IMG/VR virus record: IMGVR_UViG_3300028800_000001
Location: 62,001-126,000 of that record
Strand: one strand, 5' to 3'
DNA length: 64,000 nucleotides
Shown here: positions 1 to 64,000 of the stretch, in pieces
Layout: each line of letters starts with the position of its first letter
Numbering within the stretch: the first letter of the stretch is position 1
Program-made: the position numbers and the translations under genes
The notes under the pieces: generated by a model
What the model was told of the DNA's origin: nothing
What the model saw: the letters and a program-made list of their open reading frames with translations, nothing else
Database searches by the model: none

Positions 1-95
1 ACGAAGGATCGCACGCATTTGTAAAAGATAGGGCGGTATAACGCGGCATGCAGTGATAGTTACCTCAAGGTCTGTGACCTGTTCTGCGCGACTCT

Positions 96-566
96 TCATC
101 TGTTACTCAGCGTGTAAAGTTTGTGAAAAAGCGCACCCTGTGCAAAGCCCATGAGATACTGCAACTCTTTGCGTGTGAGCCGCGCCGTTGGCTGATAAGG
201 AATATCCCATGCACCAAAAAGTTTCATTGCGGCTGCGAAAAAACACTCTGCCTGTTCTTGTTTACAATGAAACGCCAGCATATCGTAAGGAGCCAGATCG
301 CGCATTACTGTTGCTTTGCGCCGCTCTTCTGCCCCTGTTGTAATGGCGCACTCAATAAGTTCTTCTGCTTGCAACAAGGTTAGCTTGTTGTACTCAGGAA
401 AACTAAGATGCGCGTGTCCCTTGACGCTTGCGCGTGGCAAGAAGAAACTGAGCGCTGCATGTCCCTCGTTTAAACAATACTCTTGCCAACGCCAGTGAAG
501 TTGTCTATCTCCAGTGCCACGAAAGATGGCGTAGCCTCGCTGTATTGATGCCTCAAGCGGTTCCAT
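96..566 (-). CDS. hypothetical protein
   Basis: 156-aa ORF, co-oriented with neighbours. Confidence 0.7.
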   Translation of the reverse strand: MEPLEASIQRGYAIFRGTGDRQLHWRWQEYCLNEGHAALSFFLPRASVKGHAHLSFPEYNKLTLLQAEELIECAITTGAEERRKATVMRDLAPYDMLAFHCKQEQAECFFAAAMKLFGAWDIPYQPTARLTRKELQYLMGFAQGALFHKLYTLSNR

Positions 567-595
567 TTTTCTACTTTCTATGCTATACTTTAAAT

Positions 596-793
596 ATGAA
601 AAGAAAAGATGCCCTGGTAAGTCGCCTGGAGGCCAACCCTAAAATGGATTGGGCACTCCGAGCATATATATTACACAATCAAGGATATACCAACAGGGGA
701 GGCAATTGGCATCCAGGCCCAGGCGCTCCCAGTTGGACGCCAAAGCCAACTAAGCCTCATCATAAGCAGAATACATCGCACGCAGACGCGTAA
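596..793 (+). CDS. possible leaderless small protein (65 aa)
   Basis: Extended -10 TGCTATACT at 581-589, ATG 6 nt later; fills the 567-749 gap. Confidence 0.4.
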   Translation: MKRKDALVSRLEANPKMDWALRAYILHNQGYTNRGGNWHPGPGAPSWTPKPTKPHHKQNTSHADA

Positions 794-1484
794 ACTGCTC
801 TGCCTTTTTCTCTTCTTGCGCTTTGGTCACGGCCTCTAACATATATTCAGCATAATACGGATGCTCCCGATCAAGGTGTCGTACATAGTATCCATAGCCA
901 CCTCTCTCCTCACATATAGCCGTCACGACACCGTAGGTGCCTTCATCATCCACATAGACAATTTGCCCCTCTTGAAACTTCGCAACAGGCTTGAGTATTT
1001 CTTTGGTACGCAGCCTTTTGATGCATTCTTTCCACTCATCGGTCAGCGCCTCCCACAAGATGTCCTCATCAAAGAGTGCCTCCGGCAGGTACAACCCTTT
1101 CTTTGTCTTGCTCTCGTTGGATTGCAGCGAAAACTCTGCATTGCCTTCATAGACGTAGGCCAGTGGATTTGTCCAGACGCCACGTACATTCAAATGCTCT
1201 AAATCCATTTGTGCTAGCCACCATACATGTTGAAATTTCTCATCAAGATAGCGAATACCTTCGGACACCCGCGCTGGAATACTCTCCAGAAATTCCATCT
1301 TGGCATACGCATACTCTAACTCTTTCATCAGCCCTACTGCCTCACCAAGCGCAGGCGACACTTTTCCAAAGGCAAAACAGGCAAGTAATACCTCACCCTT
1401 TGACGCATCATACTTTTCTGCTAGCTGCGTTATCTCGTCAAACGTCTTTTCGTCAGGGACATCAATTTCAATTCTTTTCATCAT
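750..1484 (-). CDS. hypothetical protein, RHH-like N-terminus and SH3/KOW-like C-terminus
   Basis: MKRIEIDVPDEKTFDEITQLAEKYDASKGEV; KFQEGQIVYV..GVV. Confidence 0.7.
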   Translation of the reverse strand: MMKRIEIDVPDEKTFDEITQLAEKYDASKGEVLLACFAFGKVSPALGEAVGLMKELEYAYAKMEFLESIPARVSEGIRYLDEKFQHVWWLAQMDLEHLNVRGVWTNPLAYVYEGNAEFSLQSNESKTKKGLYLPEALFDEDILWEALTDEWKECIKRLRTKEILKPVAKFQEGQIVYVDDEGTYGVVTAICEERGGYGYYVRHLDREHPYYAEYMLEAVTKAQEEKKAEQFTRLRAMYSAYDEA

Positions 1485-2253
1485 TTTCCTTCAAAAAATT
1501 ATTCCAATGCCAGTAATCAGTAAATTGACCAATGGCTACGGGAAACGGTACGACAAGGTTGAGGGTATAACGATCATGCAGTGGTGAACTATATTCCGGT
1601 AGCGCATACCCATCAAGCGGAGTGAGTATCTTCTGCCAACGCGCCTGCTCTTCGCTGAAGTGCTCGTATTCGGTCACATCGTTGCAGTCTTCAAACTCGT
1701 ATTCAATGGTGGCGCACAGCCATTTCTTGTCCTGCCAGAGCACGCTATAACCCAGGCGAAGAATGCCGTTCTTTATTGTTCTAAAGCCGTTGGCCGCAAT
1801 GAGGCGTTCCTCTTGCTGTGTGAGTGGATACGGTCCGTACGGACCATCTTTTTGATACGAGAGTCCCAGGCGTTCAAACTGAAGCGGTGTCCAGTGTTCA
1901 GTACTCTCACACAGCCCATTGGTGAGGAACCAGAGCGGCCCCTGTTCGGTCACAACAAAGGGATCATGATCCACAAGCAGATAGCCCTGATTTTTTGCTG
2001 CGAGGAGTGCGTTCTCGACCGCCGCTTCCTCTGAAGGCGCATAGTACACGTCCACTGGATCAGCGTCCTCTACCCACGCCTCAAAGCTCTCCGCATCAAT
2101 CTCCGCTTGTAGACGAAGATAGGCTTTGATACCTTCCGCATCTAGCTCGTAGAGTGAAACGCCGTAGGCTTTGCCGTTACCATCGCAACTTCCACAATCG
2201 CATCCACTGCCGTGTCGATCATGATCAAGAAGGCATTCATCTAAGTAGTACAT
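1468..2253 (-). CDS. hypothetical protein
   Basis: Start MYYLDE after AAGGGA SD. Confidence 0.75.
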   Translation of the reverse strand: MYYLDECLLDHDRHGSGCDCGSCDGNGKAYGVSLYELDAEGIKAYLRLQAEIDAESFEAWVEDADPVDVYYAPSEEAAVENALLAAKNQGYLLVDHDPFVVTEQGPLWFLTNGLCESTEHWTPLQFERLGLSYQKDGPYGPYPLTQQEERLIAANGFRTIKNGILRLGYSVLWQDKKWLCATIEYEFEDCNDVTEYEHFSEEQARWQKILTPLDGYALPEYSSPLHDRYTLNLVVPFPVAIGQFTDYWHWNNFLKENDEKN

Positions 2254-2254
2254 G

Positions 2255-2719
2255 CTACATCCCTTCCTTAAAATGTTTATCGAGCTCACGGCGAAACGCC
2301 GCATCACTATAGAGAAAAGCGTTTTCCTCGCGTTCTTTTTGCATTGTCTTTAACTCTTCTCGTACAATCTCTAGCGTTGCTGGCTCTGCACCACGCCTGG
2401 AGAGACGCATAAGTGCAACCAGGAAATCTGTCTTGCTACAGGAAAGATGCTCAGCAATGTTAGTAAGTTGTGCAACGCGTTCTTTATCGACCACACTATC
2501 TATGCGGTTTACGATTTCTTCAGTGTCTCGAAAGAGAGTGCGGCTTGCCCCTTCTTCCTGGCGTATTTTTTGTAGTTCTTCTTCGATTTGTTCTACTTCG
2601 GGGTCTTGTATGCCCCGCTCAAACAAACGTCTCGCCACTAAAATGATCGTGGCTTTACTCGTTTCAAAGTATTCAGCAAGCTTCTGAAGATGTTGTTGCT
2701 GTTGTTTATTTAATTCCAT
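2255..2719 (-). CDS. hypothetical protein with two internal RHH-like repeats
   Basis: LQKLAEYFETSKATIILVARRLFERG / LTNIAEHLSCSKTDFLVALMRLSRRG. Confidence 0.7.
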   Translation of the reverse strand: MELNKQQQQHLQKLAEYFETSKATIILVARRLFERGIQDPEVEQIEEELQKIRQEEGASRTLFRDTEEIVNRIDSVVDKERVAQLTNIAEHLSCSKTDFLVALMRLSRRGAEPATLEIVREELKTMQKEREENAFLYSDAAFRRELDKHFKEGM

Positions 2720-2723
2720 AGGT

Positions 2724-3140
2724 CTAACTCCACTGCGAAACTAATTCATACTCTAATGCGCTCTTCACGTGAAACCATGCCCTTACTATCCACCCTTCCG
2801 CAGGAGCCGTTGTGCCCCACCAACGACTGCTGTAGAGAATTGCCCCATCACTGCGAGTGTGCCACTCTGGAAGAATGTGATGTGCCTTCAAATGAAGCTC
2901 CCATAAGCGATATCCGCCACACAACGTTCTTGGGGGTATCCAAAGCTCTTTTGGCTTTTCCCCAATTTCCTCCAGGTAGCCGTCCAACTGATACGGGGCA
3001 ATAGAAAAATCTTGCTCGTCAGCGCGCCGCTCAACCAGACTATAAATGTTGCAGCCAAGAGGTGTGCACGCTTTGGCAATACGTACCTGCTCCGCTAGAA
3101 ATGCTCGCTCTTCATCAATAAGCCGCATTACGGTTCTCAC
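2724..3140 (-). CDS. hypothetical protein
   Basis: ORF tiling. Confidence 0.7.
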   Translation of the reverse strand: MRTVMRLIDEERAFLAEQVRIAKACTPLGCNIYSLVERRADEQDFSIAPYQLDGYLEEIGEKPKELWIPPRTLCGGYRLWELHLKAHHILPEWHTRSDGAILYSSRWWGTTAPAEGWIVRAWFHVKSALEYELVSQWS

Positions 3141-3150
3141 TGTTCTACCG

Positions 3151-3723
3151 CTAGAACGGTATTTTGCTATAGGTCACTTTTAGGTAGAGATACTTCCCAA
3201 CGTAGCTGGTGAGCTCTTCGATCAAATCGTGTCCACCAACTTTTAATTCTTCGTCCGTCCAGAGATAGCCCGTAATCTCGCTGTAGCGAATGTCAAAATC
3301 CACTTCACCTAAGCCATCCAGGCGTCCAAGAAATGCCTCTTGAAGCTCGTCCTCGTCGGTCACTGACTGATCTGTGATATAGTAGGAAACCGAAAGGTAC
3401 TTCCCGTATTCATCTCTGCCCTCTTGAACAGTCCGAGCAAGTGGCTCGCCGTTCACAAGAAGAATGCCGTCTAGCTCATCGTCATAATGCTCTCCAAGGC
3501 TTAATTTTCCTGTATAGACTTCTGTCGGTCGCTCGAAGAGCTCTTTGAACGAGATTTTCGCTTCGTGCAAGTTTAGTTTTGTGCGATGGCGCAAGGCAAT
3601 CTTGAGCACCTCACCATTACTATGTACCTGCTCTACGCGCCATGACTTTGCAAACTTATTAAAGAGAACAGTTACGGCCTCCTCTACGATTTTCTCTACT
3701 TGGCGTTCGTTGTAATATTCCAT
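3151..3723 (-). CDS. hypothetical protein, paralog of 3747-4316
   Basis: Shared YGKYLSVSYYI and YSEITGYL-x-T-x-EELKVGGHDLI-x-ELTSYVGKYLYLKV. Confidence 0.85.
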   Translation of the reverse strand: MEYYNERQVEKIVEEAVTVLFNKFAKSWRVEQVHSNGEVLKIALRHRTKLNLHEAKISFKELFERPTEVYTGKLSLGEHYDDELDGILLVNGEPLARTVQEGRDEYGKYLSVSYYITDQSVTDEDELQEAFLGRLDGLGEVDFDIRYSEITGYLWTDEELKVGGHDLIEELTSYVGKYLYLKVTYSKIPF

Positions 3724-3746
3724 GATAATTCCTATTCTCGATACCG

Positions 3747-4316
3747 TTATGCCGCTATACTACTATAGTGGACTTTGAGGTAAAGATACTTTCCGACATA
3801 ACTGGTGAGCTCACGAATAAGATCATGCCCACCCACTTTCAGTTCTTCAGTGGTATAGAGATAGCCAGTGATTTCGCTATAGCACACGGCGTACTGCACA
3901 TCGCTATCGCCGTCCAGAGCACGCAAGAAGGAATTCTGCAACTTCTCTTCGCTCTCCATGCGTTCATCGCTGATATAATAAGAAACCGAGAGGTATTTCC
4001 CGTAGCGCTCACGATCCCAGCGTACCCGCTGTGCCAAAGGTTCGTCATCAAGCAGCAAGATACCTTCATGCTCTTCAGGCCAGCGCCCTCCAAGAGTGAG
4101 GCGACCATGATAGACAGTGGAAGGGAACAAATCATCGTAATACGCGTAACCATTGTGCCATTTTATCTTTTCGCGGTGCTTAATGGCGACGTTAAAAGAA
4201 TATTCGTCAAACGTGGCTTCCTGTACAAACCAGGGCTTATCCATATCACGCAAAAGATCCTGTGTTACCGCCCCTAAGATTTTGCAGACTTCTTCTTTGG
4301 TATAAAAATTCTTCAT
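3747..4316 (-). CDS. hypothetical protein, paralog of 3151-3723
   Basis: Tandem duplicate. Confidence 0.85.
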   Translation of the reverse strand: MKNFYTKEEVCKILGAVTQDLLRDMDKPWFVQEATFDEYSFNVAIKHREKIKWHNGYAYYDDLFPSTVYHGRLTLGGRWPEEHEGILLLDDEPLAQRVRWDRERYGKYLSVSYYISDERMESEEKLQNSFLRALDGDSDVQYAVCYSEITGYLYTTEELKVGGHDLIRELTSYVGKYLYLKVHYSSIAA

Positions 4317-4672
4317 GCTAATTCCTCCTTGATCGGAAAGAGCCGATTATAGTATTGCATGCCCAGCTTCCCGCTCATGCAATCAGCCTGCCATTCCTGG
4401 CGTGTGACGTAGGAAAAGTAATTCAGACTAATTCCTGCGAGACGCACCAGCTTTTCGAGTGTTGGTGCGCTCAGAAGATATTCGCTGGTAACCTCTTTGC
4501 CAAAATGCCCCTGCTTCTCATGGAAGCAATGCAGTTCAAAGCGTGGATGAATACCATGTGGCGGATCATCAAAGATATAAAGATTGCCCAAGACCAGGAC
4601 GCCCCAATCGTAATCGGTCAACATCGCCTCAATTTCTTCTATGCTGTGTTTTTGTCCAACGCGTTCAATCAC
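4313..4672 (-). CDS. hypothetical protein
   Basis: 4-nt overlaps with both neighbours. Confidence 0.75.
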   Translation of the reverse strand: MIERVGQKHSIEEIEAMLTDYDWGVLVLGNLYIFDDPPHGIHPRFELHCFHEKQGHFGKEVTSEYLLSAPTLEKLVRLAGISLNYFSYVTRQEWQADCMSGKLGMQYYNRLFPIKEELA

Positions 4673-5163
4673 GGCTCGTCTCCAAAGAAGTCTTCACACT
4701 TCAGTACCAAACGATTCAAAAACAGGTAATACTCTTCTGCTGCATCGACCTCTAGCTCAATACCAACGGCACGCCGCAAGAGCTCTATACGCCTTGATCG
4801 ATCATTCTTTGTTTCTTCTAGTTGCGCAGCCGACAAATACTTCTGTATTTCGTCATCAATAATATCGTGGCAAAAGTGCGCGTTTAATTGCCCCTGGCGT
4901 GCTGTCCAGGTCTCTTCAGCCTTTTTACGCTCACTTTTAAGCAACTCTGAAACCTGCCGCATCACCGCGTTTGGCTCACGCAGCCCATTGGTCTCAATAC
5001 CCTCGTCCTCATCAAATTCGGCAAGGATAGTGCCAGTTTCCTCGTTGAAGAGCATGCCCCAATCTGCTCCTTGCTCTTTGAGAAGAAAGTATTGGAACGC
5101 TGCATACTTTTTATTTTCGTGCTTGTATAATATCGTTTTTCCATCAATAACTAGTGTAAACAT
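4669..5163 (-). CDS. hypothetical protein
   Basis: SD GAGG, ORF tiling. Confidence 0.75.
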   Translation of the reverse strand: MFTLVIDGKTILYKHENKKYAAFQYFLLKEQGADWGMLFNEETGTILAEFDEDEGIETNGLREPNAVMRQVSELLKSERKKAEETWTARQGQLNAHFCHDIIDDEIQKYLSAAQLEETKNDRSRRIELLRRAVGIELEVDAAEEYYLFLNRLVLKCEDFFGDEP

Positions 5164-5165
5164 TT

Positions 5166-5423
5166 TTACCTCTGTACTCTCGTTTCTTTAAAAACATGCT
5201 CGTACGCCGCCATCAGCAATCGGTGCGCGGCCTCTTCTGTAAGCGCTCCTGGCATAAACTGCATGCGTTTGCGCACGTCTTCAACAATAAAGATGGCAGG
5301 CATAAATGCTGCTGCCACCAATTCTCGTTCCAAAACAATGCCGCTATCCATCAGATTACGCACCATTATTTGCATGCGCCACTGTGGGTCATAGGCATCA
5401 TGTGTTGCTGGCATCTTTACCAC
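5166..5423 (-). CDS. hypothetical protein
   Basis: ORF tiling. Confidence 0.65.
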   Translation of the reverse strand: MVKMPATHDAYDPQWRMQIMVRNLMDSGIVLERELVAAAFMPAIFIVEDVRKRMQFMPGALTEEAAHRLLMAAYEHVFKETRVQR

Positions 5424-5875
5424 CGTCCTTCCAGGATCATATGCTCACGCGCAGCAAAGCGAAACAGGCGCGTAAGATCAACAACTTCTTCCTGCGTGAT
5501 CCCATCTTCGAGCGTTTGAATACACGTATCGCCAAACCACGCTCGACTACTTTGTTCGTTGTGATCGCGTTCATGTTCAAGAAACCAGGGCAGAGCCGAC
5601 GCAGCAATTTGTACATCAGGCTCATCTCCCCACAAGGGAAGACTCTCGATAAGCGCGGTAAGCTTTCCCGCCATCAATGCAACCTGCTCCTCTGAAATGG
5701 TCTCTTGATAGAGGCTTTGCCCCGTCACATCTTCAATGAATTGATCATAGACTTTCCCACGAAGCCATCCAGGGTCAGTGGCAAGCATGCCACGCGTAAT
5801 ACTACTGGCATTGGGCCATGCAATGACCTTATCCTTTACTGGAGCACGCCTTGCAAAGTAGTTATCAAGCCCCAT
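5417..5875 (-). CDS. conserved phage protein, MGLD-start family
   Basis: MGLDNYF N-terminus, W C-terminus; similar architecture to 21643-22128. Confidence 0.75.
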   Translation of the reverse strand: MGLDNYFARRAPVKDKVIAWPNASSITRGMLATDPGWLRGKVYDQFIEDVTGQSLYQETISEEQVALMAGKLTALIESLPLWGDEPDVQIAASALPWFLEHERDHNEQSSRAWFGDTCIQTLEDGITQEEVVDLTRLFRFAAREHMILEGRW

Positions 5876-6068
5876 TTCTTTCCTCCTGTAGTTTCTTTTT
5901 GTTCCACTGGCGCTGCTTACGAATCTGCATCTGGTGCATCACCCGATTTTGAACGCTACTCGTAGCCATCAACTTCGGATAGGCACTTCGGCCATACTTT
6001 TTTGAATAGTTTCTAGGCATACGCTTATCAAATGGATACGTATGCCGCGAATGCGATCCGCCGTTCAA

Positions 6069-7076
6069 TTACACCTCCTGGTAATCACTCTTCTCGCCAA
6101 AAAGATAAGTATCACCAACATATTTAAGGACAACACGCCCCACCTTTGGGTCTGTGCGCTCCTGCAACGGTTTGACCACCACGCCCTCACGCATATGAGC
6201 GTTCTGCTCCATCAGCATTGTCTTTCCTTCGCTGTAGGCTTTAACGGTCTCCAGACTATAAGGAATGCGTGCAAGCTCTGGTACCGTCTCAATACCGTTC
6301 AAATGGCACACCGTCAGCAGGCTGTCCCAATCCAGGTAGTGCCCATCAACATAGATGTCAAAGACACGGTATCCTAGTCCTTTGACGCCGTACTGAAGGC
6401 TCTGCACACCAGGGCCATAAATCTCACCGTAAAAGATGACTTGACGATGCAATTCTGCTGCACGCTCAAGATAGGTGCGCACCGGCTCTAGCGAAAGCGG
6501 ATACCAATAGAGATTGCGGCTGTAGTCCGTTGGCTCTTTGCGCCGCATCGCATGCGAGCCTGCCATAAATTGCCCATTGATAATTCCCACGCGACTGTTA
6601 CTGCCGTGCAGCTTTTCAGTAATTACCACTTCTTCGCCAGGATGAAAAATGGTTGGGAAATTGCGCATGTTCTCGATTTCGGTATATTTCGTAAACAATG
6701 GATCATCCACCTCGTAATCAGCGACACCAGCGCGTACCGGTGGAAAGTATTTTTCCGCACCATAGAAGTCAGCGACGTTCTCGCCCACTTCCCACTCTTG
6801 ATCTGGTGGAATGGCAAGACCGAAGGACGGCTCGCCGCGTAGTCGTGCGCAACGAATACGCTGTTTGGATAAGTATTTGGTCACGTTTAACTTCTCAGAA
6901 AGTTCAAACGGTAAAATGGTGTCTATAGGGAAGTACACCACACGATCCCCTACCTGATACTCCCCTTTTCTGACGACAAGCTGCCAACCAAGAACGGTGG
7001 CGAGCTCTAGCGCATCAGCGTTGGTGTGTGGACGCAGTGACTCAATCGTGGCGACCGGAACAAGTAAACTACTCAT
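6069..7076 (-). CDS. RNA ligase, Rnl2-like (DRB0094 family) with N-terminal OB domain
   Basis: HTNADALELATVLGWQLVV, motif I TEKLHGSN, YGEIYGPG, VFDI, REGVVVK, LKYV. Confidence 0.9.
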   Translation of the reverse strand: MSSLLVPVATIESLRPHTNADALELATVLGWQLVVRKGEYQVGDRVVYFPIDTILPFELSEKLNVTKYLSKQRIRCARLRGEPSFGLAIPPDQEWEVGENVADFYGAEKYFPPVRAGVADYEVDDPLFTKYTEIENMRNFPTIFHPGEEVVITEKLHGSNSRVGIINGQFMAGSHAMRRKEPTDYSRNLYWYPLSLEPVRTYLERAAELHRQVIFYGEIYGPGVQSLQYGVKGLGYRVFDIYVDGHYLDWDSLLTVCHLNGIETVPELARIPYSLETVKAYSEGKTMLMEQNAHMREGVVVKPLQERTDPKVGRVVLKYVGDTYLFGEKSDYQEV

Positions 7077-7091
7077 AGATTTTCCTTCTTT

Positions 7092-7271
7092 CTATTTGAG
7101 GAAACAAAAAATAATGCCAAGAATAAGCAGCAAAGAAAAAAGAACAAGCGCGCAAATATGTGGGATGGCGCGTGTCTTTATCGCAAACGCGGGGTGCCGC
7201 TTCGTCCACCAGACAAGCCAATTTAGAAGCAGCACACTAAGGAAAATGAAGGTTACCCCAAGAGGCGTCAT
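7092..7271 (-). CDS. small membrane protein (59 aa, not in ORF track)
   Basis: MTPLGVTFIFLSVLLLNWLVWW...; two hydrophobic segments; ATGA overlap. Confidence 0.65.
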   Translation of the reverse strand: MTPLGVTFIFLSVLLLNWLVWWTKRHPAFAIKTRAIPHICALVLFSLLLILGIIFCFLK

Positions 7272-7597
7272 AGCGCCCTCATCAGGGTAACGTCGCCTGC
7301 GTGTGTGAAGCCACCATCAGGAGCCTCGTAGGGCTCTTCTTCCCATCCGCAATGGCTACAATAGGAAGCTCCAACAGAAAGCAGTTTACGCTCAAAACAA
7401 TAGGGGCACTGCTCTTCTTGCAGTTTTACGAGCAATGTTTCTGGCATCGTTTTGAGTTCACCGCAAGACGCGATTGCGTACCAGTTGCGCTGCTCACCGT
7501 TTGGGAGCACCTCTGGCTCCAGCACATTGATGACGTGCGCCAGAATGCGTTCGTTGTAGTTTGACTTTATAGTGACCAGATCGTTGAGATTAAGCAT
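7268..7597 (-). CDS. hypothetical protein with zinc ribbon
   Basis: CPYC...CSHC. Confidence 0.7.
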   Translation of the reverse strand: MLNLNDLVTIKSNYNERILAHVINVLEPEVLPNGEQRNWYAIASCGELKTMPETLLVKLQEEQCPYCFERKLLSVGASYCSHCGWEEEPYEAPDGGFTHAGDVTLMRAL

Positions 7598-7832
7598 TAT
7601 TTTTCTCCTCTTTCAACGCGTCATATTTTGCCTGTAAATCCTCACCAGGAAATAACACCTCTAACTGTTTGCGCACCCGCGACGCGATACAATTCTCACC
7701 ACACACCACATGCTCGCACACGTCTTCGGTAGACGCTGGACAATAAATGCATTCATTTCCCTCGTAGTCACCCAACACCTGCTCGTGATTGCATACCAAC
7801 GCTAACATTGCTTCTATTGCTATATCGTTCAT
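7590..7832 (-). CDS. hypothetical protein
   Basis: TTCAAGGAG leader downstream of promoter P1. Confidence 0.75.
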   Translation of the reverse strand: MNDIAIEAMLALVCNHEQVLGDYEGNECIYCPASTEDVCEHVVCGENCIASRVRKQLEVLFPGEDLQAKYDALKEEKNNA

Positions 7833-7864
7833 CTTCTTTTCTCCTTGAATTTTCTTACAAGGGA

Positions 7865-7918
7865 AGCATAGCGTAAAATACAGAAAACGTCAAGCGTTTT
7901 TTCTCTGTATTTTCAGAA
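7865..7918 (-). promoter_or_regulatory. promoter module P1
   Basis: TTCTGAAAATAC...TTGACG-N17-TATGCT. Confidence 0.85.
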
Positions 7919-8498
7919 GATACTGGCGTACTCGGCACACGTCCTTTGGCGCAATAACCAGCAAAAGATCAGGATGACGATCCCTTTTCAAGCTATCGCA
8001 CTCGTCACAGGCCGGAACACAATTATCCCAGGTGGTGCCACCCCCTTTCGATATCGGAACGAAATGATCCATGCGTTTCCACGGTCGCCTTTGGCAATAG
8101 GCACACTGCTGTGCGAAGTAGTCCAGCGTTTCTCTCCACTCTGTGAGCGTCAAGGTTGCTGGCGTTCCAGCTTTGAGCGCACGTTGTCTTTGACGCTGAA
8201 TATACGCCTTTGACGCATGCATTGGGAGCGGCTCAAGTTCTTGCGGCTGTTCTTCTATCTCAGGCGTCAAGTTGGTAAGAAATTCGCTATAGACTTGTTG
8301 CTGGTAGAGCGAGGTTGCAGAGGAAAGCAGCGCATGCCCCTCTGCAACCAGATCACATTCTGGTCTTCGTAGTAGTTTTAGAAGGTATTCGTGTGCCTGA
8401 TATTTTTCAGAGAACGCAATGGAGGCGTCAGGATGTGCCTCCATGTAGCGTTTTCCCAGGCGCATGAGCCCTGTATAATAGGCAATCAACTCTTTCAT
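7890..8498 (-). CDS. HNH endonuclease
   Basis: CAYC, DHFVPISKGGGTTWDNCVPACDECD. Confidence 0.85.
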   Translation of the reverse strand: MKELIAYYTGLMRLGKRYMEAHPDASIAFSEKYQAHEYLLKLLRRPECDLVAEGHALLSSATSLYQQQVYSEFLTNLTPEIEEQPQELEPLPMHASKAYIQRQRQRALKAGTPATLTLTEWRETLDYFAQQCAYCQRRPWKRMDHFVPISKGGGTTWDNCVPACDECDSLKRDRHPDLLLVIAPKDVCRVRQYLLKIQRKNA

Positions 8499-9070
8499 TT
8501 TTTACTTTGTAAGTACGTTTGTACTCTCGCTAGATCATCTGCCGGAAGGCCAATGCCTTCACTGAGCAGCTTCACACCTTTCTCCTGATCACAATACGAA
8601 CAAGCTGGAACACAGTTGTCCCAGGCCGTTCCCCCACCACGCGTAATAGGGATAAAGTGTTCTAGACATTCCCACAGCGCACGCTGACAATACGCACAGC
8701 GGTGATGAAAGTATTCTAACGTCTCTTTCCATTGTTCAACAGTGAGAGTGGCAGCGCGCCCTGCACGCTTCGCACGCAAATTATGCCAGAGAATATAGGC
8801 ATCTACATCCGTATAACGCCCTCGCAGCAGCAAGAGTGATGGATTTTCAGCGCGTAGCGTCTCAAGAAAGGTAGTGTAGACATTTTTCTCTAATGACGAT
8901 TTTGCCTGAGAAAGAAGTCGCTCCCCTTCCATTTCCCAGGCGTCTTCGTTCTTCTTTAGAATGGTAAGGATGCTTGCATAAGCGTCTGCTTTTTGCTTGA
9001 GTACGCGATGACGCGTACTGTTTTGCAGCGCCACACCAAACAATTGCTCATAATGCGTATGCATATTCAT
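8495..9070 (-). CDS. HNH endonuclease, paralog of 7890-8498
   Basis: CAYC, EHFIPITRGGGTAWDNCVPACSYCD. Confidence 0.85.
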   Translation of the reverse strand: MNMHTHYEQLFGVALQNSTRHRVLKQKADAYASILTILKKNEDAWEMEGERLLSQAKSSLEKNVYTTFLETLRAENPSLLLLRGRYTDVDAYILWHNLRAKRAGRAATLTVEQWKETLEYFHHRCAYCQRALWECLEHFIPITRGGGTAWDNCVPACSYCDQEKGVKLLSEGIGLPADDLARVQTYLQSKK

Positions 9071-9077
9071 CTCTTAT

Positions 9078-9455
9078 TTATTCCTCTAACCAGAGCATGC
9101 CATCAGAATAGTAAAGCATATCCTTCGTTCTCGGCAGCAAGTAACAGTGAACATCCGCGCCAACTTTCCCTACTTCAGTGAGTGGGTTAAAACAATAATG
9201 CGTACAAAATTCGCTATCCATCCATGCGGTCACCATATTGTTGCGTAGCAATGAAGTGGGAACATTTTTATTTTGAAGGACACGAATGTCATACTCTCCT
9301 TCGGCAACAACCAGGATCTCAAATTCTTTTCCCCAGGTGCGCAACAGGCCACCAACTGCACTGTCAGCCGTAGCCGCACATTCCCAGCAACCAGGACGAC
9401 CATCAAAGTAGGCCATATAATCATCCTGTCTTTTTTGCACTCGAATAACGGTCAT
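9078..9455 (-). CDS. hypothetical protein, HicB-like N-terminus
   Basis: IRVQKRQDDYMAYFDGRPGCWECAATADSAV pattern. Confidence 0.6.
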   Translation of the reverse strand: MTVIRVQKRQDDYMAYFDGRPGCWECAATADSAVGGLLRTWGKEFEILVVAEGEYDIRVLQNKNVPTSLLRNNMVTAWMDSEFCTHYCFNPLTEVGKVGADVHCYLLPRTKDMLYYSDGMLWLEE

Positions 9456-10873
9456 TGTAATTCCTCCATCAGCAGCGCCATCAACGGAAAAGTAACCAGG
9501 AAACGTGAGCGCGACTGTTCTTCATCGCGCTTTACCAAAATGGCAAAGTTGGCTTTCGCCTGCCGTACCATTGGGCTGCTGTCAGAGAAACGTTCCAAGA
9601 CCTCCAACATGTCAGCATACGCGGCTTCTGTTTCCAGGCGAACGTAGAAACTTCCCTCCTTTTGAAGGTAGGGTGAGCAGGAGAAAAGCAAATCAGTAAG
9701 AAAACTCAGGTATTCTGCGTTGGTTGCCCCATAGTGGCGCGCATAGCGGTCGAAAAACGTTTGTTCATCCTCGTTGAGTAAAAGTACGGTTCCCTGCTCC
9801 ATATAGGCATAGACCTTTGGGAGTAAATGATCGCTCTTATAGATCTCAACATAGGTTGGCACATCACTGTAGTATGCTTTGCTCCATGGGATACTTTTCA
9901 TATCTACGTTGGCCCTTGCGCAGAGCGCCGCTGTACAGATCACGCTATTGCCGACGCCATACGGGTGCCCATCATCGTGATGCTCGAAGGCGATATTATA
10001 ACGCCATACAAAATGGCTGTGCCAGATATCTAGTGTGTAATAAATTGCGCTCTTGAGCAAATGAAACGAGCAGCAATGATTCATGCCATGAAACCAGAAC
10101 TTACAATTAGGAAGGCCACGCTGCCAGGGATCTGCATTTTCTATATGATGCACATAATCCGCAAAGTAGTCCTGCGGTGTGCTGTACTCCTGCGCAAGGT
10201 AGTGCTCAAGCAGTTTGACCATCGCATCATCATCAGGATGATCGTATTCCACCGGTTGATAGTGATCAGGCGTCTCATCAATTTCATTTTTGGTATGATT
10301 GTCAAAGTGCCCAATCTGATGCAGGTATTGCATGCGTGCTACACGTAGTAATCGGTGGCGTTCGCAGCATAGTAAGAAGGGGCGAAGCTCTGGAATGCAA
10401 TCAGCATAATAATGATCTTCGTTATAGGTAAGCGTAGAGTTGAGCCAATGACGATATTCATCAATGATCTCTTCTTTACTCGTTAAAAAGACGTGCCCAA
10501 CGTCACGGGCGGTAAAGTGGCGGTACTCTGCGTGTTGTGGTTCCAGACCAAGAATAAGCGCCTCGACAAAAGCCGCATCAAAAGACCAACTGATTGTGAA
10601 AAATTCGATGTCAGCAGAATAGCCAGAGACCATCGCCACCCGCCACTCTGAAGAAACGCCTTTGAATATTTTGGTGGGAAGACCACCTTGCATGTCGAGC
10701 GCTAAACGGAATTTGCGCTCATTGATCGGACGATGTGCCTCAATATGAAACATCACATCTTCATCCGAGATAGCAACCGCGTTGACCGTTTTCACATAAG
10801 GACGAATAGCCGTACAAAACTTCTTGGCGATAGTCATCACTTCGCCTTCGTATTTTCTGAGTGTGCTCATCAT
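9452..10873 (-). CDS. hypothetical protein (473 aa)
   Basis: Long ORF, AAAGGA SD. Confidence 0.85.
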   Translation of the reverse strand: MMSTLRKYEGEVMTIAKKFCTAIRPYVKTVNAVAISDEDVMFHIEAHRPINERKFRLALDMQGGLPTKIFKGVSSEWRVAMVSGYSADIEFFTISWSFDAAFVEALILGLEPQHAEYRHFTARDVGHVFLTSKEEIIDEYRHWLNSTLTYNEDHYYADCIPELRPFLLCCERHRLLRVARMQYLHQIGHFDNHTKNEIDETPDHYQPVEYDHPDDDAMVKLLEHYLAQEYSTPQDYFADYVHHIENADPWQRGLPNCKFWFHGMNHCCSFHLLKSAIYYTLDIWHSHFVWRYNIAFEHHDDGHPYGVGNSVICTAALCARANVDMKSIPWSKAYYSDVPTYVEIYKSDHLLPKVYAYMEQGTVLLLNEDEQTFFDRYARHYGATNAEYLSFLTDLLFSCSPYLQKEGSFYVRLETEAAYADMLEVLERFSDSSPMVRQAKANFAILVKRDEEQSRSRFLVTFPLMALLMEELQ

Positions 10874-10895
10874 TTTCCTTTCTAAAAAATGATTG

Positions 10896-10926
10896 AAAAA
10901 AAAGGAGCGCCGTACTTGACGCCCCC
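10896..10926 (-). terminator. intrinsic terminator
   Basis: GGGGGCGTC/GGCGCTCC stem followed by T8. Confidence 0.7.
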
Positions 10927-10928
10927 TC

Positions 10929-11060
10929 TTACCGACGCTCTTCTTGGCGTCGTTTCTCGCGCTCTTTTTCGCGTGCGCGCCGCTCTCGATCTAGCTCTGC
11001 AAACGTCTTGCCTACTTGTTCTGCTTTCTTGAGGTTCTGTATTGCCAGAAATGCATTCAT
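10929..11060 (-). CDS. small charged protein (43 aa, not in ORF track)
   Basis: MNAFLAIQNLKKAEQ...RR; ATGA overlap; followed by terminator. Confidence 0.55.
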   Translation of the reverse strand: MNAFLAIQNLKKAEQVGKTFAELDRERRAREKEREKRRQEERR

Positions 11061-11251
11061 TTTGGTGCTCTCTTTCCCAGATAACGAAAACTTTTTATCG
11101 AACTATTCACCGTCAAACCAGGATCAACGCGCACTGTCAGGTCAAGGATTTTGCCTTGTTTGTTCCGATAGATGTCCTCAATACGCCCAACGTAGTCTCG
11201 CGTCCCTCCTTCAAGAAGTTGCAAAGTATAAATCACATAATCACCAATCAT
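11057..11251 (-). CDS. hypothetical protein
   Basis: AGGAGG SD downstream of P2. Confidence 0.7.
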   Translation of the reverse strand: MIGDYVIYTLQLLEGGTRDYVGRIEDIYRNKQGKILDLTVRVDPGLTVNSSIKSFRYLGKRAPK

Positions 11252-11275
11252 TGTTTTGTTCTCCTCCTTTCTCTA

Positions 11276-11330
11276 AGTATAGGAAGTTTTTGGAGCCCCG
11301 TCAAGCGTTTCTTCTTTGTATTTTCAGAAA
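11276..11330 (-). promoter_or_regulatory. promoter module P2
   Basis: TTTCTGAAAATAC...TTGACG-N17-TATACT. Confidence 0.85.
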
Positions 11331-11397
11331 AACTTGCAGCCTCCTGCTATACTAAGAGCGTACCTTTCTACAAAAATGAGAGGACCGACCTTATACA

Positions 11398-11889
11398 TCA
11401 AGGCGTCCTCTTCAATTCATCACGCAGCCATTCAAGATATTCAAGGCGTGCTTCTTCCTCTGAGACTTCACGCGTTGCCATGTAAAAGTCTTCAAAATCA
11501 CCACGAAAAAGATCTTGCAGAGCACTGATTTGTTCCTGTTGGGCGTTCCAGGCGTCTTCAATTTCAGAAAGATGATACCAGGACTCGCCTCCAGGGGTGT
11601 CTTGCCGATACCCAATAAGATAGTCAGTTGCCCACACTGACCAGCGTTCGTATTCCCATGCGGTTATTTTCTCCAGGTTTTGTTGGAGGATCATATAGAG
11701 CGTAGGTACTTCATCAGGCGCGGCCTGATAGTCTAGATGCGCAAAGCCAAAGTTGCCACCTTCATCTTTATAATTAAACCCATAGAGAAAGCGAGTATCT
11801 TCTACGCTTATCAATTTGTAGGTCAGTGCCAACTGATCCATCTCATCAGGTGTGGTCTTCGCCATAATGAGGCCGTACAAACTACTCAT
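11398..11889 (-). CDS. hypothetical protein
   Basis: Start MSSLYG after GGAAGGA. Confidence 0.7.
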   Translation of the reverse strand: MSSLYGLIMAKTTPDEMDQLALTYKLISVEDTRFLYGFNYKDEGGNFGFAHLDYQAAPDEVPTLYMILQQNLEKITAWEYERWSVWATDYLIGYRQDTPGGESWYHLSEIEDAWNAQQEQISALQDLFRGDFEDFYMATREVSEEEARLEYLEWLRDELKRTP

Positions 11890-12085
11890 GTTCAAACATC
11901 CTTCCTGTCGCTGCGAACCGCGCAAGATATGGCAAGAGTTCCTGCATCTTTTTCTGAGTGAAAAGAATCGAGCCCAACCAAAGTTGCTCTTCAACAACCG
12001 ACGAGTTGCACACAACGTACTTTCTCTCGCGTGCGTCTACGTCCTCGATCAGCCCCAGGCCATTGTATTCTTGCTCTATTTTCAT
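11882..12085 (-). CDS. hypothetical protein
   Basis: ORF tiling. Confidence 0.65.
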   Translation of the reverse strand: MKIEQEYNGLGLIEDVDARERKYVVCNSSVVEEQLWLGSILFTQKKMQELLPYLARFAATGRMFEHE

Positions 12086-12175
12086 AATCTTTTACTTTCA
12101 GTGAATAAATATTCACATTTTTTATCACTTTGTTATCAAGTGTCGCTGCATTGTATAACATTTGTAAAAATGACC

Positions 12176-12205
12176 TTGCATATTCAGAATGCCCTCAGTT
12201 ATACT
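12176..12205 (+). promoter_or_regulatory. sigma70-type promoter for the + strand globin gene
   Basis: TTGCAT-N18-TATACT. Confidence 0.55.
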
Positions 12206-12233
12206 GGTTTTGTGATGTTTTTCTACTAGTTGA

Positions 12234-12947
12234 TTGGAGAGAAAACCTTTGCGCCCACCATCACTGATTCCGGCCATTCCATTTCGGCTCTTCTCAGAAC
12301 AACGCATTTGCGCGACGAAAACCAAAAGCGCTCCTACTATTTTGCATGCCTGTGCTTACGCAGATCACTGGAATGCGCAGACAAGAGAGATTTACGCCTT
12401 GCTTGACGGGATACGTACCAATGAGGATATTGCGCACCTGCTTGGACTCTCTGCGCTGGATGTTCGTCGCATTTTGAGTCTCTTTGCCATTATTGGCCTT
12501 GTTGACCTCTTTGACGAGAGCACCCAAAGCGTGCTAAGTTTTGATACCTATACCGTACGCAGAGCGGTTGACTTGCTCTACTTTGAACGCGATATTTTCC
12601 TGACACGCTTCTTTCAACTGCTCTTTCAAAACAGCGACTACACCATGCAGGAAAGCGCCGCGTTCTTTTCGTTTCTGCAATTCGTGGCGCGTGGCGGAAC
12701 CACGACCAAGCCCTTTTTTGCGGTCATTCAACAAGCAGGGCAAGAGCACCATGTCATGTCGCTTACCCAAGAGCAATGCGCGGCTATCAGCCTTGCCTTT
12801 TTTGTCGCGGCAGAACACACGCTGGGCTCCTGGTGGAACGAAACGCGTGCACACCACCTGCGCAACGCGTTCTTTCTCGTGACTGATACGCTCTTTACGC
12901 AAGAGTTAACCCAACAAGATTTTCATCACTTGCTCGCCGTATCGTAG
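12234..12947 (+). CDS. winged-HTH plus globin-like domain protein
   Basis: IYALLDGIRTNEDIAHLLGLSALDVRRIL (wHTH); FLTRFFQLLF, IQQAGQEH (F8 His), LGSWWN, AFFLV follow globin helix pattern. Confidence 0.65.
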   Translation: MERKPLRPPSLIPAIPFRLFSEQRICATKTKSAPTILHACAYADHWNAQTREIYALLDGIRTNEDIAHLLGLSALDVRRILSLFAIIGLVDLFDESTQSVLSFDTYTVRRAVDLLYFERDIFLTRFFQLLFQNSDYTMQESAAFFSFLQFVARGGTTTKPFFAVIQQAGQEHHVMSLTQEQCAAISLAFFVAAEHTLGSWWNETRAHHLRNAFFLVTDTLFTQELTQQDFHHLLAVS

Positions 12948-13253
12948 GCCACCAAGAGTCCAGTTATCTCCATCGCTGTAGCGAAGATAGGACAAGAAAC
13001 CTGCAAGGTTTGTCACCGTTTCGCAGTATTGTTTCAAGCGCATCTCTTTGCCCTGCAAGACGAAGAGATAATAGCCGCGTCCTTCAGCCGCACCGCGATA
13101 ATGCACAATAATCACCATGCCGTCTTGCGCTCTGTAAGCTACCTCTTGCGGATCATGCAAGAGTGCAAGAAGTAACCCATAGCGCTTTTCCTGTCGGACA
13201 TCAATATAATCTTTCGCATCACCAGAGTTTTGTCCTTCGGGGATACCACCCAT
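12906..13253 (-). CDS. hypothetical protein
   Basis: ORF tiling. Confidence 0.65.
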   Translation of the reverse strand: MGGIPEGQNSGDAKDYIDVRQEKRYGLLLALLHDPQEVAYRAQDGMVIIVHYRGAAEGRGYYLFVLQGKEMRLKQYCETVTNLAGFLSYLRYSDGDNWTLGGLRYGEQVMKILLG

Positions 13254-13279
13254 ACTATTTTCTCGCTTTCTCTTTCTCT

Positions 13280-13597
13280 TTAACGCCTTCGATAGGGACG
13301 TAATGACTCACGAATGGGATACCAGATCGTGTCATCCAAATCGTAGCCATGACGACTCACCTCTTCGGCAAACAGTTCTGACTCTTCATCGTTGTAACAG
13401 GCTTGCCAGACTGGCCGCTGCTGTAAACTTTCAAAGAGTGCAACCTCATAGTGGACGATAGCCTGACTCACGCCACGCTCGTCTTTTTGACACCCCATAT
13501 AATGCACTCGCACAATAAGCGTTTCCGCGCCTTCGCTATAACTTTCAATATTGTCAGCCTTGAACTCGGCTGCGGAAAATACCATTCCATCACTCAT
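13280..13597 (-). CDS. hypothetical protein
   Basis: ATGA overlap. Confidence 0.7.
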   Translation of the reverse strand: MSDGMVFSAAEFKADNIESYSEGAETLIVRVHYMGCQKDERGVSQAIVHYEVALFESLQQRPVWQACYNDEESELFAEEVSRHGYDLDDTIWYPIRESLRPYRRR

Positions 13598-14277
13598 TCT
13601 GGCTCTCCTAGTAAATTGACGTACATTTTCGTTTTCCTGTAGAACTCTTCTTTGCTTACCCCCTCAATTGCCATGCGATACTCTTCGATGAGATAGCGCT
13701 CCTTTAGAGCCCGATAAGTATCCAAGAGCACCTCTGGAAAATTGGAGGAATAGGCAACATTCGGAAGGGCACTGCGGTCAACAGGACCATACCCTTTTTT
13801 GCGCTCGTAGTAAATGGTCTCCCCAGGATGCACACTAAAAATCCCTTCTTCGCAGCGTATTGTCCCGAAATCTTTCTCGTTATCTCTCCAGTAGAGCGCG
13901 CCATCTATCTGATACCCCCAAAGGTTGAGAAAATGATCGCGAATGTACTCAAGCCACTGACGTATATATCCGCCGCCACTTGTACCATCCCACACGAGCG
14001 CATTCAAATCTTTATGATACTCAATATCGCACCATTCACTCGGCTGTCCAACAACAACTTCGTCATACTGCGGCCCACCGCGATCAATAAATGTTCCTGT
14101 AAAGTATGCACCCTGCACACCAAGTGGTAACCCAACTGCTTCGCGCAACGGATCTTTCCCCAGGTAGTTTTCGTCATGCCGTAAGTGCGAACGAGCAGAG
14201 AAGCTGTAAAGGTAATCAGATTGTGCTTTTGTTAGTTGCCCACGCAAATACATTGCACCATCATAGCGAAAGTCCAT
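13594..14277 (-). CDS. conserved phage hypothetical protein
   Basis: LPLGVQGAYF, QPSEWC, WDG motifs; AGGAGG SD. Confidence 0.8.
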   Translation of the reverse strand: MDFRYDGAMYLRGQLTKAQSDYLYSFSARSHLRHDENYLGKDPLREAVGLPLGVQGAYFTGTFIDRGGPQYDEVVVGQPSEWCDIEYHKDLNALVWDGTSGGGYIRQWLEYIRDHFLNLWGYQIDGALYWRDNEKDFGTIRCEEGIFSVHPGETIYYERKKGYGPVDRSALPNVAYSSNFPEVLLDTYRALKERYLIEEYRMAIEGVSKEEFYRKTKMYVNLLGEPE

Positions 14278-14309
14278 ACGCCCTCCTTTCTTTTTGAATT
14301 AATTATTTT

Positions 14310-14855
14310 TTAATTATTTCGTGGCTTTACTTTTTTAAAATTAATTAATTCTTGCACTTCTATGAAACGCCAGCGCAACCAGAGCACTGAGGCAACGTCC
14401 CATCCCCATAATCCTTCCGGTTCACTGTACTCTGTCGCATAAATACCCTTCCAGGTGACCGCAATACCGTCAAGACCAGCGCGTGCTGCTGCTTCAAAAT
14501 CAATCTTCTTTACATGAGGATCATAGCACTTCTTTAGTGGATAGGTTTGGGTCAGAAAGTGCAAATGCTCCTGGCTCTCAACGGTGTAGACACGTGCCTG
14601 CGGATCTGGCGTGAGTAACCAGAAACGCGCTAGACGCAGCGTGTTCAACTCATTTTCCTGCATATATTCTACCCAGGAAGAGGTCTCACGCGCTGCGTCA
14701 TATGGGGCTGTCCAAATTCCCCCTCTTGGCTTATTCAAAAAGCCATAACGATCATTTTCAATGGGCGCAAATAATTCAGGGATCACCTGCGCCATTGTTT
14801 TACTAACAAAGAGCTGCGGCTGGTTCCACATGCTCCTGGCTCTTTCGATAGGCAT
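14310..14855 (-). CDS. conserved phage protein (NKPxGGxWT family)
   Basis: NKPRGGIWTAP, IDFE, DGI, GWDVAS motifs. Confidence 0.8.
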   Translation of the reverse strand: MPIERARSMWNQPQLFVSKTMAQVIPELFAPIENDRYGFLNKPRGGIWTAPYDAARETSSWVEYMQENELNTLRLARFWLLTPDPQARVYTVESQEHLHFLTQTYPLKKCYDPHVKKIDFEAAARAGLDGIAVTWKGIYATEYSEPEGLWGWDVASVLWLRWRFIEVQELINFKKVKPRNN

Positions 14856-15150
14856 CCTGAAGCACTACGATAAGTGCTCCTGCCGTGATGCACAACGATA
14901 AGTCTTCTTGATCGTCAAGCGTGCCGAGCACTGCGGTGAGCTCTGGTTGGACGGTTGTGAGCACCGTCATTGGCCCAGCGCCTTCACGTGTATAAACGCA
15001 CCGATTGCTCGCCTTGTGGCCGCGAAAGTTTAGAACATCTCGGCTGTAAAGCATCAGGATATTTTGTGTAGGGTCGGAGAGATTGCGACAGGCCACCCGT
15101 TCTTTGGGCATTTTCTTTAACCAGGAGATGACATCAGTGTAGGTAATCAT
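14803..15150 (-). CDS. hypothetical protein
   Basis: GAGG SD. Confidence 0.7.
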   Translation of the reverse strand: MITYTDVISWLKKMPKERVACRNLSDPTQNILMLYSRDVLNFRGHKASNRCVYTREGAGPMTVLTTVQPELTAVLGTLDDQEDLSLCITAGALIVVLQDAYRKSQEHVEPAAALC

Positions 15151-15174
15151 GCAGTATTTTCCTCTTTCTTTCTC

Positions 15175-15246
15175 AATAAAATAAGAGCGGAAGAATATAT
15201 CTATTCGTTAATTCAAGGAGAATATAATATTTCTCCTTCCGCTCTT
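15175..15246 (-). ncRNA. candidate stem-loop sRNA/leader with anti-RBS loop
   Basis: Begins at P3 predicted +1; AAGAGCGGAAG/CTTCCGCTCTT stem, loop TTCTCCTTGAATTAA, T-rich tail. Confidence 0.5.
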
Positions 15247-15250
15247 TCTT

Positions 15251-15305
15251 AGTATAGCGCAGGCACGCTACAACGTCAAGGCTTTTTTCTCTGTATTTTC
15301 AGAAA
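15251..15305 (-). promoter_or_regulatory. promoter module P3
   Basis: TTTCTGAAAATAC...TTGACG-N17-TATACT. Confidence 0.85.
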
Positions 15306-15306
15306 A

Positions 15307-15519
15307 CTAGTGCTCTTCTTCGAGCAACAATTCTCGCTTCGCCATGTCAATCGGTTCTAAAACATAGCCTTGTCCACGCAAAGCAACGGTGTAGCCAAAC
15401 ATCGCCAGCAACGGGCGAAGATGGTGTGCATGAACATGCCCCATTTCTGGCTTTGCGGCATTGAGCGCCGCTAACTCTTCAGCAAACAAGTTTTGTACAT
15501 ACTCTAGTGGAGCGCTCAT
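15307..15519 (-). CDS. hypothetical protein
   Basis: TAATG overlap. Confidence 0.7.
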   Translation of the reverse strand: MSAPLEYVQNLFAEELAALNAAKPEMGHVHAHHLRPLLAMFGYTVALRGQGYVLEPIDMAKRELLLEEEH

Positions 15520-15932
15520 TATACGACCTCACTGCGTGTAACCACGCCTTTTTGAATTTTGACATCCTCAACACTGTCGCCGCTTTCCCAGACGAAAAGG
15601 CCGTCCAGGTCTCCCTGAAAACTTTCAAAGAGCGGAAGCAGAATGTCAGTAAACATATGGCCTGAGCCATCAGAAGACCAGGAAAGCTCTTTGGTCACCA
15701 GTTGATTGTCTTCAATCACGCCACTAAGCGACTGACCTCCAAAGCCCAATTCCCAGGTTTGCGCTGCTAAATCAACCAGGACACGATTTTTGCCTTGCAG
15801 GCACCACTTTTTGCCAACGTTATCATATTGTCGCTTATCAGGCTGCTCACGTAACCACGCCTGAAAGTCAAAGGTGAGAGGAAACACCAGAGAGAGGGAA
15901 CGGATTCTGTGATTGCTAATGTTATATGACAT
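15519..15932 (-). CDS. conserved phage hypothetical protein
   Basis: MSYNI...GSGH...VWESGDS. Confidence 0.75.
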   Translation of the reverse strand: MSYNISNHRIRSLSLVFPLTFDFQAWLREQPDKRQYDNVGKKWCLQGKNRVLVDLAAQTWELGFGGQSLSGVIEDNQLVTKELSWSSDGSGHMFTDILLPLFESFQGDLDGLFVWESGDSVEDVKIQKGVVTRSEVV

Positions 15933-15934
15933 AA

Positions 15935-16627
15935 TTATTTTCTCCCATCAAGTACTGAGATCGCGTCATGATCATAAGTCAGAAGAAACTTCTGTATTTC
16001 GTCTGCACACGTTGGATATTTCTCTGTAAGGCCGCAAGCCAAAAGGACGGCCATTCGTTCACAATATAAAATTCTCTCCGCCAGGAAGTCGCTACGTATC
16101 TTTTCCCTATTTCTCAAAGCGATCCCTTTGTTATACCAACCTTCCGGCAGCATGGCAAGGGCAGTGATGAGCGTCTGCTCTAGCATTACAATACGTTGGA
16201 TAAGCGTTTCTGGGACGTGGTACTCACCCCTATTGAAGAACCAGACCAGCGTCGAGACAAGCATCTCTACCTGTTCTGCCACCGTACAAAGCACCGTCTC
16301 GTCAAAAGCGTCTTCTGCATTTTCTTCTTCGGTCATCTCTTCGAAACAGCGCCCAAGCATCCAAAATGATTCTTCTTTCGAATAAAAGACCATGCCGGTA
16401 CAGCTAAATTCACCCCATACAACGCCTGCAAGCGATTCCTCTTCAATACAGTTGCAGGGAAGAGAAGAATTGAAAGAAACCTCTGGATAGAGGAGCCAGC
16501 GTGGCATTGCTTTCACAATAGGCGTTGTTTGCAACTCATCAAAACTGTTTATCCAGAGGGTGAGCATTTCCCCGTTCACAGCGTGTACAATGCCAGATAC
16601 AAAGAACATTGTTTCTGGATCAATCAT
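15935..16627 (-). CDS. hypothetical protein
   Basis: ORF tiling. Confidence 0.75.
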   Translation of the reverse strand: MIDPETMFFVSGIVHAVNGEMLTLWINSFDELQTTPIVKAMPRWLLYPEVSFNSSLPCNCIEEESLAGVVWGEFSCTGMVFYSKEESFWMLGRCFEEMTEEENAEDAFDETVLCTVAEQVEMLVSTLVWFFNRGEYHVPETLIQRIVMLEQTLITALAMLPEGWYNKGIALRNREKIRSDFLAERILYCERMAVLLACGLTEKYPTCADEIQKFLLTYDHDAISVLDGRK

Positions 16628-17145
16628 GAGGCTGCTTCCTGCGAAAGTATTTCAAATTCACGATTGGCCCAATTAGGAATGCGGTACTGCCTGCCCTGTC
16701 CATCACGAAACTCCAGGGTCTTTTTACCCTTGACTAAGAAGGTGCCAAGCCGCTGTCCATTCTCAAAGAGCAGTGGCTCTTTAAAGCGTACAATACATCC
16801 GTTTGATAGTTGACGTAGTTTCTCGTTACGCGTACGACAATTAGCGCGCCAGTTTAGTGCATTCTCGCTCTCTGTCGGTGTGAGCTGATCAAGAAATCGG
16901 TCAGGGCATTCAAAGTAATATGGCCCCATCGTCTCATCCATATCCTTATACCCAAAGTTGTAATAATCTTTACTTCGGTGTGAAAGCAGGCACACCACCA
17001 CGAATACATCTTCTCTCCGCTTGCAGAGCAAATAGGCCACATGCAAACTAGATACGGAGTCAAGCACCTCAAACGAAGAATATTCCGCCTGAAAGAACTC
17101 CTTGATACTCATTCCTTTTTCTTTTCTGGTAAATGTCCACCCCAT
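16624..17145 (-). CDS. DUF6927-like protein
   Basis: MGW start, FGYKDMDETMGPYYFECP, ALNWR. Confidence 0.7.
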   Translation of the reverse strand: MGWTFTRKEKGMSIKEFFQAEYSSFEVLDSVSSLHVAYLLCKRREDVFVVVCLLSHRSKDYYNFGYKDMDETMGPYYFECPDRFLDQLTPTESENALNWRANCRTRNEKLRQLSNGCIVRFKEPLLFENGQRLGTFLVKGKKTLEFRDGQGRQYRIPNWANREFEILSQEAAS

Positions 17146-17148
17146 TGT

Positions 17149-17514
17149 TTATATCCTTTCTAATAAAAATGTTCGTTCACGTACGATGACCTGACAAAAG
17201 CTGGTGTTTTCGTGCGTTTGCAGTGTGTTATTGCGGTACTCTAGCAAGAGCTCATATTTCTTCTGATAGGTCAGTTTGAGATACGCACCTATGCCCAGGC
17301 GAAAACAGGGAGTTGCGTAAAAAACCTTGTCATCGTCTTCTTCCTCGCGCCATTCCATCATGCGAGGATCAGCAAAAAGGTTGTCTCCACCAGAGATATA
17401 TTCAAGCGTTGTCTCTGTCGGTTCTTCATCGCTGCGCAATCGGCAAATGCGTTCAACCGGCTGTAGCTCCACGCGCCCCGTTGGGATCGTCGCATATTCT
17501 AATGTTATTTTCAC
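17149..17514 (-). CDS. hypothetical protein
   Basis: ORF tiling. Confidence 0.65.
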   Translation of the reverse strand: MKITLEYATIPTGRVELQPVERICRLRSDEEPTETTLEYISGGDNLFADPRMMEWREEEDDDKVFYATPCFRLGIGAYLKLTYQKKYELLLEYRNNTLQTHENTSFCQVIVRERTFLLERI

Positions 17515-17993
17515 ACAATACCCCGTTTCTTTTTTACTTTTTCAAACACGTCGCGAGAAACTAATTGATATGTTTTATACAGACCTTCCCACATTTCTTC
17601 CGTTTCTGCCTCTGTCGCAAGCCCACTGATAGCACGTACAAGCGTGCCGCGCATCAGCAAAAGTTGATACGTATGCGCTTGCCCATAGATACTTGCCAGA
17701 TCTCCTTCGGGGAGCGGTGCTTCTACTGGTTTGTCCGGCTCCAAGAGTCCTGCGCGAACACCCAGGCCATGCATTTGCGCCTTTGAACGTTCTGAGAACT
17801 CTTCAACGGGAAGTATTTCCACCCCAGGATAGTTTTGCTCAATATACTCCCTGGCCTGCTTTTTAGAAGCAAAGCCAGAAAGCAGTCGTGTCCAGTGCTC
17901 TCCCAGGAGCATCACTTGCATATAAATCATTGGGCCAGCACGTCCAATACACCCAAAGCCAGCAGTTTTTGTGGTCACAACAGTGGCCTCCAC
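17511..17993 (-). CDS. hypothetical protein
   Basis: ORF tiling. Confidence 0.7.
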   Translation of the reverse strand: MEATVVTTKTAGFGCIGRAGPMIYMQVMLLGEHWTRLLSGFASKKQAREYIEQNYPGVEILPVEEFSERSKAQMHGLGVRAGLLEPDKPVEAPLPEGDLASIYGQAHTYQLLLMRGTLVRAISGLATEAETEEMWEGLYKTYQLVSRDVFEKVKKKRGIV

Positions 17994-18310
17994 GACTCAT
18001 CTTCGAGTCCAAACACGCGCTCAAGAAAGCGCAGGCAATCGAATAAGGTATTTTTTAATTCTTCATTGGTGTTTCTGCTGAGTAGTGGCTCCACTTCGAA
18101 AAGCTTTTCTAGAAGTTGCCTACCAGTACCACTCTCTTCGTGTGGAAACACCTGGAGCGTCACCATACCACTTGGTGACTCGCCCTGCTCTGTTGCCGCT
18201 CCATTTTCTTGAAACACACGAAAGAGAAAGCCATCCTTGACGACTTCTGCCCCTGCATCAACATGCACATCTTCCGCATGCGAGAGTAAGATGGCTCCCT
18301 CTAATCTCAT
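17975..18310 (-). CDS. hypothetical protein
   Basis: ORF tiling. Confidence 0.7.
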   Translation of the reverse strand: MRLEGAILLSHAEDVHVDAGAEVVKDGFLFRVFQENGAATEQGESPSGMVTLQVFPHEESGTGRQLLEKLFEVEPLLSRNTNEELKNTLFDCLRFLERVFGLEDESWRPLL

Positions 18311-18783
18311 AACTTTTCTACCAATTCCAGATGCACTGTGCCATGAAAGTTTTCCTCGCAGAGCGCAGTGAACTCCTGCTCAGCAAGTTTGCTCAAAAAT
18401 TGGTCTTTATTAACTACTATGTCGCGGCCACCAAGATGACGAAGCGCTTCAGCAAGTTGGCCGTATAAAGACAGTGTTCGATCAGCGCGCCGCCATTCTT
18501 CGTAATGCTCGTAAATCGTGATCACATTTCCGTAGCGATACAACTTTGGCGTTTCCTCACCAAGAGAGAAACTGAAAGAAAGTAAATCGTCGCTGTGCAG
18601 TTCTGCTCGACTTGCTAGCAGCGCATAAAGCGTCTTCCACTCCTGTATGCGATAGGTATTGGTTGCAAGCTCTTCGCGTGCCTCTGACTCACGTGGCGAA
18701 ATCACCAGCACCGACTTCGTGTCACTGAAGTATTTGAGAATCGTCTCAAACTCGTCAGGATCAATAAAAAGTGTGCCAATCAT
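18307..18783 (-). CDS. hypothetical protein
   Basis: ORF tiling. Confidence 0.7.
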   Translation of the reverse strand: MIGTLFIDPDEFETILKYFSDTKSVLVISPRESEAREELATNTYRIQEWKTLYALLASRAELHSDDLLSFSFSLGEETPKLYRYGNVITIYEHYEEWRRADRTLSLYGQLAEALRHLGGRDIVVNKDQFLSKLAEQEFTALCEENFHGTVHLELVEKL

Positions 18784-19547
18784 GCGTCATCCCCATTCTC
18801 AGCTTCCGTGTAGCCAGCCACAAACAACGCCTCTTCACGACTATTGCCAAAGCCCATAAAGCGTGCATAGTCAACGGTAGTAAAACCTTCATGACGCTCT
18901 CGTGCCCCCAGGACTCCCAGACGATAGCCCTCGACCTGTACCGGATGACTGTGCTCTAAGGCGTAAGCCGCAACCAGTTCACAGGTATCACACTCACACC
19001 CATCACTGTCGTCAAAGAACTCTTCTTTGGTATCTTCGTTCACCAGAAAATCATTACAGGCGCAGCAGATCAGGCGTTCAACACCATCACTGTCCAGCGT
19101 CAGCGTCGTCACCGGTTGTTTTTCTTTCAGACATCCTTTGTGAAACACGTCGCCATCTTTTGTCTCCACGCCAAGCTCTAAACAATCCACATGGGCGTAA
19201 AAGCCACGAAAGTGATCATAATGCCCAGCATTGATATCAGTTTCAGGATCAAATCCTTCGTTGCAGAAGGGACAAATTGACTCGTAAACCGCGTGGCATT
19301 CACACTCTGGTGGGCACAAACGGCTCGTACATAATGGGCAATAGCGGGTGTGTAAGTAAAAATCGTGGCACCCCTCTAGAATTAGTTCTAGAGGTTCTTT
19401 TTGTCGATCAGGCACCTCTTTGCGCTCAATCTTTTTGACAAAATCAGTGAGATCTTCGTCCTCCATGCGAAAGTATTCTTTGAAGGCACAGCGCAGGCAG
19501 ATGACATCGTTATCAGCGATGACCGCTCGTGGCGTTCCGTAAGACAT
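18780..19547 (-). CDS. Cys-rich, probably zinc-binding protein
   Basis: Multiple CxxC/HxxC pairs; first gene after P4. Confidence 0.75.
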   Translation of the reverse strand: MSYGTPRAVIADNDVICLRCAFKEYFRMEDEDLTDFVKKIERKEVPDRQKEPLELILEGCHDFYLHTRYCPLCTSRLCPPECECHAVYESICPFCNEGFDPETDINAGHYDHFRGFYAHVDCLELGVETKDGDVFHKGCLKEKQPVTTLTLDSDGVERLICCACNDFLVNEDTKEEFFDDSDGCECDTCELVAAYALEHSHPVQVEGYRLGVLGARERHEGFTTVDYARFMGFGNSREEALFVAGYTEAENGDDA

Positions 19548-19576
19548 AGTAGTTTTTCCTTTCAGTACTTTACGTA

Positions 19577-19631
19577 AGTATACCGCTCTCCAGTTACGGC
19601 GTCAAGAAAATATTCATCGTATTTTCAGAAA
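19577..19631 (-). promoter_or_regulatory. promoter module P4
   Basis: TTTCTGAAAATAC...TTGACG-N17-TATACT. Confidence 0.85.
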
Positions 19632-19727
19632 TAAAAACGCGTGAGAAGAACGAGAGTTTTGAGACAGTGAATGTATCATCTCTTGCGCCTGAGAAGGTGC
19701 TACGCCCCTCTCCTCGCGTTTGCGTGG

Positions 19728-19940
19728 CTATTTTGCGGCTTTCTTCAGAAGCTCTTCGCGTGTTGCTTCGTCCAGAAAAAGGTAACAGGTGGATTGCTCA
19801 AAAGTGACATGGGCAATCCAGAAACGTGAGATGCTTTCGATCTTGCCCATCTGCACGCCCCAAAGCGTTTGAACCGGAAGCAAAAGCGGCAACGCCTTGT
19901 TGAGTTTTCGTAGTTGAAATGACTTTTTTAGCAGGTTCAA
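19728..19940 (-). CDS. hypothetical protein
   Basis: AGGTGAG SD, TTG start. Confidence 0.6.
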   Translation of the reverse strand: MNLLKKSFQLRKLNKALPLLLPVQTLWGVQMGKIESISRFWIAHVTFEQSTCYLFLDEATREELLKKAAK

Positions 19941-20057
19941 AACTCACCTAAATTTTCTTATAAAACCCTGATTTCTGAGGAATATAGCTTATAGAGCGCT
20001 GAAAAAAAGAAAAGAGTATATATAATATAACTATTACTTACTCTTCTATCTCTCTTC

Positions 20058-20591
20058 TTACTCTTGTTCCTCATACCCCTCTTGCCAGGGTCCGTCCTCT
20101 GGAAGATCACGCGTTGGAAACACAGACTGATACCACTCACGTGCCGGTACCCAATCACTATAGTCTCCATCGCTACTTACTTCACTCTTGGGAAAGTGGT
20201 GTTTGAGTAAGATCAAGACCGCGCATACTAAGAGATCATAAGGAAGTCGCCGCGTCTTACAAAAACTAAAGTAGCCACCCCTTTCTTTTGGTTCCCAGGT
20301 TTCAGGATGGTGCCAGCGATCCAGGCGAAAGGTCTCACAGGCCATGCGGTCATCCTCCCCTTTCACCTGCTGGTGCTGGTTGCCGTTGAAACCAATGGTA
20401 TCGTCGTTTAGTTCTGGTTCCCCTGTTCCATCCCAACCACGTATCTCTATGGCGGTATCGTTGTGATAACCTCCTGCGCTCTCGCTGTGTGCAGGAAGAC
20501 GTTGTAGTAAAAGACGTGTGTCGTTGACCAAACATAAAAAATCTGCCTTTTTTAGACGTGTGGGTCGTCGCCAATAATGAGTATAGCCGAT
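20058..20591 (-). CDS. conserved phage protein (MGYTHYW family) with ATC start
   Basis: GAGGAGG SD then ATC GGC TAT ACT CAT TAT TGG in frame; FCKTRRLPYD, SSDG motifs. Confidence 0.75.
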   Translation of the reverse strand: MGYTHYWRRPTRLKKADFLCLVNDTRLLLQRLPAHSESAGGYHNDTAIEIRGWDGTGEPELNDDTIGFNGNQHQQVKGEDDRMACETFRLDRWHHPETWEPKERGGYFSFCKTRRLPYDLLVCAVLILLKHHFPKSEVSSDGDYSDWVPAREWYQSVFPTRDLPEDGPWQEGYEEQE

Positions 20592-20658
20592 GGTAGTACC
20601 CTCCTCACGCGCTCATGCGTGATAAATCTAGAAGAGAACATCTTTGTCCTCTTTCTAA

Positions 20659-21075
20659 CTAGTCCATATATCCAATAAGTATCCAGCTCGCCGGATAGCT
20701 TTGTGCCACGCCAATGTCAAAGAAGAAGGACGCCAGATGATCATCGCACTCTTTGGTATCGCCAAATTCCGGTATTGCTTCGTAGGCAAAACTCTTGGCG
20801 CTGGTGGCATACTCTTTAGCGGTAAGAACATCAACTCCGCTGTAGCCAACAGTAAGCAGACTAACCTTATGGCGCTCCTGCTCCTCTTGAAAGCGCTCTT
20901 CAAAAGAGCGGTAGTCATCTCCCTCTTCTTCTAGCTCTTCGCTTTCTTTCTCTGGCTCTTCTAGTTTTTCGTTTCTGCGCTTTTCGTCAGCCTCTTCAAT
21001 GGCTGAAAACAAGGCTTCGGTTTCATCATCACGCAAGTACCCATAGATCAAATGTGCATTACAATACACGCCCAT
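20659..21075 (-). CDS. acidic hypothetical protein
   Basis: MGVYCNAHLIYG start. Confidence 0.75.
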   Translation of the reverse strand: MGVYCNAHLIYGYLRDDETEALFSAIEEADEKRRNEKLEEPEKESEELEEEGDDYRSFEERFQEEQERHKVSLLTVGYSGVDVLTAKEYATSAKSFAYEAIPEFGDTKECDDHLASFFFDIGVAQSYPASWILIGYMD

Positions 21076-21248
21076 TATTTTTGCTCTCTTTCTGGATGCA
21101 GGAATGCATCTACTTCTGCATCAAACTTCTTTCTGCGCCATCTATTTACGGCGTACGCGAGAAATGGCGTAATACAACTGAACGCCAGGACACCAAGGAT
21201 AAGCCACCCATACCAGTCGGGGTAATGCACAAGAACTACCTGTACCAT
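21075..21248 (-). CDS. small membrane protein (57 aa, not in ORF track)
   Basis: TAATG overlaps on both sides; one TM segment. Confidence 0.65.
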   Translation of the reverse strand: MVQVVLVHYPDWYGWLILGVLAFSCITPFLAYAVNRWRRKKFDAEVDAFLHPEREQK

Positions 21249-21586
21249 TACACTTCTCCTTGCGCTAAAGCGCGTAACCAGCGCTCAAAATGCGTCAGTT
21301 GTAATTCAGCCGCCTCACGACTTACGAAAAGTGTTTGCTGTCCTGGGAAGACGCGACTAATTGCGGTCGGTCGGTTTTGCCCCTCGTCATTCTCACGTAC
21401 ACCAACCACCTCCCAACGATATTTCTTGGAAAAGACCGCGCCATCAATCTTGACGCGATATCGTCCATATTCCTGTCGTAACGCCGCAAGCTCCTCAAGA
21501 CTAAAAGACGGCTGATGCGCCGTTAAGGGGAGATTACCCATCACAAACGCGGTTGCGCTCTCGTTTACGTGTTCGTCCATTTTCAT
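21248..21586 (-). CDS. hypothetical protein
   Basis: ORF tiling. Confidence 0.7.
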   Translation of the reverse strand: MKMDEHVNESATAFVMGNLPLTAHQPSFSLEELAALRQEYGRYRVKIDGAVFSKKYRWEVVGVRENDEGQNRPTAISRVFPGQQTLFVSREAAELQLTHFERWLRALAQGEV

Positions 21587-21642
21587 TTTCTTTCCAGCTT
21601 GAGAAAGTTACTTTTTGTTCGCTTTCTCAAGCTGTTGATTAC

Positions 21643-22128
21643 CTACCAGCTTGAATGATAATAATAGGATGCATCGCTATCTGATAGCGCACCCTCAAGA
21701 ATCCCTTTGGTGAGTTTTAGATCGTCAAGGTAGTATGAGTCATACTCTGTGCTTCCAAAGAAGAAACCAGAGCTCGTTGGAAGAAGTTCTTGCGCTATTG
21801 CAGCAGTAACAACTGTCTCACCTTGTAGCGCTGAATTCTCAAGGATGGTATTGACTGCTTGAAGAAGCTCTTTTAGCTCTTCTTCGCTCACATAGTAGTA
21901 ACCACAATCATCATTGCCGTCTTGAACATGATCAACAAACCATTGGTGAACGGCATTCGCCTTCCTCCAGTATCCTGCTTCCTCAACAATAAAGGTGATC
22001 TTTTTTGGATCAATCGAAGAAACAGGCTTCCCACCTTTGGTAACAGTCACGAGCGTACGATCCTCTGGTTTAAGAAAATCCCAATTCTTCACGTACGTTC
22101 TCTTCTCTAGATACATATCGAGTCCCAT
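21643..22128 (-). CDS. conserved phage protein, MGLDMYL family
   Basis: MGLDMYL, YWRKANAVHQWFV, LLPTSSGFFFGSTEYD, YYHSSW. Confidence 0.85.
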   Translation of the reverse strand: MGLDMYLEKRTYVKNWDFLKPEDRTLVTVTKGGKPVSSIDPKKITFIVEEAGYWRKANAVHQWFVDHVQDGNDDCGYYYVSEEELKELLQAVNTILENSALQGETVVTAAIAQELLPTSSGFFFGSTEYDSYYLDDLKLTKGILEGALSDSDASYYYHSSW

Positions 22129-22147
22129 TATTTACTCTCCCTTTCTT

Positions 22148-22489
22148 TTAACATGCTACTGCTTCCTCTTGCGCAACAGCGCGCCAAAGCGCAGCTTTGC
22201 GATCATACACAACTGGCTTCATTTCACGCCTGTGGTGGATAAAACCCATGAGCACGCCTTGCTCCATATAGGGCTTGTGTACCGTCATACGATCATTCTT
22301 GCGCACATCATGCAGCGCCTCCACATTCACTGATTGCGTCACGAGCTTTCTACATTCCAGCTCTGCGACTTCATGAATATATTGATTTGTATAGCGTTTG
22401 AGTGCGCGCTGTGCGTCCTCGCGATAAAAGTAGTTTTCTTTACACATGTATCCTGTTTTTAAGTTCATAATTTTATAGACTATGATCAA
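22148..22489 (-). CDS. hypothetical protein
   Basis: ORF tiling. Confidence 0.7.
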   Translation of the reverse strand: MIIVYKIMNLKTGYMCKENYFYREDAQRALKRYTNQYIHEVAELECRKLVTQSVNVEALHDVRKNDRMTVHKPYMEQGVLMGFIHHRREMKPVVYDRKAALWRAVAQEEAVAC

Positions 22490-22888
22490 TCATCTCACCC
22501 CCTTTCTATAGGTTTGAATATAATCATCAACAAAACTTACTTTCTGGTCAACATACAAAAGAAGATCACGACACGCGGCAACGATATGCACAGTGGTTTC
22601 ACCCAGCGAATCGTTTTTCCTGGCTTCATCAAAGTACCTTGCGATAGCTTCCCTCTCTATTTCGCCATCTCCCTTTCTTGCCAACAAGAGTATTGTTCCT
22701 CTCGTGAAAAACAAAATGTCTCCTGCCAGAAACTCCATCGTCATTGCCCTTATCGGCAACACCAGGGGAAGCGAAGAGTAATACCATTGTTCCTTCAATG
22801 ATTTGGTGTAACAGGTGTATCCTGCTTTGCGTATACGTTCTGCCCAAAGTTCGCCTCCAGGCAGGAACCAACATCTATCAGTCCTCAT
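22490..22888 (-). CDS. hypothetical protein
   Basis: ORF tiling. Confidence 0.7.
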   Translation of the reverse strand: MRTDRCWFLPGGELWAERIRKAGYTCYTKSLKEQWYYSSLPLVLPIRAMTMEFLAGDILFFTRGTILLLARKGDGEIEREAIARYFDEARKNDSLGETTVHIVAACRDLLLYVDQKVSFVDDYIQTYRKGVR

Positions 22889-23331
22889 ATCGTTCTCTCC
22901 TCGCGCACTTCTACCAAGCGCAGCGTTGTAATCTTCGTCTCAGGATTGAGTCGAATTGCTTTGCTATAGTTTTCTAGAATGTACTCGTCGGCTGTTGCCA
23001 CTGGCACATTGATCATATCCAACACTTGCTCGTTACGATCCAGCATGAGCAAAATGCGTCGCTTCTCAGGCTGTATTCCTGTCCAAACCAACGGGAAACT
23101 ACGCTGGACTCCATCGACTGACATCACGCCAACGGTTTGCCCGTGACGCGGAGTATGATCAAGAGGCCAGATACTTACGGTTGCAGGAACGTCAAGCAAA
23201 AGCGAAACAGTGCGGCCAAACTCTTTTGGTGTGATATAGATTGGATCGCGTGTTGTTTCGTCATCGAAGCCAATCTCAGGATATTCTTTCGCCAGCGCAA
23301 TGAGTATTTTTCGTAAAGTAGTATTAGGCAT
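22885..23331 (-). CDS. hypothetical protein
   Basis: AAGGAG SD before MPNTTL. Confidence 0.75.
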   Translation of the reverse strand: MPNTTLRKILIALAKEYPEIGFDDETTRDPIYITPKEFGRTVSLLLDVPATVSIWPLDHTPRHGQTVGVMSVDGVQRSFPLVWTGIQPEKRRILLMLDRNEQVLDMINVPVATADEYILENYSKAIRLNPETKITTLRLVEVREERTI

Positions 23332-24577
23332 GTTGTCTCCTTGCAAACCCAAAATCGCGTTGCAGCAGTTGCGCAACCGCGTAAGGGGTAATATCTTTTT
23401 CTTTAGTAAGCTTTTGAAAAAACTTTCTATAATCATCTAAAAACTGGAAATCTTGTTGGCGCATTTCAAGCTTCATCGTGATTTCTCCATCGTCAAACTG
23501 ATACCAGGAAAAGTCAAAGCGTACAAACTCTTCCCCATTTTCACCAGTCACCGTGACCTCAATTCCATCAATCCAGGTGGAGTAATAATTTTGTTTGACG
23601 CTTTTAATAATATCAAAGTGCACGTCTTGCGCAGCCCAGTGAAAAGAGCGTCCAATTTGTTTAGGGAGCACCCCATCGTAGCCAAGGGGAAGTTTCCCGT
23701 AGATGCGGTTCCCATCGGTATAAATGTCCACCGCATAAGAGACACCAGAATAGAGTTGCTCGTTGTAGCGCACGATTTTCCAGGCATACGCATTGGCGGT
23801 AATCGATTGCGCTCCCTCTGCGGTAAGTATTCCAATACACGCTGGAAAATCAATAATGCCTCCTGAGCCAAGAGGAAGTAGGATTCCAGTTTTGCGAAAC
23901 ATATCTGGATGTGCTACTTCATACGCAATGTCATCGCCCCTATTTTGGTAGTACACACGCTGGCCTGCCAGCTTTGGATAGCCAAGTTTGTCAGCTCCAG
24001 CTTTGGTGAGCATTCCCTGTTTTGTCTCCGGTTCCGGTTCCTTCGGGTTCACCAGTGCAAAGCGCCCAAAGGAAAGCCCCACTTCAAGCGTCCCTAACTC
24101 TAACGATATACTATCGTCTTCTGAGCACTGCGCAATCAGCTCCATCACGCTTGAACTGTCTTTGTCCGTGTGCTCAACCCAGGCGCGCTGATCATAAGAG
24201 GAATGAAAGACTCTGAGCTGTCTGCCACCGAGCATATCACGCGAAAATGCATCAGCAACTCTGCGCACCAACTTCTCACTAAACATGCGTTGGCCGTTCA
24301 CATAATCAACACCAAAGTTGACCTCTTCGCCTTGAAAGTTTTGATGTATGCGTTCTTTCATATCAGTTGAAGCGTCAAAGAACGCGCCCCGAAATTGCGC
24401 AAGTATTTTCTCAACTTGCGCTTCTGCGGGTCCGTCTGTCCAGGTGACATCGATACTTGAGCCCCCTGCATACTTGTTCGTTTTTACGCTAAAAAAGCGC
24501 CCCGATAGTTTCGGGAACGCTTCTTTTAAGGCTGCTCGCAGCGCCTTAGCGGTGTCTGTAGTCGTTATATATCGCAT
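23324..24577 (-). CDS. LPD29-like domain protein
   Basis: TDTAKALRAALKEAFP..FSVK..YAGGSSIDVTWTDGP..FDASTD. Confidence 0.75.
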   Translation of the reverse strand: MRYITTTDTAKALRAALKEAFPKLSGRFFSVKTNKYAGGSSIDVTWTDGPAEAQVEKILAQFRGAFFDASTDMKERIHQNFQGEEVNFGVDYVNGQRMFSEKLVRRVADAFSRDMLGGRQLRVFHSSYDQRAWVEHTDKDSSSVMELIAQCSEDDSISLELGTLEVGLSFGRFALVNPKEPEPETKQGMLTKAGADKLGYPKLAGQRVYYQNRGDDIAYEVAHPDMFRKTGILLPLGSGGIIDFPACIGILTAEGAQSITANAYAWKIVRYNEQLYSGVSYAVDIYTDGNRIYGKLPLGYDGVLPKQIGRSFHWAAQDVHFDIIKSVKQNYYSTWIDGIEVTVTGENGEEFVRFDFSWYQFDDGEITMKLEMRQQDFQFLDDYRKFFQKLTKEKDITPYAVAQLLQRDFGFARRQHA

Positions 24578-24807
24578 AATTTCTTTGCCCCATACCCACT
24601 ACGTATTTCGATCATCTGAAGAAGAGCAACGACGGTTGCCTTTCCCGCAGTCGTTGGCAGCAATTTGAAATCTTGTACCGACTCTACTGCCCAATACTGT
24701 GCCTCACGGCCTTCGCCTTCACTATACACACGACCTTCCAGATTATTCACCCACTCTGCAATTTCTTGTGCGGTCATTTCGGTCTTTGAAGCATGTGCTT
24801 TTTTCAT
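24565..24807 (-). CDS. hypothetical protein
   Basis: GAGGAG SD before MKKAHA, first gene after P5. Confidence 0.7.
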   Translation of the reverse strand: MKKAHASKTEMTAQEIAEWVNNLEGRVYSEGEGREAQYWAVESVQDFKLLPTTAGKATVVALLQMIEIRSGYGAKKLCDI

Positions 24808-24850
24808 CGTTTTTCTCCTCAAATAACTTTCGTTTATTTCTTCTAGAGGA

Positions 24851-24904
24851 AGTATACCTGAGCGGAGAAAAAACGTCAAGGGTTATTTCTCTGTATTTTC
24901 AGAA
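24851..24904 (-). promoter_or_regulatory. promoter module P5
   Basis: TTCTGAAAATAC...TTGACG-N17-TATACT. Confidence 0.85.
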
Positions 24905-25023
24905 GGTCTTTGTTCGGGAAGCTGATCTGATTGTTCTAATTTGTCGAGCAATCTACGCAGAGCGCGTAGTGCCTGGGGATCGCAAATGCTTTTGATATAG
25001 GCTTGCAGTTCTTCTTCGGTCAT
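24883..25023 (-). CDS. small protein (46 aa, not in ORF track)
   Basis: AAGGAG SD; MTEEELQAY...PSENTEK; stop inside P5. Confidence 0.65.
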   Translation of the reverse strand: MTEEELQAYIKSICDPQALRALRRLLDKLEQSDQLPEQRPSENTEK

Positions 25024-25042
25024 CTCTTTTTCTCCTTTCTTC

Positions 25043-25399
25043 TTATAAGAATTCTGGCTTGCTTGACCAGAACATAATAGCGGGACTGTAGGGACCGATC
25101 ACCAGCGGTTGCACGCGCCCATCATCGCGCTTGAGTAAAAAGGTAGCCGCTTGTCCACGAATACCGGTACGAAAGCGTCGGTAGTAGAGCGTTGTCTTTC
25201 CACCGCTTTGCCGGTCAATAGCGGCCATGAACTTTTGTATCCACGCGTTGAAGTCATCGTTATTTTGATTGAACAACAGCGAGAATGCCTCAAAGATACG
25301 ATCCTCTGAGATACCTGCAAACAGGGGCTCTTGAAATTCGGCAAGGCTTTGCGCTGCCAGGGCAAACACATCTTCATAATCGCTTAGTTCTTCTCTCAT
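25043..25399 (-). CDS. hypothetical protein
   Basis: ATGA overlap. Confidence 0.7.
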   Translation of the reverse strand: MREELSDYEDVFALAAQSLAEFQEPLFAGISEDRIFEAFSLLFNQNNDDFNAWIQKFMAAIDRQSGGKTTLYYRRFRTGIRGQAATFLLKRDDGRVQPLVIGPYSPAIMFWSSKPEFL

Positions 25400-25743
25400 G
25401 CCTCTTCTCCTTCAAAAAACGAATCAAGTAGTAACGTAAAAAACTTCTTGTTGTTGTCAGCGACATCCATCCGCTCTAGTATCAGCGTTTCACTACTCAA
25501 TTTTCTGCCAGCAATCACGCCAATAGGAACGCCTTTTGTCTCTGAATCTGGCGGATATAAAAGTATCCAGAACTCTTTTTCAAGCTCCACGATAAAATCG
25601 AGAGCCGCAATAACTTGCGCGAAATCAGCATTATCGCATGCTACAAAGTGTCCTTCTGCTGCGCGACTATCCAGCCGAAAGGTATAGTCGCTCGCGAACA
25701 CGTGACTTGCCGATCTTAGACCTGACGCAGTTCTCGCTTTCAT
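25396..25743 (-). CDS. hypothetical protein
   Basis: GGGAG SD before MKART. Confidence 0.7.
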   Translation of the reverse strand: MKARTASGLRSASHVFASDYTFRLDSRAAEGHFVACDNADFAQVIAALDFIVELEKEFWILLYPPDSETKGVPIGVIAGRKLSSETLILERMDVADNNKKFFTLLLDSFFEGEEA

Positions 25744-25744
25744 T

Positions 25745-26137
25745 TTAGTAATCTCCCTGAAAAAACTCAAAGAGAAGATTATAGATTCTTTCACGTAGCA
25801 TACTCTGCATACTTACGGTCTCAATCATGATTGTGTAAGGATTTCTTTTTTCAAGTAGCAGCGCGCCAAGCGCGTTCTTATACAGCTTTCCTAGCATTAC
25901 CTCTTCTCGCCAAACATGTAGCGAGAACACATCACCGACCGAAACACCAAAATCTATTACTGAGATGACTTCCCCAAAGTCCATGCGCTCACCCAAGACG
26001 ATAGCGCCCACACTTATCTCAAAGCCATACGTCTCTGGAAATTGCTCACTCGCCTTCGCCAGATTCTCACTCGTTCTCTCCAGCAACGGCTTCCTCCTCC
26101 CATATGAGCCCCATACGTACTGAGGTATCGTACTCAT
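25745..26137 (-). CDS. hypothetical protein (start uncertain)
   Basis: ORF tiling. Confidence 0.6.
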   Translation of the reverse strand: MSTIPQYVWGSYGRRKPLLERTSENLAKASEQFPETYGFEISVGAIVLGERMDFGEVISVIDFGVSVGDVFSLHVWREEVMLGKLYKNALGALLLEKRNPYTIMIETVSMQSMLRERIYNLLFEFFQGDY

Positions 26138-26801
26138 CGCGTGGCATCCAGGTCGTTGTTGCAGGGCTGAGCACCGCAAGCAGTTCATCCGTTTCTCTGT
26201 CGTGAATGCGTAGCACAATTTCGTTTTCAGCCACGCCCACTACGTCAAAGCGGCACCTGTTATCCTGTTTCCAGAGCCCATACTCTGCTAGCAGCGTGCA
26301 AGAAACCCCAAAGAGATAGACGCACTTACCATGCTCTTCGTCTTCGAAGTCAAAATGGACATACTGAATCTGATCGCCTTTTTTATCCACTCGCGCTAGT
26401 GAAGAACACTCGATTGTACCACCAACCAGCTTTTCATCATCTTTTGTCTGAGTGGCAGCGCGCTGCCAGAGCGAACGCACCTTGTGAATTTCCATATACT
26501 TTTCGTCCACTGGCGTTTGAACAATATTAAACACCCAACATACAAGCGTGACATTACTGGCGATGCGCTTGCTCAAAAAGTTCCCAAGCCAGCCATCTTT
26601 CCAGGCTTCCTCATAGTGCACTTTAAATGCGCATTTGGAATCTTCGCAGTAAATGATGCAGTCGAAGCTTTCCAGGTCATCGCTCAGACGCTCCGTGACA
26701 TGCGTCTCTTTGCTGTAGATATGCCCATGTTGCGGATCATTTGTCGGACAAAGCATATCTGCAATATGCGCCGCAATGCAGTGTTTTTGTTGCGAGTCCA
26801 T
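26067..26801 (-). CDS. hypothetical protein
   Basis: AAGGAG SD. Confidence 0.8.
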   Translation of the reverse strand: MDSQQKHCIAAHIADMLCPTNDPQHGHIYSKETHVTERLSDDLESFDCIIYCEDSKCAFKVHYEEAWKDGWLGNFLSKRIASNVTLVCWVFNIVQTPVDEKYMEIHKVRSLWQRAATQTKDDEKLVGGTIECSSLARVDKKGDQIQYVHFDFEDEEHGKCVYLFGVSCTLLAEYGLWKQDNRCRFDVVGVAENEIVLRIHDRETDELLAVLSPATTTWMPRDEYDTSVRMGLIWEEEAVAGENE

Positions 26802-26825
26802 ACCTTCTCCTTAAAAAAGGACAGA

Positions 26826-27104
26826 TTAGAGCCTGTCCCATATGATAAATGTTGAAATAAGCGCTTTAATGAGCAGCCGCTCAGCCCGTGGATCGCTCCA
26901 ACTATTCCCTTTTCTCCACAAGATATTACCCTCTTGTTGCGTAAAACTATAGCCACCAAGAAAGTTCTCCTGATCAGCTTTGCGCACATAGATAGTGAGT
27001 TCCTGATGTGCGCCGCTTTGAAGCTGGTTGATAATTTCTGCAATCGTAGCACCTGTTAAAACGCGTTGCTGGTTGTTTTTGAGATCAAATCGATAGTTTC
27101 TCAT
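26826..27104 (-). CDS. hypothetical protein
   Basis: AGGAG SD. Confidence 0.7.
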   Translation of the reverse strand: MRNYRFDLKNNQQRVLTGATIAEIINQLQSGAHQELTIYVRKADQENFLGGYSFTQQEGNILWRKGNSWSDPRAERLLIKALISTFIIWDRL

Positions 27105-27116
27105 CTTTATTCTCCT

Positions 27117-27151
27117 AAAAAATAAAGGGAAGGGCTTGCGCCGCTTCCCCT
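27117..27151 (-). terminator. intrinsic terminator
   Basis: GGGAAGCGGC-GCAA-GCCCTTCCC then TTTATTTTTT. Confidence 0.75.
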
Positions 27152-27157
27152 GGTGAA

Positions 27158-27823
27158 TTAATGAACTTTCTTAATGCACTCGCTTCCGTACCCTCGATTG
27201 AGCGAGACCGGATTAGTGAGCATCCGGTTGCAGCGTCGGCAGTTTCCGCTCTCGCTTGCGTAGAGGATACCAGCGGCTTCTGCGTTCTCACCGTCCAGCA
27301 GATAATTGACGGCTGCGATCTCCTGCTGGTACAGCGCGTAGCGTTTCCACACCGCAAGTTTGTTTCCGTTTAAGAATGCGAACGTTTGATAGCTCTTCTC
27401 GTTGGTGTTATCGGTGCCCAGGAACACGGCGACCATCTGCTTCCCTTCGCCAAAACGCCCCTGCTTACCGGTGAAGATGCGGAAGGTCTTATGACGCTGC
27501 TCACCGTCGAAATCGAAGACCACCGTGTAATAGCCGTCGTGTAAAGCGGGTGCGACTGGTGCCTGCGGAGCGCTCGCTGCGGTAACGCGTGCCATTCTGG
27601 CGTCTTTTTCTTTTTGCAAGAGATTCGCGGTGAACGCTGCGGTTGCGGCGAGTGACGCTTTATAATCGTGGCATTTCTGCGACAGATTATGCGCAATTTT
27701 ATGCTCTGTCGGATAGTAGAGAACCGGATCACCAGCCGCGATCTTTTGTCCACAAAATTTACAGGTACCAGCGTACAACGCGTTAATTTGTTTGAAAGCC
27801 GGAAGCGTTTTCGAAGTGATCAT
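27158..27823 (-). CDS. DUF6011-like zinc-finger protein
   Basis: YAGTCKFCG N-terminus; CRRCNRMLTNPVSLNRGYGSEC C-terminus. Confidence 0.75.
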   Translation of the reverse strand: MITSKTLPAFKQINALYAGTCKFCGQKIAAGDPVLYYPTEHKIAHNLSQKCHDYKASLAATAAFTANLLQKEKDARMARVTAASAPQAPVAPALHDGYYTVVFDFDGEQRHKTFRIFTGKQGRFGEGKQMVAVFLGTDNTNEKSYQTFAFLNGNKLAVWKRYALYQQEIAAVNYLLDGENAEAAGILYASESGNCRRCNRMLTNPVSLNRGYGSECIKKVH

Positions 27824-27867
27824 TTTTTCTTTCTCCTTGAATGTTTTCGTTTATTTCTTATACACGA

Positions 27868-27922
27868 ATGATACGTCATTCAAGGAGAAACGTCAAGTGT
27901 TTTTTCTATGAATATTCAGAAA
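27868..27922 (-). promoter_or_regulatory. promoter module P6
   Basis: TTTCTGAATATTC...TTGACG-N17-TATCAT. Confidence 0.8.
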
Positions 27923-28625
27923 TGAAAGTATTCAATTGCTCCAGCATATCTTGCTTGCATATGTCGAGCACATCACCTGAAAGATCTGCCAGCGGCAAGC
28001 TCGGAATGCGTGCGATAAACATGCGTGCCACTGGAACATATTTTCGTGCGAGCGATGCACGCCGCTTTTCGTTTCCAATGGCGTCTAAGAAGAGTGCGTT
28101 GCCCATGAAATCAGCAAGCTTAATTCTGGCTGCGCCATCATCCTTGATCAGCTCTTGTACATGCGCCTGATACATACTGTGCGTAAGCGCCTGATACTCA
28201 TCACGGTCTGCATACGTGATACCATGCGCCTGCAAGAGTGCGTCATAATCAGGATTGCTCAGCGCTGCCACCAGATTGCGTACCCGTATGCCAAAGTAAG
28301 ATTGCAGCACTTCGAGAGCGCTTTCGCGTATATTTGGAGCACCAGGACGCGCAAGTTTTGCGGCCTGATCTTCCACGCTATCATGTAGAAGTGCGGCAAT
28401 CACTTCATCAGCAGACTCACCAATAAGTTTGAGCGCAACTTCAAGCGGATGTTGTACATATTCGCTGCCATCAAAGCGTCGAGCTTGATCGCCGTGAAGC
28501 AGAATCATCAAGTCTAGCGCCTGCGTAATACGCAATTCGTCTTGCAGGCTGTACATCTTGATTTCTCGTAAAAACCCCTGTTTTCGATGCAAAAACGCGG
28601 GGGAAGCCCCTTCTAAAGCATTCAT
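27906..28625 (-). CDS. HD-domain hydrolase, RelA/SpoT hydrolase (Mesh1/SAH)-like
   Basis: HGDQARR, YVQHPLEVA, AALLHDSVED, IKLAD..N. Confidence 0.85.
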   Translation of the reverse strand: MNALEGASPAFLHRKQGFLREIKMYSLQDELRITQALDLMILLHGDQARRFDGSEYVQHPLEVALKLIGESADEVIAALLHDSVEDQAAKLARPGAPNIRESALEVLQSYFGIRVRNLVAALSNPDYDALLQAHGITYADRDEYQALTHSMYQAHVQELIKDDGAARIKLADFMGNALFLDAIGNEKRRASLARKYVPVARMFIARIPSLPLADLSGDVLDICKQDMLEQLNTFISEYS

Positions 28626-28689
28626 CTTTTTTCTCCTTGAATTAATTAATTATTTTGTAACAATTTCCAAAAACATTTTTCTAAAATTA

Positions 28690-28744
28690 ATTATAGCGCA
28701 GCTTTTTAGCGAAGACAAGTATTTCTTCTATAGATATTCAGAAA
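28690..28744 (-). promoter_or_regulatory. promoter module P7
   Basis: TTTCTGAATATC...TTGTCT-N17-TATAAT. Confidence 0.8.
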
Positions 28745-28778
28745 ATAAAAGGGAGCCTCTCGAAAGAAGCCCCCCCCC
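28742..28778 (-). terminator. intrinsic terminator abutting P7
   Basis: GGGGGCTTCT-TTCG-AGAGGCTCCC then TTTTATTTT. Confidence 0.75.
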
Positions 28779-28807
28779 TTCACCTTTAATCGTCGTAGTG
28801 CGACACG

Positions 28808-28996
28808 TTACTTTGTTACCTCTACGTCTCCCAGTAGCGCGTCCAAGGTTTTGCGGCGTATCCGGTAGCCCTGGCGCTCGTTGACGTGTGGTAGTACCAC
28901 TGCCTCTAGCGCCCCTTGTTTAACCCAGCGGCGTACCGTTGTGTCATCCACGCGCAGAATATCGGCAACTTCCGAAATTGTCAGTAAATCACTCAT
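28808..28996 (-). CDS. excisionase-like helix-turn-helix protein
   Basis: LLTISEVADILRVDDTTVRRWVKQGALEA...YRI. Confidence 0.85.
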   Translation of the reverse strand: MSDLLTISEVADILRVDDTTVRRWVKQGALEAVVLPHVNERQGYRIRRKTLDALLGDVEVTK

Positions 28997-29387
28997 ACCT
29001 ATTTCCTCCAAAATCATCAGGAAGGTCTTCCTCTTGTTCGATAAGATAGACCTCACTTAGCAGACGAATATTATACCAATATTTCACAGCTTTTAATCGG
29101 TGTCGCCAAAGAGTACTTGCCGCGCATTCGACACATAGTGCGGTCGGCATAATTTGTTTGCAAAAATCAGAATAAGCCATACAATGATACGTTGGTGCCG
29201 CAACAAACGTGTTATGCCCCGCACACCAGTTTTCCGATTTTTCCTCTACCAGTATTTCTTCTCGTGAAAGTTCAAGCATAAATGGGCTCCTCTTCAAAAA
29301 AGAAGCCATCGCTGTCTCTCCCGTTACAGCGTAGATGATGGCTTCTTTCGCATATAGTTTCCTTATTCTACCCGATCCCCACCACAC
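28989..29387 (-). CDS. hypothetical protein (start uncertain)
   Basis: ORF tiling. Confidence 0.55.
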   Translation of the reverse strand: MWWGSGRIRKLYAKEAIIYAVTGETAMASFLKRSPFMLELSREEILVEEKSENWCAGHNTFVAAPTYHCMAYSDFCKQIMPTALCVECAASTLWRHRLKAVKYWYNIRLLSEVYLIEQEEDLPDDFGGNRYE

Positions 29388-29406
29388 TTGTCAATGTTTT
29401 TTCTGT

Positions 29407-30543
29407 TTATCTTCTGAAGAAGTCACGCAACCCGCGTTTGCCCTCGCGTGCTTCCTGTTTCGTGAGTGGTTTATTCTCCATCACTTTGCCAAGAACAATT
29501 AGTGCATTGCCAACATTGGGCTCATTGGTGATTACCGCATCAGGGGAACAGAAGTGCGCGATGTCAGCGATAGCCCCAGGACCATCAGTGCGAAAGCGTG
29601 TGCGATCCCACTCGGCAACGTCTAGCGTGGTGAAGTGCTCAACAAAAGTGCGCATATTAATCCACGCGCCTTCATAGATGCCAACGCGACCATCCTGGTG
29701 ATACCAGCCCTGGTCAGCGATTTGCCCTGCGGCCAGCATAACTTGCTCATGCAGTCTTGGAGACGGTGAAAGTGGTGCCCAGTGCCAGGACTCATACACA
29801 GTGATGCTCTCAGGAATAGGCAGATCATTGCCTATCTCGTTGTATTCTTTGCCATGCCAGAGCTTCACAGAACGGCTATTCCAGTAGTGATCGTAGGTAT
29901 CACGTACCTCAATAACGTCTTCGTCGTTGCGTGGTTCCATAAAACCATGACGATGATAGGCCATCTTGAGCACCTCTTTGCCGTTACGCTCGATGCGTTC
30001 GTAGTGTGCGCTGTGACTATCCAGGTAACTTTGTGCCTCTTCGGCTGAGAAGCTTCGATAGCCCTTACGATTGTACTCCGCAACCTCTGGGTAGAGGTAG
30101 AGCCAGCCAGCATCCGCGTCCCACTCCTGAGCAGCCAGGACAAGTTCAGGATCAAAGATGCCTTGTCGCTCATTCTTAAATTGGAACTCAACGCGACTGC
30201 CGTCCTTAATATCCAGGTACAAGATTGCGCCACATTTCTCACAGGTGTGCCCATGATAGCGCGTGCCTACGGTTGAAATGTACTCTTGGCACGAACCGCA
30301 CACAGCGCGGTTAAGATCTTGCAACGAGCAGTACCAGAGATAGCCTCCTGGTGCTTTGAGCATTGCTTCGGTGCTTGAATAATGTTTGGTATGCTCAGGA
30401 TCTTCGCGCATACTTTGCACTTTGTACTCGCTGTCGCGAAGCTCTTGCAAGAAGGGCTCCAACGACTCTGGGGCTGTTACATAGGCATGGTTTCCCAGCC
30501 AGACAACGTTGGGTGTCTTAATTTTCAATAAATCAGTGCTCAT
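29407..30543 (-). CDS. hypothetical protein with zinc ribbon (378 aa)
   Basis: CGSC...CEKC. Confidence 0.85.
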   Translation of the reverse strand: MSTDLLKIKTPNVVWLGNHAYVTAPESLEPFLQELRDSEYKVQSMREDPEHTKHYSSTEAMLKAPGGYLWYCSLQDLNRAVCGSCQEYISTVGTRYHGHTCEKCGAILYLDIKDGSRVEFQFKNERQGIFDPELVLAAQEWDADAGWLYLYPEVAEYNRKGYRSFSAEEAQSYLDSHSAHYERIERNGKEVLKMAYHRHGFMEPRNDEDVIEVRDTYDHYWNSRSVKLWHGKEYNEIGNDLPIPESITVYESWHWAPLSPSPRLHEQVMLAAGQIADQGWYHQDGRVGIYEGAWINMRTFVEHFTTLDVAEWDRTRFRTDGPGAIADIAHFCSPDAVITNEPNVGNALIVLGKVMENKPLTKQEAREGKRGLRDFFRR

Positions 30544-30866
30544 TAAATTACCTCTCTTATTGGCTCTTCGTCGTCTTCGTCCGACCAGAGCGCTACAGGG
30601 TGTTCTCCGTTTGCCAGATACATATCGAAGCGAGTGTGTGCCTCAGTAAGGTCAAACGTTTCGTCTTCTGGTGCAAGCAGTTTGCCGTTCACCAGAACGC
30701 TATACTGTATGACTGGCTCTCCGGTAACAACGAAATGATAGTTGCCATCTTCGCCAGAGTCAGCGCCCGAAAGAAATTCTTTCTTCAGTTGCTTTGAAAT
30801 TTCTTCAACGGCGTAGTCTAAGTCTGAGAGCCGTTTGCCCTCAATATGAATACTCAAGGTGTACAT
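30543..30866 (-). CDS. hypothetical protein
   Basis: TAATG overlaps. Confidence 0.75.
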   Translation of the reverse strand: MYTLSIHIEGKRLSDLDYAVEEISKQLKKEFLSGADSGEDGNYHFVVTGEPVIQYSVLVNGKLLAPEDETFDLTEAHTRFDMYLANGEHPVALWSDEDDEEPIREVI

Positions 30867-31276
30867 TATTTCTCCATTATTGTTAAATTTAAGCCAAGCG
30901 CGGCAACTACTTCGTAGAGGCGTGCAAGGCTTGCAGCTTGATAATGGGTTGCTTCGTAGCGCTGTATTTGCTGCTCTTTGAGCCCTAATCGTTCTGCCAA
31001 TCCCTTTTGCGTGAGCCCTGCGGCAATACGCGTTGCAATAAGAAGGTGGGCAAGATTTTCAAAAGAGGTTTCCTCAATACGATTGATGCCATGAAGCAAT
31101 TCATCGTACTCTTTAAGTTCTTTGCACAGTTCAGCCAAAGAGCGCTCAAAGTTTGCAATCTCTTGCGCAAGTGCTTCACGCGATGGTTCAGCCAGCGCTT
31201 GCATCAACCCTAAGATATGTGCAAAGCCCTGATAGCGTGTCTTTGCGGCTCGATATTGTGCGGCGTTCGTAATCAT
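30866..31276 (-). CDS. XRE-family HTH transcriptional regulator
   Basis: MITNAAQY...LIATRIAAGLTQKGLAERLGLKEQQIQRYEA. Confidence 0.85.
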   Translation of the reverse strand: MITNAAQYRAAKTRYQGFAHILGLMQALAEPSREALAQEIANFERSLAELCKELKEYDELLHGINRIEETSFENLAHLLIATRIAAGLTQKGLAERLGLKEQQIQRYEATHYQAASLARLYEVVAALGLNLTIMEK

Positions 31277-31392
31277 TTGATGGTCACCTGAATTAGCCTT
31301 CCTGTCGTTGGACAGGTTACCAATTGCATAGAACCTTTTATTGCAGGGCGGATAGCGTGTATCTCTTTGCAGATCGGACAAGTATAAGTCAT
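31273..31392 (-). CDS. small zinc-finger-like protein (39 aa, not in ORF track)
   Basis: AGGAG SD; MTYTCPICKEIH...CPTTG; ATGA overlap with XRE gene. Confidence 0.6.
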   Translation of the reverse strand: MTYTCPICKEIHAIRPAIKGSMQLVTCPTTGRLIQVTIK

Positions 31393-31395
31393 GTG

Positions 31396-31749
31396 TTATT
31401 CTCCTAATTTCCAATCATTCCAACAGGGGAGCACCCCATACTCAGCAAGGGAATCTTTCCCTATGCTATCCAGGCCACCATATTCGGCAATCTCTGTAAG
31501 GATTGCTGTTGCATACTGCCTACCAAAGCGTTTAAAAAGTAACGCCGCAAGAAAGCGGTGTATTCCTACGAATTCGTGGTGATTATCATCTTCAGCGTTC
31601 TGGTCGCAAAGGTCGGCCAACTCTTCGAGCGTTGCATTGGGCACACTTTGATAGTTCTCACCCTCCACCAGATCTTGCGTGTCGTAATCCTCCAGGTAGG
31701 CCAGAAAGAAATTCCCGTCATCCTCAACTCGACATAGTGTCTTTTTCAT
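31396..31749 (-). CDS. hypothetical protein
   Basis: AAGGAG SD. Confidence 0.75.
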   Translation of the reverse strand: MKKTLCRVEDDGNFFLAYLEDYDTQDLVEGENYQSVPNATLEELADLCDQNAEDDNHHEFVGIHRFLAALLFKRFGRQYATAILTEIAEYGGLDSIGKDSLAEYGVLPCWNDWKLGE

Positions 31750-31759
31750 AATTTCTCCT

Positions 31760-32194
31760 TTATATAAATGACAGCGTTTTGCTCTCTTCTAAATCAATGG
31801 GCGCATCTAAAACGCCATAGAGCATATACGCAATGCTTTGCGCAACCCCGCTTGCGGAGTGCATTCGTAGTCTGCGGTAGGCTTGCGTGCTCTCTTCTAT
31901 AGCAAGGGTGATGCTACACGCCGGACATTCCAGCGTAATAATGTAGCGCCCCATCGTATGCAAGATGAGCAGCACGCCTTGTGCAAGTTTGGCTTCGCAG
32001 CCACCATACTGTCCTGCTTGCGCACGAAGCGTGGGATACCAGACCTCCTGCTCAAAGCGCAGAATAAGTTTGTGAAGCTTTACACGGTCAAGACGTACGG
32101 CAATGGCAAGCGTTTCGTCTTCAATCTCATTCATGCGCTCTGCGATAGAGAGACCGGTCGTAAACCAACCGTCCTTTTGATAGCGATTAAGCAT
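31760..32194 (-). CDS. hypothetical protein (start uncertain)
   Basis: ORF tiling. Confidence 0.6.
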   Translation of the reverse strand: MLNRYQKDGWFTTGLSIAERMNEIEDETLAIAVRLDRVKLHKLILRFEQEVWYPTLRAQAGQYGGCEAKLAQGVLLILHTMGRYIITLECPACSITLAIEESTQAYRRLRMHSASGVAQSIAYMLYGVLDAPIDLEESKTLSFI

Positions 32195-32576
32195 GGATTG
32201 GATGGAGTTGGTAGGTAGGCGATTTGAATTCTGCCGCTGCGTCCCAGGCGGATTGTCTGCTCGGAAATGGCGGTGAACTCTCTTTGCCTTCGTTGTACGA
32301 GATCGTGTAGGCAATATCTTCACTGGCGTAATCCAGCACGTCTGCCAGCGCGTCGCGCAATTTATAAGCGCTTGGTGTATCGAGCCCTCTTTGACACAAG
32401 CGCTCTTGCATCGTCTGAAATTGGCGCTCCATCAGCTCTATATAATCAAGAGCTGTATGCGTGGAGAGTAGTCTCAGTACAGAGAAAGAGACCACCTGCG
32501 CACCAGGATGACTCATATCACACGTGTAATTAAAAATGTCGGATAAATCTTTCAAAGGTTCCTCGCTTTCTTCCAT
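32187..32576 (-). CDS. hypothetical protein
   Basis: ORF tiling. Confidence 0.65.
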   Translation of the reverse strand: MEESEEPLKDLSDIFNYTCDMSHPGAQVVSFSVLRLLSTHTALDYIELMERQFQTMQERLCQRGLDTPSAYKLRDALADVLDYASEDIAYTISYNEGKESSPPFPSRQSAWDAAAEFKSPTYQLHPIHA

Positions 32577-32836
32577 GCGTTATAGATGGCGTCCTCCAGA
32601 TCTTCGCCAATGTCGAGATACCACCAATCGCATAAGGGACGTAATAACCGTATCCAGCCGCGCACCTGCCGTTCAGTCGCTAAACTATTCTCAAGGACAA
32701 GCTTTCCTGTTGCCAGATGCGTCACGACGTACTCCTGGCCTTGTTGGTGATAACTAAGACCACAGGGATGTGCAAGCGCTGTGCGCGTATAGTAGCCGTC
32801 TTTGCAGCGGATACGAATAACTTGCGGTTGATACAT
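32552..32836 (-). CDS. hypothetical protein
   Basis: YVVTHLATG motif; TAATG overlap. Confidence 0.7.
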   Translation of the reverse strand: MYQPQVIRIRCKDGYYTRTALAHPCGLSYHQQGQEYVVTHLATGKLVLENSLATERQVRGWIRLLRPLCDWWYLDIGEDLEDAIYNAWKKARNL

Positions 32837-33051
32837 TACGAAACAATTTTCTTCTTCAAACTTCCCTTCGGTTTGGGAAGCGGTTGTTTTTTCAGTAACG
32901 GTTCTGTAGGAAGGCTGTGCATATCCTCATTGGCGAAGAGCTCATTCCAGATAAAATCTTTATACTGGCGAAACTGCCAGCGCATATCAAGATAGGCAAG
33001 CGTCATGATAATCAAGAGTCCAGCGAGAACCGCAATAAGCAAAATCATCAC
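32836..33051 (-). CDS. small membrane-anchored protein
   Basis: N-terminal TM; GGAGG SD. Confidence 0.7.
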   Translation of the reverse strand: MMILLIAVLAGLLIIMTLAYLDMRWQFRQYKDFIWNELFANEDMHSLPTEPLLKKQPLPKPKGSLKKKIVS

Positions 33052-33068
33052 GGCCCTCCAATCCTTTT

Positions 33069-33713
33069 CTAGTCTTTGAGCTCATCGTAAAAGAAGAGCT
33101 CATGCGCACATATCCAGAGCTCAGCGGCCTCTGTCCAGACGAACCAGCCGCCAGCAGGAGCGCTGGTATGTACACGATCATTTTGATCAAGCAAACGAAA
33201 CTGTCGATCAAAACGTAGCGCGTGTACAGGCTCCCTCTTGATGTAGAGTTCAAATCCTTCTGCGTCACGGCTGTTTTCGACACGGTCATACGTGCGCTCA
33301 ACAAAATCTTTTTTCACAACCCACAGCTCACCTTGAGCACCACAGGCAAGATAGTCGCCTGGGACGGTAAAGGGATAATGTTTGGACTCCAGGCTGTGAA
33401 TGACGCCGCCAAAGGCGTGAAAGTCTTCATCGGTAAGCACCCGCAGTTTCGTTGGGATATTTTTACGATAGCGTTTTGCTGGACGATCACGTACATCTTC
33501 ATAGGTAAAAATGTGATCGTCCACAAGCGCGTGAAACGCCTGTGGCACCATGCCAAAGTCTTGCAGATGTACCGCCTCATCTAACGCCTCTTGTCCAAAC
33601 TTGCGCTCCTGAAGATAATTGAAGAGTGTGGTCACCAGATCAAGGTAACGAAAGTGGAGTTGTTCATCGATGTGTATTTTGCTTGCATCGCATTCTTTTC
33701 CATAGAAAGCCAT
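33069..33713 (-). CDS. hypothetical protein, PGDYG-like motif
   Basis: PGDYLACGAQGELWVVKKDFVERTY. Confidence 0.75.
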   Translation of the reverse strand: MAFYGKECDASKIHIDEQLHFRYLDLVTTLFNYLQERKFGQEALDEAVHLQDFGMVPQAFHALVDDHIFTYEDVRDRPAKRYRKNIPTKLRVLTDEDFHAFGGVIHSLESKHYPFTVPGDYLACGAQGELWVVKKDFVERTYDRVENSRDAEGFELYIKREPVHALRFDRQFRLLDQNDRVHTSAPAGGWFVWTEAAELWICAHELFFYDELKD

Positions 33714-33742
33714 ATATTCTCCTTTATTTTTAAGTAGTTTTT

Positions 33743-34069
33743 CTACACCAATTTTACGTAGTGGCGTAATCGTTCAAGGTCGGCAAGAAACGCAGGCGAA
33801 AGCGTTTCTTTGTGTGCTTCAAACCAAGCAAGCTCGTCTGCAAGAGAAGAAAGGTAGTGCTCAATCGCAACATCTACTTCTTCGCCATCTTCATAAATGT
33901 CGATAATATCGCTCGTCGCCAAAAAGAGTTCTCCATCTATCTGCACACGCAGAATAAACGCGGTAAGAACGCTCAGACATTTCTCTCCAATATAGAATAA
34001 AAGCCCCTCACGAAGGGGATAAAATCGATTTGTTGCCGCCGAGAAACGTTCTGGCATCATAAAATGCAT
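33743..34069 (-). CDS. HicB-like fold protein
   Basis: FLATSDIIDIYEDGEEVDVAIEHY...LSPAFLADLERLR; first gene after P8. Confidence 0.6.
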   Translation of the reverse strand: MHFMMPERFSAATNRFYPLREGLLFYIGEKCLSVLTAFILRVQIDGELFLATSDIIDIYEDGEEVDVAIEHYLSSLADELAWFEAHKETLSPAFLADLERLRHYVKLV

Positions 34070-34107
34070 TCTTTTTTCGACCTTTCCTTATTTTTCTGTC
34101 TACGGAA

Positions 34108-34162
34108 AGTATAGGCCATTTCTCACAGAACGTCAAGAATATTTTCATAGTATTTTCAGAAA
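34108..34162 (-). promoter_or_regulatory. promoter module P8
   Basis: TTTCTGAAAATAC...TTGACG-N17-TATACT. Confidence 0.85.
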
Positions 34163-34165
34163 AAG

Positions 34166-34199
34166 CAAAAGAGAGTAGGTTTTTTCCTACTCTCTTTTG
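34166..34199 (-). terminator. 14-bp perfect hairpin terminator abutting P8
   Basis: CAAAAGAGAGTAGG-N6-CCTACTCTCTTTTG. Confidence 0.75.
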
Positions 34200-34260
34200 A
34201 GAAAACTGTTTGTACGAAAAGCAAGGCTCCCGCTTTTTCTACGTTCAGACCACCAGTATA

Positions 34261-34599
34261 CTACAAAATGGCACGAGCAGAAACTCGTGTGGTTTCCCCT
34301 GGCAGTTGCTCTTGCGGTGGTGGCCCGTCGAAAATGATGATCGTGCTGTTTTCGTTCGTTGCTTGTATAAACCAACGAAGTATTCTCCAGGCGCGGCGCA
34401 TCAATTCCCCACGAGTAAGCACCGTTAAACGCTCAGCAACCCCATCAATCTCTGGCACTGTACTCAGTGGAAACACACTATCAATATGCTTCACCTTTGG
34501 CACAATAGTGCTGTCTTTACGTGATTTCTTGGGAGCGGCTTCGCCCTCAAGTCTTTGTACTGGCATTCTTGACTTCATGCGTGGCATTACGTCTGTCAT
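34261..34599 (-). CDS. RHH/CopG-like DNA-binding protein
   Basis: EIDGVAERLTVLTRGELMRRAWRILRW. Confidence 0.55.
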   Translation of the reverse strand: MTDVMPRMKSRMPVQRLEGEAAPKKSRKDSTIVPKVKHIDSVFPLSTVPEIDGVAERLTVLTRGELMRRAWRILRWFIQATNENSTIIIFDGPPPQEQLPGETTRVSARAIL

Positions 34600-34686
34600 A
34601 ATTATCCTTTCTCCAATTTCTCCTACACACTTCTGAATATACCAGGAACAGTGGTTCCTTGTCAACCAAAAATCGTGTGACGTGCC

Positions 34687-35079
34687 TCACACATTTTCAG
34701 CGATGCCCACAAATTGCAGCACAAACTCCACAAACAAGGCAAAGAGTGTCATAAAGAACTGACCGCCCTGTTTTGCAAGTGTTTGCATACCTTGCGCACA
34801 GCGCGTGGTATCTTTCTTTTGTACGACCGTCAGCAGCAGATAGACTCCACCGATAAAGAGAAGAAAGGTGAGAAAGAGAAAAAGAATGGCGGCTGAAACC
34901 AGCGCGCCAAGGAGGAGAAGAAGACTCATACACAGTCCAGTAAGGGCATATTGCAAAATACGCCGCTGCGTTGCAAACGGCGTGAGTGTTTTTGTGGGAC
35001 GTTTCCTCAAGAAAAATTGCAGCAGTCCATAGCAGAGGAATAGCGTTGCAAGACCGGCAAAGATAAAAAGATATGGCAT
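34687..35079 (-). CDS. membrane protein
   Basis: 3-4 hydrophobic segments. Confidence 0.75.
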   Translation of the reverse strand: MPYLFIFAGLATLFLCYGLLQFFLRKRPTKTLTPFATQRRILQYALTGLCMSLLLLLGALVSAAILFLFLTFLLFIGGVYLLLTVVQKKDTTRCAQGMQTLAKQGGQFFMTLFALFVEFVLQFVGIAENV

Positions 35080-35210
35080 AGTTTCCTTCTAAAAATTTCT
35101 CTTTCTTTTCAGAAACTATGCCATAAGATCACGCTTTTGTCAAGAGATTTCGCTCATGCTTATTTTGCGAAGCGTAAGCGACGAATGGTATCAGATTTGC
35201 CTAAAGTAAG

Positions 35211-35714
35211 TTAATCGGTTTCTCCTGGTCTCTCAAGAAACTCAAGGTCAACAAAGTACGTATCAATGCTCTTTATTTTTACTTTATGCCAGCCATGCGG
35301 TATCATTGAGAACGGACTATCGGGCACACCGTATTCCAGAACGGTTCCTTGCTGATAGGCATCCATCAAATCTACGATAGAGAGACTTTCAAACACCTCC
35401 ATAGATTGCCCACAATGTATATCGATACCCATTTGCGAATCAACAAAAGAGAAATCACAGAGCGTGCAGAAAGAGACACTGTATTTCTCATGCATACGAG
35501 CATAGCCAAATCTGCGCAAAGCCCCACAGCGCAAAAGCGTTTCTATCACTCTGGAAAAATTTTCTAGCTGCTCTATCTTGTTGATCTCATAGAGGTAGCA
35601 AGCCGTCTCTTCGTCGCTAAAAACCTCACGCGTCCAGCCAAATCCTGACAAACGCAAAAGCTCTAGCGATTCGTTGAGTGTTCGCTTTGAGAGCACTACT
35701 TCGAACTTGCTCAC
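35211..35714 (-). CDS. hypothetical protein
   Basis: GTGA overlap. Confidence 0.7.
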   Translation of the reverse strand: MSKFEVVLSKRTLNESLELLRLSGFGWTREVFSDEETACYLYEINKIEQLENFSRVIETLLRCGALRRFGYARMHEKYSVSFCTLCDFSFVDSQMGIDIHCGQSMEVFESLSIVDLMDAYQQGTVLEYGVPDSPFSMIPHGWHKVKIKSIDTYFVDLEFLERPGETD

Positions 35715-35968
35715 TCCTGTTCTTGCTCCATAGGATATCCCTGCTGGTAAGGCTGATATTTCTTGGGAGCCTCCACTTGTTTCTTCGCTATTTTATGATC
35801 AAGTTCAGCCTGTCTGGTGCGCTCTTTCTCTATCTGCAAACGATGTTCTAAAAAGGGCTCTGCAAGCTTGTGGACAAAGGTCACAAATCCCTTATGAAAT
35901 ATCCACGCAATAATCACCAGATCCCAAAGATGGTCGCTGAAAAATTGTGCCCAGGTCATTGCATTCAT
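35711..35968 (-). CDS. membrane-anchored coiled-coil protein
   Basis: N-terminal hydrophobic stretch, YQQGY tail. Confidence 0.7.
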   Translation of the reverse strand: MNAMTWAQFFSDHLWDLVIIAWIFHKGFVTFVHKLAEPFLEHRLQIEKERTRQAELDHKIAKKQVEAPKKYQPYQQGYPMEQEQE

Positions 35969-36024
35969 GAAAGTACCCCTTTATGTGAGAAAGGCCAGAG
36001 AGAAGTTCCCTGGCCCCTGGTTGG

Positions 36025-36204
36025 CTATCGATAATGGTGAATGATAATCGTGCGCTTAATCACCTTTGTATGTACGATAACATGCGAGGGTGAAGAGTAC
36101 GAAGGACTGGAGTAATAGGTGCTGCCACAGGCAGAAACCAGAAACATACAGGCCAACACTACTGTCAGCACTAGCGTACTCATAAAAATTCTTGTGCGAT
36201 TCAC
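36025..36204 (-). CDS. small lipoprotein (59 aa, not in ORF track)
   Basis: MNRTRIFMSTLVLTVVLACMFLVSA-CGS lipobox; GTGA overlap. Confidence 0.65.
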   Translation of the reverse strand: MNRTRIFMSTLVLTVVLACMFLVSACGSTYYSSPSYSSPSHVIVHTKVIKRTIIIHHYR

Positions 36205-36653
36205 TTTATATTTCCTTTTGGTTTTCGATAATAGCGAACAATGTCGCCATAGAACGTTGGCACCGCAAAGAGCGGATGCCGGTACACATGCGCATAGCCA
36301 AACTTTGATTCGATGAGCCCAGGACCGCGTACAACACCAAAGTGCTTTGGGCTTTTCTCAATGTCTTGATAATAGATCACCAGATCACCAGAAAGCGGCT
36401 CTTCGACCATCTCCCAATGCTCTTTCGCGTGCAGGTATGTCTCCCACATGTTTTGTATGTCAAGAGCAAAGATATCGTTGAAGACGTAACAGGAACAATC
36501 ACCAGCTACGTCTTGCATACTTTTTACAACGCAAATCCCTGGTAAATCTCCAACGGCATCAGGCTTTCGTTCTTGAAGCAGTCGGTCAATCTCGTTACGA
36601 ATAGTGTTCAAGGATTTGTTCCAAAGTCGCTTTTTGGTCTTCAATACATCCAT
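36201..36653 (-). CDS. papain/NlpC-P60-like fold protein (start uncertain)
   Basis: DCSCYVF...GDLVIYY...HFGVV...ESKFG. Confidence 0.55.
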   Translation of the reverse strand: MDVLKTKKRLWNKSLNTIRNEIDRLLQERKPDAVGDLPGICVVKSMQDVAGDCSCYVFNDIFALDIQNMWETYLHAKEHWEMVEEPLSGDLVIYYQDIEKSPKHFGVVRGPGLIESKFGYAHVYRHPLFAVPTFYGDIVRYYRKPKGNIK

Positions 36654-36969
36654 CAGCCTGCGTATAAGAAACGAAAAAATCAAACGCAAACTGCTCGAAG
36701 TCTTTATAATTACGTTCACCGATTTGAAACGTTAAATCAAGATGCCAGAGAAAATGCTCATAGTAACTCTCGCTGACCTGCGCGGCGTAAAAGAGTCCTT
36801 TGATGCCATGAAGTACCTGAAGAGTGTAGCTTTCTTGTTTGCGATACGCGGTAAGAAAGCGATTATTGCAAGTAAGCGCATATGCGCGCAATTCTTCCTC
36901 TTCATAGCGTACATCGTCAAGCGCTGCCACTTGCCTACCCATCCTTACCAATTGTGCATAGTTATTCAT
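36595..36969 (-). CDS. hypothetical protein
   Basis: GGGAG SD. Confidence 0.7.
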   Translation of the reverse strand: MNNYAQLVRMGRQVAALDDVRYEEEELRAYALTCNNRFLTAYRKQESYTLQVLHGIKGLFYAAQVSESYYEHFLWHLDLTFQIGERNYKDFEQFAFDFFVSYTQADGCIEDQKATLEQILEHYS

Positions 36970-37195
36970 GATCGTCTCCCAAAAGTTCTACTAAAATGGC
37001 TGCTTTTTCCTCGTCATCGGCCTGCGCAAAATGCTCTTTTGTGAAGCGCTCACTTGTCATACGCTCTTTGTGTTTGCGCATACGCGTGCGCATAGCTTTG
37101 CTGAATCTGCGCATGTCTTTCTGGTGCACGAAACTAAGAATTGTAAAACCCGTTCCGGCAAAGAGGAGTACCAATAGTAATAAGATGTCGTGCAT
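36962..37195 (-). CDS. small membrane-anchored protein
   Basis: TAATG overlap with PNK; N-terminal TM. Confidence 0.7.
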   Translation of the reverse strand: MHDILLLLVLLFAGTGFTILSFVHQKDMRRFSKAMRTRMRKHKERMTSERFTKEHFAQADDEEKAAILVELLGDDHE

Positions 37196-38046
37196 TAAAA
37201 ATCTCCCTCTGCGACTTGCAGACAGGTAAGTCCAAGCGACCGCCAAAGCCGCACTACTTGTGCGCGGTCATCAAGTGCGTACTTCACGTTGTATTTCCCT
37301 TCGATTTGCTCGTGATACATTTCTTCTTTGACGATGAAGTCTTTTCTGAAGTCACCATCTTTACGCATGAAGAGATCGTGTGCTTCGAAACAAAAACCAG
37401 CGGCTCGAAGCCATGTATAGGTCGCTTCACGAAATTTATCGTTACGTCCAGAGGTGAAGAGGATCGTGGTACCTTGACTGATTTCGCTAAAAACAAGTCC
37501 GGCCACGACACTATTGACGATGTCCTCAGAAAAATCACGATCATAGGGATTGGCATCTCCAAAGAGCGCAAGCGTCCCATCCAGATCTACAATAATTGCT
37601 TGCGGTGCGCCCTCAACAGGTGCAGGTGGAACTATCGGTTTTGCCAGATACCTGTTGTACATATCACGGATAACTTTTTCCCCGACATAGTTCTGGCGTT
37701 TTTTATCACGAGCAATACACTCATCCACCGTGACGTGTGTGAAGTCTTTTATTTCTAACTTCGCGTTATTCTTCTTGGCACACTCTTGCCACATTGTTTG
37801 CGCAGAAGGTGAAAGATTACAATCATCCACCACAATATTCCACCCCCTCGCAAAGAAATAGTCAGCATGCAACAATTCTAACGCTCGTATATCTTTTTCT
37901 TTTGACGAAGAGCTCTGCCCTGCATCCGTCATCTCACGGAGTAAATCCCTGTTTATTCTTTTATAGTGCTCGTCGTGCACCAACTGCTTTGCATAGGTAC
38001 TTTTCCCAGAGGCCGGTAAGCCCAAAGTTATGATGAGTGTCTTCAA
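37195..38046 (-). CDS. pseT: polynucleotide 5'-kinase/3'-phosphatase (T4 PseT-like)
   Basis: GLPASGKST, INRD, VDLDGT, TSGR, DDRAQVV, CLQVAEGDF. Confidence 0.92.
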   Translation of the reverse strand: MKTLIITLGLPASGKSTYAKQLVHDEHYKRINRDLLREMTDAGQSSSSKEKDIRALELLHADYFFARGWNIVVDDCNLSPSAQTMWQECAKKNNAKLEIKDFTHVTVDECIARDKKRQNYVGEKVIRDMYNRYLAKPIVPPAPVEGAPQAIIVDLDGTLALFGDANPYDRDFSEDIVNSVVAGLVFSEISQGTTILFTSGRNDKFREATYTWLRAAGFCFEAHDLFMRKDGDFRKDFIVKEEMYHEQIEGKYNVKYALDDRAQVVRLWRSLGLTCLQVAEGDF

Positions 38047-38058
38047 TTTTGTTTCTCC

Positions 38059-38433
38059 TTATCTATGAATGTTTACTTGATATTCTGGTATCATCGCCTG
38101 CGTAATCGGTGTTTCTTGATAGCACGTAAACGCTTTAATGCTCGCATCGAGGAAAGCAATCTTTTTCTCTACAACACCAACTTTTGCTTCAAACTTGTAA
38201 AAGAGATGTGCCGTTGCCTTCGCACGAAAATTCTTTGGAATACGTTGCAGGTTTTCTAACTCCGTGAGCGAGATCGCCTCCTGGCAATGCAGCAAAAAGA
38301 CATTTTCGTCCATCTTGATCACGGCCTGTTCGTACTGCTGTACCTCTGTAAGAATACGTTCTAACCTGCGCTCCAAGGTTGCTTTTTCTGTCTCTAAGCC
38401 CTGTAGGACTACTCTTATCGCTGTGCTGTACAT
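38059..38433 (-). CDS. coiled-coil hypothetical protein
   Basis: TAATG overlap. Confidence 0.7.
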   Translation of the reverse strand: MYSTAIRVVLQGLETEKATLERRLERILTEVQQYEQAVIKMDENVFLLHCQEAISLTELENLQRIPKNFRAKATAHLFYKFEAKVGVVEKKIAFLDASIKAFTCYQETPITQAMIPEYQVNIHR

Positions 38434-38798
38434 TACTTCTCCTCTTTTCCGTAGAGCGGCTCGTCCAGACCGCGAGTCGCGTAGTTGCGCAATGCGGAGA
38501 GCGTGGCTTGGAGAAATTCCCGCTTTTCTCGATAAAGCTCTGTGCGCTCTTCTGCCAGCGTGCAGACTACACGCAAGCGCTCATAATACTGTTTTTTCGG
38601 GTGTAGTGCACTGATACGTTCCAAAATGTCTTGTGGGATCATGCTCTCGCTTACTTGCACGAATTGTTCCTGGCTGAGTGCGTCCATCTCGTTCTCAAAC
38701 GCCTCTATCTCGTTACTCACTTCGCGCTCTCGTGCGTCCAGCGCTTCTAACTCCGTTGCAATCTGGCCCATAGCCTGTAAAATGTATGATTTCTCCAT
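38433..38798 (-). CDS. coiled-coil hypothetical protein
   Basis: AGGAGG SD. Confidence 0.75.
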   Translation of the reverse strand: MEKSYILQAMGQIATELEALDAREREVSNEIEAFENEMDALSQEQFVQVSESMIPQDILERISALHPKKQYYERLRVVCTLAEERTELYREKREFLQATLSALRNYATRGLDEPLYGKEEK

Positions 38799-38806
38799 GC
38801 GTCCTC

Positions 38807-39235
38807 CTAAAAATCTGGAAAGCTCTCAACGCTTGCCTCTTGTGGTTGAATACGTACTCTGATCACCTTGAGTGCTTCGCTATATTCGATACACCAGAGT
38901 GAGCCGTCACGACCGTCATCTGGACTGATCGGATCAAAAAAGAGATAGTGATTGCTTGGACAAATCCAGCAGGATGCCCCTGGCGTATAAATGTTTTTCT
39001 CGCAATCATCGTCACTCGCAATCCAGAAATTGACTGGCGAACGATAATTGCCGAAGCTGTGTGGCGCGGTGTAATAGCCTTGCGAAAGCTTGCCATCAAG
39101 CTCAATATATGTGTATTCTTGCCACTCTCGGTGCTCAAATGCATCGCAGAGGTAGCGTATACGGTTCGCCACAAAGGGTGGTAATCCCAGGCGTTCCGTC
39201 AAAGGACGCACCACGCCCGTTGGTAATCTGGTCAT
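38807..39235 (-). CDS. hypothetical protein
   Basis: GGGAG SD before MTRLPT, first gene after P9. Confidence 0.75.
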   Translation of the reverse strand: MTRLPTGVVRPLTERLGLPPFVANRIRYLCDAFEHREWQEYTYIELDGKLSQGYYTAPHSFGNYRSPVNFWIASDDDCEKNIYTPGASCWICPSNHYLFFDPISPDDGRDGSLWCIEYSEALKVIRVRIQPQEASVESFPDF

Positions 39236-39268
39236 GTTTTTCTCCCTGCATTCTTTTTCAATACAGGA

Positions 39269-39323
39269 AGTATAGGTCGAAATAAAAAAGAAGTCAAGCA
39301 TTTTTTCTCTGTATTTTCAGAAA
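39269..39323 (-). promoter_or_regulatory. promoter module P9
   Basis: TTTCTGAAAATAC...TTGACT-N17-TATACT. Confidence 0.85.
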
Positions 39324-39341
39324 CGCTTAACTTCTTTTACG

Positions 39342-39806
39342 TTACTCTTCGAGCAATCGCTCCAGTTTCTCTAGAGTGGTGCGTAACTCAGAGAGGACTG
39401 CGCGAATGCGCTGTGTACGTCCTGCATCCTTTGCTCCGTTCTCATAGAAACCGTTGAATATTTTACGATTCCGATCTTGGCGCTTTCTCCATTCCATCTC
39501 ATTCATTGCATCAATAATTGGTTGCTGCTCGATAAGACTTCGCATAGGAAGCTTTGGTGTCACTTCCTCGCGCCTTGGCGGCAAGATCAATCGGTATTTC
39601 ATTGCTTGGTAAAAATTACCAAAGATAACGGAACCAAAGGTATTGTACAGTTCTTCGATCACAGTCTCTTTAAGTTTTACCGACGCGTTAAAAGATTGGG
39701 CGGTAACCACCAGCATCTTGCGCAGATCCTCACTAGATGCCTCTGAAAGTTGTTGATACCACTCCTCGCGCACCGTTTTGTCTTCAAAGTGTTCTAGCAG
39801 TTCCAT
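39342..39806 (-). CDS. hypothetical protein, paralog of 57844-58416
   Basis: LKETVIEELYNTFGSVIFGNFYQAMKY...PKLPMRSL. Confidence 0.8.
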   Translation of the reverse strand: MELLEHFEDKTVREEWYQQLSEASSEDLRKMLVVTAQSFNASVKLKETVIEELYNTFGSVIFGNFYQAMKYRLILPPRREEVTPKLPMRSLIEQQPIIDAMNEMEWRKRQDRNRKIFNGFYENGAKDAGRTQRIRAVLSELRTTLEKLERLLEE

Positions 39807-39809
39807 ATT

Positions 39810-40856
39810 TTATCCTTCCTCGTCTACTGCAAAAGGTTTGGTGGCCGCTGGATAGAGCAATTTCCAGATAGCCTCTTGATAATTTTTGTGATCAAGCATT
39901 GAAAACACAATACCAGAGTACCGAGTTTTGACCACCACAAGCGCCTGCTCTTTGCGCGAAGGCAGATCTTGTACCTGCACCACGATTTGCGCGCATTCCT
40001 GCTCGATAGCCGCAAACTGCGCCAACAATTCAGCGTTAGTTTTCTTCACCCAGTTGTAAAATTCATCCGGTACCCGATCAAGGAATTGTTCTAACGACTG
40101 TCCGCTTTTGAGTATTTCCCAGATGGTACGAGCGTTACACTGAGTAAGCAGCCTATGAAGTCTCTTATACTCCTCCATCTTGATTTTCACGCGAAGCCCA
40201 GAGGAGAAGCGTACTACAAAGCCCTCTTTGTTGGCTTCCTGTATTCTTGAGAGCGCCGCCACATCAGCCACACCATCATAGTGCTTCACGACTGGAAACG
40301 GAATCTCTTTTAAAAATTCAGGATTGCGTATAAGGGAAAGATCGCGACCGGTCTCAGTTTTAATAATCGTTAGCAGCACCAGATCATCCATATCACCGTA
40401 ATCGACCACGATTCTGTTATTTTTGTAGATCACTTCAAAAAGATAAGTGTACCCTTCTTTGAAACAAAAATCGCCGTACTTTCTCGCTAAGACCTCAGTA
40501 CCATGGAGCGCCTGCTCAGACGCAAAGCTCCCACGGGTTGCGGTGATCACTTCACCTTTATAGAGACACGCGATGAACAAGGAGCCATCCATTTTCTCAG
40601 TCACCACAAATGGCTCAATTGGCAGTGGCTCGTTGATCTGCTCTGCGTTGAAGAATTTTTTGAAGGGCCGTCCGATCACTTCGCCTGCGGTATCAGTGAT
40701 GAGTCCACGAGCGGAGAGAGTGACCTCATCCCACATGTTGTCATATTGCGCTTTTGCGGTATAATTCCAGATCAGCAAATTATGCACTGGATGCTCTCGG
40801 CAAGTAATATAGCCATCAGCCTCGTGCTGACGGTATGCAGTCAAATCTATGTTCAT
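39810..40856 (-). CDS. RNA ligase, T4 Rnl1 (RnlA)-like
   Basis: SARGLI, RPFKKFFN, EKMDGS, TRGSF, FEVIY.NNRIVVDY, EGFVV, KIK..EY. Confidence 0.92.
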   Translation of the reverse strand: MNIDLTAYRQHEADGYITCREHPVHNLLIWNYTAKAQYDNMWDEVTLSARGLITDTAGEVIGRPFKKFFNAEQINEPLPIEPFVVTEKMDGSLFIACLYKGEVITATRGSFASEQALHGTEVLARKYGDFCFKEGYTYLFEVIYKNNRIVVDYGDMDDLVLLTIIKTETGRDLSLIRNPEFLKEIPFPVVKHYDGVADVAALSRIQEANKEGFVVRFSSGLRVKIKMEEYKRLHRLLTQCNARTIWEILKSGQSLEQFLDRVPDEFYNWVKKTNAELLAQFAAIEQECAQIVVQVQDLPSRKEQALVVVKTRYSGIVFSMLDHKNYQEAIWKLLYPAATKPFAVDEEG

Positions 40857-40870
40857 CGTTTTTCTCCTTT

Positions 40871-41218
40871 TTAGGTTAGCTCCATATGTTTAAATGCGCT
40901 CGGATCGTCCCAAACAAGCTCTCCGAGCGCCTGGACAATATCGGTTATTGGGAAGGGGTGCGGTGTTGTGATATAAAAGTCGTGCCCCTTCCCTTCTGTC
41001 AGGGTACGCGTCGCAGTCTCACAACTTGGTAAAATACCGTCAAGCGATACCAGATGATTATAGGCCACCATATAAAAACTGGCGTGTAACAACCGCGTGC
41101 GTTCCCAGATAATAGAATAGATCACGCTTCCCTTCGGCAGTTTTTCCTGCCACGCCTGCTTATAGAGCATCAAGTGCCTCCTGCATCGCCAATAATTCCG
41201 CTTTGCGATCAACCGCAT
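40871..41218 (-). CDS. hypothetical protein
   Basis: ORF tiling. Confidence 0.6.
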   Translation of the reverse strand: MRLIAKRNYWRCRRHLMLYKQAWQEKLPKGSVIYSIIWERTRLLHASFYMVAYNHLVSLDGILPSCETATRTLTEGKGHDFYITTPHPFPITDIVQALGELVWDDPSAFKHMELT

Positions 41219-41816
41219 GAAGTACTATGCGCTTTTGGTAGCGCGCTAAAACGACTGTCTCTATCTGCTCAGCCGAAAGACCAAGCGGTGTGGTCATTTC
41301 TTGCAAGCGGTCTTGATAAAACTCGTCCAAGAACGCAGATAAAAAGAGAATTTCTCCGGCGCTGTCCAGCAAGCGCAATGTTTCCATATGCACTGGGTGC
41401 AAGCTGGCGAGCAGTTCAAAGCGGTTCATGGCAAAGAGAAGATATTTTCCTGCCTGACTCGGTGTGTATGGTACTTCTCCGTGGATCGTAAAAAGCTCGT
41501 CTTTATGCTGCTGAAACCAGAGTTGAAGTGTGGTCATTTGTTCCTCTTTTGTCGTGATATAACGTGACAAATCAATACCGGTCGAGACCATTGCATCATG
41601 GAGCATCCTGTCCTGCCTCTGATCTCCCAGGTAATCTAATTGTCCTCTATACTGGCGTCCGAACGCCTCTACCACCTGCTCCACACTGCTATCGCAACGT
41701 AGCAACAGCCCCAGGATAAATTCCTCTGTGAGCGTCTTTTGAATGGCGTCACGATCTGGCACGCCGTTTGGTGCAAAACGCTTGAGCACCTGCTCGTACT
41801 GATTACTCGTATCCAT
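41160..41816 (-). CDS. hypothetical protein
   Basis: GGAGG SD before MDTSNQ. Confidence 0.75.
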   Translation of the reverse strand: MDTSNQYEQVLKRFAPNGVPDRDAIQKTLTEEFILGLLLRCDSSVEQVVEAFGRQYRGQLDYLGDQRQDRMLHDAMVSTGIDLSRYITTKEEQMTTLQLWFQQHKDELFTIHGEVPYTPSQAGKYLLFAMNRFELLASLHPVHMETLRLLDSAGEILFLSAFLDEFYQDRLQEMTTPLGLSAEQIETVVLARYQKRIVLHAVDRKAELLAMQEALDAL

Positions 41817-42066
41817 ATTCCTCCCATTGTGTGCGCCAAGCATGATCAACAATATCACTACGATCAAAACGCGCATTGAGATCATCGCAAATATCCTGCA
41901 CCCCAATGCATCCTGGTTCGGTGTAGATGAGTTGACGCCCACGATCCATTTCGAGCACGTCGCTGCGCAGGTAATCCCAGATAGAATACAAGCAGGGGAA
42001 ACCTGCCCAATCCTTTTCTACGTCTACGCGAAAGCGCTTGTAAGTGCGCCCATACTGATCAATCAT
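41803..42066 (-). CDS. hypothetical protein
   Basis: GAGGAAGAG SD before MIDQYG. Confidence 0.7.
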   Translation of the reverse strand: MIDQYGRTYKRFRVDVEKDWAGFPCLYSIWDYLRSDVLEMDRGRQLIYTEPGCIGVQDICDDLNARFDRSDIVDHAWRTQWEEYGYE

Positions 42067-42454
42067 CTCTTCCTCCTCGCATGCAGATGGCCGGAAGATG
42101 CGCCTCCGTGGCCGCTCCAATAGTGGTGGTCGTATTGACCTTTTGCGTAACCACTACTGGTTGGCGCGCAACCAGCGGCTTACGCGGCGTTAAGAGAAAT
42201 GTACGCTGCGCAACCGTTAAGCTGCGGATATAGCTGACAACGCACCCGATATGCGCACACATACTGCGGTGCTCGTAGCTTTTGCAGTCGCACGCGAAAC
42301 CGGAAGGCGTACAGACCACCGCGTGCTTGAGGAGATCGCGTGTCTGGCTATCCACCAGAAAAACACGCCGTCCTGCTTTATTGAAGCTCTTTGCGGTGTA
42401 AATACGCAATCCCAGGCGCTTAGCGCGAGCCATTGCCATCTCTAGTGTATACAT
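42059..42454 (-). CDS. SWIM zinc-finger protein
   Basis: CDCKSYEHRSMCAH (CxC-n-CxH). Confidence 0.75.
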   Translation of the reverse strand: MYTLEMAMARAKRLGLRIYTAKSFNKAGRRVFLVDSQTRDLLKHAVVCTPSGFACDCKSYEHRSMCAHIGCVVSYIRSLTVAQRTFLLTPRKPLVARQPVVVTQKVNTTTTIGAATEAHLPAICMRGGRDD

Positions 42455-42468
42455 TTCTTTTTCCTTTC

Positions 42469-42669
42469 TTAGCGCTGTCCACGCGGGGCTTTTTTCGCAG
42501 AAAACAAGACCTGATCAAAGGCGACCCAATCGACATCCTCGCCCTGCTCTGGCGTACATCCACACCAGAACACGCCACCGGCTTTCGCTTGCTTCGTCAG
42601 ATCAATCAGCTCAAAAGGCTTCTGGCATTCACAACAGATCACCGTATTCTCTAACGTTACTTCGTTCAT
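42469..42669 (-). CDS. small Cys-containing protein
   Basis: TTCAAGGAG leader, first gene after P10. Confidence 0.7.
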   Translation of the reverse strand: MNEVTLENTVICCECQKPFELIDLTKQAKAGGVFWCGCTPEQGEDVDWVAFDQVLFSAKKAPRGQR

Positions 42670-42730
42670 CGTGCTTCTCCTTGAATTAATTATTTTTTCT
42701 TTTCTTGACGAAATTCATTTTCTAAAATTA

Positions 42731-42785
42731 ATTATACGGCAGGAAACACGAAAAGACAAGCGTTTTTTCTATGAATATTCAGAAA
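42731..42785 (-). promoter_or_regulatory. promoter module P10
   Basis: TTTCTGAATATTC...TTGTCT-N17-TATAAT. Confidence 0.8.
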
Positions 42786-42822
42786 AATAAAAAGAGGAGA
42801 GAAGATGTTGCACTTCTCTCCT
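42783..42822 (-). terminator. intrinsic terminator abutting P10
   Basis: AGGAGAGAAG/CTTCTCTCCT stem then CTTTTTATTTTT. Confidence 0.75.
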
Positions 42823-42840
42823 GAGATAAAGGGGGATGAG

Positions 42841-43137
42841 TTACTCAGGTGCAATCGTAGCGGTCAACCCTGTACTTTGAATACGCTCTTGATAGAGTTC
42901 TGCAACCTCTTTCATACAGACCACCACGACGGCTTTGCCCTCTTTATGGGCGGTCGCCACAATAGTAGTTACATTTTGCAGTCCTGGGACTGCTTTCTTG
43001 ATCGCCTGAATAACATATTCAAATGTGTGATAATCATCATTATGAAGAAGCACCGCAAAGCGGCCAAAGAACATTTCTTTGTACTTCTCCATTACATCTG
43101 GTTTAATCAATACTTCGTTCAACGTCTCACCTTTCAA
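42841..43137 (-). CDS. clpS: ATP-dependent Clp protease adaptor ClpS
   Basis: VLLHNDDYHTFEYVI, AHKEGKAVV, EVAELY, GLTATI. Confidence 0.9.
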   Translation of the reverse strand: MKGETLNEVLIKPDVMEKYKEMFFGRFAVLLHNDDYHTFEYVIQAIKKAVPGLQNVTTIVATAHKEGKAVVVVCMKEVAELYQERIQSTGLTATIAPE

Positions 43138-43778
43138 AGGAGTTCATCGTATTCCTGCGCTTGCAACGCAGTTTCCTCTTCATCTGTCGCGGCGAGCGGT
43201 CTCGCACCCGAACAGACGAGATCAATATACCCATCTTCTAAGAGTTTAGCAACTGGCGAATAGCGCCACATCAACGGATAACTGTAAACAAGAAACGGCT
43301 CTTCCTCGCTCAGATCATCAGTGATCAGAAGCGCGTCCGTCATTCCAGCGTAGCCATCCACGCCGTTACGCATTTCACGCCAGCCGTTGCTCAGTTGATG
43401 CTCAATCACTTCCAAAAAACCAGCATCACTGCCCTGTGCGCGTGCAAAGATTTCTTCGACTTCGCGTCGGCTCCGTAGTGCCAACCGGTATCCATCTTCA
43501 GGACGCTTAATAAATTCCACCAAAGGATTATGGCCTTGCCAGATGTAGTAGCAAAAAAGCGAGAGCTTGACTAGCTCTGTATCCATCTGGAGTGCGCGTG
43601 ACAAACTGACACGGCGTCTCGGTAGTTCTTTGAGAGGAAAAGCGAGAGAACAGACCGTCCCGTCAACGCGGTAGAAACTGTCTATCGTATCAGCATTTCC
43701 CTCTCCGTCTCGCTCGTCATCGTAGAAGAGCGTTGAGAGGAGCTGTCCCTTATATTCATAAAATTGTGCGCTTCTCAT
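43134..43778 (-). CDS. hypothetical protein
   Basis: 4-nt overlaps. Confidence 0.75.
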   Translation of the reverse strand: MRSAQFYEYKGQLLSTLFYDDERDGEGNADTIDSFYRVDGTVCSLAFPLKELPRRRVSLSRALQMDTELVKLSLFCYYIWQGHNPLVEFIKRPEDGYRLALRSRREVEEIFARAQGSDAGFLEVIEHQLSNGWREMRNGVDGYAGMTDALLITDDLSEEEPFLVYSYPLMWRYSPVAKLLEDGYIDLVCSGARPLAATDEEETALQAQEYDELL

Positions 43779-44236
43779 GCGTTCTTCTCCTGCATTCTTT
43801 TGCGTTCCCGATTCCCCTGTACGATGTACCCACGCTGATACATGATAAAAGCCAGCGCGCTATAGAAGAGGATCAAAAATGCGCTTGGCTGAAGATTGCT
43901 GTGAAAAACAAAGCCAAAGACCAGACCAAGGCTGATCGGCAATGCATCATAAATGAAACGCATCGTGTTTGTTGCCGTGCCTCCACTTGGGAACAACACC
44001 ATCTGGCGCTTGCGAATCTTCGCCAATAAGTACGATACATCCACAAACAGGAAAATAGAAATAGCACTAAAAAGCGTGCTATACCATACCCCACTTGCAG
44101 TACGCGGAGCTATCCATACTGCAATAACGCTGGCAACAAAGCTTAACCACAAAAAATCAAAGAAGAGTTCTACACAAAATGTTTTTGTAAAAATTCCCCG
44201 ATTGTACCCCGTAATATCTTTGAGTGTCTCTTTCAT
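43775..44236 (-). CDS. membrane protein (about 4 TM)
   Basis: Four hydrophobic segments. Confidence 0.75.
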   Translation of the reverse strand: MKETLKDITGYNRGIFTKTFCVELFFDFLWLSFVASVIAVWIAPRTASGVWYSTLFSAISIFLFVDVSYLLAKIRKRQMVLFPSGGTATNTMRFIYDALPISLGLVFGFVFHSNLQPSAFLILFYSALAFIMYQRGYIVQGNRERKRMQEKNA

Positions 44237-44249
44237 TTTTTCTTGCTTT

Positions 44250-44642
44250 CTATAAAGGGAGCCAGAGATTGTCTTCTATCAACTGTTCCCATTCCTGCGG
44301 TATCCAGGTTGCGTACCCGCCCCAGAGAAAATCAGGAGCCCAGTGAGCGGGGAAGATTTCGTGAATATCAATCGTCTCTAGCCTCTCCTGATACGTCTCT
44401 TTGACCAGGGCAAACGCCTCCAGGGTACCTATCGAAAGGTAGTATCCATTGGTTTGCGAGGCACCATAAAGCTCGCTGCGAAATGCTTTATCGTATGGCT
44501 TTGCGGTCTCAAAATAGGCTTCCCCAAAATGAGACCCCTCTGTATGCTTCTCATGCTCAGGCGTATAAAAGCACATCTTGTCAATGCGCAAGTTAATCAT
44601 TTCCCCAGCGCTCATCGGCAGACCCCCAAACGCATACTTCAA
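44250..44642 (-). CDS. hypothetical protein (start uncertain)
   Basis: ORF tiling. Confidence 0.65.
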   Translation of the reverse strand: MKYAFGGLPMSAGEMINLRIDKMCFYTPEHEKHTEGSHFGEAYFETAKPYDKAFRSELYGASQTNGYYLSIGTLEAFALVKETYQERLETIDIHEIFPAHWAPDFLWGGYATWIPQEWEQLIEDNLWLPL

Positions 44643-44886
44643 AATGCTCTAAAATGACTTTTCGTTTCTCTTTTCCTACTTGCCATTCTATATAGGCATT
44701 GTTTCTTGTCTTCTGAAACAATGCCTCGATGATAAAATCAAATGCTTTTGTCGCGTCCTGGGCATTGCGAATGCTCTCATTAGCTTCAATAGCTGCGACG
44801 GTCGTGTCCACAAGTTCTTGTATTTCGTCACGTTTCTTTAAGTATTCACCCAGCTTGTCATACACAAAATTTACTCTGTCTTCCAT
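44593..44886 (-). CDS. hypothetical protein
   Basis: GAGGAAGG SD. Confidence 0.7.
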   Translation of the reverse strand: MEDRVNFVYDKLGEYLKKRDEIQELVDTTVAAIEANESIRNAQDATKAFDFIIEALFQKTRNNAYIEWQVGKEKRKVILEHFEVCVWGSADERWGND

Positions 44887-45287
44887 TCGCCTTCCTCTCC
44901 AATCTGATATGCATCTAAAATGTGTCCGTATTCCGCACGCGCTGATTCTGAAACATACGTGCGTAGAAACTGCTCACTTTGTGCTGCGCTAAACCCGTCT
45001 AAGAGACGGCGACCGCTGTAGGCCAAACAGAAATGAATAATGTGTAAGGCCAGCGGCTCTGTTGCTTGCTGCGAGCCATGAAGCTCCAACGTACCTTCGT
45101 AACGATAGTCGTCCTCGAAGATCACCGTAAAATCCACGTCGTCGGAACCACGCCCAACCGTGTCTTTCCAGGTGCGCAGTTTCGCTTCCGCCTGCTCCCA
45201 GATTTTTTCGCCTGTGAGGGTGACCTCACCCAATGTGGAAGTGAGGCCGGTCACCTTTTTGAGAATAATCTCTTTTGCTTTAAGCAT
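44871..45287 (-). CDS. hypothetical protein
   Basis: AAGGGG SD before MLKAKE. Confidence 0.7.
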   Translation of the reverse strand: MLKAKEIILKKVTGLTSTLGEVTLTGEKIWEQAEAKLRTWKDTVGRGSDDVDFTVIFEDDYRYEGTLELHGSQQATEPLALHIIHFCLAYSGRRLLDGFSAAQSEQFLRTYVSESARAEYGHILDAYQIGEEGEWKTE

Positions 45288-45615
45288 TTTGTACCCCTTC
45301 TTTTTCTTTCGGTGTTGCAAACGGATCGTAGCGCTCTTGCTTGTATCCTTTAAGCGCCCCTGCTTCGTATGCGGCCATCCGCGCCTCTGGGCACTCTGTG
45401 CAATAGCGATAGCAGCGCGCTGCACGCTCGAAAGCTGGACGAAATTGCTCATCCATGACCTCACCGTAGCGCCTTTTGTACCAGCGCCCAAATACCTCAC
45501 CATCCTGCACCGCAACCCCTTGAAAAAGAAGTTCCACCCAACGTGTCTGCTCTTCGCTAAAAGAGCAATCTTCTCCTGCTGTCACAAAGGTGTATCGTAC
45601 TTTCCAGCTTGCCAT
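45280..45615 (-). CDS. hypothetical protein
   Basis: TTCAAGGAG leader, first gene after P11. Confidence 0.75.
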   Translation of the reverse strand: MASWKVRYTFVTAGEDCSFSEEQTRWVELLFQGVAVQDGEVFGRWYKRRYGEVMDEQFRPAFERAARCYRYCTECPEARMAAYEAGALKGYKQERYDPFATPKEKEGVQNA

Positions 45616-45656
45616 TTCTTTTCTCCTTGAAATAAAACTTTCTTCTTTACATCCTA

Positions 45657-45711
45657 AGCATAGCCGGTTGCAAGAAGAAAGTCAATATATTTTTCTATGT
45701 ATTTTCAGAAA
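45657..45711 (-). promoter_or_regulatory. promoter module P11
   Basis: TTTCTGAAAATAC...TTGACT-N17-TATGCT. Confidence 0.85.
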
Positions 45712-45714
45712 TGA

Positions 45715-45972
45715 TTAATTCTCTTGCTTCTTTTTAAAAGAGCGTGCGAATTCATACATCAATTGCAAATTGCCAGAAAGGTTGAAGAGCTGCATAATAA
45801 TCACCACCATCACAGCAATGAGCACAGCAAGCGGAAAGGGCTCGCCCATGAGAAGCCCAAAGGAAGTGGAAGTTGGAACAACTAGCAGCGAGACGATGAA
45901 AAACTTGAGAGTGAAGAAGGAACGCGCAAAATCTTGCCAGCCATTCTTCCAATAGTTCAGAAAACGGTTCAT
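45715..45972 (-). CDS. small membrane protein (2 TM)
   Basis: AAGGAG SD before MNRFLN. Confidence 0.75.
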   Translation of the reverse strand: MNRFLNYWKNGWQDFARSFFTLKFFIVSLLVVPTSTSFGLLMGEPFPLAVLIAVMVVIIMQLFNLSGNLQLMYEFARSFKKKQEN

Positions 45973-46035
45973 AATATTCTCCTTCTCTATAAAAAAGCGA
46001 GAGCACACCGATACAAGCATGCTCTCGCGTGATCA

Positions 46036-46752
46036 CTAAGGTAGCACTGGCGTTGTGTACCCTTTGTCATAGCTGGTCGTCACTGCCTGATTGGTAATCA
46101 CTTCGCTCATGAGTGCAAATGCGGCTTTACCGTAGACTGGCTGCTCTGTCCCAACCTGGGCTGTGAGCGTGTCATCAGGAAAACCTCCGTACAGGAAGCC
46201 CCAAAATCCCTTTCGATCCTTGTTGAAGCGTCCGATCATAATGCTCATGTCTTGGCCGGTGGCAGAATAATTATCGTAGTAGCCGATCATAATCGCTTCT
46301 GCCTGTTTGTAGAAGTACGAAACGTTGCCGACATTAGGATAGGCGTTTGCCAGTTGGACATACACCTGATTGTTAATACTATTGAGGCCAGGAACGTTGC
46401 CAGTGCCTCCAACCATTGCAGGCTGTCGTGTGGCAACCGCGTTGATAATCGTGATCAGATCTTTGCTGTTCTCCTTGGCAATGCCGAGTGCGGCCTCAGA
46501 GTCCTGATAGTACTTACCCAAAGCACGCTGACAGGCAGCAAACTGTGTATTCATGTCAATCTCGTCACTGCTGATCGAGGCCATGATAGCTTGATGAGCA
46601 ACGAGCAGAAGAATGGCTACTGCCAGGACGCCGCAAATGGCTTTCCAATTGTTTGCAAAAATCCTATTCAAACTAAAGCCCTGTTGATTGCTGGGACGCA
46701 TCTTTCCCTCTGGGAAATCGTTGTTGGTTGGACGGTAATATTCTTGATTCAT
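46036..46752 (-). CDS. membrane-anchored helical protein, LemA-like
   Basis: N-terminal TM then helical body, AYPN motif, FP near C-terminus. Confidence 0.55.
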   Translation of the reverse strand: MNQEYYRPTNNDFPEGKMRPSNQQGFSLNRIFANNWKAICGVLAVAILLLVAHQAIMASISSDEIDMNTQFAACQRALGKYYQDSEAALGIAKENSKDLITIINAVATRQPAMVGGTGNVPGLNSINNQVYVQLANAYPNVGNVSYFYKQAEAIMIGYYDNYSATGQDMSIMIGRFNKDRKGFWGFLYGGFPDDTLTAQVGTEQPVYGKAAFALMSEVITNQAVTTSYDKGYTTPVLP

Positions 46753-46766
46753 GATTTGTTCTCCTT

Positions 46767-48197
46767 TTAATAACTATAACTGCTGCGGCCATCTCTCTTT
46801 ATAGGAGCGGCCAGCGCCGTTAGAATAAGCGTTACTACGCCTGATACAAGCAGGGCAACGACAAAGACGATAAGACAATACCAGAACGGAGGCCCACTTT
46901 TCATCCAGTCATAGCCAAGCGTTCCCGCATGATTACTGGTGATATGGGAGCGAGAAAATCCGTAGGTTGGATCAAAGATCAACTGCTCTAAGACCCCATG
47001 AGACGGGACGACACGGATCAACTGGTTATTGGCAACTTGCGCGTGCGGTGTACCAAGTAGGAGATCAGGGTTAACTCCAACGCCATTTGCGGCGCTCTCA
47101 TCTGGAACATGCACCCGCAATAATTGCCAGAGTTGATTGTTATCCGTATCAATTAGCGTGAAACCGAAAGCCCAGGTGATGCGTTGACCGTTGGTGCCCA
47201 TCACAAACACAGCCATGTTCTTTGGCAGTGTCCAGTGCCCAAAGGTAGATTGATCCTGCCAGTAGGCATTGAGTGCGTTGGTGTAACTGATTGACTGACT
47301 TTCCGGCACCTTTGTGTCATTCACCACGACCAGCTCGATATCAAAGCGCTTTGTCACCGGTTTTAAACTGCCTGACTCTTCGTTGAGGAGCCCTGCATCA
47401 CGCTGGTAGCGCTGGTACACACTTGCTGGTGGCGTAAAGCCTGCGAAGATGACTTTATTTGATTGATCGTAATCGAAGACGGTCTTGTTGATATTTGGTA
47501 GCACTCCCAGGCTCTTGTAATGCCCAACCTGATCAGAGGTAGCCGTCTTGTTGCCTGACCCGTTGATCGGGTTGTCGTACGACCCGATAGCGCTTGCCGC
47601 TCGTGGATATCCAGCATTGATAGCCTGCTGTGCTTGCACAGCCTCTCGTGGCTCTCCAATTCCTGCCTGTTGGGCTGCGTAGCGCAGATCACTCACAGAG
47701 ACTTCGTTATACTGCGTGTAGGCTATTCCTGGTTGCCAGTTAACCGGTACGACGTGGTCACCGACCGTTTGATCGCCAACGGTCGTATGAATAATCCAAC
47801 TGTCCTCTTCGTAAAAGAGGTCATCGTAGTAGTAACGGGTACAGGTATCATTTTCCGTGGTATAGGTCGTGTTCCCCTTTGAGTCGGTATGGCTCACCGT
47901 CTTTGGACAAGAGTATTGCTCGCTTCTCGTATACGTATGTTCACATCCACCCGTTTGAGCGCAGATGTAGCGCACCTGCTCGACCCCTGTCTCAGTTCCC
48001 GAATAGAACTGGTTATACGTATACTGGCCCATCCCCTGAAGCCAGAACATGAGCGTGCCAATGCCCAGGATAAGGCCAAGATTGACCAGCGATATCCAAA
48101 ACAGAGAGGTTTTACTTGACTCTGCTCCCATATTGAAGACAACCGCAATCACGGTAACGATGACGAAAGCGAGCCCAATAGTGACAATTTGTTCCAT
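46767..48197 (-). CDS. membrane protein with large extracytoplasmic Cys-containing domain
   Basis: 2 N-terminal TMs, CEHTY..SC..DTC, C-terminal TM. Confidence 0.8.
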   Translation of the reverse strand: MEQIVTIGLAFVIVTVIAVVFNMGAESSKTSLFWISLVNLGLILGIGTLMFWLQGMGQYTYNQFYSGTETGVEQVRYICAQTGGCEHTYTRSEQYSCPKTVSHTDSKGNTTYTTENDTCTRYYYDDLFYEEDSWIIHTTVGDQTVGDHVVPVNWQPGIAYTQYNEVSVSDLRYAAQQAGIGEPREAVQAQQAINAGYPRAASAIGSYDNPINGSGNKTATSDQVGHYKSLGVLPNINKTVFDYDQSNKVIFAGFTPPASVYQRYQRDAGLLNEESGSLKPVTKRFDIELVVVNDTKVPESQSISYTNALNAYWQDQSTFGHWTLPKNMAVFVMGTNGQRITWAFGFTLIDTDNNQLWQLLRVHVPDESAANGVGVNPDLLLGTPHAQVANNQLIRVVPSHGVLEQLIFDPTYGFSRSHITSNHAGTLGYDWMKSGPPFWYCLIVFVVALLVSGVVTLILTALAAPIKRDGRSSYSY

Positions 48198-48215
48198 GAA
48201 TATTTTCCTTTTTAC

Positions 48216-48539
48216 TTAGTTTTGAAAAAGTGGATGGCGGCTGAGACCGCACTGTTTTAATAGGTCTTCCCACTTCCCGTCGTTGCAGCCGCAAAATGAA
48301 CGGTCGCTAAAACTGTCGCTACGCGTCTTGGAAGCTTGCGTCATATACCAGAATTCGCTGTTGACGCTGCGTACATAATAATCGCCAAAGGCGGTATGTA
48401 GGACCGGAAGAACTTGATATGCAACCTGATTAAAACGAGTCATTTCGTCAGCAAGCGCTGCTCGTACTGCAAACATACGTGCTTTTTGTGCCTCTCGTGC
48501 TACGCGATTTGCGCGCTTTTCTGCCAGTGTGAGTGCCAT
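48216..48539 (-). CDS. hypothetical protein
   Basis: TTCAAGGAG leader, first gene after P12. Confidence 0.75.
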   Translation of the reverse strand: MALTLAEKRANRVAREAQKARMFAVRAALADEMTRFNQVAYQVLPVLHTAFGDYYVRSVNSEFWYMTQASKTRSDSFSDRSFCGCNDGKWEDLLKQCGLSRHPLFQN

Positions 48540-48592
48540 CTTTTTTCTCCTTGAAACGAAAGTTATTAAATTGTTTTTTCTTTACAAAAAGA

Positions 48593-48647
48593 AGTATAGG
48601 TCAGAGAAGAAAAGAAGTCAATAGTTTTTTCACTGTATTTTCAGAAA
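48593..48647 (-). promoter_or_regulatory. promoter module P12
   Basis: TTTCTGAAAATAC...TTGACT-N17-TATACT. Confidence 0.85.
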
Positions 48648-48703
48648 TGCTTTGACCTTTAAGAATACAGACGTAAAAGATGGGGAAATATCAAATGAGG
48701 GTG

Positions 48704-49051
48704 CTATTTAGCACCCTTTTGTAAAATGGTCAGAAACAGGGGGATCAGCGCGTGATCGTAGCCACGTGAGTTGGCAAGATACTCTTGGAGATGGCGCAGG
48801 AGCGCAGGGGCAACCTCTTCTTCGGTCACATCATCCTCTAAGATATACTCTTCTTCTGGAGAGACTTTCAGATCACCTTTTTTATGTTCACTATAAAGGA
48901 GCACGATTGTATGCTGTGTTGCGCTCTTGCTCCTTACTTTGACGTAAACACTCGCCTGCTCACGCCAACGATTGCCAGGACGACGATAGAGCAGTTTAAA
49001 ACTATCACTCTCTATCGTCACGCTATCAAGGACACCTGCTTTATAATTCAT
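48704..49051 (-). CDS. hypothetical protein
   Basis: ATG abuts the IS end. Confidence 0.65.
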   Translation of the reverse strand: MNYKAGVLDSVTIESDSFKLLYRRPGNRWREQASVYVKVRSKSATQHTIVLLYSEHKKGDLKVSPEEEYILEDDVTEEEVAPALLRHLQEYLANSRGYDHALIPLFLTILQKGAK

Positions 49052-49111
49052 ACAATTGCGGCAAGGAAACCCTGTGCTTTTAAGCCAGGGAGGAATTGCC
49101 GTCTCTCCTCT

Positions 49112-50395
49112 CTAATAACTATAGCCATCGATTTTGTACAACGACTGACAATATCTATAGCTAATTCCTTCAGTAACTCCGTTTTTCGTTGCAATATTAA
49201 AGCTTCCGGTAGAGCGTATTGCAACCTTTCCAATGTATGTACCCGTCTTTTTCCCTTTTGTGATAATGGCTTTTACGATGTCACCGGTTTGAAAACCATG
49301 CACAACCTTTGCTTGCTTTGGCCCTGTTCTTGGGAAGCCAAAGCAATTCATTCTGCACATTTGTCTCGATCCATGCCCAATAGCTTTTATATGCAAAGGT
49401 TGAATATCTCTAAGCGATAGTATTTCAGGGGTACTTTTGCCTACACATACCGCATCAATCCAATGTTCTTTTGAAAGTTGCCTCAAAGAACGATTGTATT
49501 TTGTTAGTCCACCAGAGCCAACTTCAACAGGCAATCCAGCTTTCTTTAATTCCTCATATAATCGCCACCTTGTACTATTCACCGCAGCCGCATCTTTGAG
49601 CGGCTTCTTTAGTTGCGCAAGAATCTTATCCAGTCGCTTCTTGTCATGTTGCAAGAAATCCTGAATATCTTTCGTGTCTTTCTTTTTATTGCATGGTTCG
49701 CAAGCCAAACAAAGATTAGAGATTCGATCCGAACCGCCCTTTGATCTTGCTACTACATGCTCAATCTCCAGAGGCACATTCTCAGCGTCACAGTAACCGC
49801 ATTTTCGCTCCCATTTTTCTAATAGGTACTCTCTAATCTCATAGCCTTGCAGTGTACCTTGTTGATATTCAAATCCTGATATTTCTGGATTTTCCATTTT
49901 TTGCAGATCAAAGCGAACCAATTCTTGCGAGATAGCAACAAGGTTGCAAAGCAATCTCAGCTTTCTCATCCACGTAAGGATATTTTGTATTCTGCTCTCA
50001 AGCGATGGCGCTATCCAACCTTTCTTCTTGTTCCTACGATTAAGAAAACGTGGCTGACGATATCTTGTTTTTCTTTGTCTACGCGACCTTCGAATCATTT
50101 TCCTATCGGCAAGCGCTTTTCCAATAGTGTTCCCACGATGTTCAAGTTCTACGCCAAAGACAACTTCACCCGACTGATCATTTACAATGGCGATACCGGT
50201 TGTCTTTGAACCAGGATCAAGCTTTATTCGCAATGGCTCAACAATTGGATTATTTACTTCTCGTTTTAAGACGATTGTAAACGGATATCTTTTAAAAACG
50301 GCTGCTTTTCCTGAAGAGAGCAATCTCCTTGCTTCCCCTGGATGTACCGGATTTAGAATCTGTTTCTTCGTATCTAATACAAACACTTTTAACAT
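49112..50395 (-). CDS. iscB: RNA-guided endonuclease IscB
   Basis: PLMP-like VFVLD..LNPVHPGEARRLL..YPFTI; RuvC-I LDPGSK; RRSRR bridge helix; RuvC-II QELVRFD; HNH EIEHVV..GGSDRISNL..CN; RuvC-III HWIDA. Confidence 0.95.
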   Translation of the reverse strand: MLKVFVLDTKKQILNPVHPGEARRLLSSGKAAVFKRYPFTIVLKREVNNPIVEPLRIKLDPGSKTTGIAIVNDQSGEVVFGVELEHRGNTIGKALADRKMIRRSRRQRKTRYRQPRFLNRRNKKKGWIAPSLESRIQNILTWMRKLRLLCNLVAISQELVRFDLQKMENPEISGFEYQQGTLQGYEIREYLLEKWERKCGYCDAENVPLEIEHVVARSKGGSDRISNLCLACEPCNKKKDTKDIQDFLQHDKKRLDKILAQLKKPLKDAAAVNSTRWRLYEELKKAGLPVEVGSGGLTKYNRSLRQLSKEHWIDAVCVGKSTPEILSLRDIQPLHIKAIGHGSRQMCRMNCFGFPRTGPKQAKVVHGFQTGDIVKAIITKGKKTGTYIGKVAIRSTGSFNIATKNGVTEGISYRYCQSLYKIDGYSY

Positions 50396-50645
50396 TTTTT
50401 GCTCTTTCAAGCCTCCGCTTTCGCGGGTAATGGTCAACTCGACAATGTTACAAAACGGTTTTGTATGATTACTACACTGGCTTTACCCTTCCGCCTGTTT
50501 AATAGTAATCCGCAGAGGATAAGACTGTTGAAGCATCCTATCGTGCCTATATATTCGCTTTTAACGTAGATTTTCTTTCAAATCTGAGTCTGGTCAAATT
50601 GGTGGGCTCTCACAAGCCCCTGTGTTTTAATCAGGGGTATTTGAC
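50396..50645 (-). ncRNA. omegaRNA (HEARO-type) scaffold
   Basis: GTCAAATACCCC...TTGACCAGACTCAG...CTACGTT...GGATGC...CTCTGCG...TTAAACAG...CATTGTCGAG directly upstream of iscB. Confidence 0.85.
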
Positions 50646-50672
50646 ACTTCTTCTGACTGCGCGCCCCTGCCA

Positions 50673-51149
50673 CTATCGTTGCGATGTCCATCCATCACCC
50701 TTCTCCATAGCAGCACGAGCAATGTCTTCCAAAAAATCTGGAAAAGTTGTTTCACCGCTTTCGTGCGAGTACCACCAATTCCGTAACACAGTGGATGCCC
50801 GTTGTTCGGATAAGCCACCCAAAGTTCGTTGATTTGCCTTACTGATATGAATCCAGTCTTTTTTGTCATAATATTTATATCTCCTCTCTCCCTCTTGAGA
50901 AAACCCTTCCTGCTCCAAAAGGGGCACGTAGACACTCTCCAGAATAGAATCTGTGTAATTAAGATAATTTGCAATCTTGGGATGATGCTTTTCTACATAC
51001 GCCTGCGCTTCACCTGCATAATGCACAAGTGTTTCGCGCCCTGGTATAAGGCAAACATTCCAGCTCAGATCGCGCCCTGGAAAAAAGGCATAAATATCAA
51101 TGCCTTGACCGCCCTGCGAATACATTGCTTCTGTAATTGTGTACTTCAT
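50673..51149 (-). CDS. hypothetical protein
   Basis: GAGGAG SD before MKYTIT. Confidence 0.75.
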   Translation of the reverse strand: MKYTITEAMYSQGGQGIDIYAFFPGRDLSWNVCLIPGRETLVHYAGEAQAYVEKHHPKIANYLNYTDSILESVYVPLLEQEGFSQEGERRYKYYDKKDWIHISKANQRTLGGLSEQRASTVLRNWWYSHESGETTFPDFLEDIARAAMEKGDGWTSQR

Positions 51150-51150
51150 G

Positions 51151-51627
51151 CTACTCCTCATCTTTCTTGAAAAAGCACGCTTCAACGAGCAGCGCTTCGT
51201 AGGCATCTGCATCGTTACTCCGTTTGTCTAAGAATGCCAGGATCTTTGGGTATTTGTCTTGCAAATACGCAATCGTTGCATCGTTGCCAAAGACCGCAAT
51301 AGTATGCCCAGGCAGAAAAGTCGTCGCCCAGGACATTTCTATCGTGTAAATTTCTGTCCTCGCAAAGAAGAAGATGCCGTGTTCGTCTTTTCGAAGCGTA
51401 TACCACTTCTTAATGAGCGAGAGCGGCATAAGTTCTCCTTCGCTCTCCGCAAGCTCCAAGCCGTCTAGAGTAAAGCGTACTGGCACATCCACGGTGTGTT
51501 CTTGCCCAAAGAAGTGCTCAAAATGATACACATCGCCGTAGCCAAAGTAGGCATGCACACCGGCTCTGCGAAGCGCCTCTCTTGCTTTGGGGTGAATGCT
51601 TGAAATGTTGGTCATGTTTGAATCCAA
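51151..51627 (-). CDS. hypothetical protein
   Basis: ORF tiling. Confidence 0.7.
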   Translation of the reverse strand: MDSNMTNISSIHPKAREALRRAGVHAYFGYGDVYHFEHFFGQEHTVDVPVRFTLDGLELAESEGELMPLSLIKKWYTLRKDEHGIFFFARTEIYTIEMSWATTFLPGHTIAVFGNDATIAYLQDKYPKILAFLDKRSNDADAYEALLVEACFFKKDEE

Positions 51628-51905
51628 TAATATTTGAATGGATGCTTGCCGTCATACCCATCAGGAACGCCGTTCACAAACATCTTGCCAGTAGAAAGTA
51701 TTGGGTAGTGCTCATCATTGAGAATGAAACGACTGTCGCCAGAATTTCCCTCAACAATCGAGAGCAACGTCTTGAGCGCAAATTGCTCCGAACAGCCAAA
51801 GCGGTTCGCCACCTCTTTTGTGGTCTCGCCATCAATCTCACCCTGCCAAACCGCATCGCAAATCGCTGTTTTGATGCGCGTTGCTTCTTCTCTGGAGAGT
51901 CTCAC
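51612..51905 (-). CDS. hypothetical protein, possible HTH
   Basis: TTKEVANRFGCSEQFALKTL; GGAGGTG SD. Confidence 0.7.
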   Translation of the reverse strand: MRLSREEATRIKTAICDAVWQGEIDGETTKEVANRFGCSEQFALKTLLSIVEGNSGDSRFILNDEHYPILSTGKMFVNGVPDGYDGKHPFKYYWIQT

Positions 51906-51913
51906 ATCACCTC

Positions 51914-52705
51914 CTATAAGAAGATATTACCGTTGTCGTCTTTGTAGGCCACAAAGCCATCATCCAGCATCTTGCGCCACTCTTCTTTGGTGGCTTTGAA
52001 GCTCCCAAAGGTCGTGCTATGAACTGCGCACCATGCGCAAAGCTCATCTAACGTGGCGAAAACAGGTGAACAAGGAGAACCTTCCGTGGTATCTTCCCAG
52101 AGCTGATACCCCTCACCTGTTGGCGGCTCTTCGGCTTCCCAGTTCTCGTAGCGTTCTTTATGTTCGGGCGTTGGAAACTGCGATCCATCGCCGCCACACT
52201 CAGGGCACAAATCGCTCTTGCCTTCACGTGCAAGTTTGGCTTTGATCACCGTGTGGCAATTAATGCTATCGTGTCCAATACCAATCTTTGCCCAATCATT
52301 GACCTCTTGAGGTGTTGGAATATATCCGTTCGTCTCTTTGAGCCAATAAGAGCTTTCCCCGCTCTTTTCCTGCTCTCGCAGCATTTCCCATTGTTCGTCT
52401 GTACGTGGGCGTCTGGTAAAATCGAAAAGCCTTCCATCATCAACAAGCGCTTGAATGTCGTCTTCGTCCAGGTGGTAGCACCACGCTTCGTCATTGTAGC
52501 GATACCCTTTTTCAATATACACCCAACGCGTGCGATCAAAGCCATGCCAACGATCACGCAGCGCTTTGCATTCAAGGCTCCACCCTTCGCCATCGCAGGC
52601 AGGACAATTGTACTCAGAGCTCCAATACTGATTAAGATACCCTTCCCAGGTCGTGTTTTGCGGCCAATCGAAATCCATCGGTACGCGTTTTAATAATCTT
52701 CCCAA
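51914..52705 (-). CDS. conserved phage protein with split DnaJ-like CxxCxGxG pair
   Basis: MGR..KRVPMDFDWP, CPACDGEG, CPECGGDG, GYQLWEDTTEGSPCSPVF. Confidence 0.8.
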   Translation of the reverse strand: MGRLLKRVPMDFDWPQNTTWEGYLNQYWSSEYNCPACDGEGWSLECKALRDRWHGFDRTRWVYIEKGYRYNDEAWCYHLDEDDIQALVDDGRLFDFTRRPRTDEQWEMLREQEKSGESSYWLKETNGYIPTPQEVNDWAKIGIGHDSINCHTVIKAKLAREGKSDLCPECGGDGSQFPTPEHKERYENWEAEEPPTGEGYQLWEDTTEGSPCSPVFATLDELCAWCAVHSTTFGSFKATKEEWRKMLDDGFVAYKDDNGNIFL

Positions 52706-52707
52706 AT

Positions 52708-52950
52708 TTATTCCTCAATTCGCAGTTTTGCAAGCGGAAATTTGACCGCTTCAAATTCGGTGGCAGTACAGATAAGTTCTGTCCCAATCTTTGCAAGTTC
52801 AACTTGTATGGCGTTTAAGCGTGGTGAATTTGTGCGCTCACCAGTAAGCCAGAGGTTGAGCGCTTCGTCAATGAGCGCATTGCGCTTACGCCAGTGGATA
52901 AAGGGAAAAAGCAACATTGTACCTCTCTTGAAAGCTATAAGTGGTCGCAT
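52708..52950 (-). CDS. hypothetical protein
   Basis: ORF tiling. Confidence 0.55.
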   Translation of the reverse strand: MRPLIAFKRGTMLLFPFIHWRKRNALIDEALNLWLTGERTNSPRLNAIQVELAKIGTELICTATEFEAVKFPLAKLRIEE

Positions 52951-53107
52951 ACGCTACACCATCGTTTTCCCAGGTGCCTGAAAGTTGTGCAACACCTGTG
53001 AGCGCTTGCTCTTTGGCATCTTCATCTTGTGAAAGCCAGAACAAGCGCGGAAACTTCTCGTAAAAATCGTGTACGAGCAAACTGAGTCCATGAAGTTCGC
53101 TATCCAT
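52886..53107 (-). CDS. hypothetical protein
   Basis: AAGGAGG SD before MDSELH. Confidence 0.6.
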   Translation of the reverse strand: MDSELHGLSLLVHDFYEKFPRLFWLSQDEDAKEQALTGVAQLSGTWENDGVAYATTYSFQERYNVAFSLYPLA

Positions 53108-53744
53108 TATATAATCCTCCTTCTTTACGTACTTGATTGCAGATGCAATCCCAAAACGGTGCGCCGTAATCCTCCGGCTCGTAGGCAACCCCACTACGCC
53201 AGGAACACTGACTACACCCGACATACTCCATGTCGTTCTCTACCTCCTCTACCAACGTCTTCGTTAGACACCAGGGGCAAAGGCTATAGAGGAGGCACGC
53301 TGTGCATTCGTTTTCATCCCATTCATCGCCGTAGCTGCTTTTCTCATATAAAATGCCTGTGCCACGACAGGTACGGCAATAATTGGGATGCGCGGCCTCA
53401 AAAGCCACTACTTCCTCCTTGCCATCCTGACATCCCTGGAGATGCTTCGCACATTCAATATCCATGCGAAAAGGAAACTCAAAGTGAACAGGAAGGTTAT
53501 AGCGCAGTGCAACCGCAACACAGTCATCCAGGTCACGCTCATCTCTGTTCACATCGCGCAGAAATTGTCGAATAAGTGCTGCGCGAGCACGTGTAAGCGT
53601 CTGATACGGAATTGCGACCCCCTCTTTTCGGTAGATGTACCAGACCTCCTGGCACGAGAAAAAGAGGTAATAGCACTGCGTAGGCGGATGATAAAAGGCA
53701 CGCCAGACCTCCGCCCACTCTCGAAACGCGACACCAATACTCAC
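53100..53744 (-). CDS. Cys-rich hypothetical protein
   Basis: CRTCRGTG, CTAC, CPWC, CSQC. Confidence 0.75.
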   Translation of the reverse strand: MSIGVAFREWAEVWRAFYHPPTQCYYLFFSCQEVWYIYRKEGVAIPYQTLTRARAALIRQFLRDVNRDERDLDDCVAVALRYNLPVHFEFPFRMDIECAKHLQGCQDGKEEVVAFEAAHPNYCRTCRGTGILYEKSSYGDEWDENECTACLLYSLCPWCLTKTLVEEVENDMEYVGCSQCSWRSGVAYEPEDYGAPFWDCICNQVRKEGGLYNG

Positions 53745-54133
53745 AGTTTTTCAATCCTGACGGCGTTCTCTGGAATACGCAGTTCACCATGCTTTTCCGA
53801 GAAGACAATAAGATAGCCGCGCTCCAGCAGCACGCCAGAAAGTGTCATCTGCTTGTCTGCGCGAATGAACAACGCCTTTCCTTCTGGCTTATGAAAGCTG
53901 ATGTCACGCAAGAAAGTCACCGTATGTGCGCCATCGGTATAATCAGGATCAACACACAGATGCCGGTCGTCTGGATGAATAAAGGAAAGGGACATCTCCC
54001 AATTCTCTTTGATATGCTCCACACCAGGATTGGTTGGAAGTAATCGCAGCGAAGCGCGCCTGCCACGTGTGAAAAGAAGTTCACAACGACGATAACGACC
54101 AGAGATTTTTGCGCGTACAATAGTGCTTTCCAT
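53741..54133 (-). CDS. hypothetical protein
   Basis: TTCAAGGAG leader, first gene after P13. Confidence 0.75.
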   Translation of the reverse strand: MESTIVRAKISGRYRRCELLFTRGRRASLRLLPTNPGVEHIKENWEMSLSFIHPDDRHLCVDPDYTDGAHTVTFLRDISFHKPEGKALFIRADKQMTLSGVLLERGYLIVFSEKHGELRIPENAVRIEKL

Positions 54134-54170
54134 TTTTTCTTTCTCCTTGAAAAATATATTTCTTTTCTAT

Positions 54171-54225
54171 AGTATAGGGCATTTACACTAACGCGTCAAG
54201 AATATTTTCACTGTATTTTCAGAAA
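54171..54225 (-). promoter_or_regulatory. promoter module P13
   Basis: TATTTTCTGAAAATAC...TTGACG-N17-TATACT. Confidence 0.85.
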
Positions 54226-54278
54226 ATAAAAAGAGAGAAGCGTTATGCCCCTCTCTTAATAAAACCCTTTCGGGGTTA
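54222..54278 (-). terminator. tandem hairpins/terminator abutting P13
   Basis: AACCC-CGAAA-GGGTT and AAGAGAGGGGC/GCTTCTCTCTT then TTTATTTT. Confidence 0.7.
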
Positions 54279-54992
54279 TTTAACTTCTTTGGCTTTCATA
54301 TCAAAATATGCGCCTGCTCGATAATATTTGCGCTCATCTTGTGCCTTTAAGAATTTCTCGTAGACCTCTTTGGCCTTTTGATACGACGTTGCCTCGATCA
54401 TCTGCTCTTCAAATTCCGGCTGCTTTTCGATAAAACAACGGAAGGTTTTGACCGGCTTTGGCGCTTTTTTGACGCGTGGGGTGGAAACCGTCTTTGGGGC
54501 TGGAATGGTGCGTCCTTCGCCAGCAGCGCGTGCCCATTCTACAACGCGCTGTTCCATCTCGACCAGATCCGCTTTTGCGAACCGGATGTTTCGCTCGTAT
54601 TCGTTAATCTTACCGCTGTGCGCGTATTCGTAGGTTCTTGGCATTCCAGAGGAGACGCGGTATCCGTAGCTCTTCGTGTCCAGGTCGGCTGGACGGTCGC
54701 ACACAATCTCTTTCCCTGACTGATAAGCGGATTTGTTAATCCACACGGAAAGCTGTGCAGGAGGATTGGCGACGAACTCTGCGAGTGCCTGTTCTTGAGC
54801 CGCGATGAAGTTTTTTACCACTTCGACAATCTCTTTTAAACGATCACAGGAGACCTGATACGGGACGTAACGCGCACCAGCGCAAGAAGCGGTCTGCCAT
54901 CCATACCCAGGACGGCTGTATCCGTGATGTGCAATCAGTCCACTCGCGGCGCGTACCGCTCTTCCGCATACCTGACAGGTTAACTTTTCCAT
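54276..54992 (-). CDS. conserved phage protein with N-terminal Zn-binding motif
   Basis: TCQVCGR..IAHHGY.RPG.GWQTASC.G. Confidence 0.8.
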   Translation of the reverse strand: MEKLTCQVCGRAVRAASGLIAHHGYSRPGYGWQTASCAGARYVPYQVSCDRLKEIVEVVKNFIAAQEQALAEFVANPPAQLSVWINKSAYQSGKEIVCDRPADLDTKSYGYRVSSGMPRTYEYAHSGKINEYERNIRFAKADLVEMEQRVVEWARAAGEGRTIPAPKTVSTPRVKKAPKPVKTFRCFIEKQPEFEEQMIEATSYQKAKEVYEKFLKAQDERKYYRAGAYFDMKAKEVK

Positions 54993-55038
54993 TTTCTTTC
55001 TCCTTGAATGTTTTTTTTCGTTTATTTCTTATACAGGA

Positions 55039-55093
55039 ATGATAGCGCATTCAGGGAGTGGCGTCAAGTGTTTTCTCTATGAGTTTTCAGAAA
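55039..55093 (-). promoter_or_regulatory. promoter module P14
   Basis: TTTCTGAAAACTC...TTGACG-N17-TATCAT; near copy of P6 and its leader. Confidence 0.8.
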
Positions 55094-55307
55094 GTGTCTC
55101 AACAACAGATTCAGCCCATGCCTCCTGGCAGGCAACGCAGTTCCAGCCACGCGGAGTATTGTTCCAACCGAGCACTTTAAGGATTTTACTTCCCTCTTCT
55201 ACGGTGAGTCTTCCTCCACGCTGAAAGACGGTCTGCGGTTTATCACACTCAAAACAAAAGGCAGTGAGCGAATGGGTAAAGGTTCCTGTATGAAATTTAT
55301 CTTTCAT
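55077..55307 (-). CDS. small zinc-finger-like protein
   Basis: CFEC...GWNCVAC; stop inside P14. Confidence 0.7.
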   Translation of the reverse strand: MKDKFHTGTFTHSLTAFCFECDKPQTVFQRGGRLTVEEGSKILKVLGWNNTPRGWNCVACQEAWAESVVETLSENS

Positions 55308-55668
55308 GTTTTTTCTCTTCTTTCACTAATTCATCAATGTCTGCGCCAAACATGCTGATCTCTTCGTACAAATACTCCAGCGTGTTGTCATATTCTTCTC
55401 TCAGGATAGCCGCAATAAGCGTCTCACGATTTGCTTTCACGAGAGACGGTTGTTCCTCCGTTTGATAACACACGCCAAGTTGCTTCGTTCGCTGTACCAG
55501 TGCTGCCCTACGCCATTTACGCAGCTCACTCAAACGTGAAACGCGTGCCACACATCTTGCGCTATATTCGAGCGTGAGGGTGACCAGACGAACGTAGCGC
55601 GTGCGTAGCACCTCTGGACTCTCGATGAGATCAAGATCACACTCACGATACGCCTCATAGTCAAACAT
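55297..55668 (-). CDS. hypothetical protein
   Basis: ORF tiling. Confidence 0.7.
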   Translation of the reverse strand: MFDYEAYRECDLDLIESPEVLRTRYVRLVTLTLEYSARCVARVSRLSELRKWRRAALVQRTKQLGVCYQTEEQPSLVKANRETLIAAILREEYDNTLEYLYEEISMFGADIDELVKEEKKHER

Positions 55669-55671
55669 CTC

Positions 55672-55971
55672 TTAATACCTCCAGGTATCGCTATTGTAGC
55701 ACGCCGCATGCAGAGGAAGGTGGTTGAGAAGTTCGCAGTGCCCGTTGTCCAGGTCGTGCGCTGAAGGGCAATTGGAAAAATCGCCATCACGGTGTTTTTG
55801 TTCGTCGGTGACTTTGGAAAGATCGGCAAAAATGTGATCTGGATGTAGATCTGCTGGACACGTCCAGACCGGCCCATCACCATCTTGCTCGCTCTCGTAG
55901 ACCAGTTGACCACAAGCAGGACAAATCCCAAGCGGCTCTTCTATGAGAATACCCTCTTCGTTTCGTTGCAT
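55672..55971 (-). CDS. Cys/His-rich hypothetical protein
   Basis: CPACG, WTCP, LPLHAAC; AAAGGA SD. Confidence 0.7.
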   Translation of the reverse strand: MQRNEEGILIEEPLGICPACGQLVYESEQDGDGPVWTCPADLHPDHIFADLSKVTDEQKHRDGDFSNCPSAHDLDNGHCELLNHLPLHAACYNSDTWRY

Positions 55972-55987
55972 AGTTCGTTCCTTTCAT

Positions 55988-56017
55988 AAAAATGCGGTAG
56001 GTTTTTGCCCCTACCGC
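55988..56017 (-). terminator. intrinsic terminator
   Basis: GCGGTAGG/CCTACCGC then ATTTTT. Confidence 0.65.
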
Positions 56018-56035
56018 TTGTTTGTTTTTTGGTTT

Positions 56036-56212
56036 CTAGCGCACACACTTCTTCACGATAAAACGAAAGCTATAAAAAAGAAGAGGTGCGACGACCAAAA
56101 TAATTGGGATAATCACAGTGCTGTCCAGATGTGTTCGCGTTGCCAGAAGAATAATAACAGGCGTCATGGCGAGAAAGGTGCTTCCGCCAGCGACATTGTT
56201 CAGATCAATCAT
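56036..56212 (-). CDS. small membrane protein
   Basis: TTCAAGGAG leader, first gene after P15. Confidence 0.7.
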   Translation of the reverse strand: MIDLNNVAGGSTFLAMTPVIILLATRTHLDSTVIIPIILVVAPLLFYSFRFIVKKCVR

Positions 56213-56249
56213 TTTCTTGCTCCTTGAATATTTTTCTTTCAATACAGCA

Positions 56250-56303
56250 AGTATAGAGCACATCTGCGTAAAAGACAAGTGTTTTTTCTATGTATTTTCA
56301 GAA
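56250..56303 (-). promoter_or_regulatory. promoter module P15
   Basis: TTCTGAAAATAC...TTGTCT-N17-TATACT. Confidence 0.8.
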
Positions 56304-56494
56304 CGCCTGAGTAAAGCCGTAATAGCGCGGCGTGAATAGCCTTGCTTGAGTAGAAACCGCTTGAGTGCCCGTGGACGTTGCATCAGTTGCTCTATTGCAC
56401 AGAAGAGACAAATGCCATGCGACGTGGCTGGATCAAAAAAGGGGGTTGTTGAAACAATGGGCGTCACTTCGTCGTGCCATGCACACGTAGTCAT
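56288..56494 (-). CDS. small zinc-finger-like protein
   Basis: CAWH...SHGICLFC; stop inside P15. Confidence 0.7.
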   Translation of the reverse strand: MTTCAWHDEVTPIVSTTPFFDPATSHGICLFCAIEQLMQRPRALKRFLLKQGYSRRAITALLRRSENT

Positions 56495-56506
56495 AAAGAA
56501 ACCTCC

Positions 56507-56541
56507 AAAAAGAAAACAACCCCAAAGTCGAGGTTGTTTTC
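56507..56541 (-). terminator. intrinsic terminator
   Basis: GAAAACAACC/GGTTGTTTTC then TTTTT. Confidence 0.7.
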
Positions 56542-56564
56542 ACGCGCAGGCACAGTTCTATGCG

Positions 56565-56765
56565 TCAGGGGCGTCTCTTTGCTCGTTCTCGTTCAAGACT
56601 AACAAGGTTATTCTCCGTTTTCGCAAGCTCGATGCGCTTACGCGCTGAGCGAACCATACCTGCAAAGTAACTCATTCCTAGTTCTTCATAATACTTTTCG
56701 AGCGCAAGTGCCTGCGCAATCTTTTGGTCTCTTTGTGCATTTGTTATTCTTTGTGCATTTGGCAT
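56565..56765 (-). CDS. hypothetical protein
   Basis: ORF tiling. Confidence 0.65.
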   Translation of the reverse strand: MPNAQRITNAQRDQKIAQALALEKYYEELGMSYFAGMVRSARKRIELAKTENNLVSLERERAKRRP

Positions 56766-56767
56766 TG

Positions 56768-57208
56768 TTACAGTTTCTCCTCATTGTCTACTCGCACACA
56801 ATTGACACCAGCCGCTTCAAGATATGCCTGCTGCGTTGGAAAGCCAAGTAAAGATATGCGAATATCATTATACGCTTTTTCGTAGTATACCATACTTATT
56901 CCAAAATTAATAAGGTGCTGGCAACAATGGACGCAAGGTGCGTGCGTACAATACAAAAAAGCGTCTCCCGTGTGCGGCCCCGCGAAAAGCAATGCGTTTG
57001 TTTCCGCATGCACACAGCGAATACAATGCCCATCATGCACCAGACAATTGTCCTGGGTGCAATGCGCCAGATGACGTGGCGCACCATTAAAACCGGTTGA
57101 AAGAATACGATCCTGTGCCACCAGGAGTGCGCCCACCTGCGCACGCTGACAGGTGGAACGCTGCGCAACACTGCGCGCCAAAGAAAGGTAATACGCGTGC
57201 CTATTCAT
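56768..57208 (-). CDS. dCMP deaminase (ComEB-like)
   Basis: RSTC.RAQVGA, TGFNGAP, HAETNA, APCVHC. Confidence 0.92.
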   Translation of the reverse strand: MNRHAYYLSLARSVAQRSTCQRAQVGALLVAQDRILSTGFNGAPRHLAHCTQDNCLVHDGHCIRCVHAETNALLFAGPHTGDAFLYCTHAPCVHCCQHLINFGISMVYYEKAYNDIRISLLGFPTQQAYLEAAGVNCVRVDNEEKL

Positions 57209-57783
57209 GCCGCTACCTCTTCGCATTCTTGATAAAGCAGATATTTACTTTGTGTGCGCTTGAGCATATTGAACACGGTCACCTGGGAGTACTTCTTCTC
57301 AAAACGTTTCGAAAGCGCTTTGGCGCACTCCGCTTGCGTACAATCAGGATGCTTCATACGGTAGACAATGAGGAAGTACTCATCGCGTTTCACCGTCGTC
57401 AAAAAGTGTTTGAACGTCTCCATAAATTCGATAGTTTCAAACGCGTCTTCTTCGTCTTGAAGCCACTCCTGGGCTCCTCCAAATTCTTCGCCTTCGACAA
57501 AGTCTACGCCACTTTCTTGCCCCTCTTGCAAAAGCGTTAAGCTCTCAATGCGTGACTGCTGATACTCTTCACCAATATAGGTGTTCATACGATTTTGAAT
57601 AGCGCGTATCGCATACGCAGCGAAGCCATTGCCCCGCTCTGGTTTATAGGTTCTCTCTGCCTCTACCAACGTAAGCGCGGCAACGGCCTCCAGATCTTGA
57701 TAATCATAGAGGCCGTTATATTTTTCTACATAGCGCTGGGCATGTTTACGAGCAAGAGGAAGATATTGTTCCGATAGTCTCAT
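57205..57783 (-). CDS. phage sigma70-family RNA polymerase sigma factor
   Basis: Region 2 YQDLEAVAALTLVEAERTYKPERGNGFAAYAIRAIQN; region 4-like TQAECAKAL..SQVTV. Confidence 0.8.
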   Translation of the reverse strand: MRLSEQYLPLARKHAQRYVEKYNGLYDYQDLEAVAALTLVEAERTYKPERGNGFAAYAIRAIQNRMNTYIGEEYQQSRIESLTLLQEGQESGVDFVEGEEFGGAQEWLQDEEDAFETIEFMETFKHFLTTVKRDEYFLIVYRMKHPDCTQAECAKALSKRFEKKYSQVTVFNMLKRTQSKYLLYQECEEVAA

Positions 57784-57843
57784 TCTATTCTCCAGAAAAA
57801 AAGTAATGGGCGTTTTTTCAAGGAACACCCGAAACCTGATGAG

Positions 57844-58416
57844 TTATTTTTTCTTATAAAGAGCATTTACCGTGTCGCGCATGCGGTCTGCACGAGAACG
57901 ATTACGTGACTCAATCTCAAGCGCGGCCTCCACCACATTCAACTGTACCAAGCTTTGCATTTGTAATTTTGGTGCATTTGGTTCATCGATACTGGCCCCA
58001 CTTGGCGTCATAATCTGATACTTGCACGCTTCGTAGAGATTGGCAATAATAATTTGCCCAAAGGTTCGATAGAGCTCGTCAACAAGAGCATCCTTGAGTT
58101 GCGGCATTGCCGTGAGTAGTGTTGAAGTTCCTACCAACATACTTTTGAGCATGTCTCCCTTTGCCTGGGAAAGCGCAACATACCATTGCCAACGCGCCTC
58201 GCTGGAGCTTAGGAACACCACGCGCATCATTTGCGTCACTTCGTGGTTATAGTGGATGCCCTGCATATGCATCACGCTAATCTCCTGGGCACGAGTGCTA
58301 AAGTTATTCATCACAGTACAATAAACATCATCATCTTCGTCAACGTGGCGATAGCAGGTGATGCCGCCAAGCACCACCGGCTCCACCATCAACTTATGTG
58401 GACAGGGAAATTGCAT
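57844..58416 (-). CDS. hypothetical protein, paralog of 39342-39806
   Basis: LKDALVDELYRTFGQIIIANLYEACKY...PKLQMQSL. Confidence 0.8.
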   Translation of the reverse strand: MQFPCPHKLMVEPVVLGGITCYRHVDEDDDVYCTVMNNFSTRAQEISVMHMQGIHYNHEVTQMMRVVFLSSSEARWQWYVALSQAKGDMLKSMLVGTSTLLTAMPQLKDALVDELYRTFGQIIIANLYEACKYQIMTPSGASIDEPNAPKLQMQSLVQLNVVEAALEIESRNRSRADRMRDTVNALYKKK

Positions 58417-58430
58417 CGTTGTTCTCCTTA

Positions 58431-59969
58431 TTAATAGCGCTCACGCAATCGCACTACTGTCTGATAGAGCACCTCTGTGATCTCCTCAATCTTGCAGTAA
58501 TACGCCCTACGACCAAGAATTTCCCGATTCCCTGAGAGATCATGTTCATAACCCGTCAAGTAAATGACCAGGACTTCATCAATATTTTGCTCCTCAATGA
58601 GTCGGTCGGCAAGCACTTTCGCCTTGTTACGATCCGCAAAGCCACCATCAGTGAGGATACACAATATCTTTTGCGCATGTCCAAAGTCAGCGGTTTCCAG
58701 TATTTCCATTGCTTTTGCGATTTGTGTGCCACCGTCCGTATACGGATAGAGCAAACTTTCCATCAACAGTTCATCTGGTAGTTTTACCACCTTTGCGCTG
58801 TCAGCAAAGTCAATTTGAGCGCTGCGCACCAGAGGAATATCCGTGAGCGCTGCATGAAGCATCACGCACGCCTCTGCGTATTCGTTCATATCATCACACG
58901 TGGAGTCAGAAACGTCGCGCACAATCCACATGGTGAGCGCTGGAACAATGCGTCGTGGCTCTGTGAAACTGGGCTCCTCATCATCACTAAAGGAACCAGC
59001 ATACGCTTCGACAAGATCGGCAATCTCACCGCAATCATCACGCGTGCGCGCCTCATCCCATCCTTCGCGTGTCTGGCGGAAAATGGTATGTAGTTCTTGA
59101 ATTTCTTGAGCGCGCTTCGTAATTGTTTGGCGACAAAAGGCGTTGGTCTTGTCTTCTAGCGTCAGATCATGATCGCTTTGTCCAATTTCCTTTGCTTTTT
59201 CTTTGCTTTCCGCTGTGTCGTTAACTTGCTCAACGAGCTCACGAATACCACTGTCAGCAACGCTCTGACCTTCGAGCACCTGCTCAATTTCTTCGTCTCC
59301 AATGCCGACCTTGACGACTTTTCCACTCCTCAAGCTCTTTTGGAGCTCTGCATCGCTATCGCATGCTTCCAAAATCCACAGATAAATCGGGGTGCAAGAT
59401 TCTAACAGGTTTTGTCGTTCATTCACAATTGCACTAAGCGTATAAGGAAGGAAGAACGAAACAAAATTCATGTCGTCTACTTTTTCGTCAATGACACCAA
59501 AGCGTGTCACACGAAAAAGCGTTTGTAAGAGCGCAATGACCTTGCTCTTCGTTTTTTCATCGCTTGATTTAATGCCTTCAAGCGTTGGTTTAATAGAGGC
59601 TAGTGTCCAGCGTAGCGGCCCCGCGTGCGCAGGATAATCATACCAGAGGCTATTTTCGATCCTGCTGTCGTCAATAACATTGTCAATGTAGTGAAAGAGC
59701 CCATCGTCAAAGCTCTTTACACCAGAGAAACTTTCCGAGCGGATGTGGCAGACTTCATGGGTGAGAAACCCCAGGCTGTAGTACTCCAGAGAAACAAAAT
59801 CATGTACCCACGACTCTTCATAGTGCTTTTTAATTTGCGCATCATTGAGTGTAATAAGATAGTCCTGCCCTTTGGGCTGTACCCAGGCAATATCTTTATT
59901 GTCAGGTCGCCAGATGTGCTTTATTTCGACGCTATGCTCCGGTATCAATTGTAATGGCTGAAAAGGCAT
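58431..59969 (-). CDS. VWA-domain protein with N-terminal HExxH (CobT-like)
   Basis: THEVCH, NVIDDSRIE, MIDAS DVSDS, GGT, LTDG. Confidence 0.85.
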   Translation of the reverse strand: MPFQPLQLIPEHSVEIKHIWRPDNKDIAWVQPKGQDYLITLNDAQIKKHYEESWVHDFVSLEYYSLGFLTHEVCHIRSESFSGVKSFDDGLFHYIDNVIDDSRIENSLWYDYPAHAGPLRWTLASIKPTLEGIKSSDEKTKSKVIALLQTLFRVTRFGVIDEKVDDMNFVSFFLPYTLSAIVNERQNLLESCTPIYLWILEACDSDAELQKSLRSGKVVKVGIGDEEIEQVLEGQSVADSGIRELVEQVNDTAESKEKAKEIGQSDHDLTLEDKTNAFCRQTITKRAQEIQELHTIFRQTREGWDEARTRDDCGEIADLVEAYAGSFSDDEEPSFTEPRRIVPALTMWIVRDVSDSTCDDMNEYAEACVMLHAALTDIPLVRSAQIDFADSAKVVKLPDELLMESLLYPYTDGGTQIAKAMEILETADFGHAQKILCILTDGGFADRNKAKVLADRLIEEQNIDEVLVIYLTGYEHDLSGNREILGRRAYYCKIEEITEVLYQTVVRLRERY

Positions 59970-60009
59970 AAGAATACACCTCCTTTTTGAGATGATTTTA
60001 AATGTAAGA

Positions 60010-60061
60010 GAGACAAACGCGTAAGGAGTGCAACGATGAGTATTTGGTACGCGTTTGTCTC
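60010..60061 (-). ncRNA. candidate stem-loop sRNA/leader with anti-RBS/anti-AUG loop
   Basis: 14-bp perfect stem starting at P16 predicted +1; 24-nt loop complementary to AGGAGTGCAACGATGAGTATTTGG. Confidence 0.45.
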
Positions 60062-60065
60062 CTTC

Positions 60066-60117
60066 AGTATACCTGCTTTCGCAAGAAATGTCAATAAATT
60101 TCTAAGTATTTTCAGAA
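60066..60117 (-). promoter_or_regulatory. promoter module P16
   Basis: TTCTGAAAATAC...TTGACA-N17-TATACT (upstream box 2 bp closer). Confidence 0.8.
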
Positions 60118-60118
60118 C

Positions 60119-61237
60119 TTACCAGAGTTTGCCTGCCAATTCATCTTTTACCGTTCGTCCGTGGACGCCTTGTCCGTCAATCGGCATGCCATGCCCTACA
60201 CTTGCCAAAATTTCGTTACGCACCTTTTGGCCGCCAATATAGCTGACGTATTTCTTCATCTCAATAACGCGTGGATCAGCCAGTTCATTACGAGACACGG
60301 CAGGGTTGTCACCATACATATAATCGTAGAGCCGTTTTGTAAGCGGAGCGACAGCCACCCCTGGCCCTTCGAATACATCATCCATCTTAATTGTTTTGGG
60401 ATCAAACGGAGTACGCTTATTCTTAAAGACGTAAGCGACCTGGGCACGTACAAGTGCCTGACTCATGTTACGAATGGAAAGCGGGTAACTCTCGGTACGT
60501 GCGGCGCGTACATAGCCGGTGACCAGACGTGCAAAACTTTCAGGAACGCTGAAGGGTTTGGGATTCCATACCTTCGGTGGATCGAGTGCCGCCCATTCTT
60601 CGCTCTTGAAGATTTGGCCGCGCTCGTACTTGTCAGAGGCCATCTGGATTGCAACAGCAAGCTCTGTCTCATAAAGCGGATAATCAAAGTTGTACGGATA
60701 GAAACGCTGGCCTGTGCTTTGTGGGATTTTGATATTGCCGACATGCTTGTCGTCATTACTACAAAACATGATGCGGAAGTACTTATTCGCTTCAACGAAC
60801 ATGTCACCGGTCGCTGTCACACTGTCCTCATCCAATACGGTGTTGTACATCGTAATGCCGGAAGCATCTCGTGCATGCGTAAGCTCGTCAATGATGACAG
60901 CCGCGCCTTCGCTCATCGCCGTCGCGACGATACCGAGCACATCTTGCGTGCTGCCAGCAATCAGACGGGTACCAGCAATCGCTTTCGTTTTGGTAACCTC
61001 TGGACTATTTTGAAAGTAGTAAAGATTGCAGCCTACGCGCTCACAATATTTCGCCATAACGAGCTTGGCGAAGTGTGTTTTGCCGGAGCCAGAGGGGCCA
61101 ATAAGATAGGGCACAAAGCCCATATAAATGAGCTCCAATATTTCTTCAGCCCGTTCTAAAAGGTCAACGCCGGTAATGCCCCGCTCCTTAATTTTTACTA
61201 AATCAAGCGGGGTGAACTTCTCTGCGGTAATAACCAT
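60119..61237 (-). CDS. MoxR/CobS-family AAA+ ATPase
   Basis: Walker A GPSGSGKT, Walker B IIDE, FCSN, RF; adjacent to VWA gene. Confidence 0.88.
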   Translation of the reverse strand: MVITAEKFTPLDLVKIKERGITGVDLLERAEEILELIYMGFVPYLIGPSGSGKTHFAKLVMAKYCERVGCNLYYFQNSPEVTKTKAIAGTRLIAGSTQDVLGIVATAMSEGAAVIIDELTHARDASGITMYNTVLDEDSVTATGDMFVEANKYFRIMFCSNDDKHVGNIKIPQSTGQRFYPYNFDYPLYETELAVAIQMASDKYERGQIFKSEEWAALDPPKVWNPKPFSVPESFARLVTGYVRAARTESYPLSIRNMSQALVRAQVAYVFKNKRTPFDPKTIKMDDVFEGPGVAVAPLTKRLYDYMYGDNPAVSRNELADPRVIEMKKYVSYIGGQKVRNEILASVGHGMPIDGQGVHGRTVKDELAGKLW

Positions 61238-61287
61238 GTAATTTTCTCTTTTCTTATTAAAATTTTTCAGGAACGCTGAACTTTATA

Positions 61288-61342
61288 ATAATAGCGCACA
61301 TCTTTGAAAGAAGTCAAGCATTTTTTCACTGTATTTTCAGAA
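61288..61342 (-). promoter_or_regulatory. promoter module P17
   Basis: TTCTGAAAATAC...TTGACT-N18-TATTAT. Confidence 0.75.
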
Positions 61343-61385
61343 GCTATTGGGGAAAAGAAACTCCCTTCCCCAACGCGACTAGGTG

Positions 61386-61868
61386 TTATGCAAAATCATC
61401 GTCATCATCGTCTTCAGGTTGATGATCCGTTGAGATGGCAAGTGGATACGTCTTGACCAACGCAAAAGCTTCCTGATCCTCTTGTGGATCAACACTGGCC
61501 TCCAGGCGCTTTGCCAAAATTTCTTTGTGCTTCTTCGAAGGACGCCCTGGCTTCGTACGCAACTCATTGGTCTCCTCATCAATCTCCAGTGTCTTGATTT
61601 CAGAGGGTACGCGACCACTTGGAAACGAATCGTGCTCTTCAAGGCTGCGAATGAGCTCCTGCTCAAGTTCAGAGCTCATGGACGCTGGTGTATCGGTATT
61701 ATGACTGAGTGCATACTCCAATTGATCCGCACTCAGAATACCAAGCGCTGCCTCAAGAATCTCTTCTTGCGAAGAGGTGATGAGATTGGGATAGAGCTGT
61801 GCCACGCGTGCGCGTTCAGCGCGGTTCTTTCCAGTTTTTAATTTTAAAACTTCTTTTACTGTCGTCAT
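61386..61868 (-). CDS. hypothetical protein with KPGRP motif and acidic tail
   Basis: RTKPGRPSKK; EDDDDDDFA. Confidence 0.75.
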   Translation of the reverse strand: MTTVKEVLKLKTGKNRAERARVAQLYPNLITSSQEEILEAALGILSADQLEYALSHNTDTPASMSSELEQELIRSLEEHDSFPSGRVPSEIKTLEIDEETNELRTKPGRPSKKHKEILAKRLEASVDPQEDQEAFALVKTYPLAISTDHQPEDDDDDDFA

Positions 61869-61884
61869 TTTCTTTCATTCCTTT

Positions 61885-62187
61885 TTATATTTCCGGTTCG
61901 AGGAGCCCCTCATCCTCAAAGAAGCGAATGAGCTCATCAATCACCTTCCTGACGGCACGCAGTCGTGTTTTGTCTTCAAGTTCTATTGCGCCCTTGAGAA
62001 AGATGTGGATGGGCTTCCCACCCGTTTCCGCCTCCACTTGCTGCGCAATAGCAACTTTTCCGTCATTACGCAGCGATCCTACGAGATAGGTTCCCTTTTT
62101 AATTTCTTCTCTGGCTATTTGTTGAAATTGAACCATACGGCCAGAACGTGCGGTAGAAGAGGAAGAGGTGGCATCATATTGTGTCAT
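61885..62187 (-). CDS. conserved phage hypothetical protein
   Basis: IAQQVE...IFLKGAI. Confidence 0.75.
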   Translation of the reverse strand: MTQYDATSSSSTARSGRMVQFQQIAREEIKKGTYLVGSLRNDGKVAIAQQVEAETGGKPIHIFLKGAIELEDKTRLRAVRKVIDELIRFFEDEGLLEPEI

Positions 62188-62193
62188 TTTGGT

Positions 62194-62550
62194 TTACACT
62201 TTCTTGAGTAATGAGAGTAGGAGATTGCGCTCCAATAATTGCTGAATTCTATCAACTGGCAATTTTAATTTGGTGATTGAAGATTTGAAGGTGAGCACTG
62301 TCACCTTGTCCTTTTTAACCGTCATGCGGTCATATTCCGCAAGTCCGATATTCTCCTGATAACGCACGCCGTCGTCATCTTCGTATCCAACACCTACGGC
62401 AAAGTCACCCTCAATAAAGAGAATAGCTTTCACCGCGTTCCCTAGCTCAAGTTCCGGCGTCTCGAAACGAAAGGTCGTTTCCCCTGTTTTTCCGTTCACG
62501 TCCAATCGAATGAACGTGACTTCCATCTCTAACTTTTCATAATTACTCAT
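62194..62550 (-). CDS. hypothetical protein
   Basis: ORF tiling. Confidence 0.75.
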   Translation of the reverse strand: MSNYEKLEMEVTFIRLDVNGKTGETTFRFETPELELGNAVKAILFIEGDFAVGVGYEDDDGVRYQENIGLAEYDRMTVKKDKVTVLTFKSSITKLKLPVDRIQQLLERNLLLSLLKKV

Positions 62551-62869
62551 TTAATTCTTCCTCGTTGGCATACATTTCTGCAAGCGCTGGCAGATGCTCA
62601 GGCCGTACACACACAAGCTGTACTCCACATATATCGATTAGAAAGGCTGGATGCTTGTGTAAAATTTTAGCGTTATGGCAAAGCATTAATATGTCGTCTA
62701 ACTTCATACTGATACTTTTGTTTTGGGTGGACTTGAGCTGATAGAGAAAACGCTCGTCCTCTCCATCCTCCGGTTCCACCCACGTATTGCCTGAACCGCG
62801 TGTCGGTTTGACGCCTAACGCGTTCAGGACTTGCTTTTCGTATTTAAACTCATTTCTCTTCGATGCCAT
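62543..62869 (-). CDS. Holliday junction resolvase-like PD-(D/E)xK nuclease
   Basis: YEKQV, GSG, ED, QLKST. Confidence 0.7.
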   Translation of the reverse strand: MASKRNEFKYEKQVLNALGVKPTRGSGNTWVEPEDGEDERFLYQLKSTQNKSISMKLDDILMLCHNAKILHKHPAFLIDICGVQLVCVRPEHLPALAEMYANEEELNE

Positions 62870-62977
62870 CTTTTTCCTCTTCTAAAAAGCGATCTCACTT
62901 ACTATATTGCCCAAACGAAGAGGGAATATAATATTTTTCAAACGAATTTTCTAAAAAAGAAAAAAGAAATTAATTAA

Positions 62978-63652
62978 TTACGCCGCAAGCATCTCGCCAG
63001 GAGAAAAGGTGGTTTTTCGTACCGTTCCTAGAAACGTCCAACTCTGCGCCTGTACCCCATAGAGTGCCAAGTAAGGAATGCCGAGCGCGTCCTGGTAAAA
63101 CACTAAAAGACGTGCCTCACCGGACGTTTGCGCAAGAATAGTGAGCCCATCGACACGATCAGGGACACAGGCAGGCAGACGCGCAGGAATGATTGTTACC
63201 TTCTCTTTGTCACCAGCAGCAACGACAGAAGTACCATGAGACGCAAGACAATGTTCACCATCCGTTATTACTACAGAGACGTTGAGTGCCACGCCAACGC
63301 CAGTATTACGCAAAGTAAGCGGTTGATGCGTCCATTCAGTGAGTTTGAGATGACCGTAAGGGGTTACGAGCGGAGTCGCAGTAAGCATACCAACAGATTC
63401 GATGTGACTGACGCCAGAGGAAAAGAGATCAGTCATTTGATCGAGCGTTTCGTTGATGAACTTTTTGCCATACACGTGTGTATATACCATAAGCCCTACA
63501 GAGAAGAGAAATAAGCAGCAGACGAAATACACCAGGAAACTAATGCTCCCAGCCATGTTAAGAACTGAAAGCGTGACGAGTAGAGACAGGAAAAAGGCAG
63601 CGAAGAAGCAAACGAACGTAATAAGTAACCGATCATTATTTGGTGCTTCCAT
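62978..63652 (-). CDS. membrane protein
   Basis: Two N-terminal TMs; NTGVGVALNV. Confidence 0.75.
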   Translation of the reverse strand: MEAPNNDRLLITFVCFFAAFFLSLLVTLSVLNMAGSISFLVYFVCCLFLFSVGLMVYTHVYGKKFINETLDQMTDLFSSGVSHIESVGMLTATPLVTPYGHLKLTEWTHQPLTLRNTGVGVALNVSVVITDGEHCLASHGTSVVAAGDKEKVTIIPARLPACVPDRVDGLTILAQTSGEARLLVFYQDALGIPYLALYGVQAQSWTFLGTVRKTTFSPGEMLAA

Positions 63653-63732
63653 TGATATTCTCCAGATGAAATTTACATACGATCACCTTTTACTTTCTTT
63701 TTAAAGACATGTACATTTAAGTGGAAAAGAAA

Positions 63733-64000
63733 CTACTTGGCTTGCTCTCGCGCCTGCCAGAGCCCAGCAAAGTATGCCAGTTCTCGAAATGCCTTGAAGA
63801 TCACCGCAGGGTTTGCCCCTGTTGATTTGCCTGCCTTACGCGGTAAATGCTTCACGCCCACCTCTGTGTAAGAATATCCAGCGCGGATAAACTTATAGAC
63901 CACTTCGGTAGACAGGAGCGCGCCCCGCGCCTCTATTTTCACTGATTGAAAATATTCGGTACGAAATAGTTTAAAGGCACAGTCAACATCTTTGATGGAG
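63733..64000 (-). CDS. glycosyltransferase family 2, C-terminal part (runs off window)
   Basis: DVDCAFKLFR...EVGVKHLPRKAGKSTGA. Confidence 0.85.
   Translation of the reverse strand, partial: SIKDVDCAFKLFRTEYFQSVKIEARGALLSTEVVYKFIRAGYSYTEVGVKHLPRKAGKSTGANPAVIFKAFRELAYFAGLWQAREQAK

What the first reader, a model, noticed from the sequence alone, without database searches (positions are those of the whole stretch)
7865..61342. 17-copy promoter module with a fixed-position palindromic upstream box organises the whole region
Seen: minus-strand consensus TTTCTGAAAATAC-A-rich-CTTGAC(N)-N17-TATACT starting at 7865, 11276, 15251, 19577, 24851, 27868, 28690, 34108, 39269, 42731, 45657, 48593, 54171, 55039, 56250, 60066 and 61288. 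The box TTTC-W-GAAA is palindromic (TATTTTC-A-GAAAATA at 54214-54228) and sits 13 bp from the CTTGAC in all but P16. Degenerate candidates lie at 35107-35171 and 62901-62957. Established: -35/-10 match host primary sigma; fixed upstream elements act as UP or activator sites. Inference: an early regulon read by a dimeric factor or by alpha-CTD.
Basis: partly seen in the sequence, partly recalled or inferred. Interest (0 to 1): 0.75.

Follow-up and report, generated by a model that had tools for sequence, protein, structure and literature searches.

The report
Jumbo-phage promoter family with upstream box
The repeated module is real: it is the standard host-polymerase promoter of an uncultured 327-kb phage, used at least 52 times, and its 13-bp upstream box is conserved in distant relatives, but nothing here shows what reads the box.

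Summary
All 17 sites exist as described. A fixed-geometry pattern finds 15 of them against 0.00 expected by chance. The window is part of a complete 327,295-bp jumbo phage from rhizosphere metagenomes, probably infecting a Gram-positive Bacillota host. The module is genome-wide: at least 52 copies, each pointing the same way as the gene behind it.

Its layout is box TTTCTGAAAATAC (-61 to -49), an A-tract with an invariant G (-45 to -39), CTTGAC, a 17-nt spacer, TATACT, a leader of about 37 nt, then a strong AAGGAGA ribosome-binding site. The spacer and flanks are unconserved. The box core TTTC-W-GAAAAT survives in relatives whose adjacent protein is only 35-57% identical, including a 33% GC lineage, so it is under selection.

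One module drives the operon holding the phage's only sigma factor. That fits an early class read by host polymerase, but no RNA data were available.

My best reading (about 0.4) is a two-part UP-like element at the alpha-CTD positions. The invariant, symmetric C and G fit that poorly. They keep a dimeric reader alive: host CodY (11 contiguous consensus positions match) or a phage factor. Some copies are terminator-promoter cassettes copied as units.

This is a new variant of the known extended phage early promoter, of moderate interest.

The parts
7865..7919 (-). Promoter module P1 (box, A-tract, CTTGAC, N17, TATGCT)
11276..11330 (-). Promoter module P2
15251..15305 (-). Promoter module P3
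19577..19631 (-). Promoter module P4
24851..24905 (-). Promoter module P5 (leader sub-family i)
27868..27922 (-). Promoter module P6 (variant box TTTCTGAATATTC; leader sub-family i)
28690..28744 (-). Promoter module P7. Hybrid type: CTTGTC -35, with the -10 overlapping TAATTAATTTTA; terminator hairpin abuts the box. It drives an HD_4 hydrolase gene.
34108..34162 (-). Promoter module P8, with a terminator hairpin directly upstream
39269..39323 (-). Promoter module P9 (best match to the family matrix)
42731..42785 (-). Promoter module P10 (variant box, hybrid type). The terminator at 42795-42822 abuts it.
45657..45711 (-). Promoter module P11
48593..48647 (-). Promoter module P12
54171..54225 (-). 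Promoter module P13. The terminator at 54231-54257 abuts it. This copy has the full 15-nt palindrome.
55039..55093 (-). Promoter module P14 (leader sub-family i)
56250..56304 (-). Promoter module P15 (CTTGTC -35)
60066..60118 (-). Promoter module P16 (11-nt linker). It drives the operon of the 512-aa protein, a 190-aa protein, the sigma factor and dCMP deaminase. The orthologous promoter is conserved in relatives.
61288..61343 (-). Promoter module P17 (18-nt spacer, TATTAT -10), upstream of the AAA_5 ATPase gene
57205..57828 (-). The phage's only sigma-70-family gene, lying in the P16 operon
   Evidence: synteny
35107..35171 (-).
62901..62957 (-).
14297..14351 (-). Stand-alone copy of the second repeated element (AATTAATTAATTTT, about 20 nt, AAAAAATAATTAATT) just before a ribosome-binding site

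Best explanation
The module is the standard promoter that this jumbo phage offers to its host's primary-sigma RNA polymerase. It probably serves the early class.

Shown:
- A near-consensus -35 (cTTGACg), a 17-nt spacer and a TATACT -10 lie a median of 44 nt before a start codon with a strong ribosome-binding site, always pointing with the gene.
- Nearly every strong core promoter in the genome carries the upstream part.
- The upstream part is under selection.

Inferred mechanism: the upstream 26 bp act as a two-part UP-type element. Two phased tracts, WGAAAAWA, lie 11 bp apart and are centred near -53.5 and -42. The two alpha-CTDs of the polymerase dock on them, which makes every phage promoter outcompete host promoters without any phage protein. 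One such promoter expresses the phage sigma factor, which would then take over a second promoter class.

The units are also copied as cassettes of about 100 bp, some with a terminator fused upstream.

Rough odds: host-polymerase promoters 0.9; the upstream part is a positive, position-dependent element 0.75; direct alpha-CTD reading of the whole element 0.4.
For: Geometry and excess over chance.

Information profile: box and A-tract carry 1.3-1.9 bits per position, while the -35/-10 spacer and the upstream flank carry 0.0-0.2. G at -45 is 46/46 and C at -36 is 41/46, although neither was used to select the sites.

Gene context: median 44 nt from -10 to start codon, all co-directional.

Phylogenetic footprint: homologues of the 512-aa gene at 57, 56 and 35% identity keep only box, AGAAA, TTGAC and TATAnT in the orthologous intergenic region. 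Thirteen further modules occur in relatives, including two contigs of 33-35% GC.

Position: alpha-CTD-dependent B. subtilis promoters have AT-rich blocks centred at -43 and -53 (PMC4495994). The rrnB P1 UP element begins AGAAAAT (PMC3035448). T4 early promoters are UP/-35/TGn/-10 promoters with extra consensus regions (PMC2988021).

Flexible tether: linkers of 11, 12 and 13 nt all occur, and two promoters have the box abutting the -35.

Early class: the sigma gene lies behind P16, and promoter-proximal genes are mostly ORFans.
Against: Alpha-CTD reads A/T minor grooves. It is not known to need the C and G that are invariant here (65 of 65 modules, including AT-rich relatives) and that lie symmetrically about the central W.

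The distal half matches the E. coli distal UP consensus at only about 5 of 11 positions (my alignment, from memory of Estrem 1998).

No transcription start sites, no host and no biochemistry are available, so both 'early' and 'activating' are inferences.
Confidence: 0.4

Rival explanations
1. The box is an operator for the host nutrient sensor CodY, a dimeric winged-helix protein that senses GTP and branched-chain amino acids. CodY bound at about -57 would raise or gate all host-polymerase transcription of the phage according to host nutrition. Alternatively, the many copies would soak up CodY.
For: The clade-wide core TTTCWGAAAAT equals 11 contiguous positions of the CodY consensus AATTTTCWGAAAATT (PMC9318921; PMC5314169).

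Conservation falls off symmetrically over four positions on each arm.

The C and G are kept in every module, including relatives of 33-35% GC, where GAAAATT itself appears.

CodY specificity is conserved across Bacillota, and CodY activates some promoters (PMC5314169).

The host is probably Gram-positive Bacillota.

The phage carries an HD_4 (RelA/SpoT-type hydrolase) gene behind module P7. Such an enzyme could keep GTP high. This link is speculative.
Against: The 52 boxes have 2-6 mismatches to the 15-nt consensus, most often 4.

The outer left arm (AAT) is not conserved at all. The conserved A and C at the right end, and the A-tract, lie outside the CodY consensus.

CodY is mostly a repressor.

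The host is unknown. No binding test was possible, because the complex job was not folded.
Confidence: 0.2
2. The box is the site of another sequence-specific protein conserved within this phage clade, or of another host factor. One possibility is an injected or early phage protein that boosts early promoters, or later shuts them off by blocking the UP position.
For: The same base-specific signature as above.

The box is conserved across lineages of very different GC content, and so perhaps of different hosts. A phage-borne reader would explain that simply.

The strict module was found in none of 185,579 bacterial species genomes, so it is a phage-specific signature.

The divergent promoter at genome 309995(+) shares the box of 309961(-), with the palindrome centre 10 bp closer, on the same helical face.
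Against: No candidate protein was identified. The genes behind the modules are ORFans with no recognisable DNA-binding domain. An activator needed at every host-type promoter would have to be injected with the DNA.
Confidence: 0.2
3. The upstream box is conserved mainly because the modules are mobile promoter-terminator cassettes, like T4 PeSLs. They would spread and homogenise by recombination, so the box would serve as recombination homology rather than act in transcription.
For: Module copies share 76-86% identity over 93-120 nt, including spacer and leader. Sub-families show linked variants: TTTCTGAATATTC goes with CTTGTC, and one leader sequence recurs about 12 times.

About 10 of 52 modules have a terminator hairpin fused to the box.

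The promoter before the AAA_5 gene is present in this genome and in L090 but absent in L092.

PeSLs are described in PMC4122927.
Against: Across sub-families, and in relatives at 35% protein identity, only the functional blocks stay conserved while spacer and flanks drift. Copying alone cannot produce that pattern. Fixed distance and orientation relative to the -35 are a transcriptional signature.
Confidence: 0.1

Closest known systems
T4 early promoters (UP/-35/TGn/-10 with extra consensus regions; PMC2988021)
   Same: Dozens of copies in one large lytic phage. They are read by unmodified host primary-sigma polymerase, have near-consensus core elements plus conserved upstream A/T-rich blocks at the alpha-CTD positions, and drive small early genes.
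   Different: There is no canonical TGn here. The distal block is a 13-bp box with invariant C and G in a palindromic core. The host is probably Gram-positive. No Alt-like enzyme was looked for.
PeSL (promoter-early stem-loop) cassettes of T4-like phages (PMC2839356, PMC4122927)
   Same: Short composite terminator-plus-early-promoter units are repeated through regions of variable small genes, with copies homologous over about 100 bp.
   Different: Only about a fifth of the modules carry the hairpin. A role in gene shuffling is not shown here: one gain or loss was seen among relatives.
UP elements of E. coli rrnB P1 and of B. subtilis and phi29 promoters (PMC7822876, PMC4495994)
   Same: Position -60 to -38, two A/T blocks centred near -53 and -43, and an AGAAAAT-like start.
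   Different: UP elements are degenerate A/T tracts. Here 13 + 11 bp are almost invariant and include G/C positions.
CodY box AATTTTCWGAAAATT of Bacillota (PMC9318921, PMC5314169)
   Same: The core TTTCWGAAAAT is identical, and the centre is palindromic.
   Different: The outer left arm is missing, the last position differs, and conserved extra bases lie to the right. The site is at -57 of about 52 phage promoters rather than overlapping host promoters as a repressor site.
phiEco32-type scheme (host sigma for early genes, phage sigma later; PMC8948821, title and abstract only)
   Same: The phage encodes its own sigma-70-family protein and also has host-type promoters.
   Different: Temporal classes were not measured here, and the promoter read by the phage sigma is unknown.

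Membership tests
Primary-sigma (sigma-70/sigma-A) promoter | -35 TTGACA-like and -10 TATAAT-like hexamers 17 +/- 1 nt apart | tested here: met
   TTGAC or TTGTC is 46/46 and TAtAcT is conserved. The spacer is 17 in nearly all, and 16 or 18 in a few.
Primary-sigma (sigma-70/sigma-A) promoter | Lies upstream of, and points with, a gene | tested here: met
   Of the 52 modules, 49 have a co-directional ORF with a ribosome-binding site downstream; the median is 44 nt from -10 to start codon. At least one of the other three precedes an RNA-like hit.
Primary-sigma (sigma-70/sigma-A) promoter | Transcripts start about 7 nt after the -10 | not testable with these tools
   No RNA run could be listed. 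The DNA runs hold the phage only at low depth.
UP element | A/T-rich blocks at the proximal (about -43) and distal (about -53) alpha-CTD positions | tested here: met
   A-tracts lie at -44 to -39 and -55 to -52. The positions follow PMC4495994.
UP element | Match to the consensus sub-sites (proximal AAAAAARNR; distal AWWWWWTTTTT; consensus recalled from memory) | tested here: inconclusive
   The proximal site fits (AAAA at -44 to -41). The distal site fits at about 5 of 11 positions and contains invariant C and G.
UP element | Stimulation depends on the alpha-CTD | not testable with these tools
   This needs in vitro transcription with alpha-CTD-less polymerase.
CodY box | Close match to the 15-nt palindrome AATTTTCWGAAAATT | tested here: inconclusive
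   Eleven contiguous positions are identical in the consensus. Individual boxes have 2-6 mismatches: 7 have 2, 11 have 3, 24 have 4, 7 have 5 and 3 have 6.
CodY box | Both 7-nt arms conserved | tested here: not met
   The left arm is conserved only for TTTC; positions further out carry about 0.1 bit.
CodY box | The host has CodY and CodY binds the site | not testable with these tools
   The host is unknown, probably Bacillota. The phage has no CodY helix-turn-helix. The complex job was not folded.
PeSL-type mobile promoter cassette | Terminator stem-loop fused to an early promoter | tested here: inconclusive
   About 10 of 52 modules have a convincing hairpin plus T-run running into the box. 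The rest have none.
PeSL-type mobile promoter cassette | Copies lie at insertion, deletion or replacement boundaries between related genomes | tested here: inconclusive
   Only one case was seen, the promoter before AAA_5 (present here and in L090, absent in L092). The relatives are short contigs.

The most novel reading that the evidence does not exclude
Every host-polymerase promoter of a whole clade of uncultured jumbo phages carries a CodY-type operator centred at -57. Phage early transcription would then be gated by the host's GTP and branched-chain amino-acid sensor, or the phage's many copies would titrate CodY and derepress the host's nutrient-scavenging genes. An early phage (p)ppGpp-hydrolase-like enzyme would help keep the signal on.
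Probability: 0.15. Interest if true: 0.75.

Novelty: new variant of a known kind. Interest (0 to 1): 0.45.

Why it matters
Large lytic phages win the competition for host polymerase with extended early promoters. The T4 review read here notes that their extra regions of consensus remain only partly understood (PMC2988021).

Here a clade of uncultured jumbo phages shows an unusually sharp case: a 13-bp box with base-specific, partly palindromic conservation at the distal alpha-CTD position of essentially every host-type promoter.

If alpha-CTD reads it, the box defines an optimal upstream element for a Gram-positive polymerase and a compact, strong, portable promoter-leader-RBS cassette. If CodY or a phage protein reads it, it would be a genome-wide switch tying phage early expression to host physiology or to the phage's own timing.

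Either way, the motif is a practical marker for annotating transcription units and for recognising members of this phage clade in metagenomes.

Tried and rejected
**RNA evidence.** No RNA run could be listed for a promoter-proximal gene, so start sites and timing could not be checked.

**Population variation.** Four DNA runs with partial word shares were laid on 54150-60149. They hold the same phage at low depth as short, near-identical contigs. The apparent variants at 55036-55061 come from other module copies mapping there. This gave no usable polymorphism test.

**Host search.**
- The strict module pattern had 0 hits in 185,579 bacterial species genomes.
- The portal N-terminus found no relatives in those genomes.
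- The host stays inferred only from similarities of the portal and endolysin to phages of Gram-positive bacteria. Terminase and DnaE similarities were uninformative.

**Viral collection.** It holds only fragments of the same phage (L008-L010, 99.9-100% identical) and one 6.7-kb relative (L077, 76% nucleotide identity) without a module.

**Metagenome pattern hits outside the clade.** A conserved promoter in a 60-65% GC gut organism, a bacterial lon-region contig (L124), and several coding-region hits were judged single or chance occurrences.

**CodY winged-helix plus box DNA.** The complex job was counted but not folded. It is no evidence either way.

**Rejected readings.**
- Chance.
- A replication or packaging repeat: the fixed distance and orientation to the -35 and to genes argue against it.
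- Conservation by recent copying alone.
- A phage-borne CodY.
Full report
**What the window is.** The window is bases 62001-126000 of a single 327,295-bp contig with 46.6% GC. The virus collection classes it as complete, with direct terminal repeats; I measured a 127-bp repeat.

It is a tailed jumbo phage. It encodes a portal with an intein, an S78 prohead protease, a tape-measure protein, a large terminase, a DnaE-type polymerase, a Ro60/TROVE protein, two RNA ligases, a polynucleotide kinase-phosphatase and HNH nucleases. It also has 11 tRNA genes.

It comes from rhizosphere metagenomes and has no close cultured relative. The host is unknown. The portal is closest to phages of Parageobacillus, Bacillus and Geobacillus. 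An Amidase_2 endolysin-like protein matches only phages of Gram-positive bacteria. Ribosome-binding sites are strong AAGGAGA. A Bacillota host is therefore likely but not shown.

- All 17 sites are present at the stated coordinates on the minus strand.
- The 13-nt box with up to two mismatches occurs 33 times against 4.8 expected.
- A pattern that fixes box, GAA, TTGWC and TANNNT at their distances finds 15 of the 17 against 0.00 expected.
- The other two differ in spacing only: P16 has an 11-nt linker and P17 an 18-nt spacer.
- A generic sigma-70 scan of 42001-62000 recovers all eight modules there; they are six of its eight best hits.

**The family is genome-wide.** Scanning the whole genome with a matrix built from the -35 and -10 regions alone gives 93 candidates. 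Of these, 52 carry the box in register, and nearly every strong core promoter is among them. In 46 of 50 seed copies the box ends exactly 13 nt before TTG, and in four it ends 11 nt before. Forty-four lie on the minus strand and the rest on the plus strand. Each points with the downstream gene, a median of 44 nt from the -10 to the start codon. Thirty of the 52 lie in the first 126 kb, which is full of small genes of unknown function. Only four lie in the roughly 80-kb block with the structural genes.

**Anatomy.** Positions assume the T of TTGAC is -35.
- -61 to -49: box TTTCTGAAAATAC.
- -48 to -37: A n A G AAAAAA c n.
- Then C TTGAC g, a 17-nt spacer, TATACT, a leader of about 37 nt, and the ribosome-binding site.

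In the information profile, T-59, C-58, G-56, A-55 and A-52 are 46/46. G-45 (46/46) and C-36 (41/46) are equally fixed, although they played no part in choosing the sites. The spacer and the DNA upstream of the box carry almost no information.

Conservation falls off symmetrically around the central W for four positions: 72/78%, 91/98%, 100/100% and 100/100%. It then continues on the right only (A, T, A, C). G-56 and G-45 are 11 bp apart, so the element also reads as two phased units, WGAAAAWA.

**Sub-families.** A variant box TTTCTGAATATTC (8-9 copies) is linked with CTTGTC at the -35. About 12 copies share one leader (GTATAAGAAATAAACGAAAA...TTCAAGGAG) and similar spacers. Copies are 76-86% identical over about 100 nt. 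The modules have therefore been copied as cassettes. About ten have an intrinsic terminator hairpin whose T-run flows into the box.

**The box is under selection.** The 512-aa protein behind P16 has homologues at 57, 56 and 35% identity. They lie on contigs with the same gene order: AAA_5 ATPase, this gene, a ~190-aa gene, a sigma factor in the two closer relatives (that gene carries no family hit on L092), then dCMP deaminase. In the orthologous intergenic region only TTCTGAA.A.AC, AGAAA, TTGAC and TATA.T are invariant, and everything else has drifted. One metagenome scan for the module found further relatives. Together the relatives supply 13 more modules, including five from two contigs of 33-35% GC from the same metagenome (L092, L107). 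There the core TTTC-W-GAAAAT is kept, although the second G is not. The C and G of the core are present in all 65 modules. The strict module occurs in none of 185,579 bacterial species genomes, so it is a signature of this phage clade.

**What it does.** Identification as promoters for the host's primary-sigma polymerase is secure on sequence grounds.

An early class is likely:
- The phage's only sigma-70-family gene (57205-57828) lies behind P16, so host polymerase must transcribe it first.
- The first genes behind the modules are mostly ORFans.
- A different AT-rich element precedes at least the tape-measure gene and is spread through the 140-290 kb region.

No RNA data could be found, so this remains inference.

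**Who reads the upstream part.** It occupies the classical UP-element interval. Its A-tracts are centred at about -53.5 and -42. These are the positions of the AT-rich blocks in alpha-CTD-dependent B. subtilis promoters (PMC4495994) and of the alpha-CTD contacts on rrnB P1 (PMC7822876). The rrnB P1 UP element also begins AGAAAAT (PMC3035448). Linkers of 11-13 nt are tolerated, as expected for a flexibly tethered domain.

T4 early promoters are the obvious precedent. They are UP/-35/TGn/-10 promoters with unexplained extra consensus (PMC2988021). I therefore favour direct alpha-CTD reading, at about 0.4.

The weak point is the invariant, symmetric C/G pair, which A/T minor-groove reading does not explain. 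The core equals 11 contiguous positions of the CodY consensus AATTTTCWGAAAATT (PMC9318921; PMC5314169). I estimate the chance of such a match to some known Bacillota regulator motif at a few per cent. However, the boxes have 2-6 mismatches to the full 15-mer, most often 4. The outer left arm is unconserved, and conserved bases lie outside the CodY motif. I give CodY about 0.2, and another reader (phage-borne or host) about 0.2.

Copying as PeSL-like cassettes (PMC4122927) clearly happens, but it cannot by itself explain the footprint.

**Verdict.** The finding is real and larger than reported. It is best filed as a new variant of the known extended phage early promoter. One feature, the base-specific palindromic core at -57 conserved across a clade, deserves an experiment. 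Interest is moderate.

Noticed in passing
window 14297-14351, 28644-28693, 42684-42734, 62960-62980; genome-wide about 16-27 copies (e.g. genome 15008/15054, 33670/33703, 140534, 151087/151137, 175536-175591, 190879/190923, 220949, 239837/239870, 250582, 275149/275191, 280769, 289189): A second repeated element: AATTAATTAATTTT(A)AAAAA, about 20 nt, then AAAAAATAATTAATT, placed just before ribosome-binding sites. One copy directly precedes the tape-measure gene. In four hybrid promoters (window P7 and P10; genome 264413 and 302976) its first half overlaps the -10 (TATAATTAATTTTAG). It also occurs in relatives (L090, L092, L107). It may be the promoter or operator class of the phage sigma, or a paired protein site or AT-rich hairpin.
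   Followed up: partly
genome 235,200-237,050 (locus L136, about 9200-11050): A roughly 1.8-kb stretch packed with dozens of TAATTA(ATT) and GATACC repeats on both strands. It could be an origin, a partition site or a protein-binding array.
   Followed up: no
window 57205-57828 (-): The phage's only sigma-70-family gene. It is divergent and closest to the ECF, SigB/F/G and FliA models, all below their cut-offs. It lies in an operon with a 512-aa ORFan, a 190-aa ORFan and a ComEB-like dCMP deaminase, and this gene order is conserved in relatives.
   Followed up: partly
window 27909-28625 (-): A gene with an HD_4 (RelA/SpoT-type hydrolase) domain (E 6e-8, above the cut-off), behind hybrid promoter P7. 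It could be a small alarmone hydrolase, either for counter-defence or for keeping host GTP high.
   Followed up: partly
locus L004 18970-19083 (-) = genome 204970-205083; Ro60 gene at genome 202750-204669: A full-length but sub-threshold match to the Y-RNA-like family YrlA (30.7 bits, E 7.6e-4, gathering score 69). It lies between box promoter 205274 and the phage Ro60/TROVE-vWA gene. This suggests a phage Ro60 and Y-RNA pair driven by a module.
   Followed up: partly
window 59975-60060 (-); L090 6020-6075; L092 6040-6075: The leader of P16 contains a stem-loop in this phage and in both relatives, with different sequences. The 5' hairpin is conserved in structure, not in sequence.
   Followed up: no
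genome 43012 and 43501 (-) (locus L134 about 3012 and 3501): Two paralogous promoters in which the box directly abuts TTGACT (no A-tract), with a TGn-type extended -10 (TGCTAGAAT). Their downstream products were not identified; no Rfam hit lies nearby.
   Followed up: partly
genome 309961 (-) / 309995 (+): A divergent pair of perfect core promoters share one box. On the plus strand the palindrome centre lies at -47, 10 bp closer than usual, and transcription would run antisense to the endolysin-like gene region.
   Followed up: no
genome 199486-202383 and 289231-291855: Inteins interrupt the portal gene and a DEAD/ResIII helicase gene.
   Followed up: no
genome 206,435-215,344 (-): A cluster of 11 tRNA genes (Gly, Lys, 3 x Pro, Val, Trp, Gln, Phe, Glu, His) lies downstream of box promoters 216145 and 216747 and around 209867.
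   Followed up: no

What the first reader, a model, noticed from the sequence alone, without database searches (positions are those of the whole stretch)
12101..12947. Phage-borne winged-HTH/globin fusion on the opposite strand, with its own promoter and a palindrome
Seen: the only long + strand gene; N-terminal wHTH pattern; C-terminal globin-like helices with a His at the F8-like position (IQQAGQEH) but an apparently shortened CD region. Own promoter at 12176-12205 and palindrome GTGAATA-AA-TATTCAC (12101-12116) in the divergent intergenic region. Inference: a host-derived O2/NO-sensing regulator or degenerate heme-free derivative; I know of few globins in phages.
Basis: partly seen in the sequence, partly recalled or inferred. 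Interest (0 to 1): 0.6.

Follow-up and report, generated by a model that had tools for sequence, protein, structure and literature searches.

The report
Phage winged-helix/globin fusion, divergent paralogue
A 327-kb soil jumbo phage really does carry a gene that joins a winged-helix domain to a haemoglobin-type (globin) domain; it is the degenerate copy of a better-preserved second copy in the same phage, and the family, which is linked to a nitric-oxide synthase gene in a related phage, had no match in any phage reference set searched here.

Summary
Window 12249-12947 (+) is a real gene and the only credible + strand gene in the 64 kb. It has a TTG start, a GGAGAG ribosome-binding site and encodes 232 aa; the ORF opens at 12234.

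- **Protein.** It has an N-terminal winged-helix domain and a C-terminal 3-on-3 globin fold. His172 sits at the F8 position. The C-helix/CD corner is 6-10 residues short.
- **Family.** Pfam does not call it a globin. It is, however, full-length homologous to three other phage proteins, and two of those pass Pfam Globin. One is a canonical paralogue in the same genome (G000 237248-238078), beside a candidate replication origin. The other lies 15 nt downstream of a nitric-oxide synthase gene on a related 134-kb phage contig.
- **Heme.** The window's copy and its one orthologue form a divergent clade. The orthologue has no F8 His. In this clade the G and H helices evolve fastest and a new EF-loop motif is the best conserved part. 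Heme binding is therefore doubtful; I estimate about one in three.
- **Promoter.** The promoter is real-looking. It is a weakened version of the phage's own TTGACN-17-TATACT promoter family and is conserved in the related phage.
- **Palindrome.** On its own it is no rarer than chance. A dyad and an adjacent 11-bp-spaced TTATCA repeat are conserved at the same place in the related phage.
- **Function.** Most likely a local regulator with a relaxed globin sensor domain. DNA binding is not shown.

The parts
12249..12947 (+). Coding sequence of the winged-helix/globin fusion: 232 aa from TTG 12249. The ORF opens at TTG 12234 (237 aa, used for residue numbering).
12288..12536 (+). N-terminal winged-helix domain, residues about 19-101. 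HTH helices at 63-70 and 74-86, wing strands at 90-94 and 99-101. W46, Y54, A67 and L70 are invariant in the family.
   Evidence: Sub-threshold Pfam wHTH hits; model and VIA-align Z 8-9.3; alignments.
12540..12908 (+). C-terminal globin-fold domain, residues about 103-225. Helices A 105-117, B 119-130, E 138-153, F 161-171, G 179-200, H 203-220. The C helix and CD corner are missing.
12747..12749 (+). Codon CAC for His172, at the position of the proximal (F8) heme ligand. His173 follows.
   Evidence: Alignments. Model confidence here is under 50.
12693..12722 (+). Clade-specific EF-loop motif GGTTT(K/E)PFFA, residues 154-163. It lies in the best-conserved stretch between the window's protein and its orthologue.
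12176..12205 (+). Promoter TTGCAT-18 nt-TATACT, with an A-rich stretch (GTAAAAATG) just upstream. It is a weakened member of the phage's own promoter family.
12212..12219 (+). GTGATGTT box at about the expected transcription start, identical in the related phage.
12236..12241 (+). Ribosome-binding site GGAGAG, 7 nt before TTG 12249. It is also present before the orthologue's ATG.
12122..12139 (+). Direct repeat TTATCAC-N4-TTATCAA with 11-bp start-to-start spacing. It is conserved in the related phage and nearly unique in the genome; candidate operator.
12101..12116 (.). Palindrome GTGAATA-AA-TATTCAC, 15 nt upstream of the leftward gene's ATG. The related phage has a different dyad with the same TGAA-N6-TTCA core at the matching place.
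11882..12085 (-). Divergent leftward neighbour (67 aa, weak match to phrog_3849, function unknown). No promoter of its own was found.
12906..13253 (-). Convergent leftward neighbour (115 aa, syntenic in the related phage). Its 3' end overlaps the fusion gene's 3' end by 42 nt.

Best explanation
The gene is real and phage-borne. It encodes a one-component-type protein with an N-terminal winged-helix domain and a C-terminal globin-fold domain of the flavohemoglobin / single-domain-globin lineage.

It belongs to a very small family. Four proteins were found, on three related soil or rhizosphere phage contigs. The conservative members still look like heme globins. The window's copy is a diverged paralogue in which the globin domain has been remodelled:
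- the C helix and CD corner are deleted;
- B10 Tyr has become Phe, and G5 Tyr has become Cys;
- a new conserved GGTTTxPFFA motif sits in the EF loop;
- the G and H helices evolve fast.

His172 is kept, but the constraint for classical heme binding is relaxed and heme binding may be lost.

Inferred, not shown: the protein is made at a low level from a weakened copy of the phage's standard sigma-70-type promoter, which fires antisense into a long leftward operon. It then acts locally. It would bind the conserved TTATCA direct repeats and the dyad in its own upstream region. That would control its own promoter, or leftward read-through into genes 12085-11398. The globin-fold domain would serve as the ligand-sensing or oligomerisation module.
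For: **Real gene**
- Codon score and lone + strand position.
- The same gene, orientation and neighbours occur in a related phage at 32-55% protein identity.
- It is present almost unchanged in several rhizosphere metagenomes.

**Family and homology**
- An exhaustive HMMER search of 1.84 billion representatives finds only P0003 (1.9e-20) and P0004 (5.3e-07).
- BLASTP to the in-genome paralogue P0005 gives 2e-07 over both domains.
- Profile-profile comparison of P0001+P0003 against P0005+P0004 gives probability 96.7, E 3.4e-10, over 179 columns.
- P0004 and P0005 pass Pfam Globin at 1.8e-10 and 4.8e-11.
- The family profile hits solved globins: HGbI 1.2e-15, flavohemoglobins 4e-10, and the globin domain of syNOS.

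**Fold**
- Globin Z up to 11.5 and winged helix Z 8-9.3.

**Degeneration**
- No Pfam Globin hit even at E 10.
- Alone against plain globins the clade reaches only probability 21.
- The CD deletion and residue changes.
- The orthologue has Tyr or a gap at F8.
- Identity to the orthologue is 55% in EF+F but 14-18% in G and H.

**Promoter and operator**
-.
Against: - No experiment bears on heme or DNA binding.
- His172 is retained. A neuroglobin engineered without its CD loop, deposited as a ferric form, is among the structural matches (7ohd), so a short CD region may not exclude heme binding.
- The winged-helix domain is near neutral (net -1, pI 6.3), against pI 10.2 in the paralogue. Its third helix is largely hydrophobic.
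- Structure searches of both paralogues also pick up PatA_N/PATAN domains at low TM. Those are protein-binding outputs (bioRxiv 10.1101/2021.06.11.447907).
- The confident model depends on globins in the alignment. With only the two clade members the mean pLDDT is 41.
- The operator proposal rests on a single pairwise intergenic comparison.
- The clade has only two members, so loss of the F8 His in one does not settle the other.
Confidence: 0.45

Rival explanations
1. Working heme-based gas sensor-regulator. His172 ligates heme. O2, NO or CO binding, or the redox state, changes the winged-helix domain's affinity for the upstream repeats. Phage gene expression would thereby be tied to the host's respiratory or nitrosative state.
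For: - His172 aligns with F8 in all alignments.
- The globin fold is predicted.
- Close kin are canonical globins, and one is co-oriented 15 nt after a NOS gene.
- A neuroglobin engineered without its CD loop, deposited as a ferric form, is among the structural matches.
- Language-model features place both paralogues nearest a globin cluster: 0.89 for P0001, which the tool rates as a lead only, and 0.93 for P0005.
Against: - It fails Pfam Globin.
- The CD corner, B10 Tyr and G5 Tyr are lost.
- The orthologue has no F8 His.
- The G and H helices, which line the heme pocket, are the least conserved part within the clade.
- Model confidence around His172 is under 50.
Confidence: 0.3
2. Not a DNA-binding protein. 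The N-terminal winged helix would be a PATAN-like protein-interaction module. It would dock onto a host or phage protein, for example a secretion or pilus ATPase, and the globin-fold domain would modulate that contact.
For: - Near-neutral N-domain.
- PatA_N clusters recur in structure searches with two independent models.
- The winged-helix matches in the PDB are protein-interaction winged helices such as GATOR1, the SEA complex and Rv2067c.
- PATAN is a protein-binding output domain (bioRxiv 10.1101/2021.06.11.447907).
Against: - No PF14332 hit even at E 10.
- TM-scores are only 0.25-0.42.
- The HTH-like motif matches Crp-type and designed HTH repeats.
- The paralogue's N-domain is strongly basic.
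- Conserved repeat boxes sit in the gene's own upstream region.
Confidence: 0.18
3. Metabolic helper enzyme: a nitric-oxide dioxygenase or NO scavenger that protects the infected cell, as flavohemoglobins and the globin domain of syNOS do.
For: - The family profile's best solved matches include flavohemoglobins and the syNOS globin.
- A relative sits next to a NOS gene.
- syNOS's globin domain is implicated in oxidising NO to nitrate (PMC6104048, title and abstract).
Against: - The window's protein lacks B10 Tyr and has no reductase domain.
- No NOS gene is present in this genome.
- Every family member keeps a winged-helix domain, which an enzyme would not need.
Confidence: 0.04
4. Decaying duplicate or mis-called ORF with no function.
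For: - Non-ATG start.
- Strong divergence from its paralogue.
- 42-nt overlap with the convergent gene.
Against: - The open frame, position and orientation are kept in a related phage at only 36% identity.
- Identity reaches 41-55% in particular segments.
- Gene-like codon usage.
- Promoter and ribosome-binding site are conserved.
Confidence: 0.03

Closest known systems
Single-domain FHb-type bacterial globins (Hell's Gate globin I 3s1i, HGbRL globin 3ubc/3wfw, Vitreoscilla Hb, flavohemoglobin globin domains)
   Same: - They are the best sequence-profile matches of the family.
- They are among the best structural matches of the model.
- They have the 3-on-3 fold and an F8 His.
- HGbRL shows that this lineage does get fused to signalling domains (Roadblock/LC7).
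   Different: - The window's protein fails Pfam Globin.
- It lacks the C helix and CD corner, B10 Tyr and G5 Tyr.
- It carries an N-terminal winged helix.
- It is phage-encoded.
Globin-coupled sensors (HemAT, DosC, BpeGReg, AfGcHK)
   Same: - A globin-fold sensor joined to an output domain in one chain.
- They appear among the structural matches at Z 7-8.
   Different: - In these sensors the globin is N-terminal and of the sensor lineage.
- Their outputs are MCP, GGDEF or kinase domains (the first and third from my own knowledge).
- Here the globin is C-terminal and FHb-like, and the partner is a winged helix.
Non-heme globin sensor domains (RsbR N-domain, pXO1-118, photoglobin, MabR N-domain)
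   Same: - The globin fold is reused as a sensor without classical heme ligation.
- Photoglobins and MabR are coupled to HTH modules (PMC8717448, PMC11617747).
- The stressosome RsbR is among the structural matches (7b0u, Z 7.8).
   Different: - No sequence relationship was detected.
- The window's protein derives recognisably from heme globins and still has the F8 His. It looks like an intermediate rather than a member.
syNOS (Synechococcus NOS with a globin domain; PDB 9q05)
   Same: - A NOS-globin functional pairing.
- The family profile matches its globin domain (E 2.6e-06).
- The relative P0004 sits 15 nt after a NOS oxygenase gene.
   Different: - There the two are fused in a single 1468-residue chain (the length of the PDB entry) with a reductase.
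- Here they are separate genes on a phage, and the window's own genome has no NOS.

Membership tests
Globin (Pfam PF00042, 3-on-3 globins) | Sequence reaches the family's curated score | tested here: not met
   No PF00042 hit for P0001 even at E 10. The paralogue P0005 (43.6 bits) and the relative P0004 (41.7 bits) pass the 22-bit cut-off.
Globin (Pfam PF00042, 3-on-3 globins) | Demonstrable homology to bona fide globins | tested here: met
   Met transitively: P0001 to P0004 at 5.3e-07 in 1.84 billion proteins, P0001 to P0005 at 2e-07, profile-profile probability 96.7. Directly against plain globins it is only probability 21, E 1e-3.
Globin (Pfam PF00042, 3-on-3 globins) | 3-on-3 helical sandwich (helices A, B, E, F, G, H) | tested here: met
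   VIA-align Z 11.5, 116 residues, 2.5 A to 1tu9, with 18 globins at Z 9.5 or more. Caveat: the model needed globin relatives in its alignment. With two sequences the pLDDT is 41.
Globin (Pfam PF00042, 3-on-3 globins) | Proximal His at F8 | tested here: met
   His172 aligns with F8 in all alignments. It is absent from the orthologue P0003.
Globin (Pfam PF00042, 3-on-3 globins) | C helix and CD corner with Phe CD1 | tested here: inconclusive
   A deletion of 6-10 residues removes the PxxxxLF segment. hhalign instead pairs Phe131 with the CD1 Phe.
Globin (Pfam PF00042, 3-on-3 globins) | Binds heme | not testable with these tools
   Needs a spectrum of purified protein. The complex job with heme gave no verdict.
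Flavohemoglobin / NO dioxygenase | Tyr B10 and Gln E7 distal pair, His-Tyr(G5)-Glu proximal triad, FAD/NAD reductase module | tested here: not met
   B10 is Phe, G5 is Cys182, and E7 is Gln139 or Glu140 depending on the alignment. No reductase domain is present. The paralogue P0005 keeps Tyr B10, Phe CD1, Gln E7 and Tyr G5.
Globin-coupled sensors | N-terminal sensor-lineage globin followed by an output domain | tested here: not met
   The globin is C-terminal. The best profile matches are FHb-type globins, not sensor globins. Sensor globins rank lower structurally, at Z 7-8.
Winged-helix DNA-binding regulators | Winged-helix fold with an HTH | tested here: met
   Model secondary structure: helices at 48-55, 63-70 and 74-86, then two strands. 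VIA-align gives Z 8-9.3 to winged helices. Pfam hits are sub-threshold only.
Winged-helix DNA-binding regulators | Binds specific DNA | not testable with these tools
   Indirect evidence only: conserved repeats upstream in favour, and a near-neutral domain against.
PATAN / PatA_N (PF14332) | Match to the family profile | tested here: not met
   No PF14332 hit at E 10 for any of the four N-domains. Only low-TM structural resemblance was found.
Non-heme globin sensors (RsbR-type) | Globin fold without a heme-ligating His | tested here: inconclusive
   P0001 keeps His172 and the orthologue P0003 lacks it. No sequence link to RsbR, photoglobin or MabR was seen.

The most novel reading that the evidence does not exclude
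This group of soil jumbo phages runs a small heme-based gas-sensing circuit of its own. Winged-helix/globin proteins would read O2, NO or redox state in the infected cell and set phage transcription or replication accordingly. One copy would sit at the replication origin and a relative would be paired with a phage NO synthase. The window's copy would be a working, CD-less, His172-ligated sensor that gates a leftward operon by binding the repeats at 12101-12139.
Probability: 0.2. Interest if true: 0.85.

Novelty: new variant of a known kind. Interest (0 to 1): 0.62.

Why it matters
**Rarity.** I found no globin in any phage reference set searched:
- The three phage proteins give no tblastn match in 50,697 GenBank phage records.
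- None of 38,880 PHROG families matches them, or a canonical bacterial globin.
- Two literature searches turned up no phage globin.

**What the family offers.** A phage-specific family that joins a heme-globin lineage to a winged helix would be a new architecture for globin-coupled signalling. It would also be a new kind of phage regulator.

**Stages of remodelling in one lineage.**
- A canonical copy.
- A NOS-linked copy.
- A CD-less copy that keeps the F8 His.
- A copy without that His.

This makes the family a natural series for asking how a heme sensor becomes a non-heme sensor.

**Side findings.** The NOS-bearing relative and the origin-adjacent paralogue suggest that these phages interact with host NO or oxygen physiology. 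That can be tested with four small recombinant proteins.

Tried and rejected
- **Near and protein-level searches of GenBank phages.** P0001, P0004 and P0005 gave no match.
- **Word-index protein search.** It returned only the protein itself. Run with P0005 and with the family profile, it added only ordinary globins.
- **Pattern scans for more family members.** Viral contigs, metagenome contigs and prokaryote genomes yielded only the three contigs already known. 'Relatives' cannot be drawn for a virus record, so the host was not identified. Chloroflexota recur in the Atlas hits, but that is only a lead.
- **Structure from the two clade members alone.** Mean pLDDT was 41, which is unusable. The fold evidence is therefore not independent of the sequence link to globins.
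- **Homodimer job with heme riding along.** No verdict (score 0.00, controls not run). It is no evidence either way.
- **Generic sigma-70 scan.** It missed the promoter because TTGCAT matches only 3 of 6 positions. The phage-specific matrix found it.
- **RNA readings of the intergenic region.** There was no Rfam match of note. The leftward RNA folds no better than shuffles (z 0.69).
- **Sequencing runs.** Only DNA contigs of rhizosphere metagenomes hold the region, and no RNA runs do. Laying four runs showed one synonymous change (12740 G>A) and one E203G change (12841 A>G). That is too few to measure selection.
- **PHROG label 'porphyrin biosynthesis'.** It is attached to window 60122-61237, which is a CobS-like AAA_5 ATPase. 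It is not evidence of heme synthesis.
- **Genetic code.** No alternative code was needed.
Full report
**Setting**

The window is bases 62001-126000 of a 327,295-bp virus record with direct terminal repeats, that is, a complete jumbo phage genome. The contig is a JGI metagenome assembly. The region occurs almost unchanged in several rhizosphere metagenomes. No close or protein-level match exists in 50,697 GenBank phage records. Nearly all genes in the window run leftward, and most neighbours of the finding are ORFans.

**Is it a gene?**

- The ORF 12234-12947 (+) scores 0.110 on a codon model trained on the genome's long ORFs. That is the best of the six frames and within the range of real genes.
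- Its GC by codon position is 0.57/0.40/0.55, close to the genome's 0.56/0.40/0.47.
- It is the only + strand ORF of 90 aa or more in the window that has a gene-like score and is not covered by a good leftward ORF.
- A 5.2-kb metagenome contig (L002) carries the same arrangement. A lone rightward gene (P0003, 199 aa) sits between homologues of the window's leftward genes: 9452-10873 at 38% identity, 12906-13253 at 32% and 13280-13597 at 55%.
- P0003 starts with ATG at the codon that aligns with TTG 12249. Both starts are preceded by GGAGAG. The product is therefore 232 aa, as the public gene call has it.
- Residue numbers below count from 12234.

**What the protein is**

Family scans alone leave the protein open. 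Pfam gives only sub-threshold winged-helix hits at residues 54-91, and PHROGs and NCBIfam give nothing. A phmmer search of the PDB picks up only the HTH-like stretch.

The exhaustive HMMER search of 1.84 billion representatives finds two relatives:
- P0003, at 1.9e-20 and 36% identity.
- P0004, at 5.3e-07 and 27% identity.

P0004 passes Pfam Globin (1.8e-10, 41.7 bits against a 22-bit cut-off).

A Pfam Globin scan of the phage's own genome then found a second gene outside the window, at G000 237248-238078. It is P0005 (276 aa, Globin 4.8e-11).
- P0001 aligns with P0005 over both domains (BLASTP 2e-07).
- P0004 aligns with P0005 at 4e-19.
- Profile-profile comparison of P0001+P0003 against P0005+P0004 gives probability 96.7, E 3.4e-10, over 179 columns.
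- Against plain globins, the P0001/P0003 pair alone reaches only probability 21.
- A profile of all four proteins matches solved globins: Hell's Gate globin I 1.2e-15, HGbRL, flavohemoglobins 4e-10, and the globin domain of syNOS 2.6e-06.

The globin assignment is therefore sound, but it is reached through the relatives.

**Fold**

With a seven-sequence alignment, AlphaFold2 gives mean pLDDT 75.9.
- A winged helix: helices at 48-55, 63-70 and 74-86, and strands at 90-94 and 99-101.
- Six globin helices at 105-117, 119-130, 138-153, 161-171, 179-200 and 203-220.

An all-against-all structural search puts globins on top: Z 11.5 with 116 residues at 2.5 A to 1tu9, then yeast and E. coli flavohemoglobins, thermoglobin and neuroglobin at Z 10-11. 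Winged-helix domains match residues 19-96 at Z 8-9.3.

Foldseek's list is also almost all globins, but at weak E-values (0.02 or worse). It includes an engineered CD-loop-less neuroglobin.

With only P0001 and P0003 in the alignment the model collapses to pLDDT 41. The fold evidence is therefore not independent of the sequence link.

**The heme pocket**

His172 aligns with the F8 His in every alignment. Its codon is CAC at 12747-12749.

Between the B and E helices, P0001 and P0003 lack the PxxxxLF segment that carries Phe CD1. They are 6 residues short of P0004 and about 10 short of P0005 and plain globins. hhalign offers Phe131 as a substitute for CD1.

| Position | P0001 | P0005 (paralogue) |
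|---|---|---|
| B10 | Phe | Tyr |
| CD1 | segment deleted | Phe |
| E7 | Gln139 or Glu140 (alignment-dependent) | Gln |
| F8 | His172 | His |
| G5 | Cys182 | Tyr |

The orthologue P0003 has no His at F8; it has Tyr or a gap, depending on the alignment. It also has a 5-residue deletion at the start of helix G.

Within the P0001/P0003 pair, identity is highest in the EF loop and F helix (55%, with a shared GGTTT(K/E)PFFA motif). It is lowest in G and H (14-18%), which are the part that Pfam recognises in the conservative members.

That is the signature of a globin domain under changed constraint. I put classical heme binding by the window's protein at roughly one in three.

**Promoter and upstream region**

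The phage has a clear promoter family: an A-rich upstream stretch, then TTGAC(G/T), 17 nt, then TATACT.
- There are 26 exact copies.
- There are 55 matches to TTGNNN-17..19-TATACT, against 11.3 +/- 3 in shuffles.

- It has the family's exact -10 hexamer but a poorer -35 hexamer and one extra spacer base.
- It scores 13.3 bits on the family matrix once one spacer base is removed, above the genome's 99.99th percentile of 10.3.
- It is the best site on either strand in 11800-13300.

The related phage keeps several elements at matching places:
- CCTTGxAT-18-TATACT.
- A GTGATGTT box at the expected transcription start.
- The GGAGAG ribosome-binding site.

No comparable leftward promoter lies in the intergenic region. 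The nearest leftward family promoters are at 15251-15279 and 11276-11304. I infer that genes 12085-11398 are reached by read-through across the antisense strand of the fusion gene. The fusion gene's 3' end also overlaps the convergent gene by 42 nt here, and by 15 nt in the related phage.

**Palindrome**

The palindrome at 12101-12116 is exact, but such inverted repeats occur 171 times in the genome. What is conserved at that place in the related phage is a different dyad with the same TGAA-N6-TTCA core. Next to it is a direct repeat, TTATCAC-N4-TTATCA(A/C), with 11-bp spacing (12122-12139). The combination is unique in the genome, and the direct repeat nearly so.

These are reasonable operator candidates, but they rest on one pairwise comparison. 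No RNA family or stable RNA fold explains the region.

**Does the N-domain bind DNA?**

This is open.
- It is near neutral (net -1, pI 6.3), whereas the paralogue's N-domain is strongly basic (pI 10.2).
- Structure searches with my model of P0001 and with the Atlas's own model of P0005 both bring up PatA_N/PATAN clusters at low TM (0.25-0.42).
- PATAN is a protein-binding output domain (bioRxiv 10.1101/2021.06.11.447907).
- No PF14332 sequence match exists even at E 10.

I keep DNA binding as the leading reading and protein binding as a serious rival.

**The family in context**

- P0004 lies on a 134-kb IMG/VR viral contig. That contig shares four other genes with this phage at 36-43% identity.
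- P0004 starts 15 nt after a full-length NO synthase oxygenase gene on the same strand (Pfam 5.2e-161).
- This phage has no NOS.
- NOS-globin coupling is known from syNOS (PMC6104048).
- Non-heme globin sensors and globin-HTH combinations are known from RsbR, photoglobin and MabR (PMC8717448, PMC11617747).
- I found no report of a phage globin.
- No PHROG family matches these proteins or a canonical bacterial globin.

**Verdict**

The gene encodes a winged-helix/globin fusion, most likely the degenerate member of a small phage-specific family rather than a freshly host-derived O2/NO sensor.

It is a new architecture within the known theme of globin-coupled signalling. It comes with a better-preserved paralogue and a NOS-linked relative, which together make the question experimentally tractable.

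Noticed in passing
Outside the window: G000:C1:237248-238078 (+) (L004:970-1800): A second winged-helix/globin gene in the same phage (P0005, 276 aa). It passes Pfam Globin (4.8e-11), keeps Tyr B10, Phe CD1, Gln E7, His F8 and Tyr G5, and has a strongly basic N-domain (pI 10.2). Like the window's gene, it is a lone rightward gene followed by leftward genes.
   Followed up: partly
Outside the window: G000:C1:235205-237247 (L006:3206-5248): A 2.0-kb non-coding, 32.6% GC region packed with repeats of about 21 and 52 bp. It holds 71 of the genome's 160 TAATTA and all 17 GGTATY-N3-9-TAATTA composites. The genome's cumulative GC-skew minimum falls in this 5-kb bin. It is a candidate replication origin or iteron array, and it abuts the start of the paralogue P0005.
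   Followed up: partly
L003:8823-10633 (IMGVR_UViG_3300027857_000012, 134 kb): A related phage contig encodes a full-length NO synthase oxygenase domain (Pfam 5.2e-161). The winged-helix/globin gene P0004 follows 15 nt later on the same strand. A receiver-domain gene lies just upstream on the other strand (7777-8241). I found no report of a phage NOS in the searches run.
   Followed up: partly
Window 11276-11304 (-), 15251-15279 (-), 19577-19605 (-), 24851-24879 (-) and others; genome-wide: A highly stereotyped phage promoter family: ACAGAGAAAAAAnnC, then TTGAC(G/T), 17 nt, then TATACT, often followed by TCCTGTA. There are 26 exact copies, and 55 loose matches against 11 expected.
   Followed up: yes
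Window 6072-7076 (-), 37198-38046 (-), 39813-40856 (-): An RNA-repair set: two RNA ligases (phrog_968 at 7e-50; phrog_562 at 1e-65) and a polynucleotide kinase (phrog_505 at 6e-80).
   Followed up: no
Window 60122-61237 (-): A CobS-like AAA_5 ATPase that PHROGs labels 'porphyrin biosynthesis' (phrog_249 at 4e-16; Pfam AAA_5 at 1e-13). The label is tempting next to a globin, but it is no evidence of heme synthesis.
   Followed up: partly
Window 8498-9070 (-) and 49115-50437 (-): Two HNH endonuclease genes. The second is a strong match to phrog_2214 (3e-140).
   Followed up: no
Window 13271 (9 nt): All four rhizosphere runs laid on the region lack 9 nt at about 13271, in the short spacer between leftward genes 12906-13253 and 13280-13597, relative to the window. 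This is an indel polymorphism between samples.
   Followed up: no
Window 12841: An A>G variant (E203G in the fusion protein) in two of four runs and in the public cluster representative P0002. 12740 G>A is synonymous and present in all four runs.
   Followed up: yes

What the first reader, a model, noticed from the sequence alone, without database searches (positions are those of the whole stretch)
15175..15246. Candidate trans-acting sRNA whose loop is the exact complement of the shared early-gene RBS leader
Seen: P3 would start a roughly 70-nt RNA at about 15245 with an 11-13 bp terminal stem (AAGAGCGGAAG/CUUCCGCUCUU) and a U-rich tail. Its loop contains UUCUCCUUGAAUUAA (15208-15222), a perfect 15-nt complement of the mRNA leaders at 28631-28645 and 42675-42689. 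It also matches 10-13 nt of leaders at 7839, 27831, 45621, 48545, 54141, 54998 and 56220. All nine are the first RBS after a promoter module. An alternative inner hairpin (AAGGAGAA/UUCUCCUU) would hide the anti-SD, so it could switch. Inference: one phage sRNA silences a set of early genes through a common address, giving a translational timer for the early regulon. I know of no described equivalent.
Basis: partly seen in the sequence, partly recalled or inferred. Interest (0 to 1): 0.85.

Follow-up and report, generated by a model that had tools for sequence, protein, structure and literature searches.

The report
Hairpin leader after a phage promoter
A strong early promoter of an uncultivated 327-kb phage is followed at once by a 64-nt hairpin with a U-rich tail. 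The hairpin's inside is the mirror image of the ribosome-binding leader shared by other early genes, but it most likely works on its own message as a leaky stop signal and 5' cap, and a role as a free-acting silencing RNA is unproven.

Summary
On the minus strand, a consensus promoter module (-35 at 15279-15274, -10 at 15256-15251) is followed by an 11-bp outer stem (15246-15236 with 15193-15183). An inner 7-8 bp hairpin pairs AAGGAGAA with UUCUCCUU, and the tail has 6 U in 8 nt. Positions 15222-15208 are an exact 15-nt complement of the leaders at 28631 and 42675, and a 10-13 nt complement of seven more promoter-proximal leaders. This is far more than chance.

- The element lies in the 5' UTR of gene 15150-14803, which has no other promoter.
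- The anti-SD core is paired in the ensemble; only GAAUUAA is free.
- The one close relative (L002) keeps a hairpin, a U-tract and UUCUCCUU, but its stem and loop flanks differ. No matching leaders appear in 14 kb of that phage.
- A more distant relative (L023) has neither the promoter nor the anti-SD.
- Another leader hairpin (60117) is conserved in position only, across four relatives.
- The same anti-leader motif works in cis at 27889.

Best reading: a cis-acting leader hairpin, acting as a leaky terminator and 5' stabiliser within a PeSL-like cassette (about 0.5). A trans-acting anti-leader RNA remains possible (about 0.15), most plausibly for three cassettes rather than nine.

The parts
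15282..15304 (-). A/T-rich upstream part of the repeated promoter module (TTCTGAAAATACAGAGAAAAAAG)
   Evidence: One of 17 module copies, 2 mismatches to the module consensus
15251..15279 (-). Sigma-70-type promoter core: -35 TTGACG (15279-15274), 17-nt spacer, -10 TATACT (15256-15251)
   Evidence: 10 of 12 matches; same architecture as the other modules
15244..15246 (-). Predicted transcription start (purines 5-7 nt after the -10). The hairpin therefore starts at or within 2 nt of the 5' end
   Evidence: Inferred from promoter geometry; not mapped
15236..15246 (-). 5' arm of the outer stem, AAGAGCGGAAG
15231..15238 (-). SD-like AAGGAGAA with no start codon after it; 5' arm of the inner hairpin
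15208..15222 (-). Anti-leader UUCUCCUUGAAUUAA. The first 7-8 nt pair with the SD-like arm; the last 7 nt are single-stranded
15193..15206 (-). Small third helix (GAAUA/UAUUC) inside the large loop, predicted only
   Evidence: MFE and centroid structure
15183..15193 (-). 3' arm of the outer stem, CUUCCGCUCUU
15173..15182 (-). U-rich tail AUUUUAUUGA (6 U in the first 8 nt), resembling the TTTTATTTT tails of the phage's canonical terminators
15160..15165 (-). Shine-Dalgarno AGAGGA of the downstream gene, unpaired in the predicted fold
14803..15150 (-). Downstream gene (115 aa, no known family). It is first in an operon that depends on read-through of the hairpin
28631..28645 (-). Leader UUAAUUCAAGGAGAA of the HD_4-domain gene 28625-27906; exact 15-nt complement of the loop
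42675..42689 (-). Leader UUAAUUCAAGGAGAA of the gene that starts near 42667; exact 15-nt complement of the loop

Best explanation
The element is a cis-acting, promoter-proximal leader hairpin in the 5' UTR of the operon that begins with gene 15150-14803. Transcripts from the cassette promoter start at the foot of the stem. They fold into a Y-shaped hairpin: a 9-11 bp outer stem, a 7-8 bp inner SD-like/anti-SD stem and a small third helix. They then meet a U-rich tract.

A fraction of polymerases stop there and release a by-product RNA of about 70 nt. In this way a standard strong promoter is tuned down for this operon. It also offers a point where antitermination could act, although no such factor was found. 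Transcripts that read through carry a 5'-terminal stem-loop, which would protect them from 5'-end-dependent decay.

The anti-SD octamer is there to pair with the orphan SD-like sequence that the cassette places at the 5' end. Purine-arm/pyrimidine-arm hairpins are the usual style of this phage family.

Shown: the promoter consensus, the fold, the U-tract, the position in the 5' UTR, and the conservation pattern. Inferred: actual termination, stabilisation, and the reason for the anti-SD.
For: - Position: the hairpin lies between a consensus promoter and the SD and ATG of a gene on the same strand, with no other promoter.
- Rarity: 14 of the 17 modules have short, unstructured, A-rich leaders. 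Only 15304, 60117 and 29418 carry a strong hairpin directly after the promoter.
- Ortholog L002 (70% protein identity): the same layout of promoter, hairpin, long U-tract, SD and gene, but with an unrelated stem sequence (GGGAAAGGUGAG with UUCACCUUUUUC). The structure and U-tract are kept while the sequence is not. T-tail scores are 2.26 here and 4.10 in L002, against 3.7-4.5 for canonical terminators.
- The 60117 leader hairpin is kept at the same place in four relatives, with unrelated stems and loops. This family therefore maintains 5' leader hairpins as structures.
- The 29418 module has a promoter-proximal hairpin with a strong U-tract (score 4.22) and no anti-SD.
- The anti-SD core is paired in the ensemble.
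- The family's ordinary terminators are built from SD-like and anti-SD-like arms: GGAGAGAAG with CUUCUCUCC near 42800, and CCUCUCCUU with AAGGAGAGG in L028.
- The same anti-leader motif is clearly used in cis at module 27921.
Against: - The loop of about 42 nt is far larger than in the phage's canonical terminators, and the tail starts with A, so termination may be weak.
- The 7 nt GAAUUAA that extend the match to 15 nt have no partner in cis and are single-stranded. A purely structural role does not explain them.
- UUCUCCUU is the only CTCCTT on the transcribed strand of the 6.7-kb L002 contig, and it sits in the orthologous loop. There it does not pair with an AAGGAGAA, which hints at a role for the octamer itself.
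- No transcript data exist for this uncultivated phage.
Confidence: 0.5

Rival explanations
1. Trans-acting anti-leader sRNA. The terminated leader RNA of about 70 nt accumulates. It docks through the free GAAUUAA onto leaders that carry UUAAUUCAAGGAGAA, invades its own inner hairpin, and blocks the SD of a set of cassette-driven early genes.
For: - Exact 15-nt complement to two leaders in the window and a third on the same contig, and 10-13 nt to seven more, all promoter-proximal.
- A free 7-nt toehold, with an unpaired probability of 0.91-0.98.
- Net energy of -14.1 kcal/mol for the perfect targets, against -8.5 for 16S-SD pairing.
- Target leaders are unstructured.
- The UUCUCCUU core is kept in the L002 loop despite a replaced stem.
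- Precedents exist for attenuator-derived trans RNAs and for SD-targeting loops (PMC6614838, PMC11394854, PMC2790875).
Against: - The core is sequestered.
- The extension is not conserved, and no covarying leaders are seen in 14 kb of the L002 phage.
- The element is absent in L023.
- It is never free-standing and is always the 5' UTR of the same gene.
- It is a single copy with the same promoter class as its many targets, so neither delay nor excess is built in (inference).
- Energies for most proposed targets are marginal.
Confidence: 0.15
2. Evolutionary by-product with little function. Cassette shuffling left an orphan cassette SD and an inverted fragment of a cassette leader between a promoter and a terminator-like stem. 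The complementarity reflects shared cassette ancestry, not RNA-RNA recognition.
For: - The modules are repeated, PeSL-like cassettes among ORFans (PMC2839356).
- Gene content around the element differs between relatives: two genes lie between the vWA-like gene and the promoter here and are missing in L002, and the promoter is elsewhere in L023.
- AAGGAGAA sits where a short cassette leader would put its SD, as in module 11329, but no start codon follows.
Against: - Flanks of the 15-mer show no further similarity to any cassette leader, so there is no trace of a larger inverted segment.
- A hairpin with a U-tract and the octamer is kept in L002.
- The fold is much more stable than shuffles (z = -4.7).
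Confidence: 0.12
3. RNase III-type processing site. The stacked helix of about 18 bp with a large asymmetric internal loop is cut. This separates upstream read-through RNA from the downstream operon and leaves stabilising hairpin ends, as at the intercistronic sites of T7 early RNA (established knowledge).
For: - Lower and upper stems are continuous on the 5' strand, 16 nt in all, with an asymmetric interruption on the 3' side.
- There is no strong terminator upstream of this module, so read-through from the upstream operon is expected.
Against: - The U-tract, which is conserved and stronger in L002, is not needed for processing.
- The L002 hairpin is a single 12-bp stem with a poorly structured loop.
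- The host and its RNases are unknown.
Confidence: 0.08
4. DNA-level operator. The inverted repeat AAGGAGAA-N8-TTCTCCTT at about +8 to +31 binds a dimeric phage or host repressor that blocks this promoter.
For: Perfect 8-bp arms with an 8-bp spacer lie just downstream of the start site. A related inverted repeat brackets the -10 of modules 27921 and 55092.
Against: - It is not conserved as a palindrome in L002.
- The arms are simply SD and anti-SD sequences with an obvious RNA-level reading.
- No candidate repressor was identified.
Confidence: 0.04

Closest known systems
PeSL cassettes (promoter-early stem-loop) of T4-type phages (PMC2839356, PMC4122927)
   Same: Repeated intergenic cassettes among ORFan early genes. 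Each has a strong sigma-70-like promoter with an A/T-rich upstream region, a stem-loop terminator/attenuator and an SD. There are 17 copies in this window, several preceded by strong stem-loops.
   Different: - A different phage lineage, with no match in GenBank phages.
- In this copy the stem-loop lies after the promoter instead of before it.
- It has a very large structured loop.
- Recombination activity was not tested.
Promoter-proximal intrinsic terminators/attenuators that release short leader RNAs, some with a second job in trans: rnTrpL (PMC6614838), Rli51 (PMC11394854); the lambda PR'-tR' 6S RNA arrangement (established knowledge)
   Same: A constitutive promoter, a short leader that ends in a hairpin plus U-tract, and a downstream gene that depends on read-through.
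   Different: - No leader peptide, ligand-binding fold or antiterminator alternative structure could be identified here.
- The inner and outer stems coexist rather than compete.
5'-terminal stabilising stem-loops of bacterial and phage mRNAs (ompA-type; established knowledge)
   Same: The hairpin begins at or within 2 nt of the predicted 5' end. Related leaders keep a hairpin at that place while its sequence turns over.
   Different: Those stabilisers lack a U-tract. The start site here is predicted, not mapped.
SD-blocking sRNAs with pyrimidine-rich loops (RsaE and the UCCC-motif class, PMC2790875)
   Same: A pyrimidine-rich anti-SD motif that could pair with the SD of many mRNAs and prevent initiation.
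   Different: - In that class the motif is unpaired and conserved; here the core is paired.
- This RNA is phage-encoded, would target the phage's own early leaders, and is not a free-standing gene.
T4 RegB/RegA shut-off of early mRNAs through their RBS (PMC3014915)
   Same: A shared sequence at the RBS of early genes (GGAG followed by an A-rich run) serves as a common handle for post-transcriptional shut-off.
   Different: The effectors are proteins, not an RNA. No RegB-like gene was looked for or found here.

Membership tests
Intrinsic (Rho-independent) terminator / attenuator | Stable G+C-containing stem immediately followed by a U-tract | tested here: met
   11-bp perfect stem with 6 G-C pairs, then 6 U in 8 nt. 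T-score 2.26 against 3.7-4.5 for the canonical sites
Intrinsic (Rho-independent) terminator / attenuator | Short loop (3-8 nt), so that the stem closes quickly | tested here: not met
   About 42 nt between the arms, partly filled by two inner helices. The consensus scan did not call it
Intrinsic (Rho-independent) terminator / attenuator | Lies between a promoter and the regulated gene on the same strand, and is kept in relatives | tested here: met
   Same order in the window and in L002, with a different stem sequence. L023 has only a weak hairpin plus T-tract and no promoter
Intrinsic (Rho-independent) terminator / attenuator | Measured termination, or an alternative antiterminator fold | not testable with these tools
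   No mutually exclusive structure was seen in the ensemble. Needs in vitro transcription or Term-seq
Trans-acting base-pairing sRNA | Own promoter and own terminator giving a discrete short RNA | tested here: inconclusive
   The promoter is consensus and the terminator is moderate. The unit doubles as the 5' UTR of gene 15150-14803
Trans-acting base-pairing sRNA | Accessible seed | tested here: inconclusive
   GAAUUAA is free (0.91-0.98). The UUCUCC core is paired (0-0.16). Opening costs 5.1 kcal/mol
Trans-acting base-pairing sRNA | Seed conserved in relatives | tested here: inconclusive
   The 8-nt core is kept in L002 but the 7-nt extension is not. The element is absent from L023
Trans-acting base-pairing sRNA | Target sites covary with the seed | tested here: not met
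   No leader in the 14 kb of L002-phage DNA (L002, L024, L028) matches the L002 loop beyond a generic AAGGAGAA. The sample is small
PeSL-type regulatory cassette | Repeated intergenic unit of a sigma-70-like promoter with an A/T-rich upstream region, a stem-loop and an SD, next to ORFans | tested here: met
   17 module copies. The flanking proteins mostly have no family
PeSL-type regulatory cassette | Stem-loop placed so as to stop transcription coming from upstream of the promoter | tested here: not met
   In this copy the strong hairpin lies downstream of the promoter. Upstream there is only a weak 5-bp hairpin
Any curated Rfam family | Score at or above the family's gathering threshold | tested here: not met
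   Nothing at gathering level. The best sub-threshold hit is STnc410 at 23.3 bits against a threshold of 50, in a 351-nt search
5'-terminal stabilising stem-loop | Hairpin at the extreme 5' end, with position kept while sequence drifts | tested here: inconclusive
   The predicted start is 0-2 nt from the stem. The pattern is clear for the 60117 leader in four relatives, and is seen in one relative for this element. The start site is not mapped

The most novel reading that the evidence does not exclude
A jumbo phage makes a leader-derived RNA of about 70 nt whose interior is an antisense copy of the ribosome-binding leader carried by one subfamily of its own mobile promoter cassettes. These are the AAUAAUUAAUUCAAGGAGAA leaders at 28645 and 42689 and a third in L016, with weaker matches to other cassette leaders. 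The RNA docks by a free 7-nt toehold, opens its own inner hairpin and shuts off translation of those early genes. That would be an RNA counterpart of T4 RegB/RegA, addressed to a cassette rather than to a gene.
Probability: 0.15. Interest if true: 0.75.

Novelty: new member of a known kind. Interest (0 to 1): 0.38.

Why it matters
If the cis reading is right, the element is an ordinary piece of phage gene control. It still shows how an uncultivated jumbo phage tunes identical strong promoter cassettes with leader hairpins. It also shows that the phage uses one anti-leader motif in two layouts, after the promoter here and around the promoter at 27921.

If the trans reading is right, it would be a virulent-type phage regulating a regulon of its own early genes through a leader shared by mobile promoter cassettes, using RNA instead of a RegA/RegB-like protein. 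That idea can be tested with a small set of reporter constructs without culturing the phage.

Tried and rejected
Searches that led nowhere:
- GenBank phages: megablast, blastn and tblastn with the region and two proteins found nothing.
- IMG/VR and JGI metagenome scans with the downstream protein returned only the source contig.
- Thirteen further contigs that carry the identical protein have an identical intergenic region, so they add no information.
- A full HMMER search of 1.84 billion representatives found only one more, distant homologue of the 115-aa protein.
- A scan of IMG/VR for the promoter module found only this contig.
- A 14-nt scan for the anti-leader gave only unrelated chance hits and was a wasted scan.
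- The search with the HD_4 gene was meant to recover orthologous target leaders for a covariation test. It gave one short contig of the L002 phage (L028) with a different leader, and otherwise bacterial chromosomal contigs.

Ideas considered and rejected:
- A mini-ORF in the hairpin. No ATG, GTG or usable TTG follows the SD-like site, only AUU/AUA, and L002 has none.
- Pairing of the loop with the gene's own SD. It is not in the MFE, and the net energy is +1.8 kcal/mol.
- Membership of the Rfam family STnc410. The hit is far below threshold.
- A plus-strand gene or promoter at the site. None was found.
- MAFFT alignment of the window and L002 leaders. It did not place the two octamers in register, so no covariance model was built from two sequences.

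Full report
**Source and context.** The window is bases 62001-126000 of a 327,295-bp uncultivated phage contig, IMGVR_UViG_3300028800_000001, also recorded as Ga0265338_10000021. Nearly all long ORFs are on the minus strand. Most predicted proteins have no family. Recognisable ones include a sigma-70 region-2 protein, an AAA_5 ATPase, an HD_4 protein and an IscB-like nuclease with its HEARO RNA. Nothing similar exists among 50,697 GenBank phage records, at either DNA or protein level.

**The observation.** Read on the minus strand, the intergenic region 15306-15151 contains the following features.
- A promoter module identical in layout to 16 others in the window: an A/T-rich block, TTGACG, 17 nt, TATACT.
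- An 11-bp perfect outer stem, 15246-15236 with 15193-15183.
- An inner hairpin pairing AAGGAGAA (15238-15231) with UUCUCCUU (15222-15215).
- A tail, AUUUUAUU.
- The SD AGAGGA (15165-15160) and the ATG (15150) of a 115-aa gene.

The fold is -24.3 kcal/mol, 4.7 standard deviations below shuffles. The 15-mer at 15222-15208 is an exact complement of the leaders at 28631-28645 and 42675-42689. It is a 10-13 nt complement of seven more leaders, each the first RBS after a module. Shuffles expect 0.21 matches where 7 are seen.
- The 8-nt core is complementary to 22 SD sites, including internal genes.
- Two internal RBSs reach 11-12 nt.
- A third exact target lies outside the window (L016).

**Why the leaders share a sequence.** TTCAAGGAGAA is part of the repeated promoter-leader cassette. 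Nine of the 17 modules carry it, whereas internal genes have AAGGAGAA without the TTC. The two perfect targets, the L016 copy and a partial copy at 14302 form a sub-type with the leader AAUAAUUAAUUCAAGGAGAA. The cassettes resemble the PeSL elements of T4-type phages in these respects (PMC2839356, PMC4122927):
- strong sigma-70-like promoters with an A/T-rich upstream region;
- stem-loop terminators and an SD;
- a scattered distribution among ORFans.

**Anatomy of the RNA.** In the ensemble the six core bases UUCUCC have an unpaired probability of 0-0.16, whereas GAAUUAA is 0.91-0.98 unpaired. Opening the 15-mer costs 5.1 kcal/mol. The inner and outer stems coexist, so there is no obvious switch. 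Accessibility-corrected pairing energies are:
- -14.1 kcal/mol for the two perfect leaders;
- -7.1 to -10.9 for six other cassette leaders;
- -2.4 for 56225;
- -8.5, for comparison, for a generic 16S 3' end on the same sites.

Pairing in trans is therefore feasible for the sub-type leaders and marginal for the rest. The loop does not pair with its own gene's SD.

**Terminator quality.** Canonical terminators of this phage have 10-14 bp stems, loops of 3-8 nt and tails such as TTTTATTTT, with T-scores of 3.7-4.5. The element has the same style of stem and tail but a loop of about 42 nt and a T-score of 2.26. This suggests partial termination.

**Relatives.** The 115-aa protein has only two detectable relatives among 5.8 and 1.84 billion sequences.
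- *L002 (70% identity).* The layout is the same: a canonical terminator, the promoter module, a hairpin, a long U-tract (score 4.10), the SD and the gene. The stem sequence is unrelated, and the loop again contains UUCUCCUU. That is the only CTCCTT on the transcribed strand of this 6.7-kb contig. The flanks of the octamer differ. In the 14 kb known from that phage no leader matches its loop beyond one generic AAGGAGAA.
- *L023 (distant).* There is no promoter and no anti-SD in front of the orthologue, only a weak 6-bp hairpin with a T-tract. The promoter and a long structured leader sit one gene upstream.

**Paralogous evidence from other modules.** Fourteen of the 17 leaders are 18-58 nt long and unstructured. 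Only modules 15304, 60117 and 29418 have a strong post-promoter hairpin.
- *Module 60117.* Its hairpin, in front of a 512-aa gene, is present at the same place in four relatives, with unrelated stems and loops and no U-tract. This is the signature of a structure kept for its shape, as in 5'-terminal stabilisers.
- *Module 29418.* Its hairpin has a strong U-tract and an SD-like loop rather than an anti-SD loop.
- *Modules 27921 and 55092.* At 27921 the same anti-leader sequence, UUUCUCCUUGAAUG, lies in the promoter spacer. Read-through RNA folds a 14-bp stem over the SD (z = -4.0), whereas RNA started at the local promoter is unstructured. This is the arrangement known for T4 genes e, soc, 49 and I-TevI (PMC3014915). 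Module 55092 carries a weaker version.

So this phage demonstrably uses the anti-leader motif in cis.

**Synthesis.** The most economical reading is a cis-acting leader hairpin. It would act as a leaky terminator that sets or gates expression of the operon from a standard strong promoter, and as a 5'-terminal stem-loop on read-through mRNA. Its anti-SD pairs with an orphan cassette SD. I put this at about 0.5.

Two observations are not explained by this reading, and they keep the trans model alive at about 0.15. The first is the free 7-nt extension that completes a 15-nt match. The second is the retention of the octamer in L002, where it has no AAGGAGAA partner. If the RNA does act in trans, the likely targets are the three sub-type cassettes rather than all nine. 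The mechanism would also be a variant of known classes: SD-blocking pyrimidine loops (PMC2790875) and attenuator-derived sRNAs (PMC6614838, PMC11394854).

The timer idea is weak as stated, because the RNA and its targets share one promoter class. Lesser rivals are a recombination by-product (0.12), an RNase III site (0.08) and a DNA operator (0.04).

**Limits.** There is no transcript data, the host is unknown, only one informative relative exists, and the start site is predicted from promoter geometry. The decisive tests are in vitro transcription, cis and trans reporter assays with compensatory mutations, and loop-leader covariation once more relatives are assembled.

Noticed in passing
window 49112-50645 (-): A HEARO RNA (Rfam RF02033, 136 bits, 50427-50645) lies directly upstream of a 441-aa ORF with RRXRR and HNH domains (49112-50437). 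This is an IscB-type RNA-guided nuclease unit inside a jumbo phage genome.
   Followed up: partly
window 27831-27889 and 54998-55060 (-): The reverse complement of the gene's own leader sits in the spacer of promoter modules 27921 and 55092. Read-through RNA at 27921 folds a 14-bp stem over the SD (z = -4.0), whereas RNA from the local promoter is unstructured. Translation would therefore depend on which promoter made the RNA, as for T4 gene e. The 55092 copy is weaker (z = -1.3).
   Followed up: yes
window 59970-60066 (-); L024, L025, L026, L027: The leader of the 512-aa gene starts with a 13-15 bp hairpin directly after the -10. Orthologous leaders in four related contigs all have a hairpin at that place, with unrelated sequences. 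A second small helix in some of them covers the SD.
   Followed up: yes
window 29276-29365 (-): Module 29418 is followed by a hairpin of about 50 nt with a run of six U and then the SD and ATG. This is a second promoter-proximal terminator-like element, and it has no anti-SD in its loop.
   Followed up: partly
window 7800-61400 (-): There are 17 copies of one promoter module, all on the minus strand, and five are preceded by strong canonical terminators. A sub-type (28743, 42784 and one in L016 outside the window) has -35 TTGTCT, -10 TATAAT and a 55-58 nt A/U-rich leader ending in AAUAAUUAAUUCAAGGAGAA. A promoter-less partial copy of that leader precedes the gene at 14277.
   Followed up: partly
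window 15627-15643: Inside the upstream 137-aa ORF, the transcribed strand carries UUCUGCUUCCGCUCUUU. It is complementary in 16 of 17 positions to the 5' arm of the hairpin (15247-15231) and lies about 390 nt upstream. In read-through RNA it could compete with the 3' arm. The match is borderline by chance (E = 0.07 in a small search).
   Followed up: no
window 27906-28625, 57205-57828, 60119-61237, 16624-17145 (-): Recognisable early-region proteins are an HD_4 domain protein (the family of RelA/SpoT-type hydrolases), a sigma-70 region-2 protein, an AAA_5 ATPase and a DUF6927 protein. The HD_4 gene is one of the two perfect 'targets'.
   Followed up: partly
L002 1900-1950; L028 1232-1270; window about 42790-42825: Canonical terminators of this phage family are often built from an SD-like purine arm and an anti-SD-like pyrimidine arm, for example CCUCUCCUU with AAGGAGAGG. 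Anti-SD strings in hairpins are therefore common in this family and are not in themselves a sign of a regulator.
   Followed up: partly
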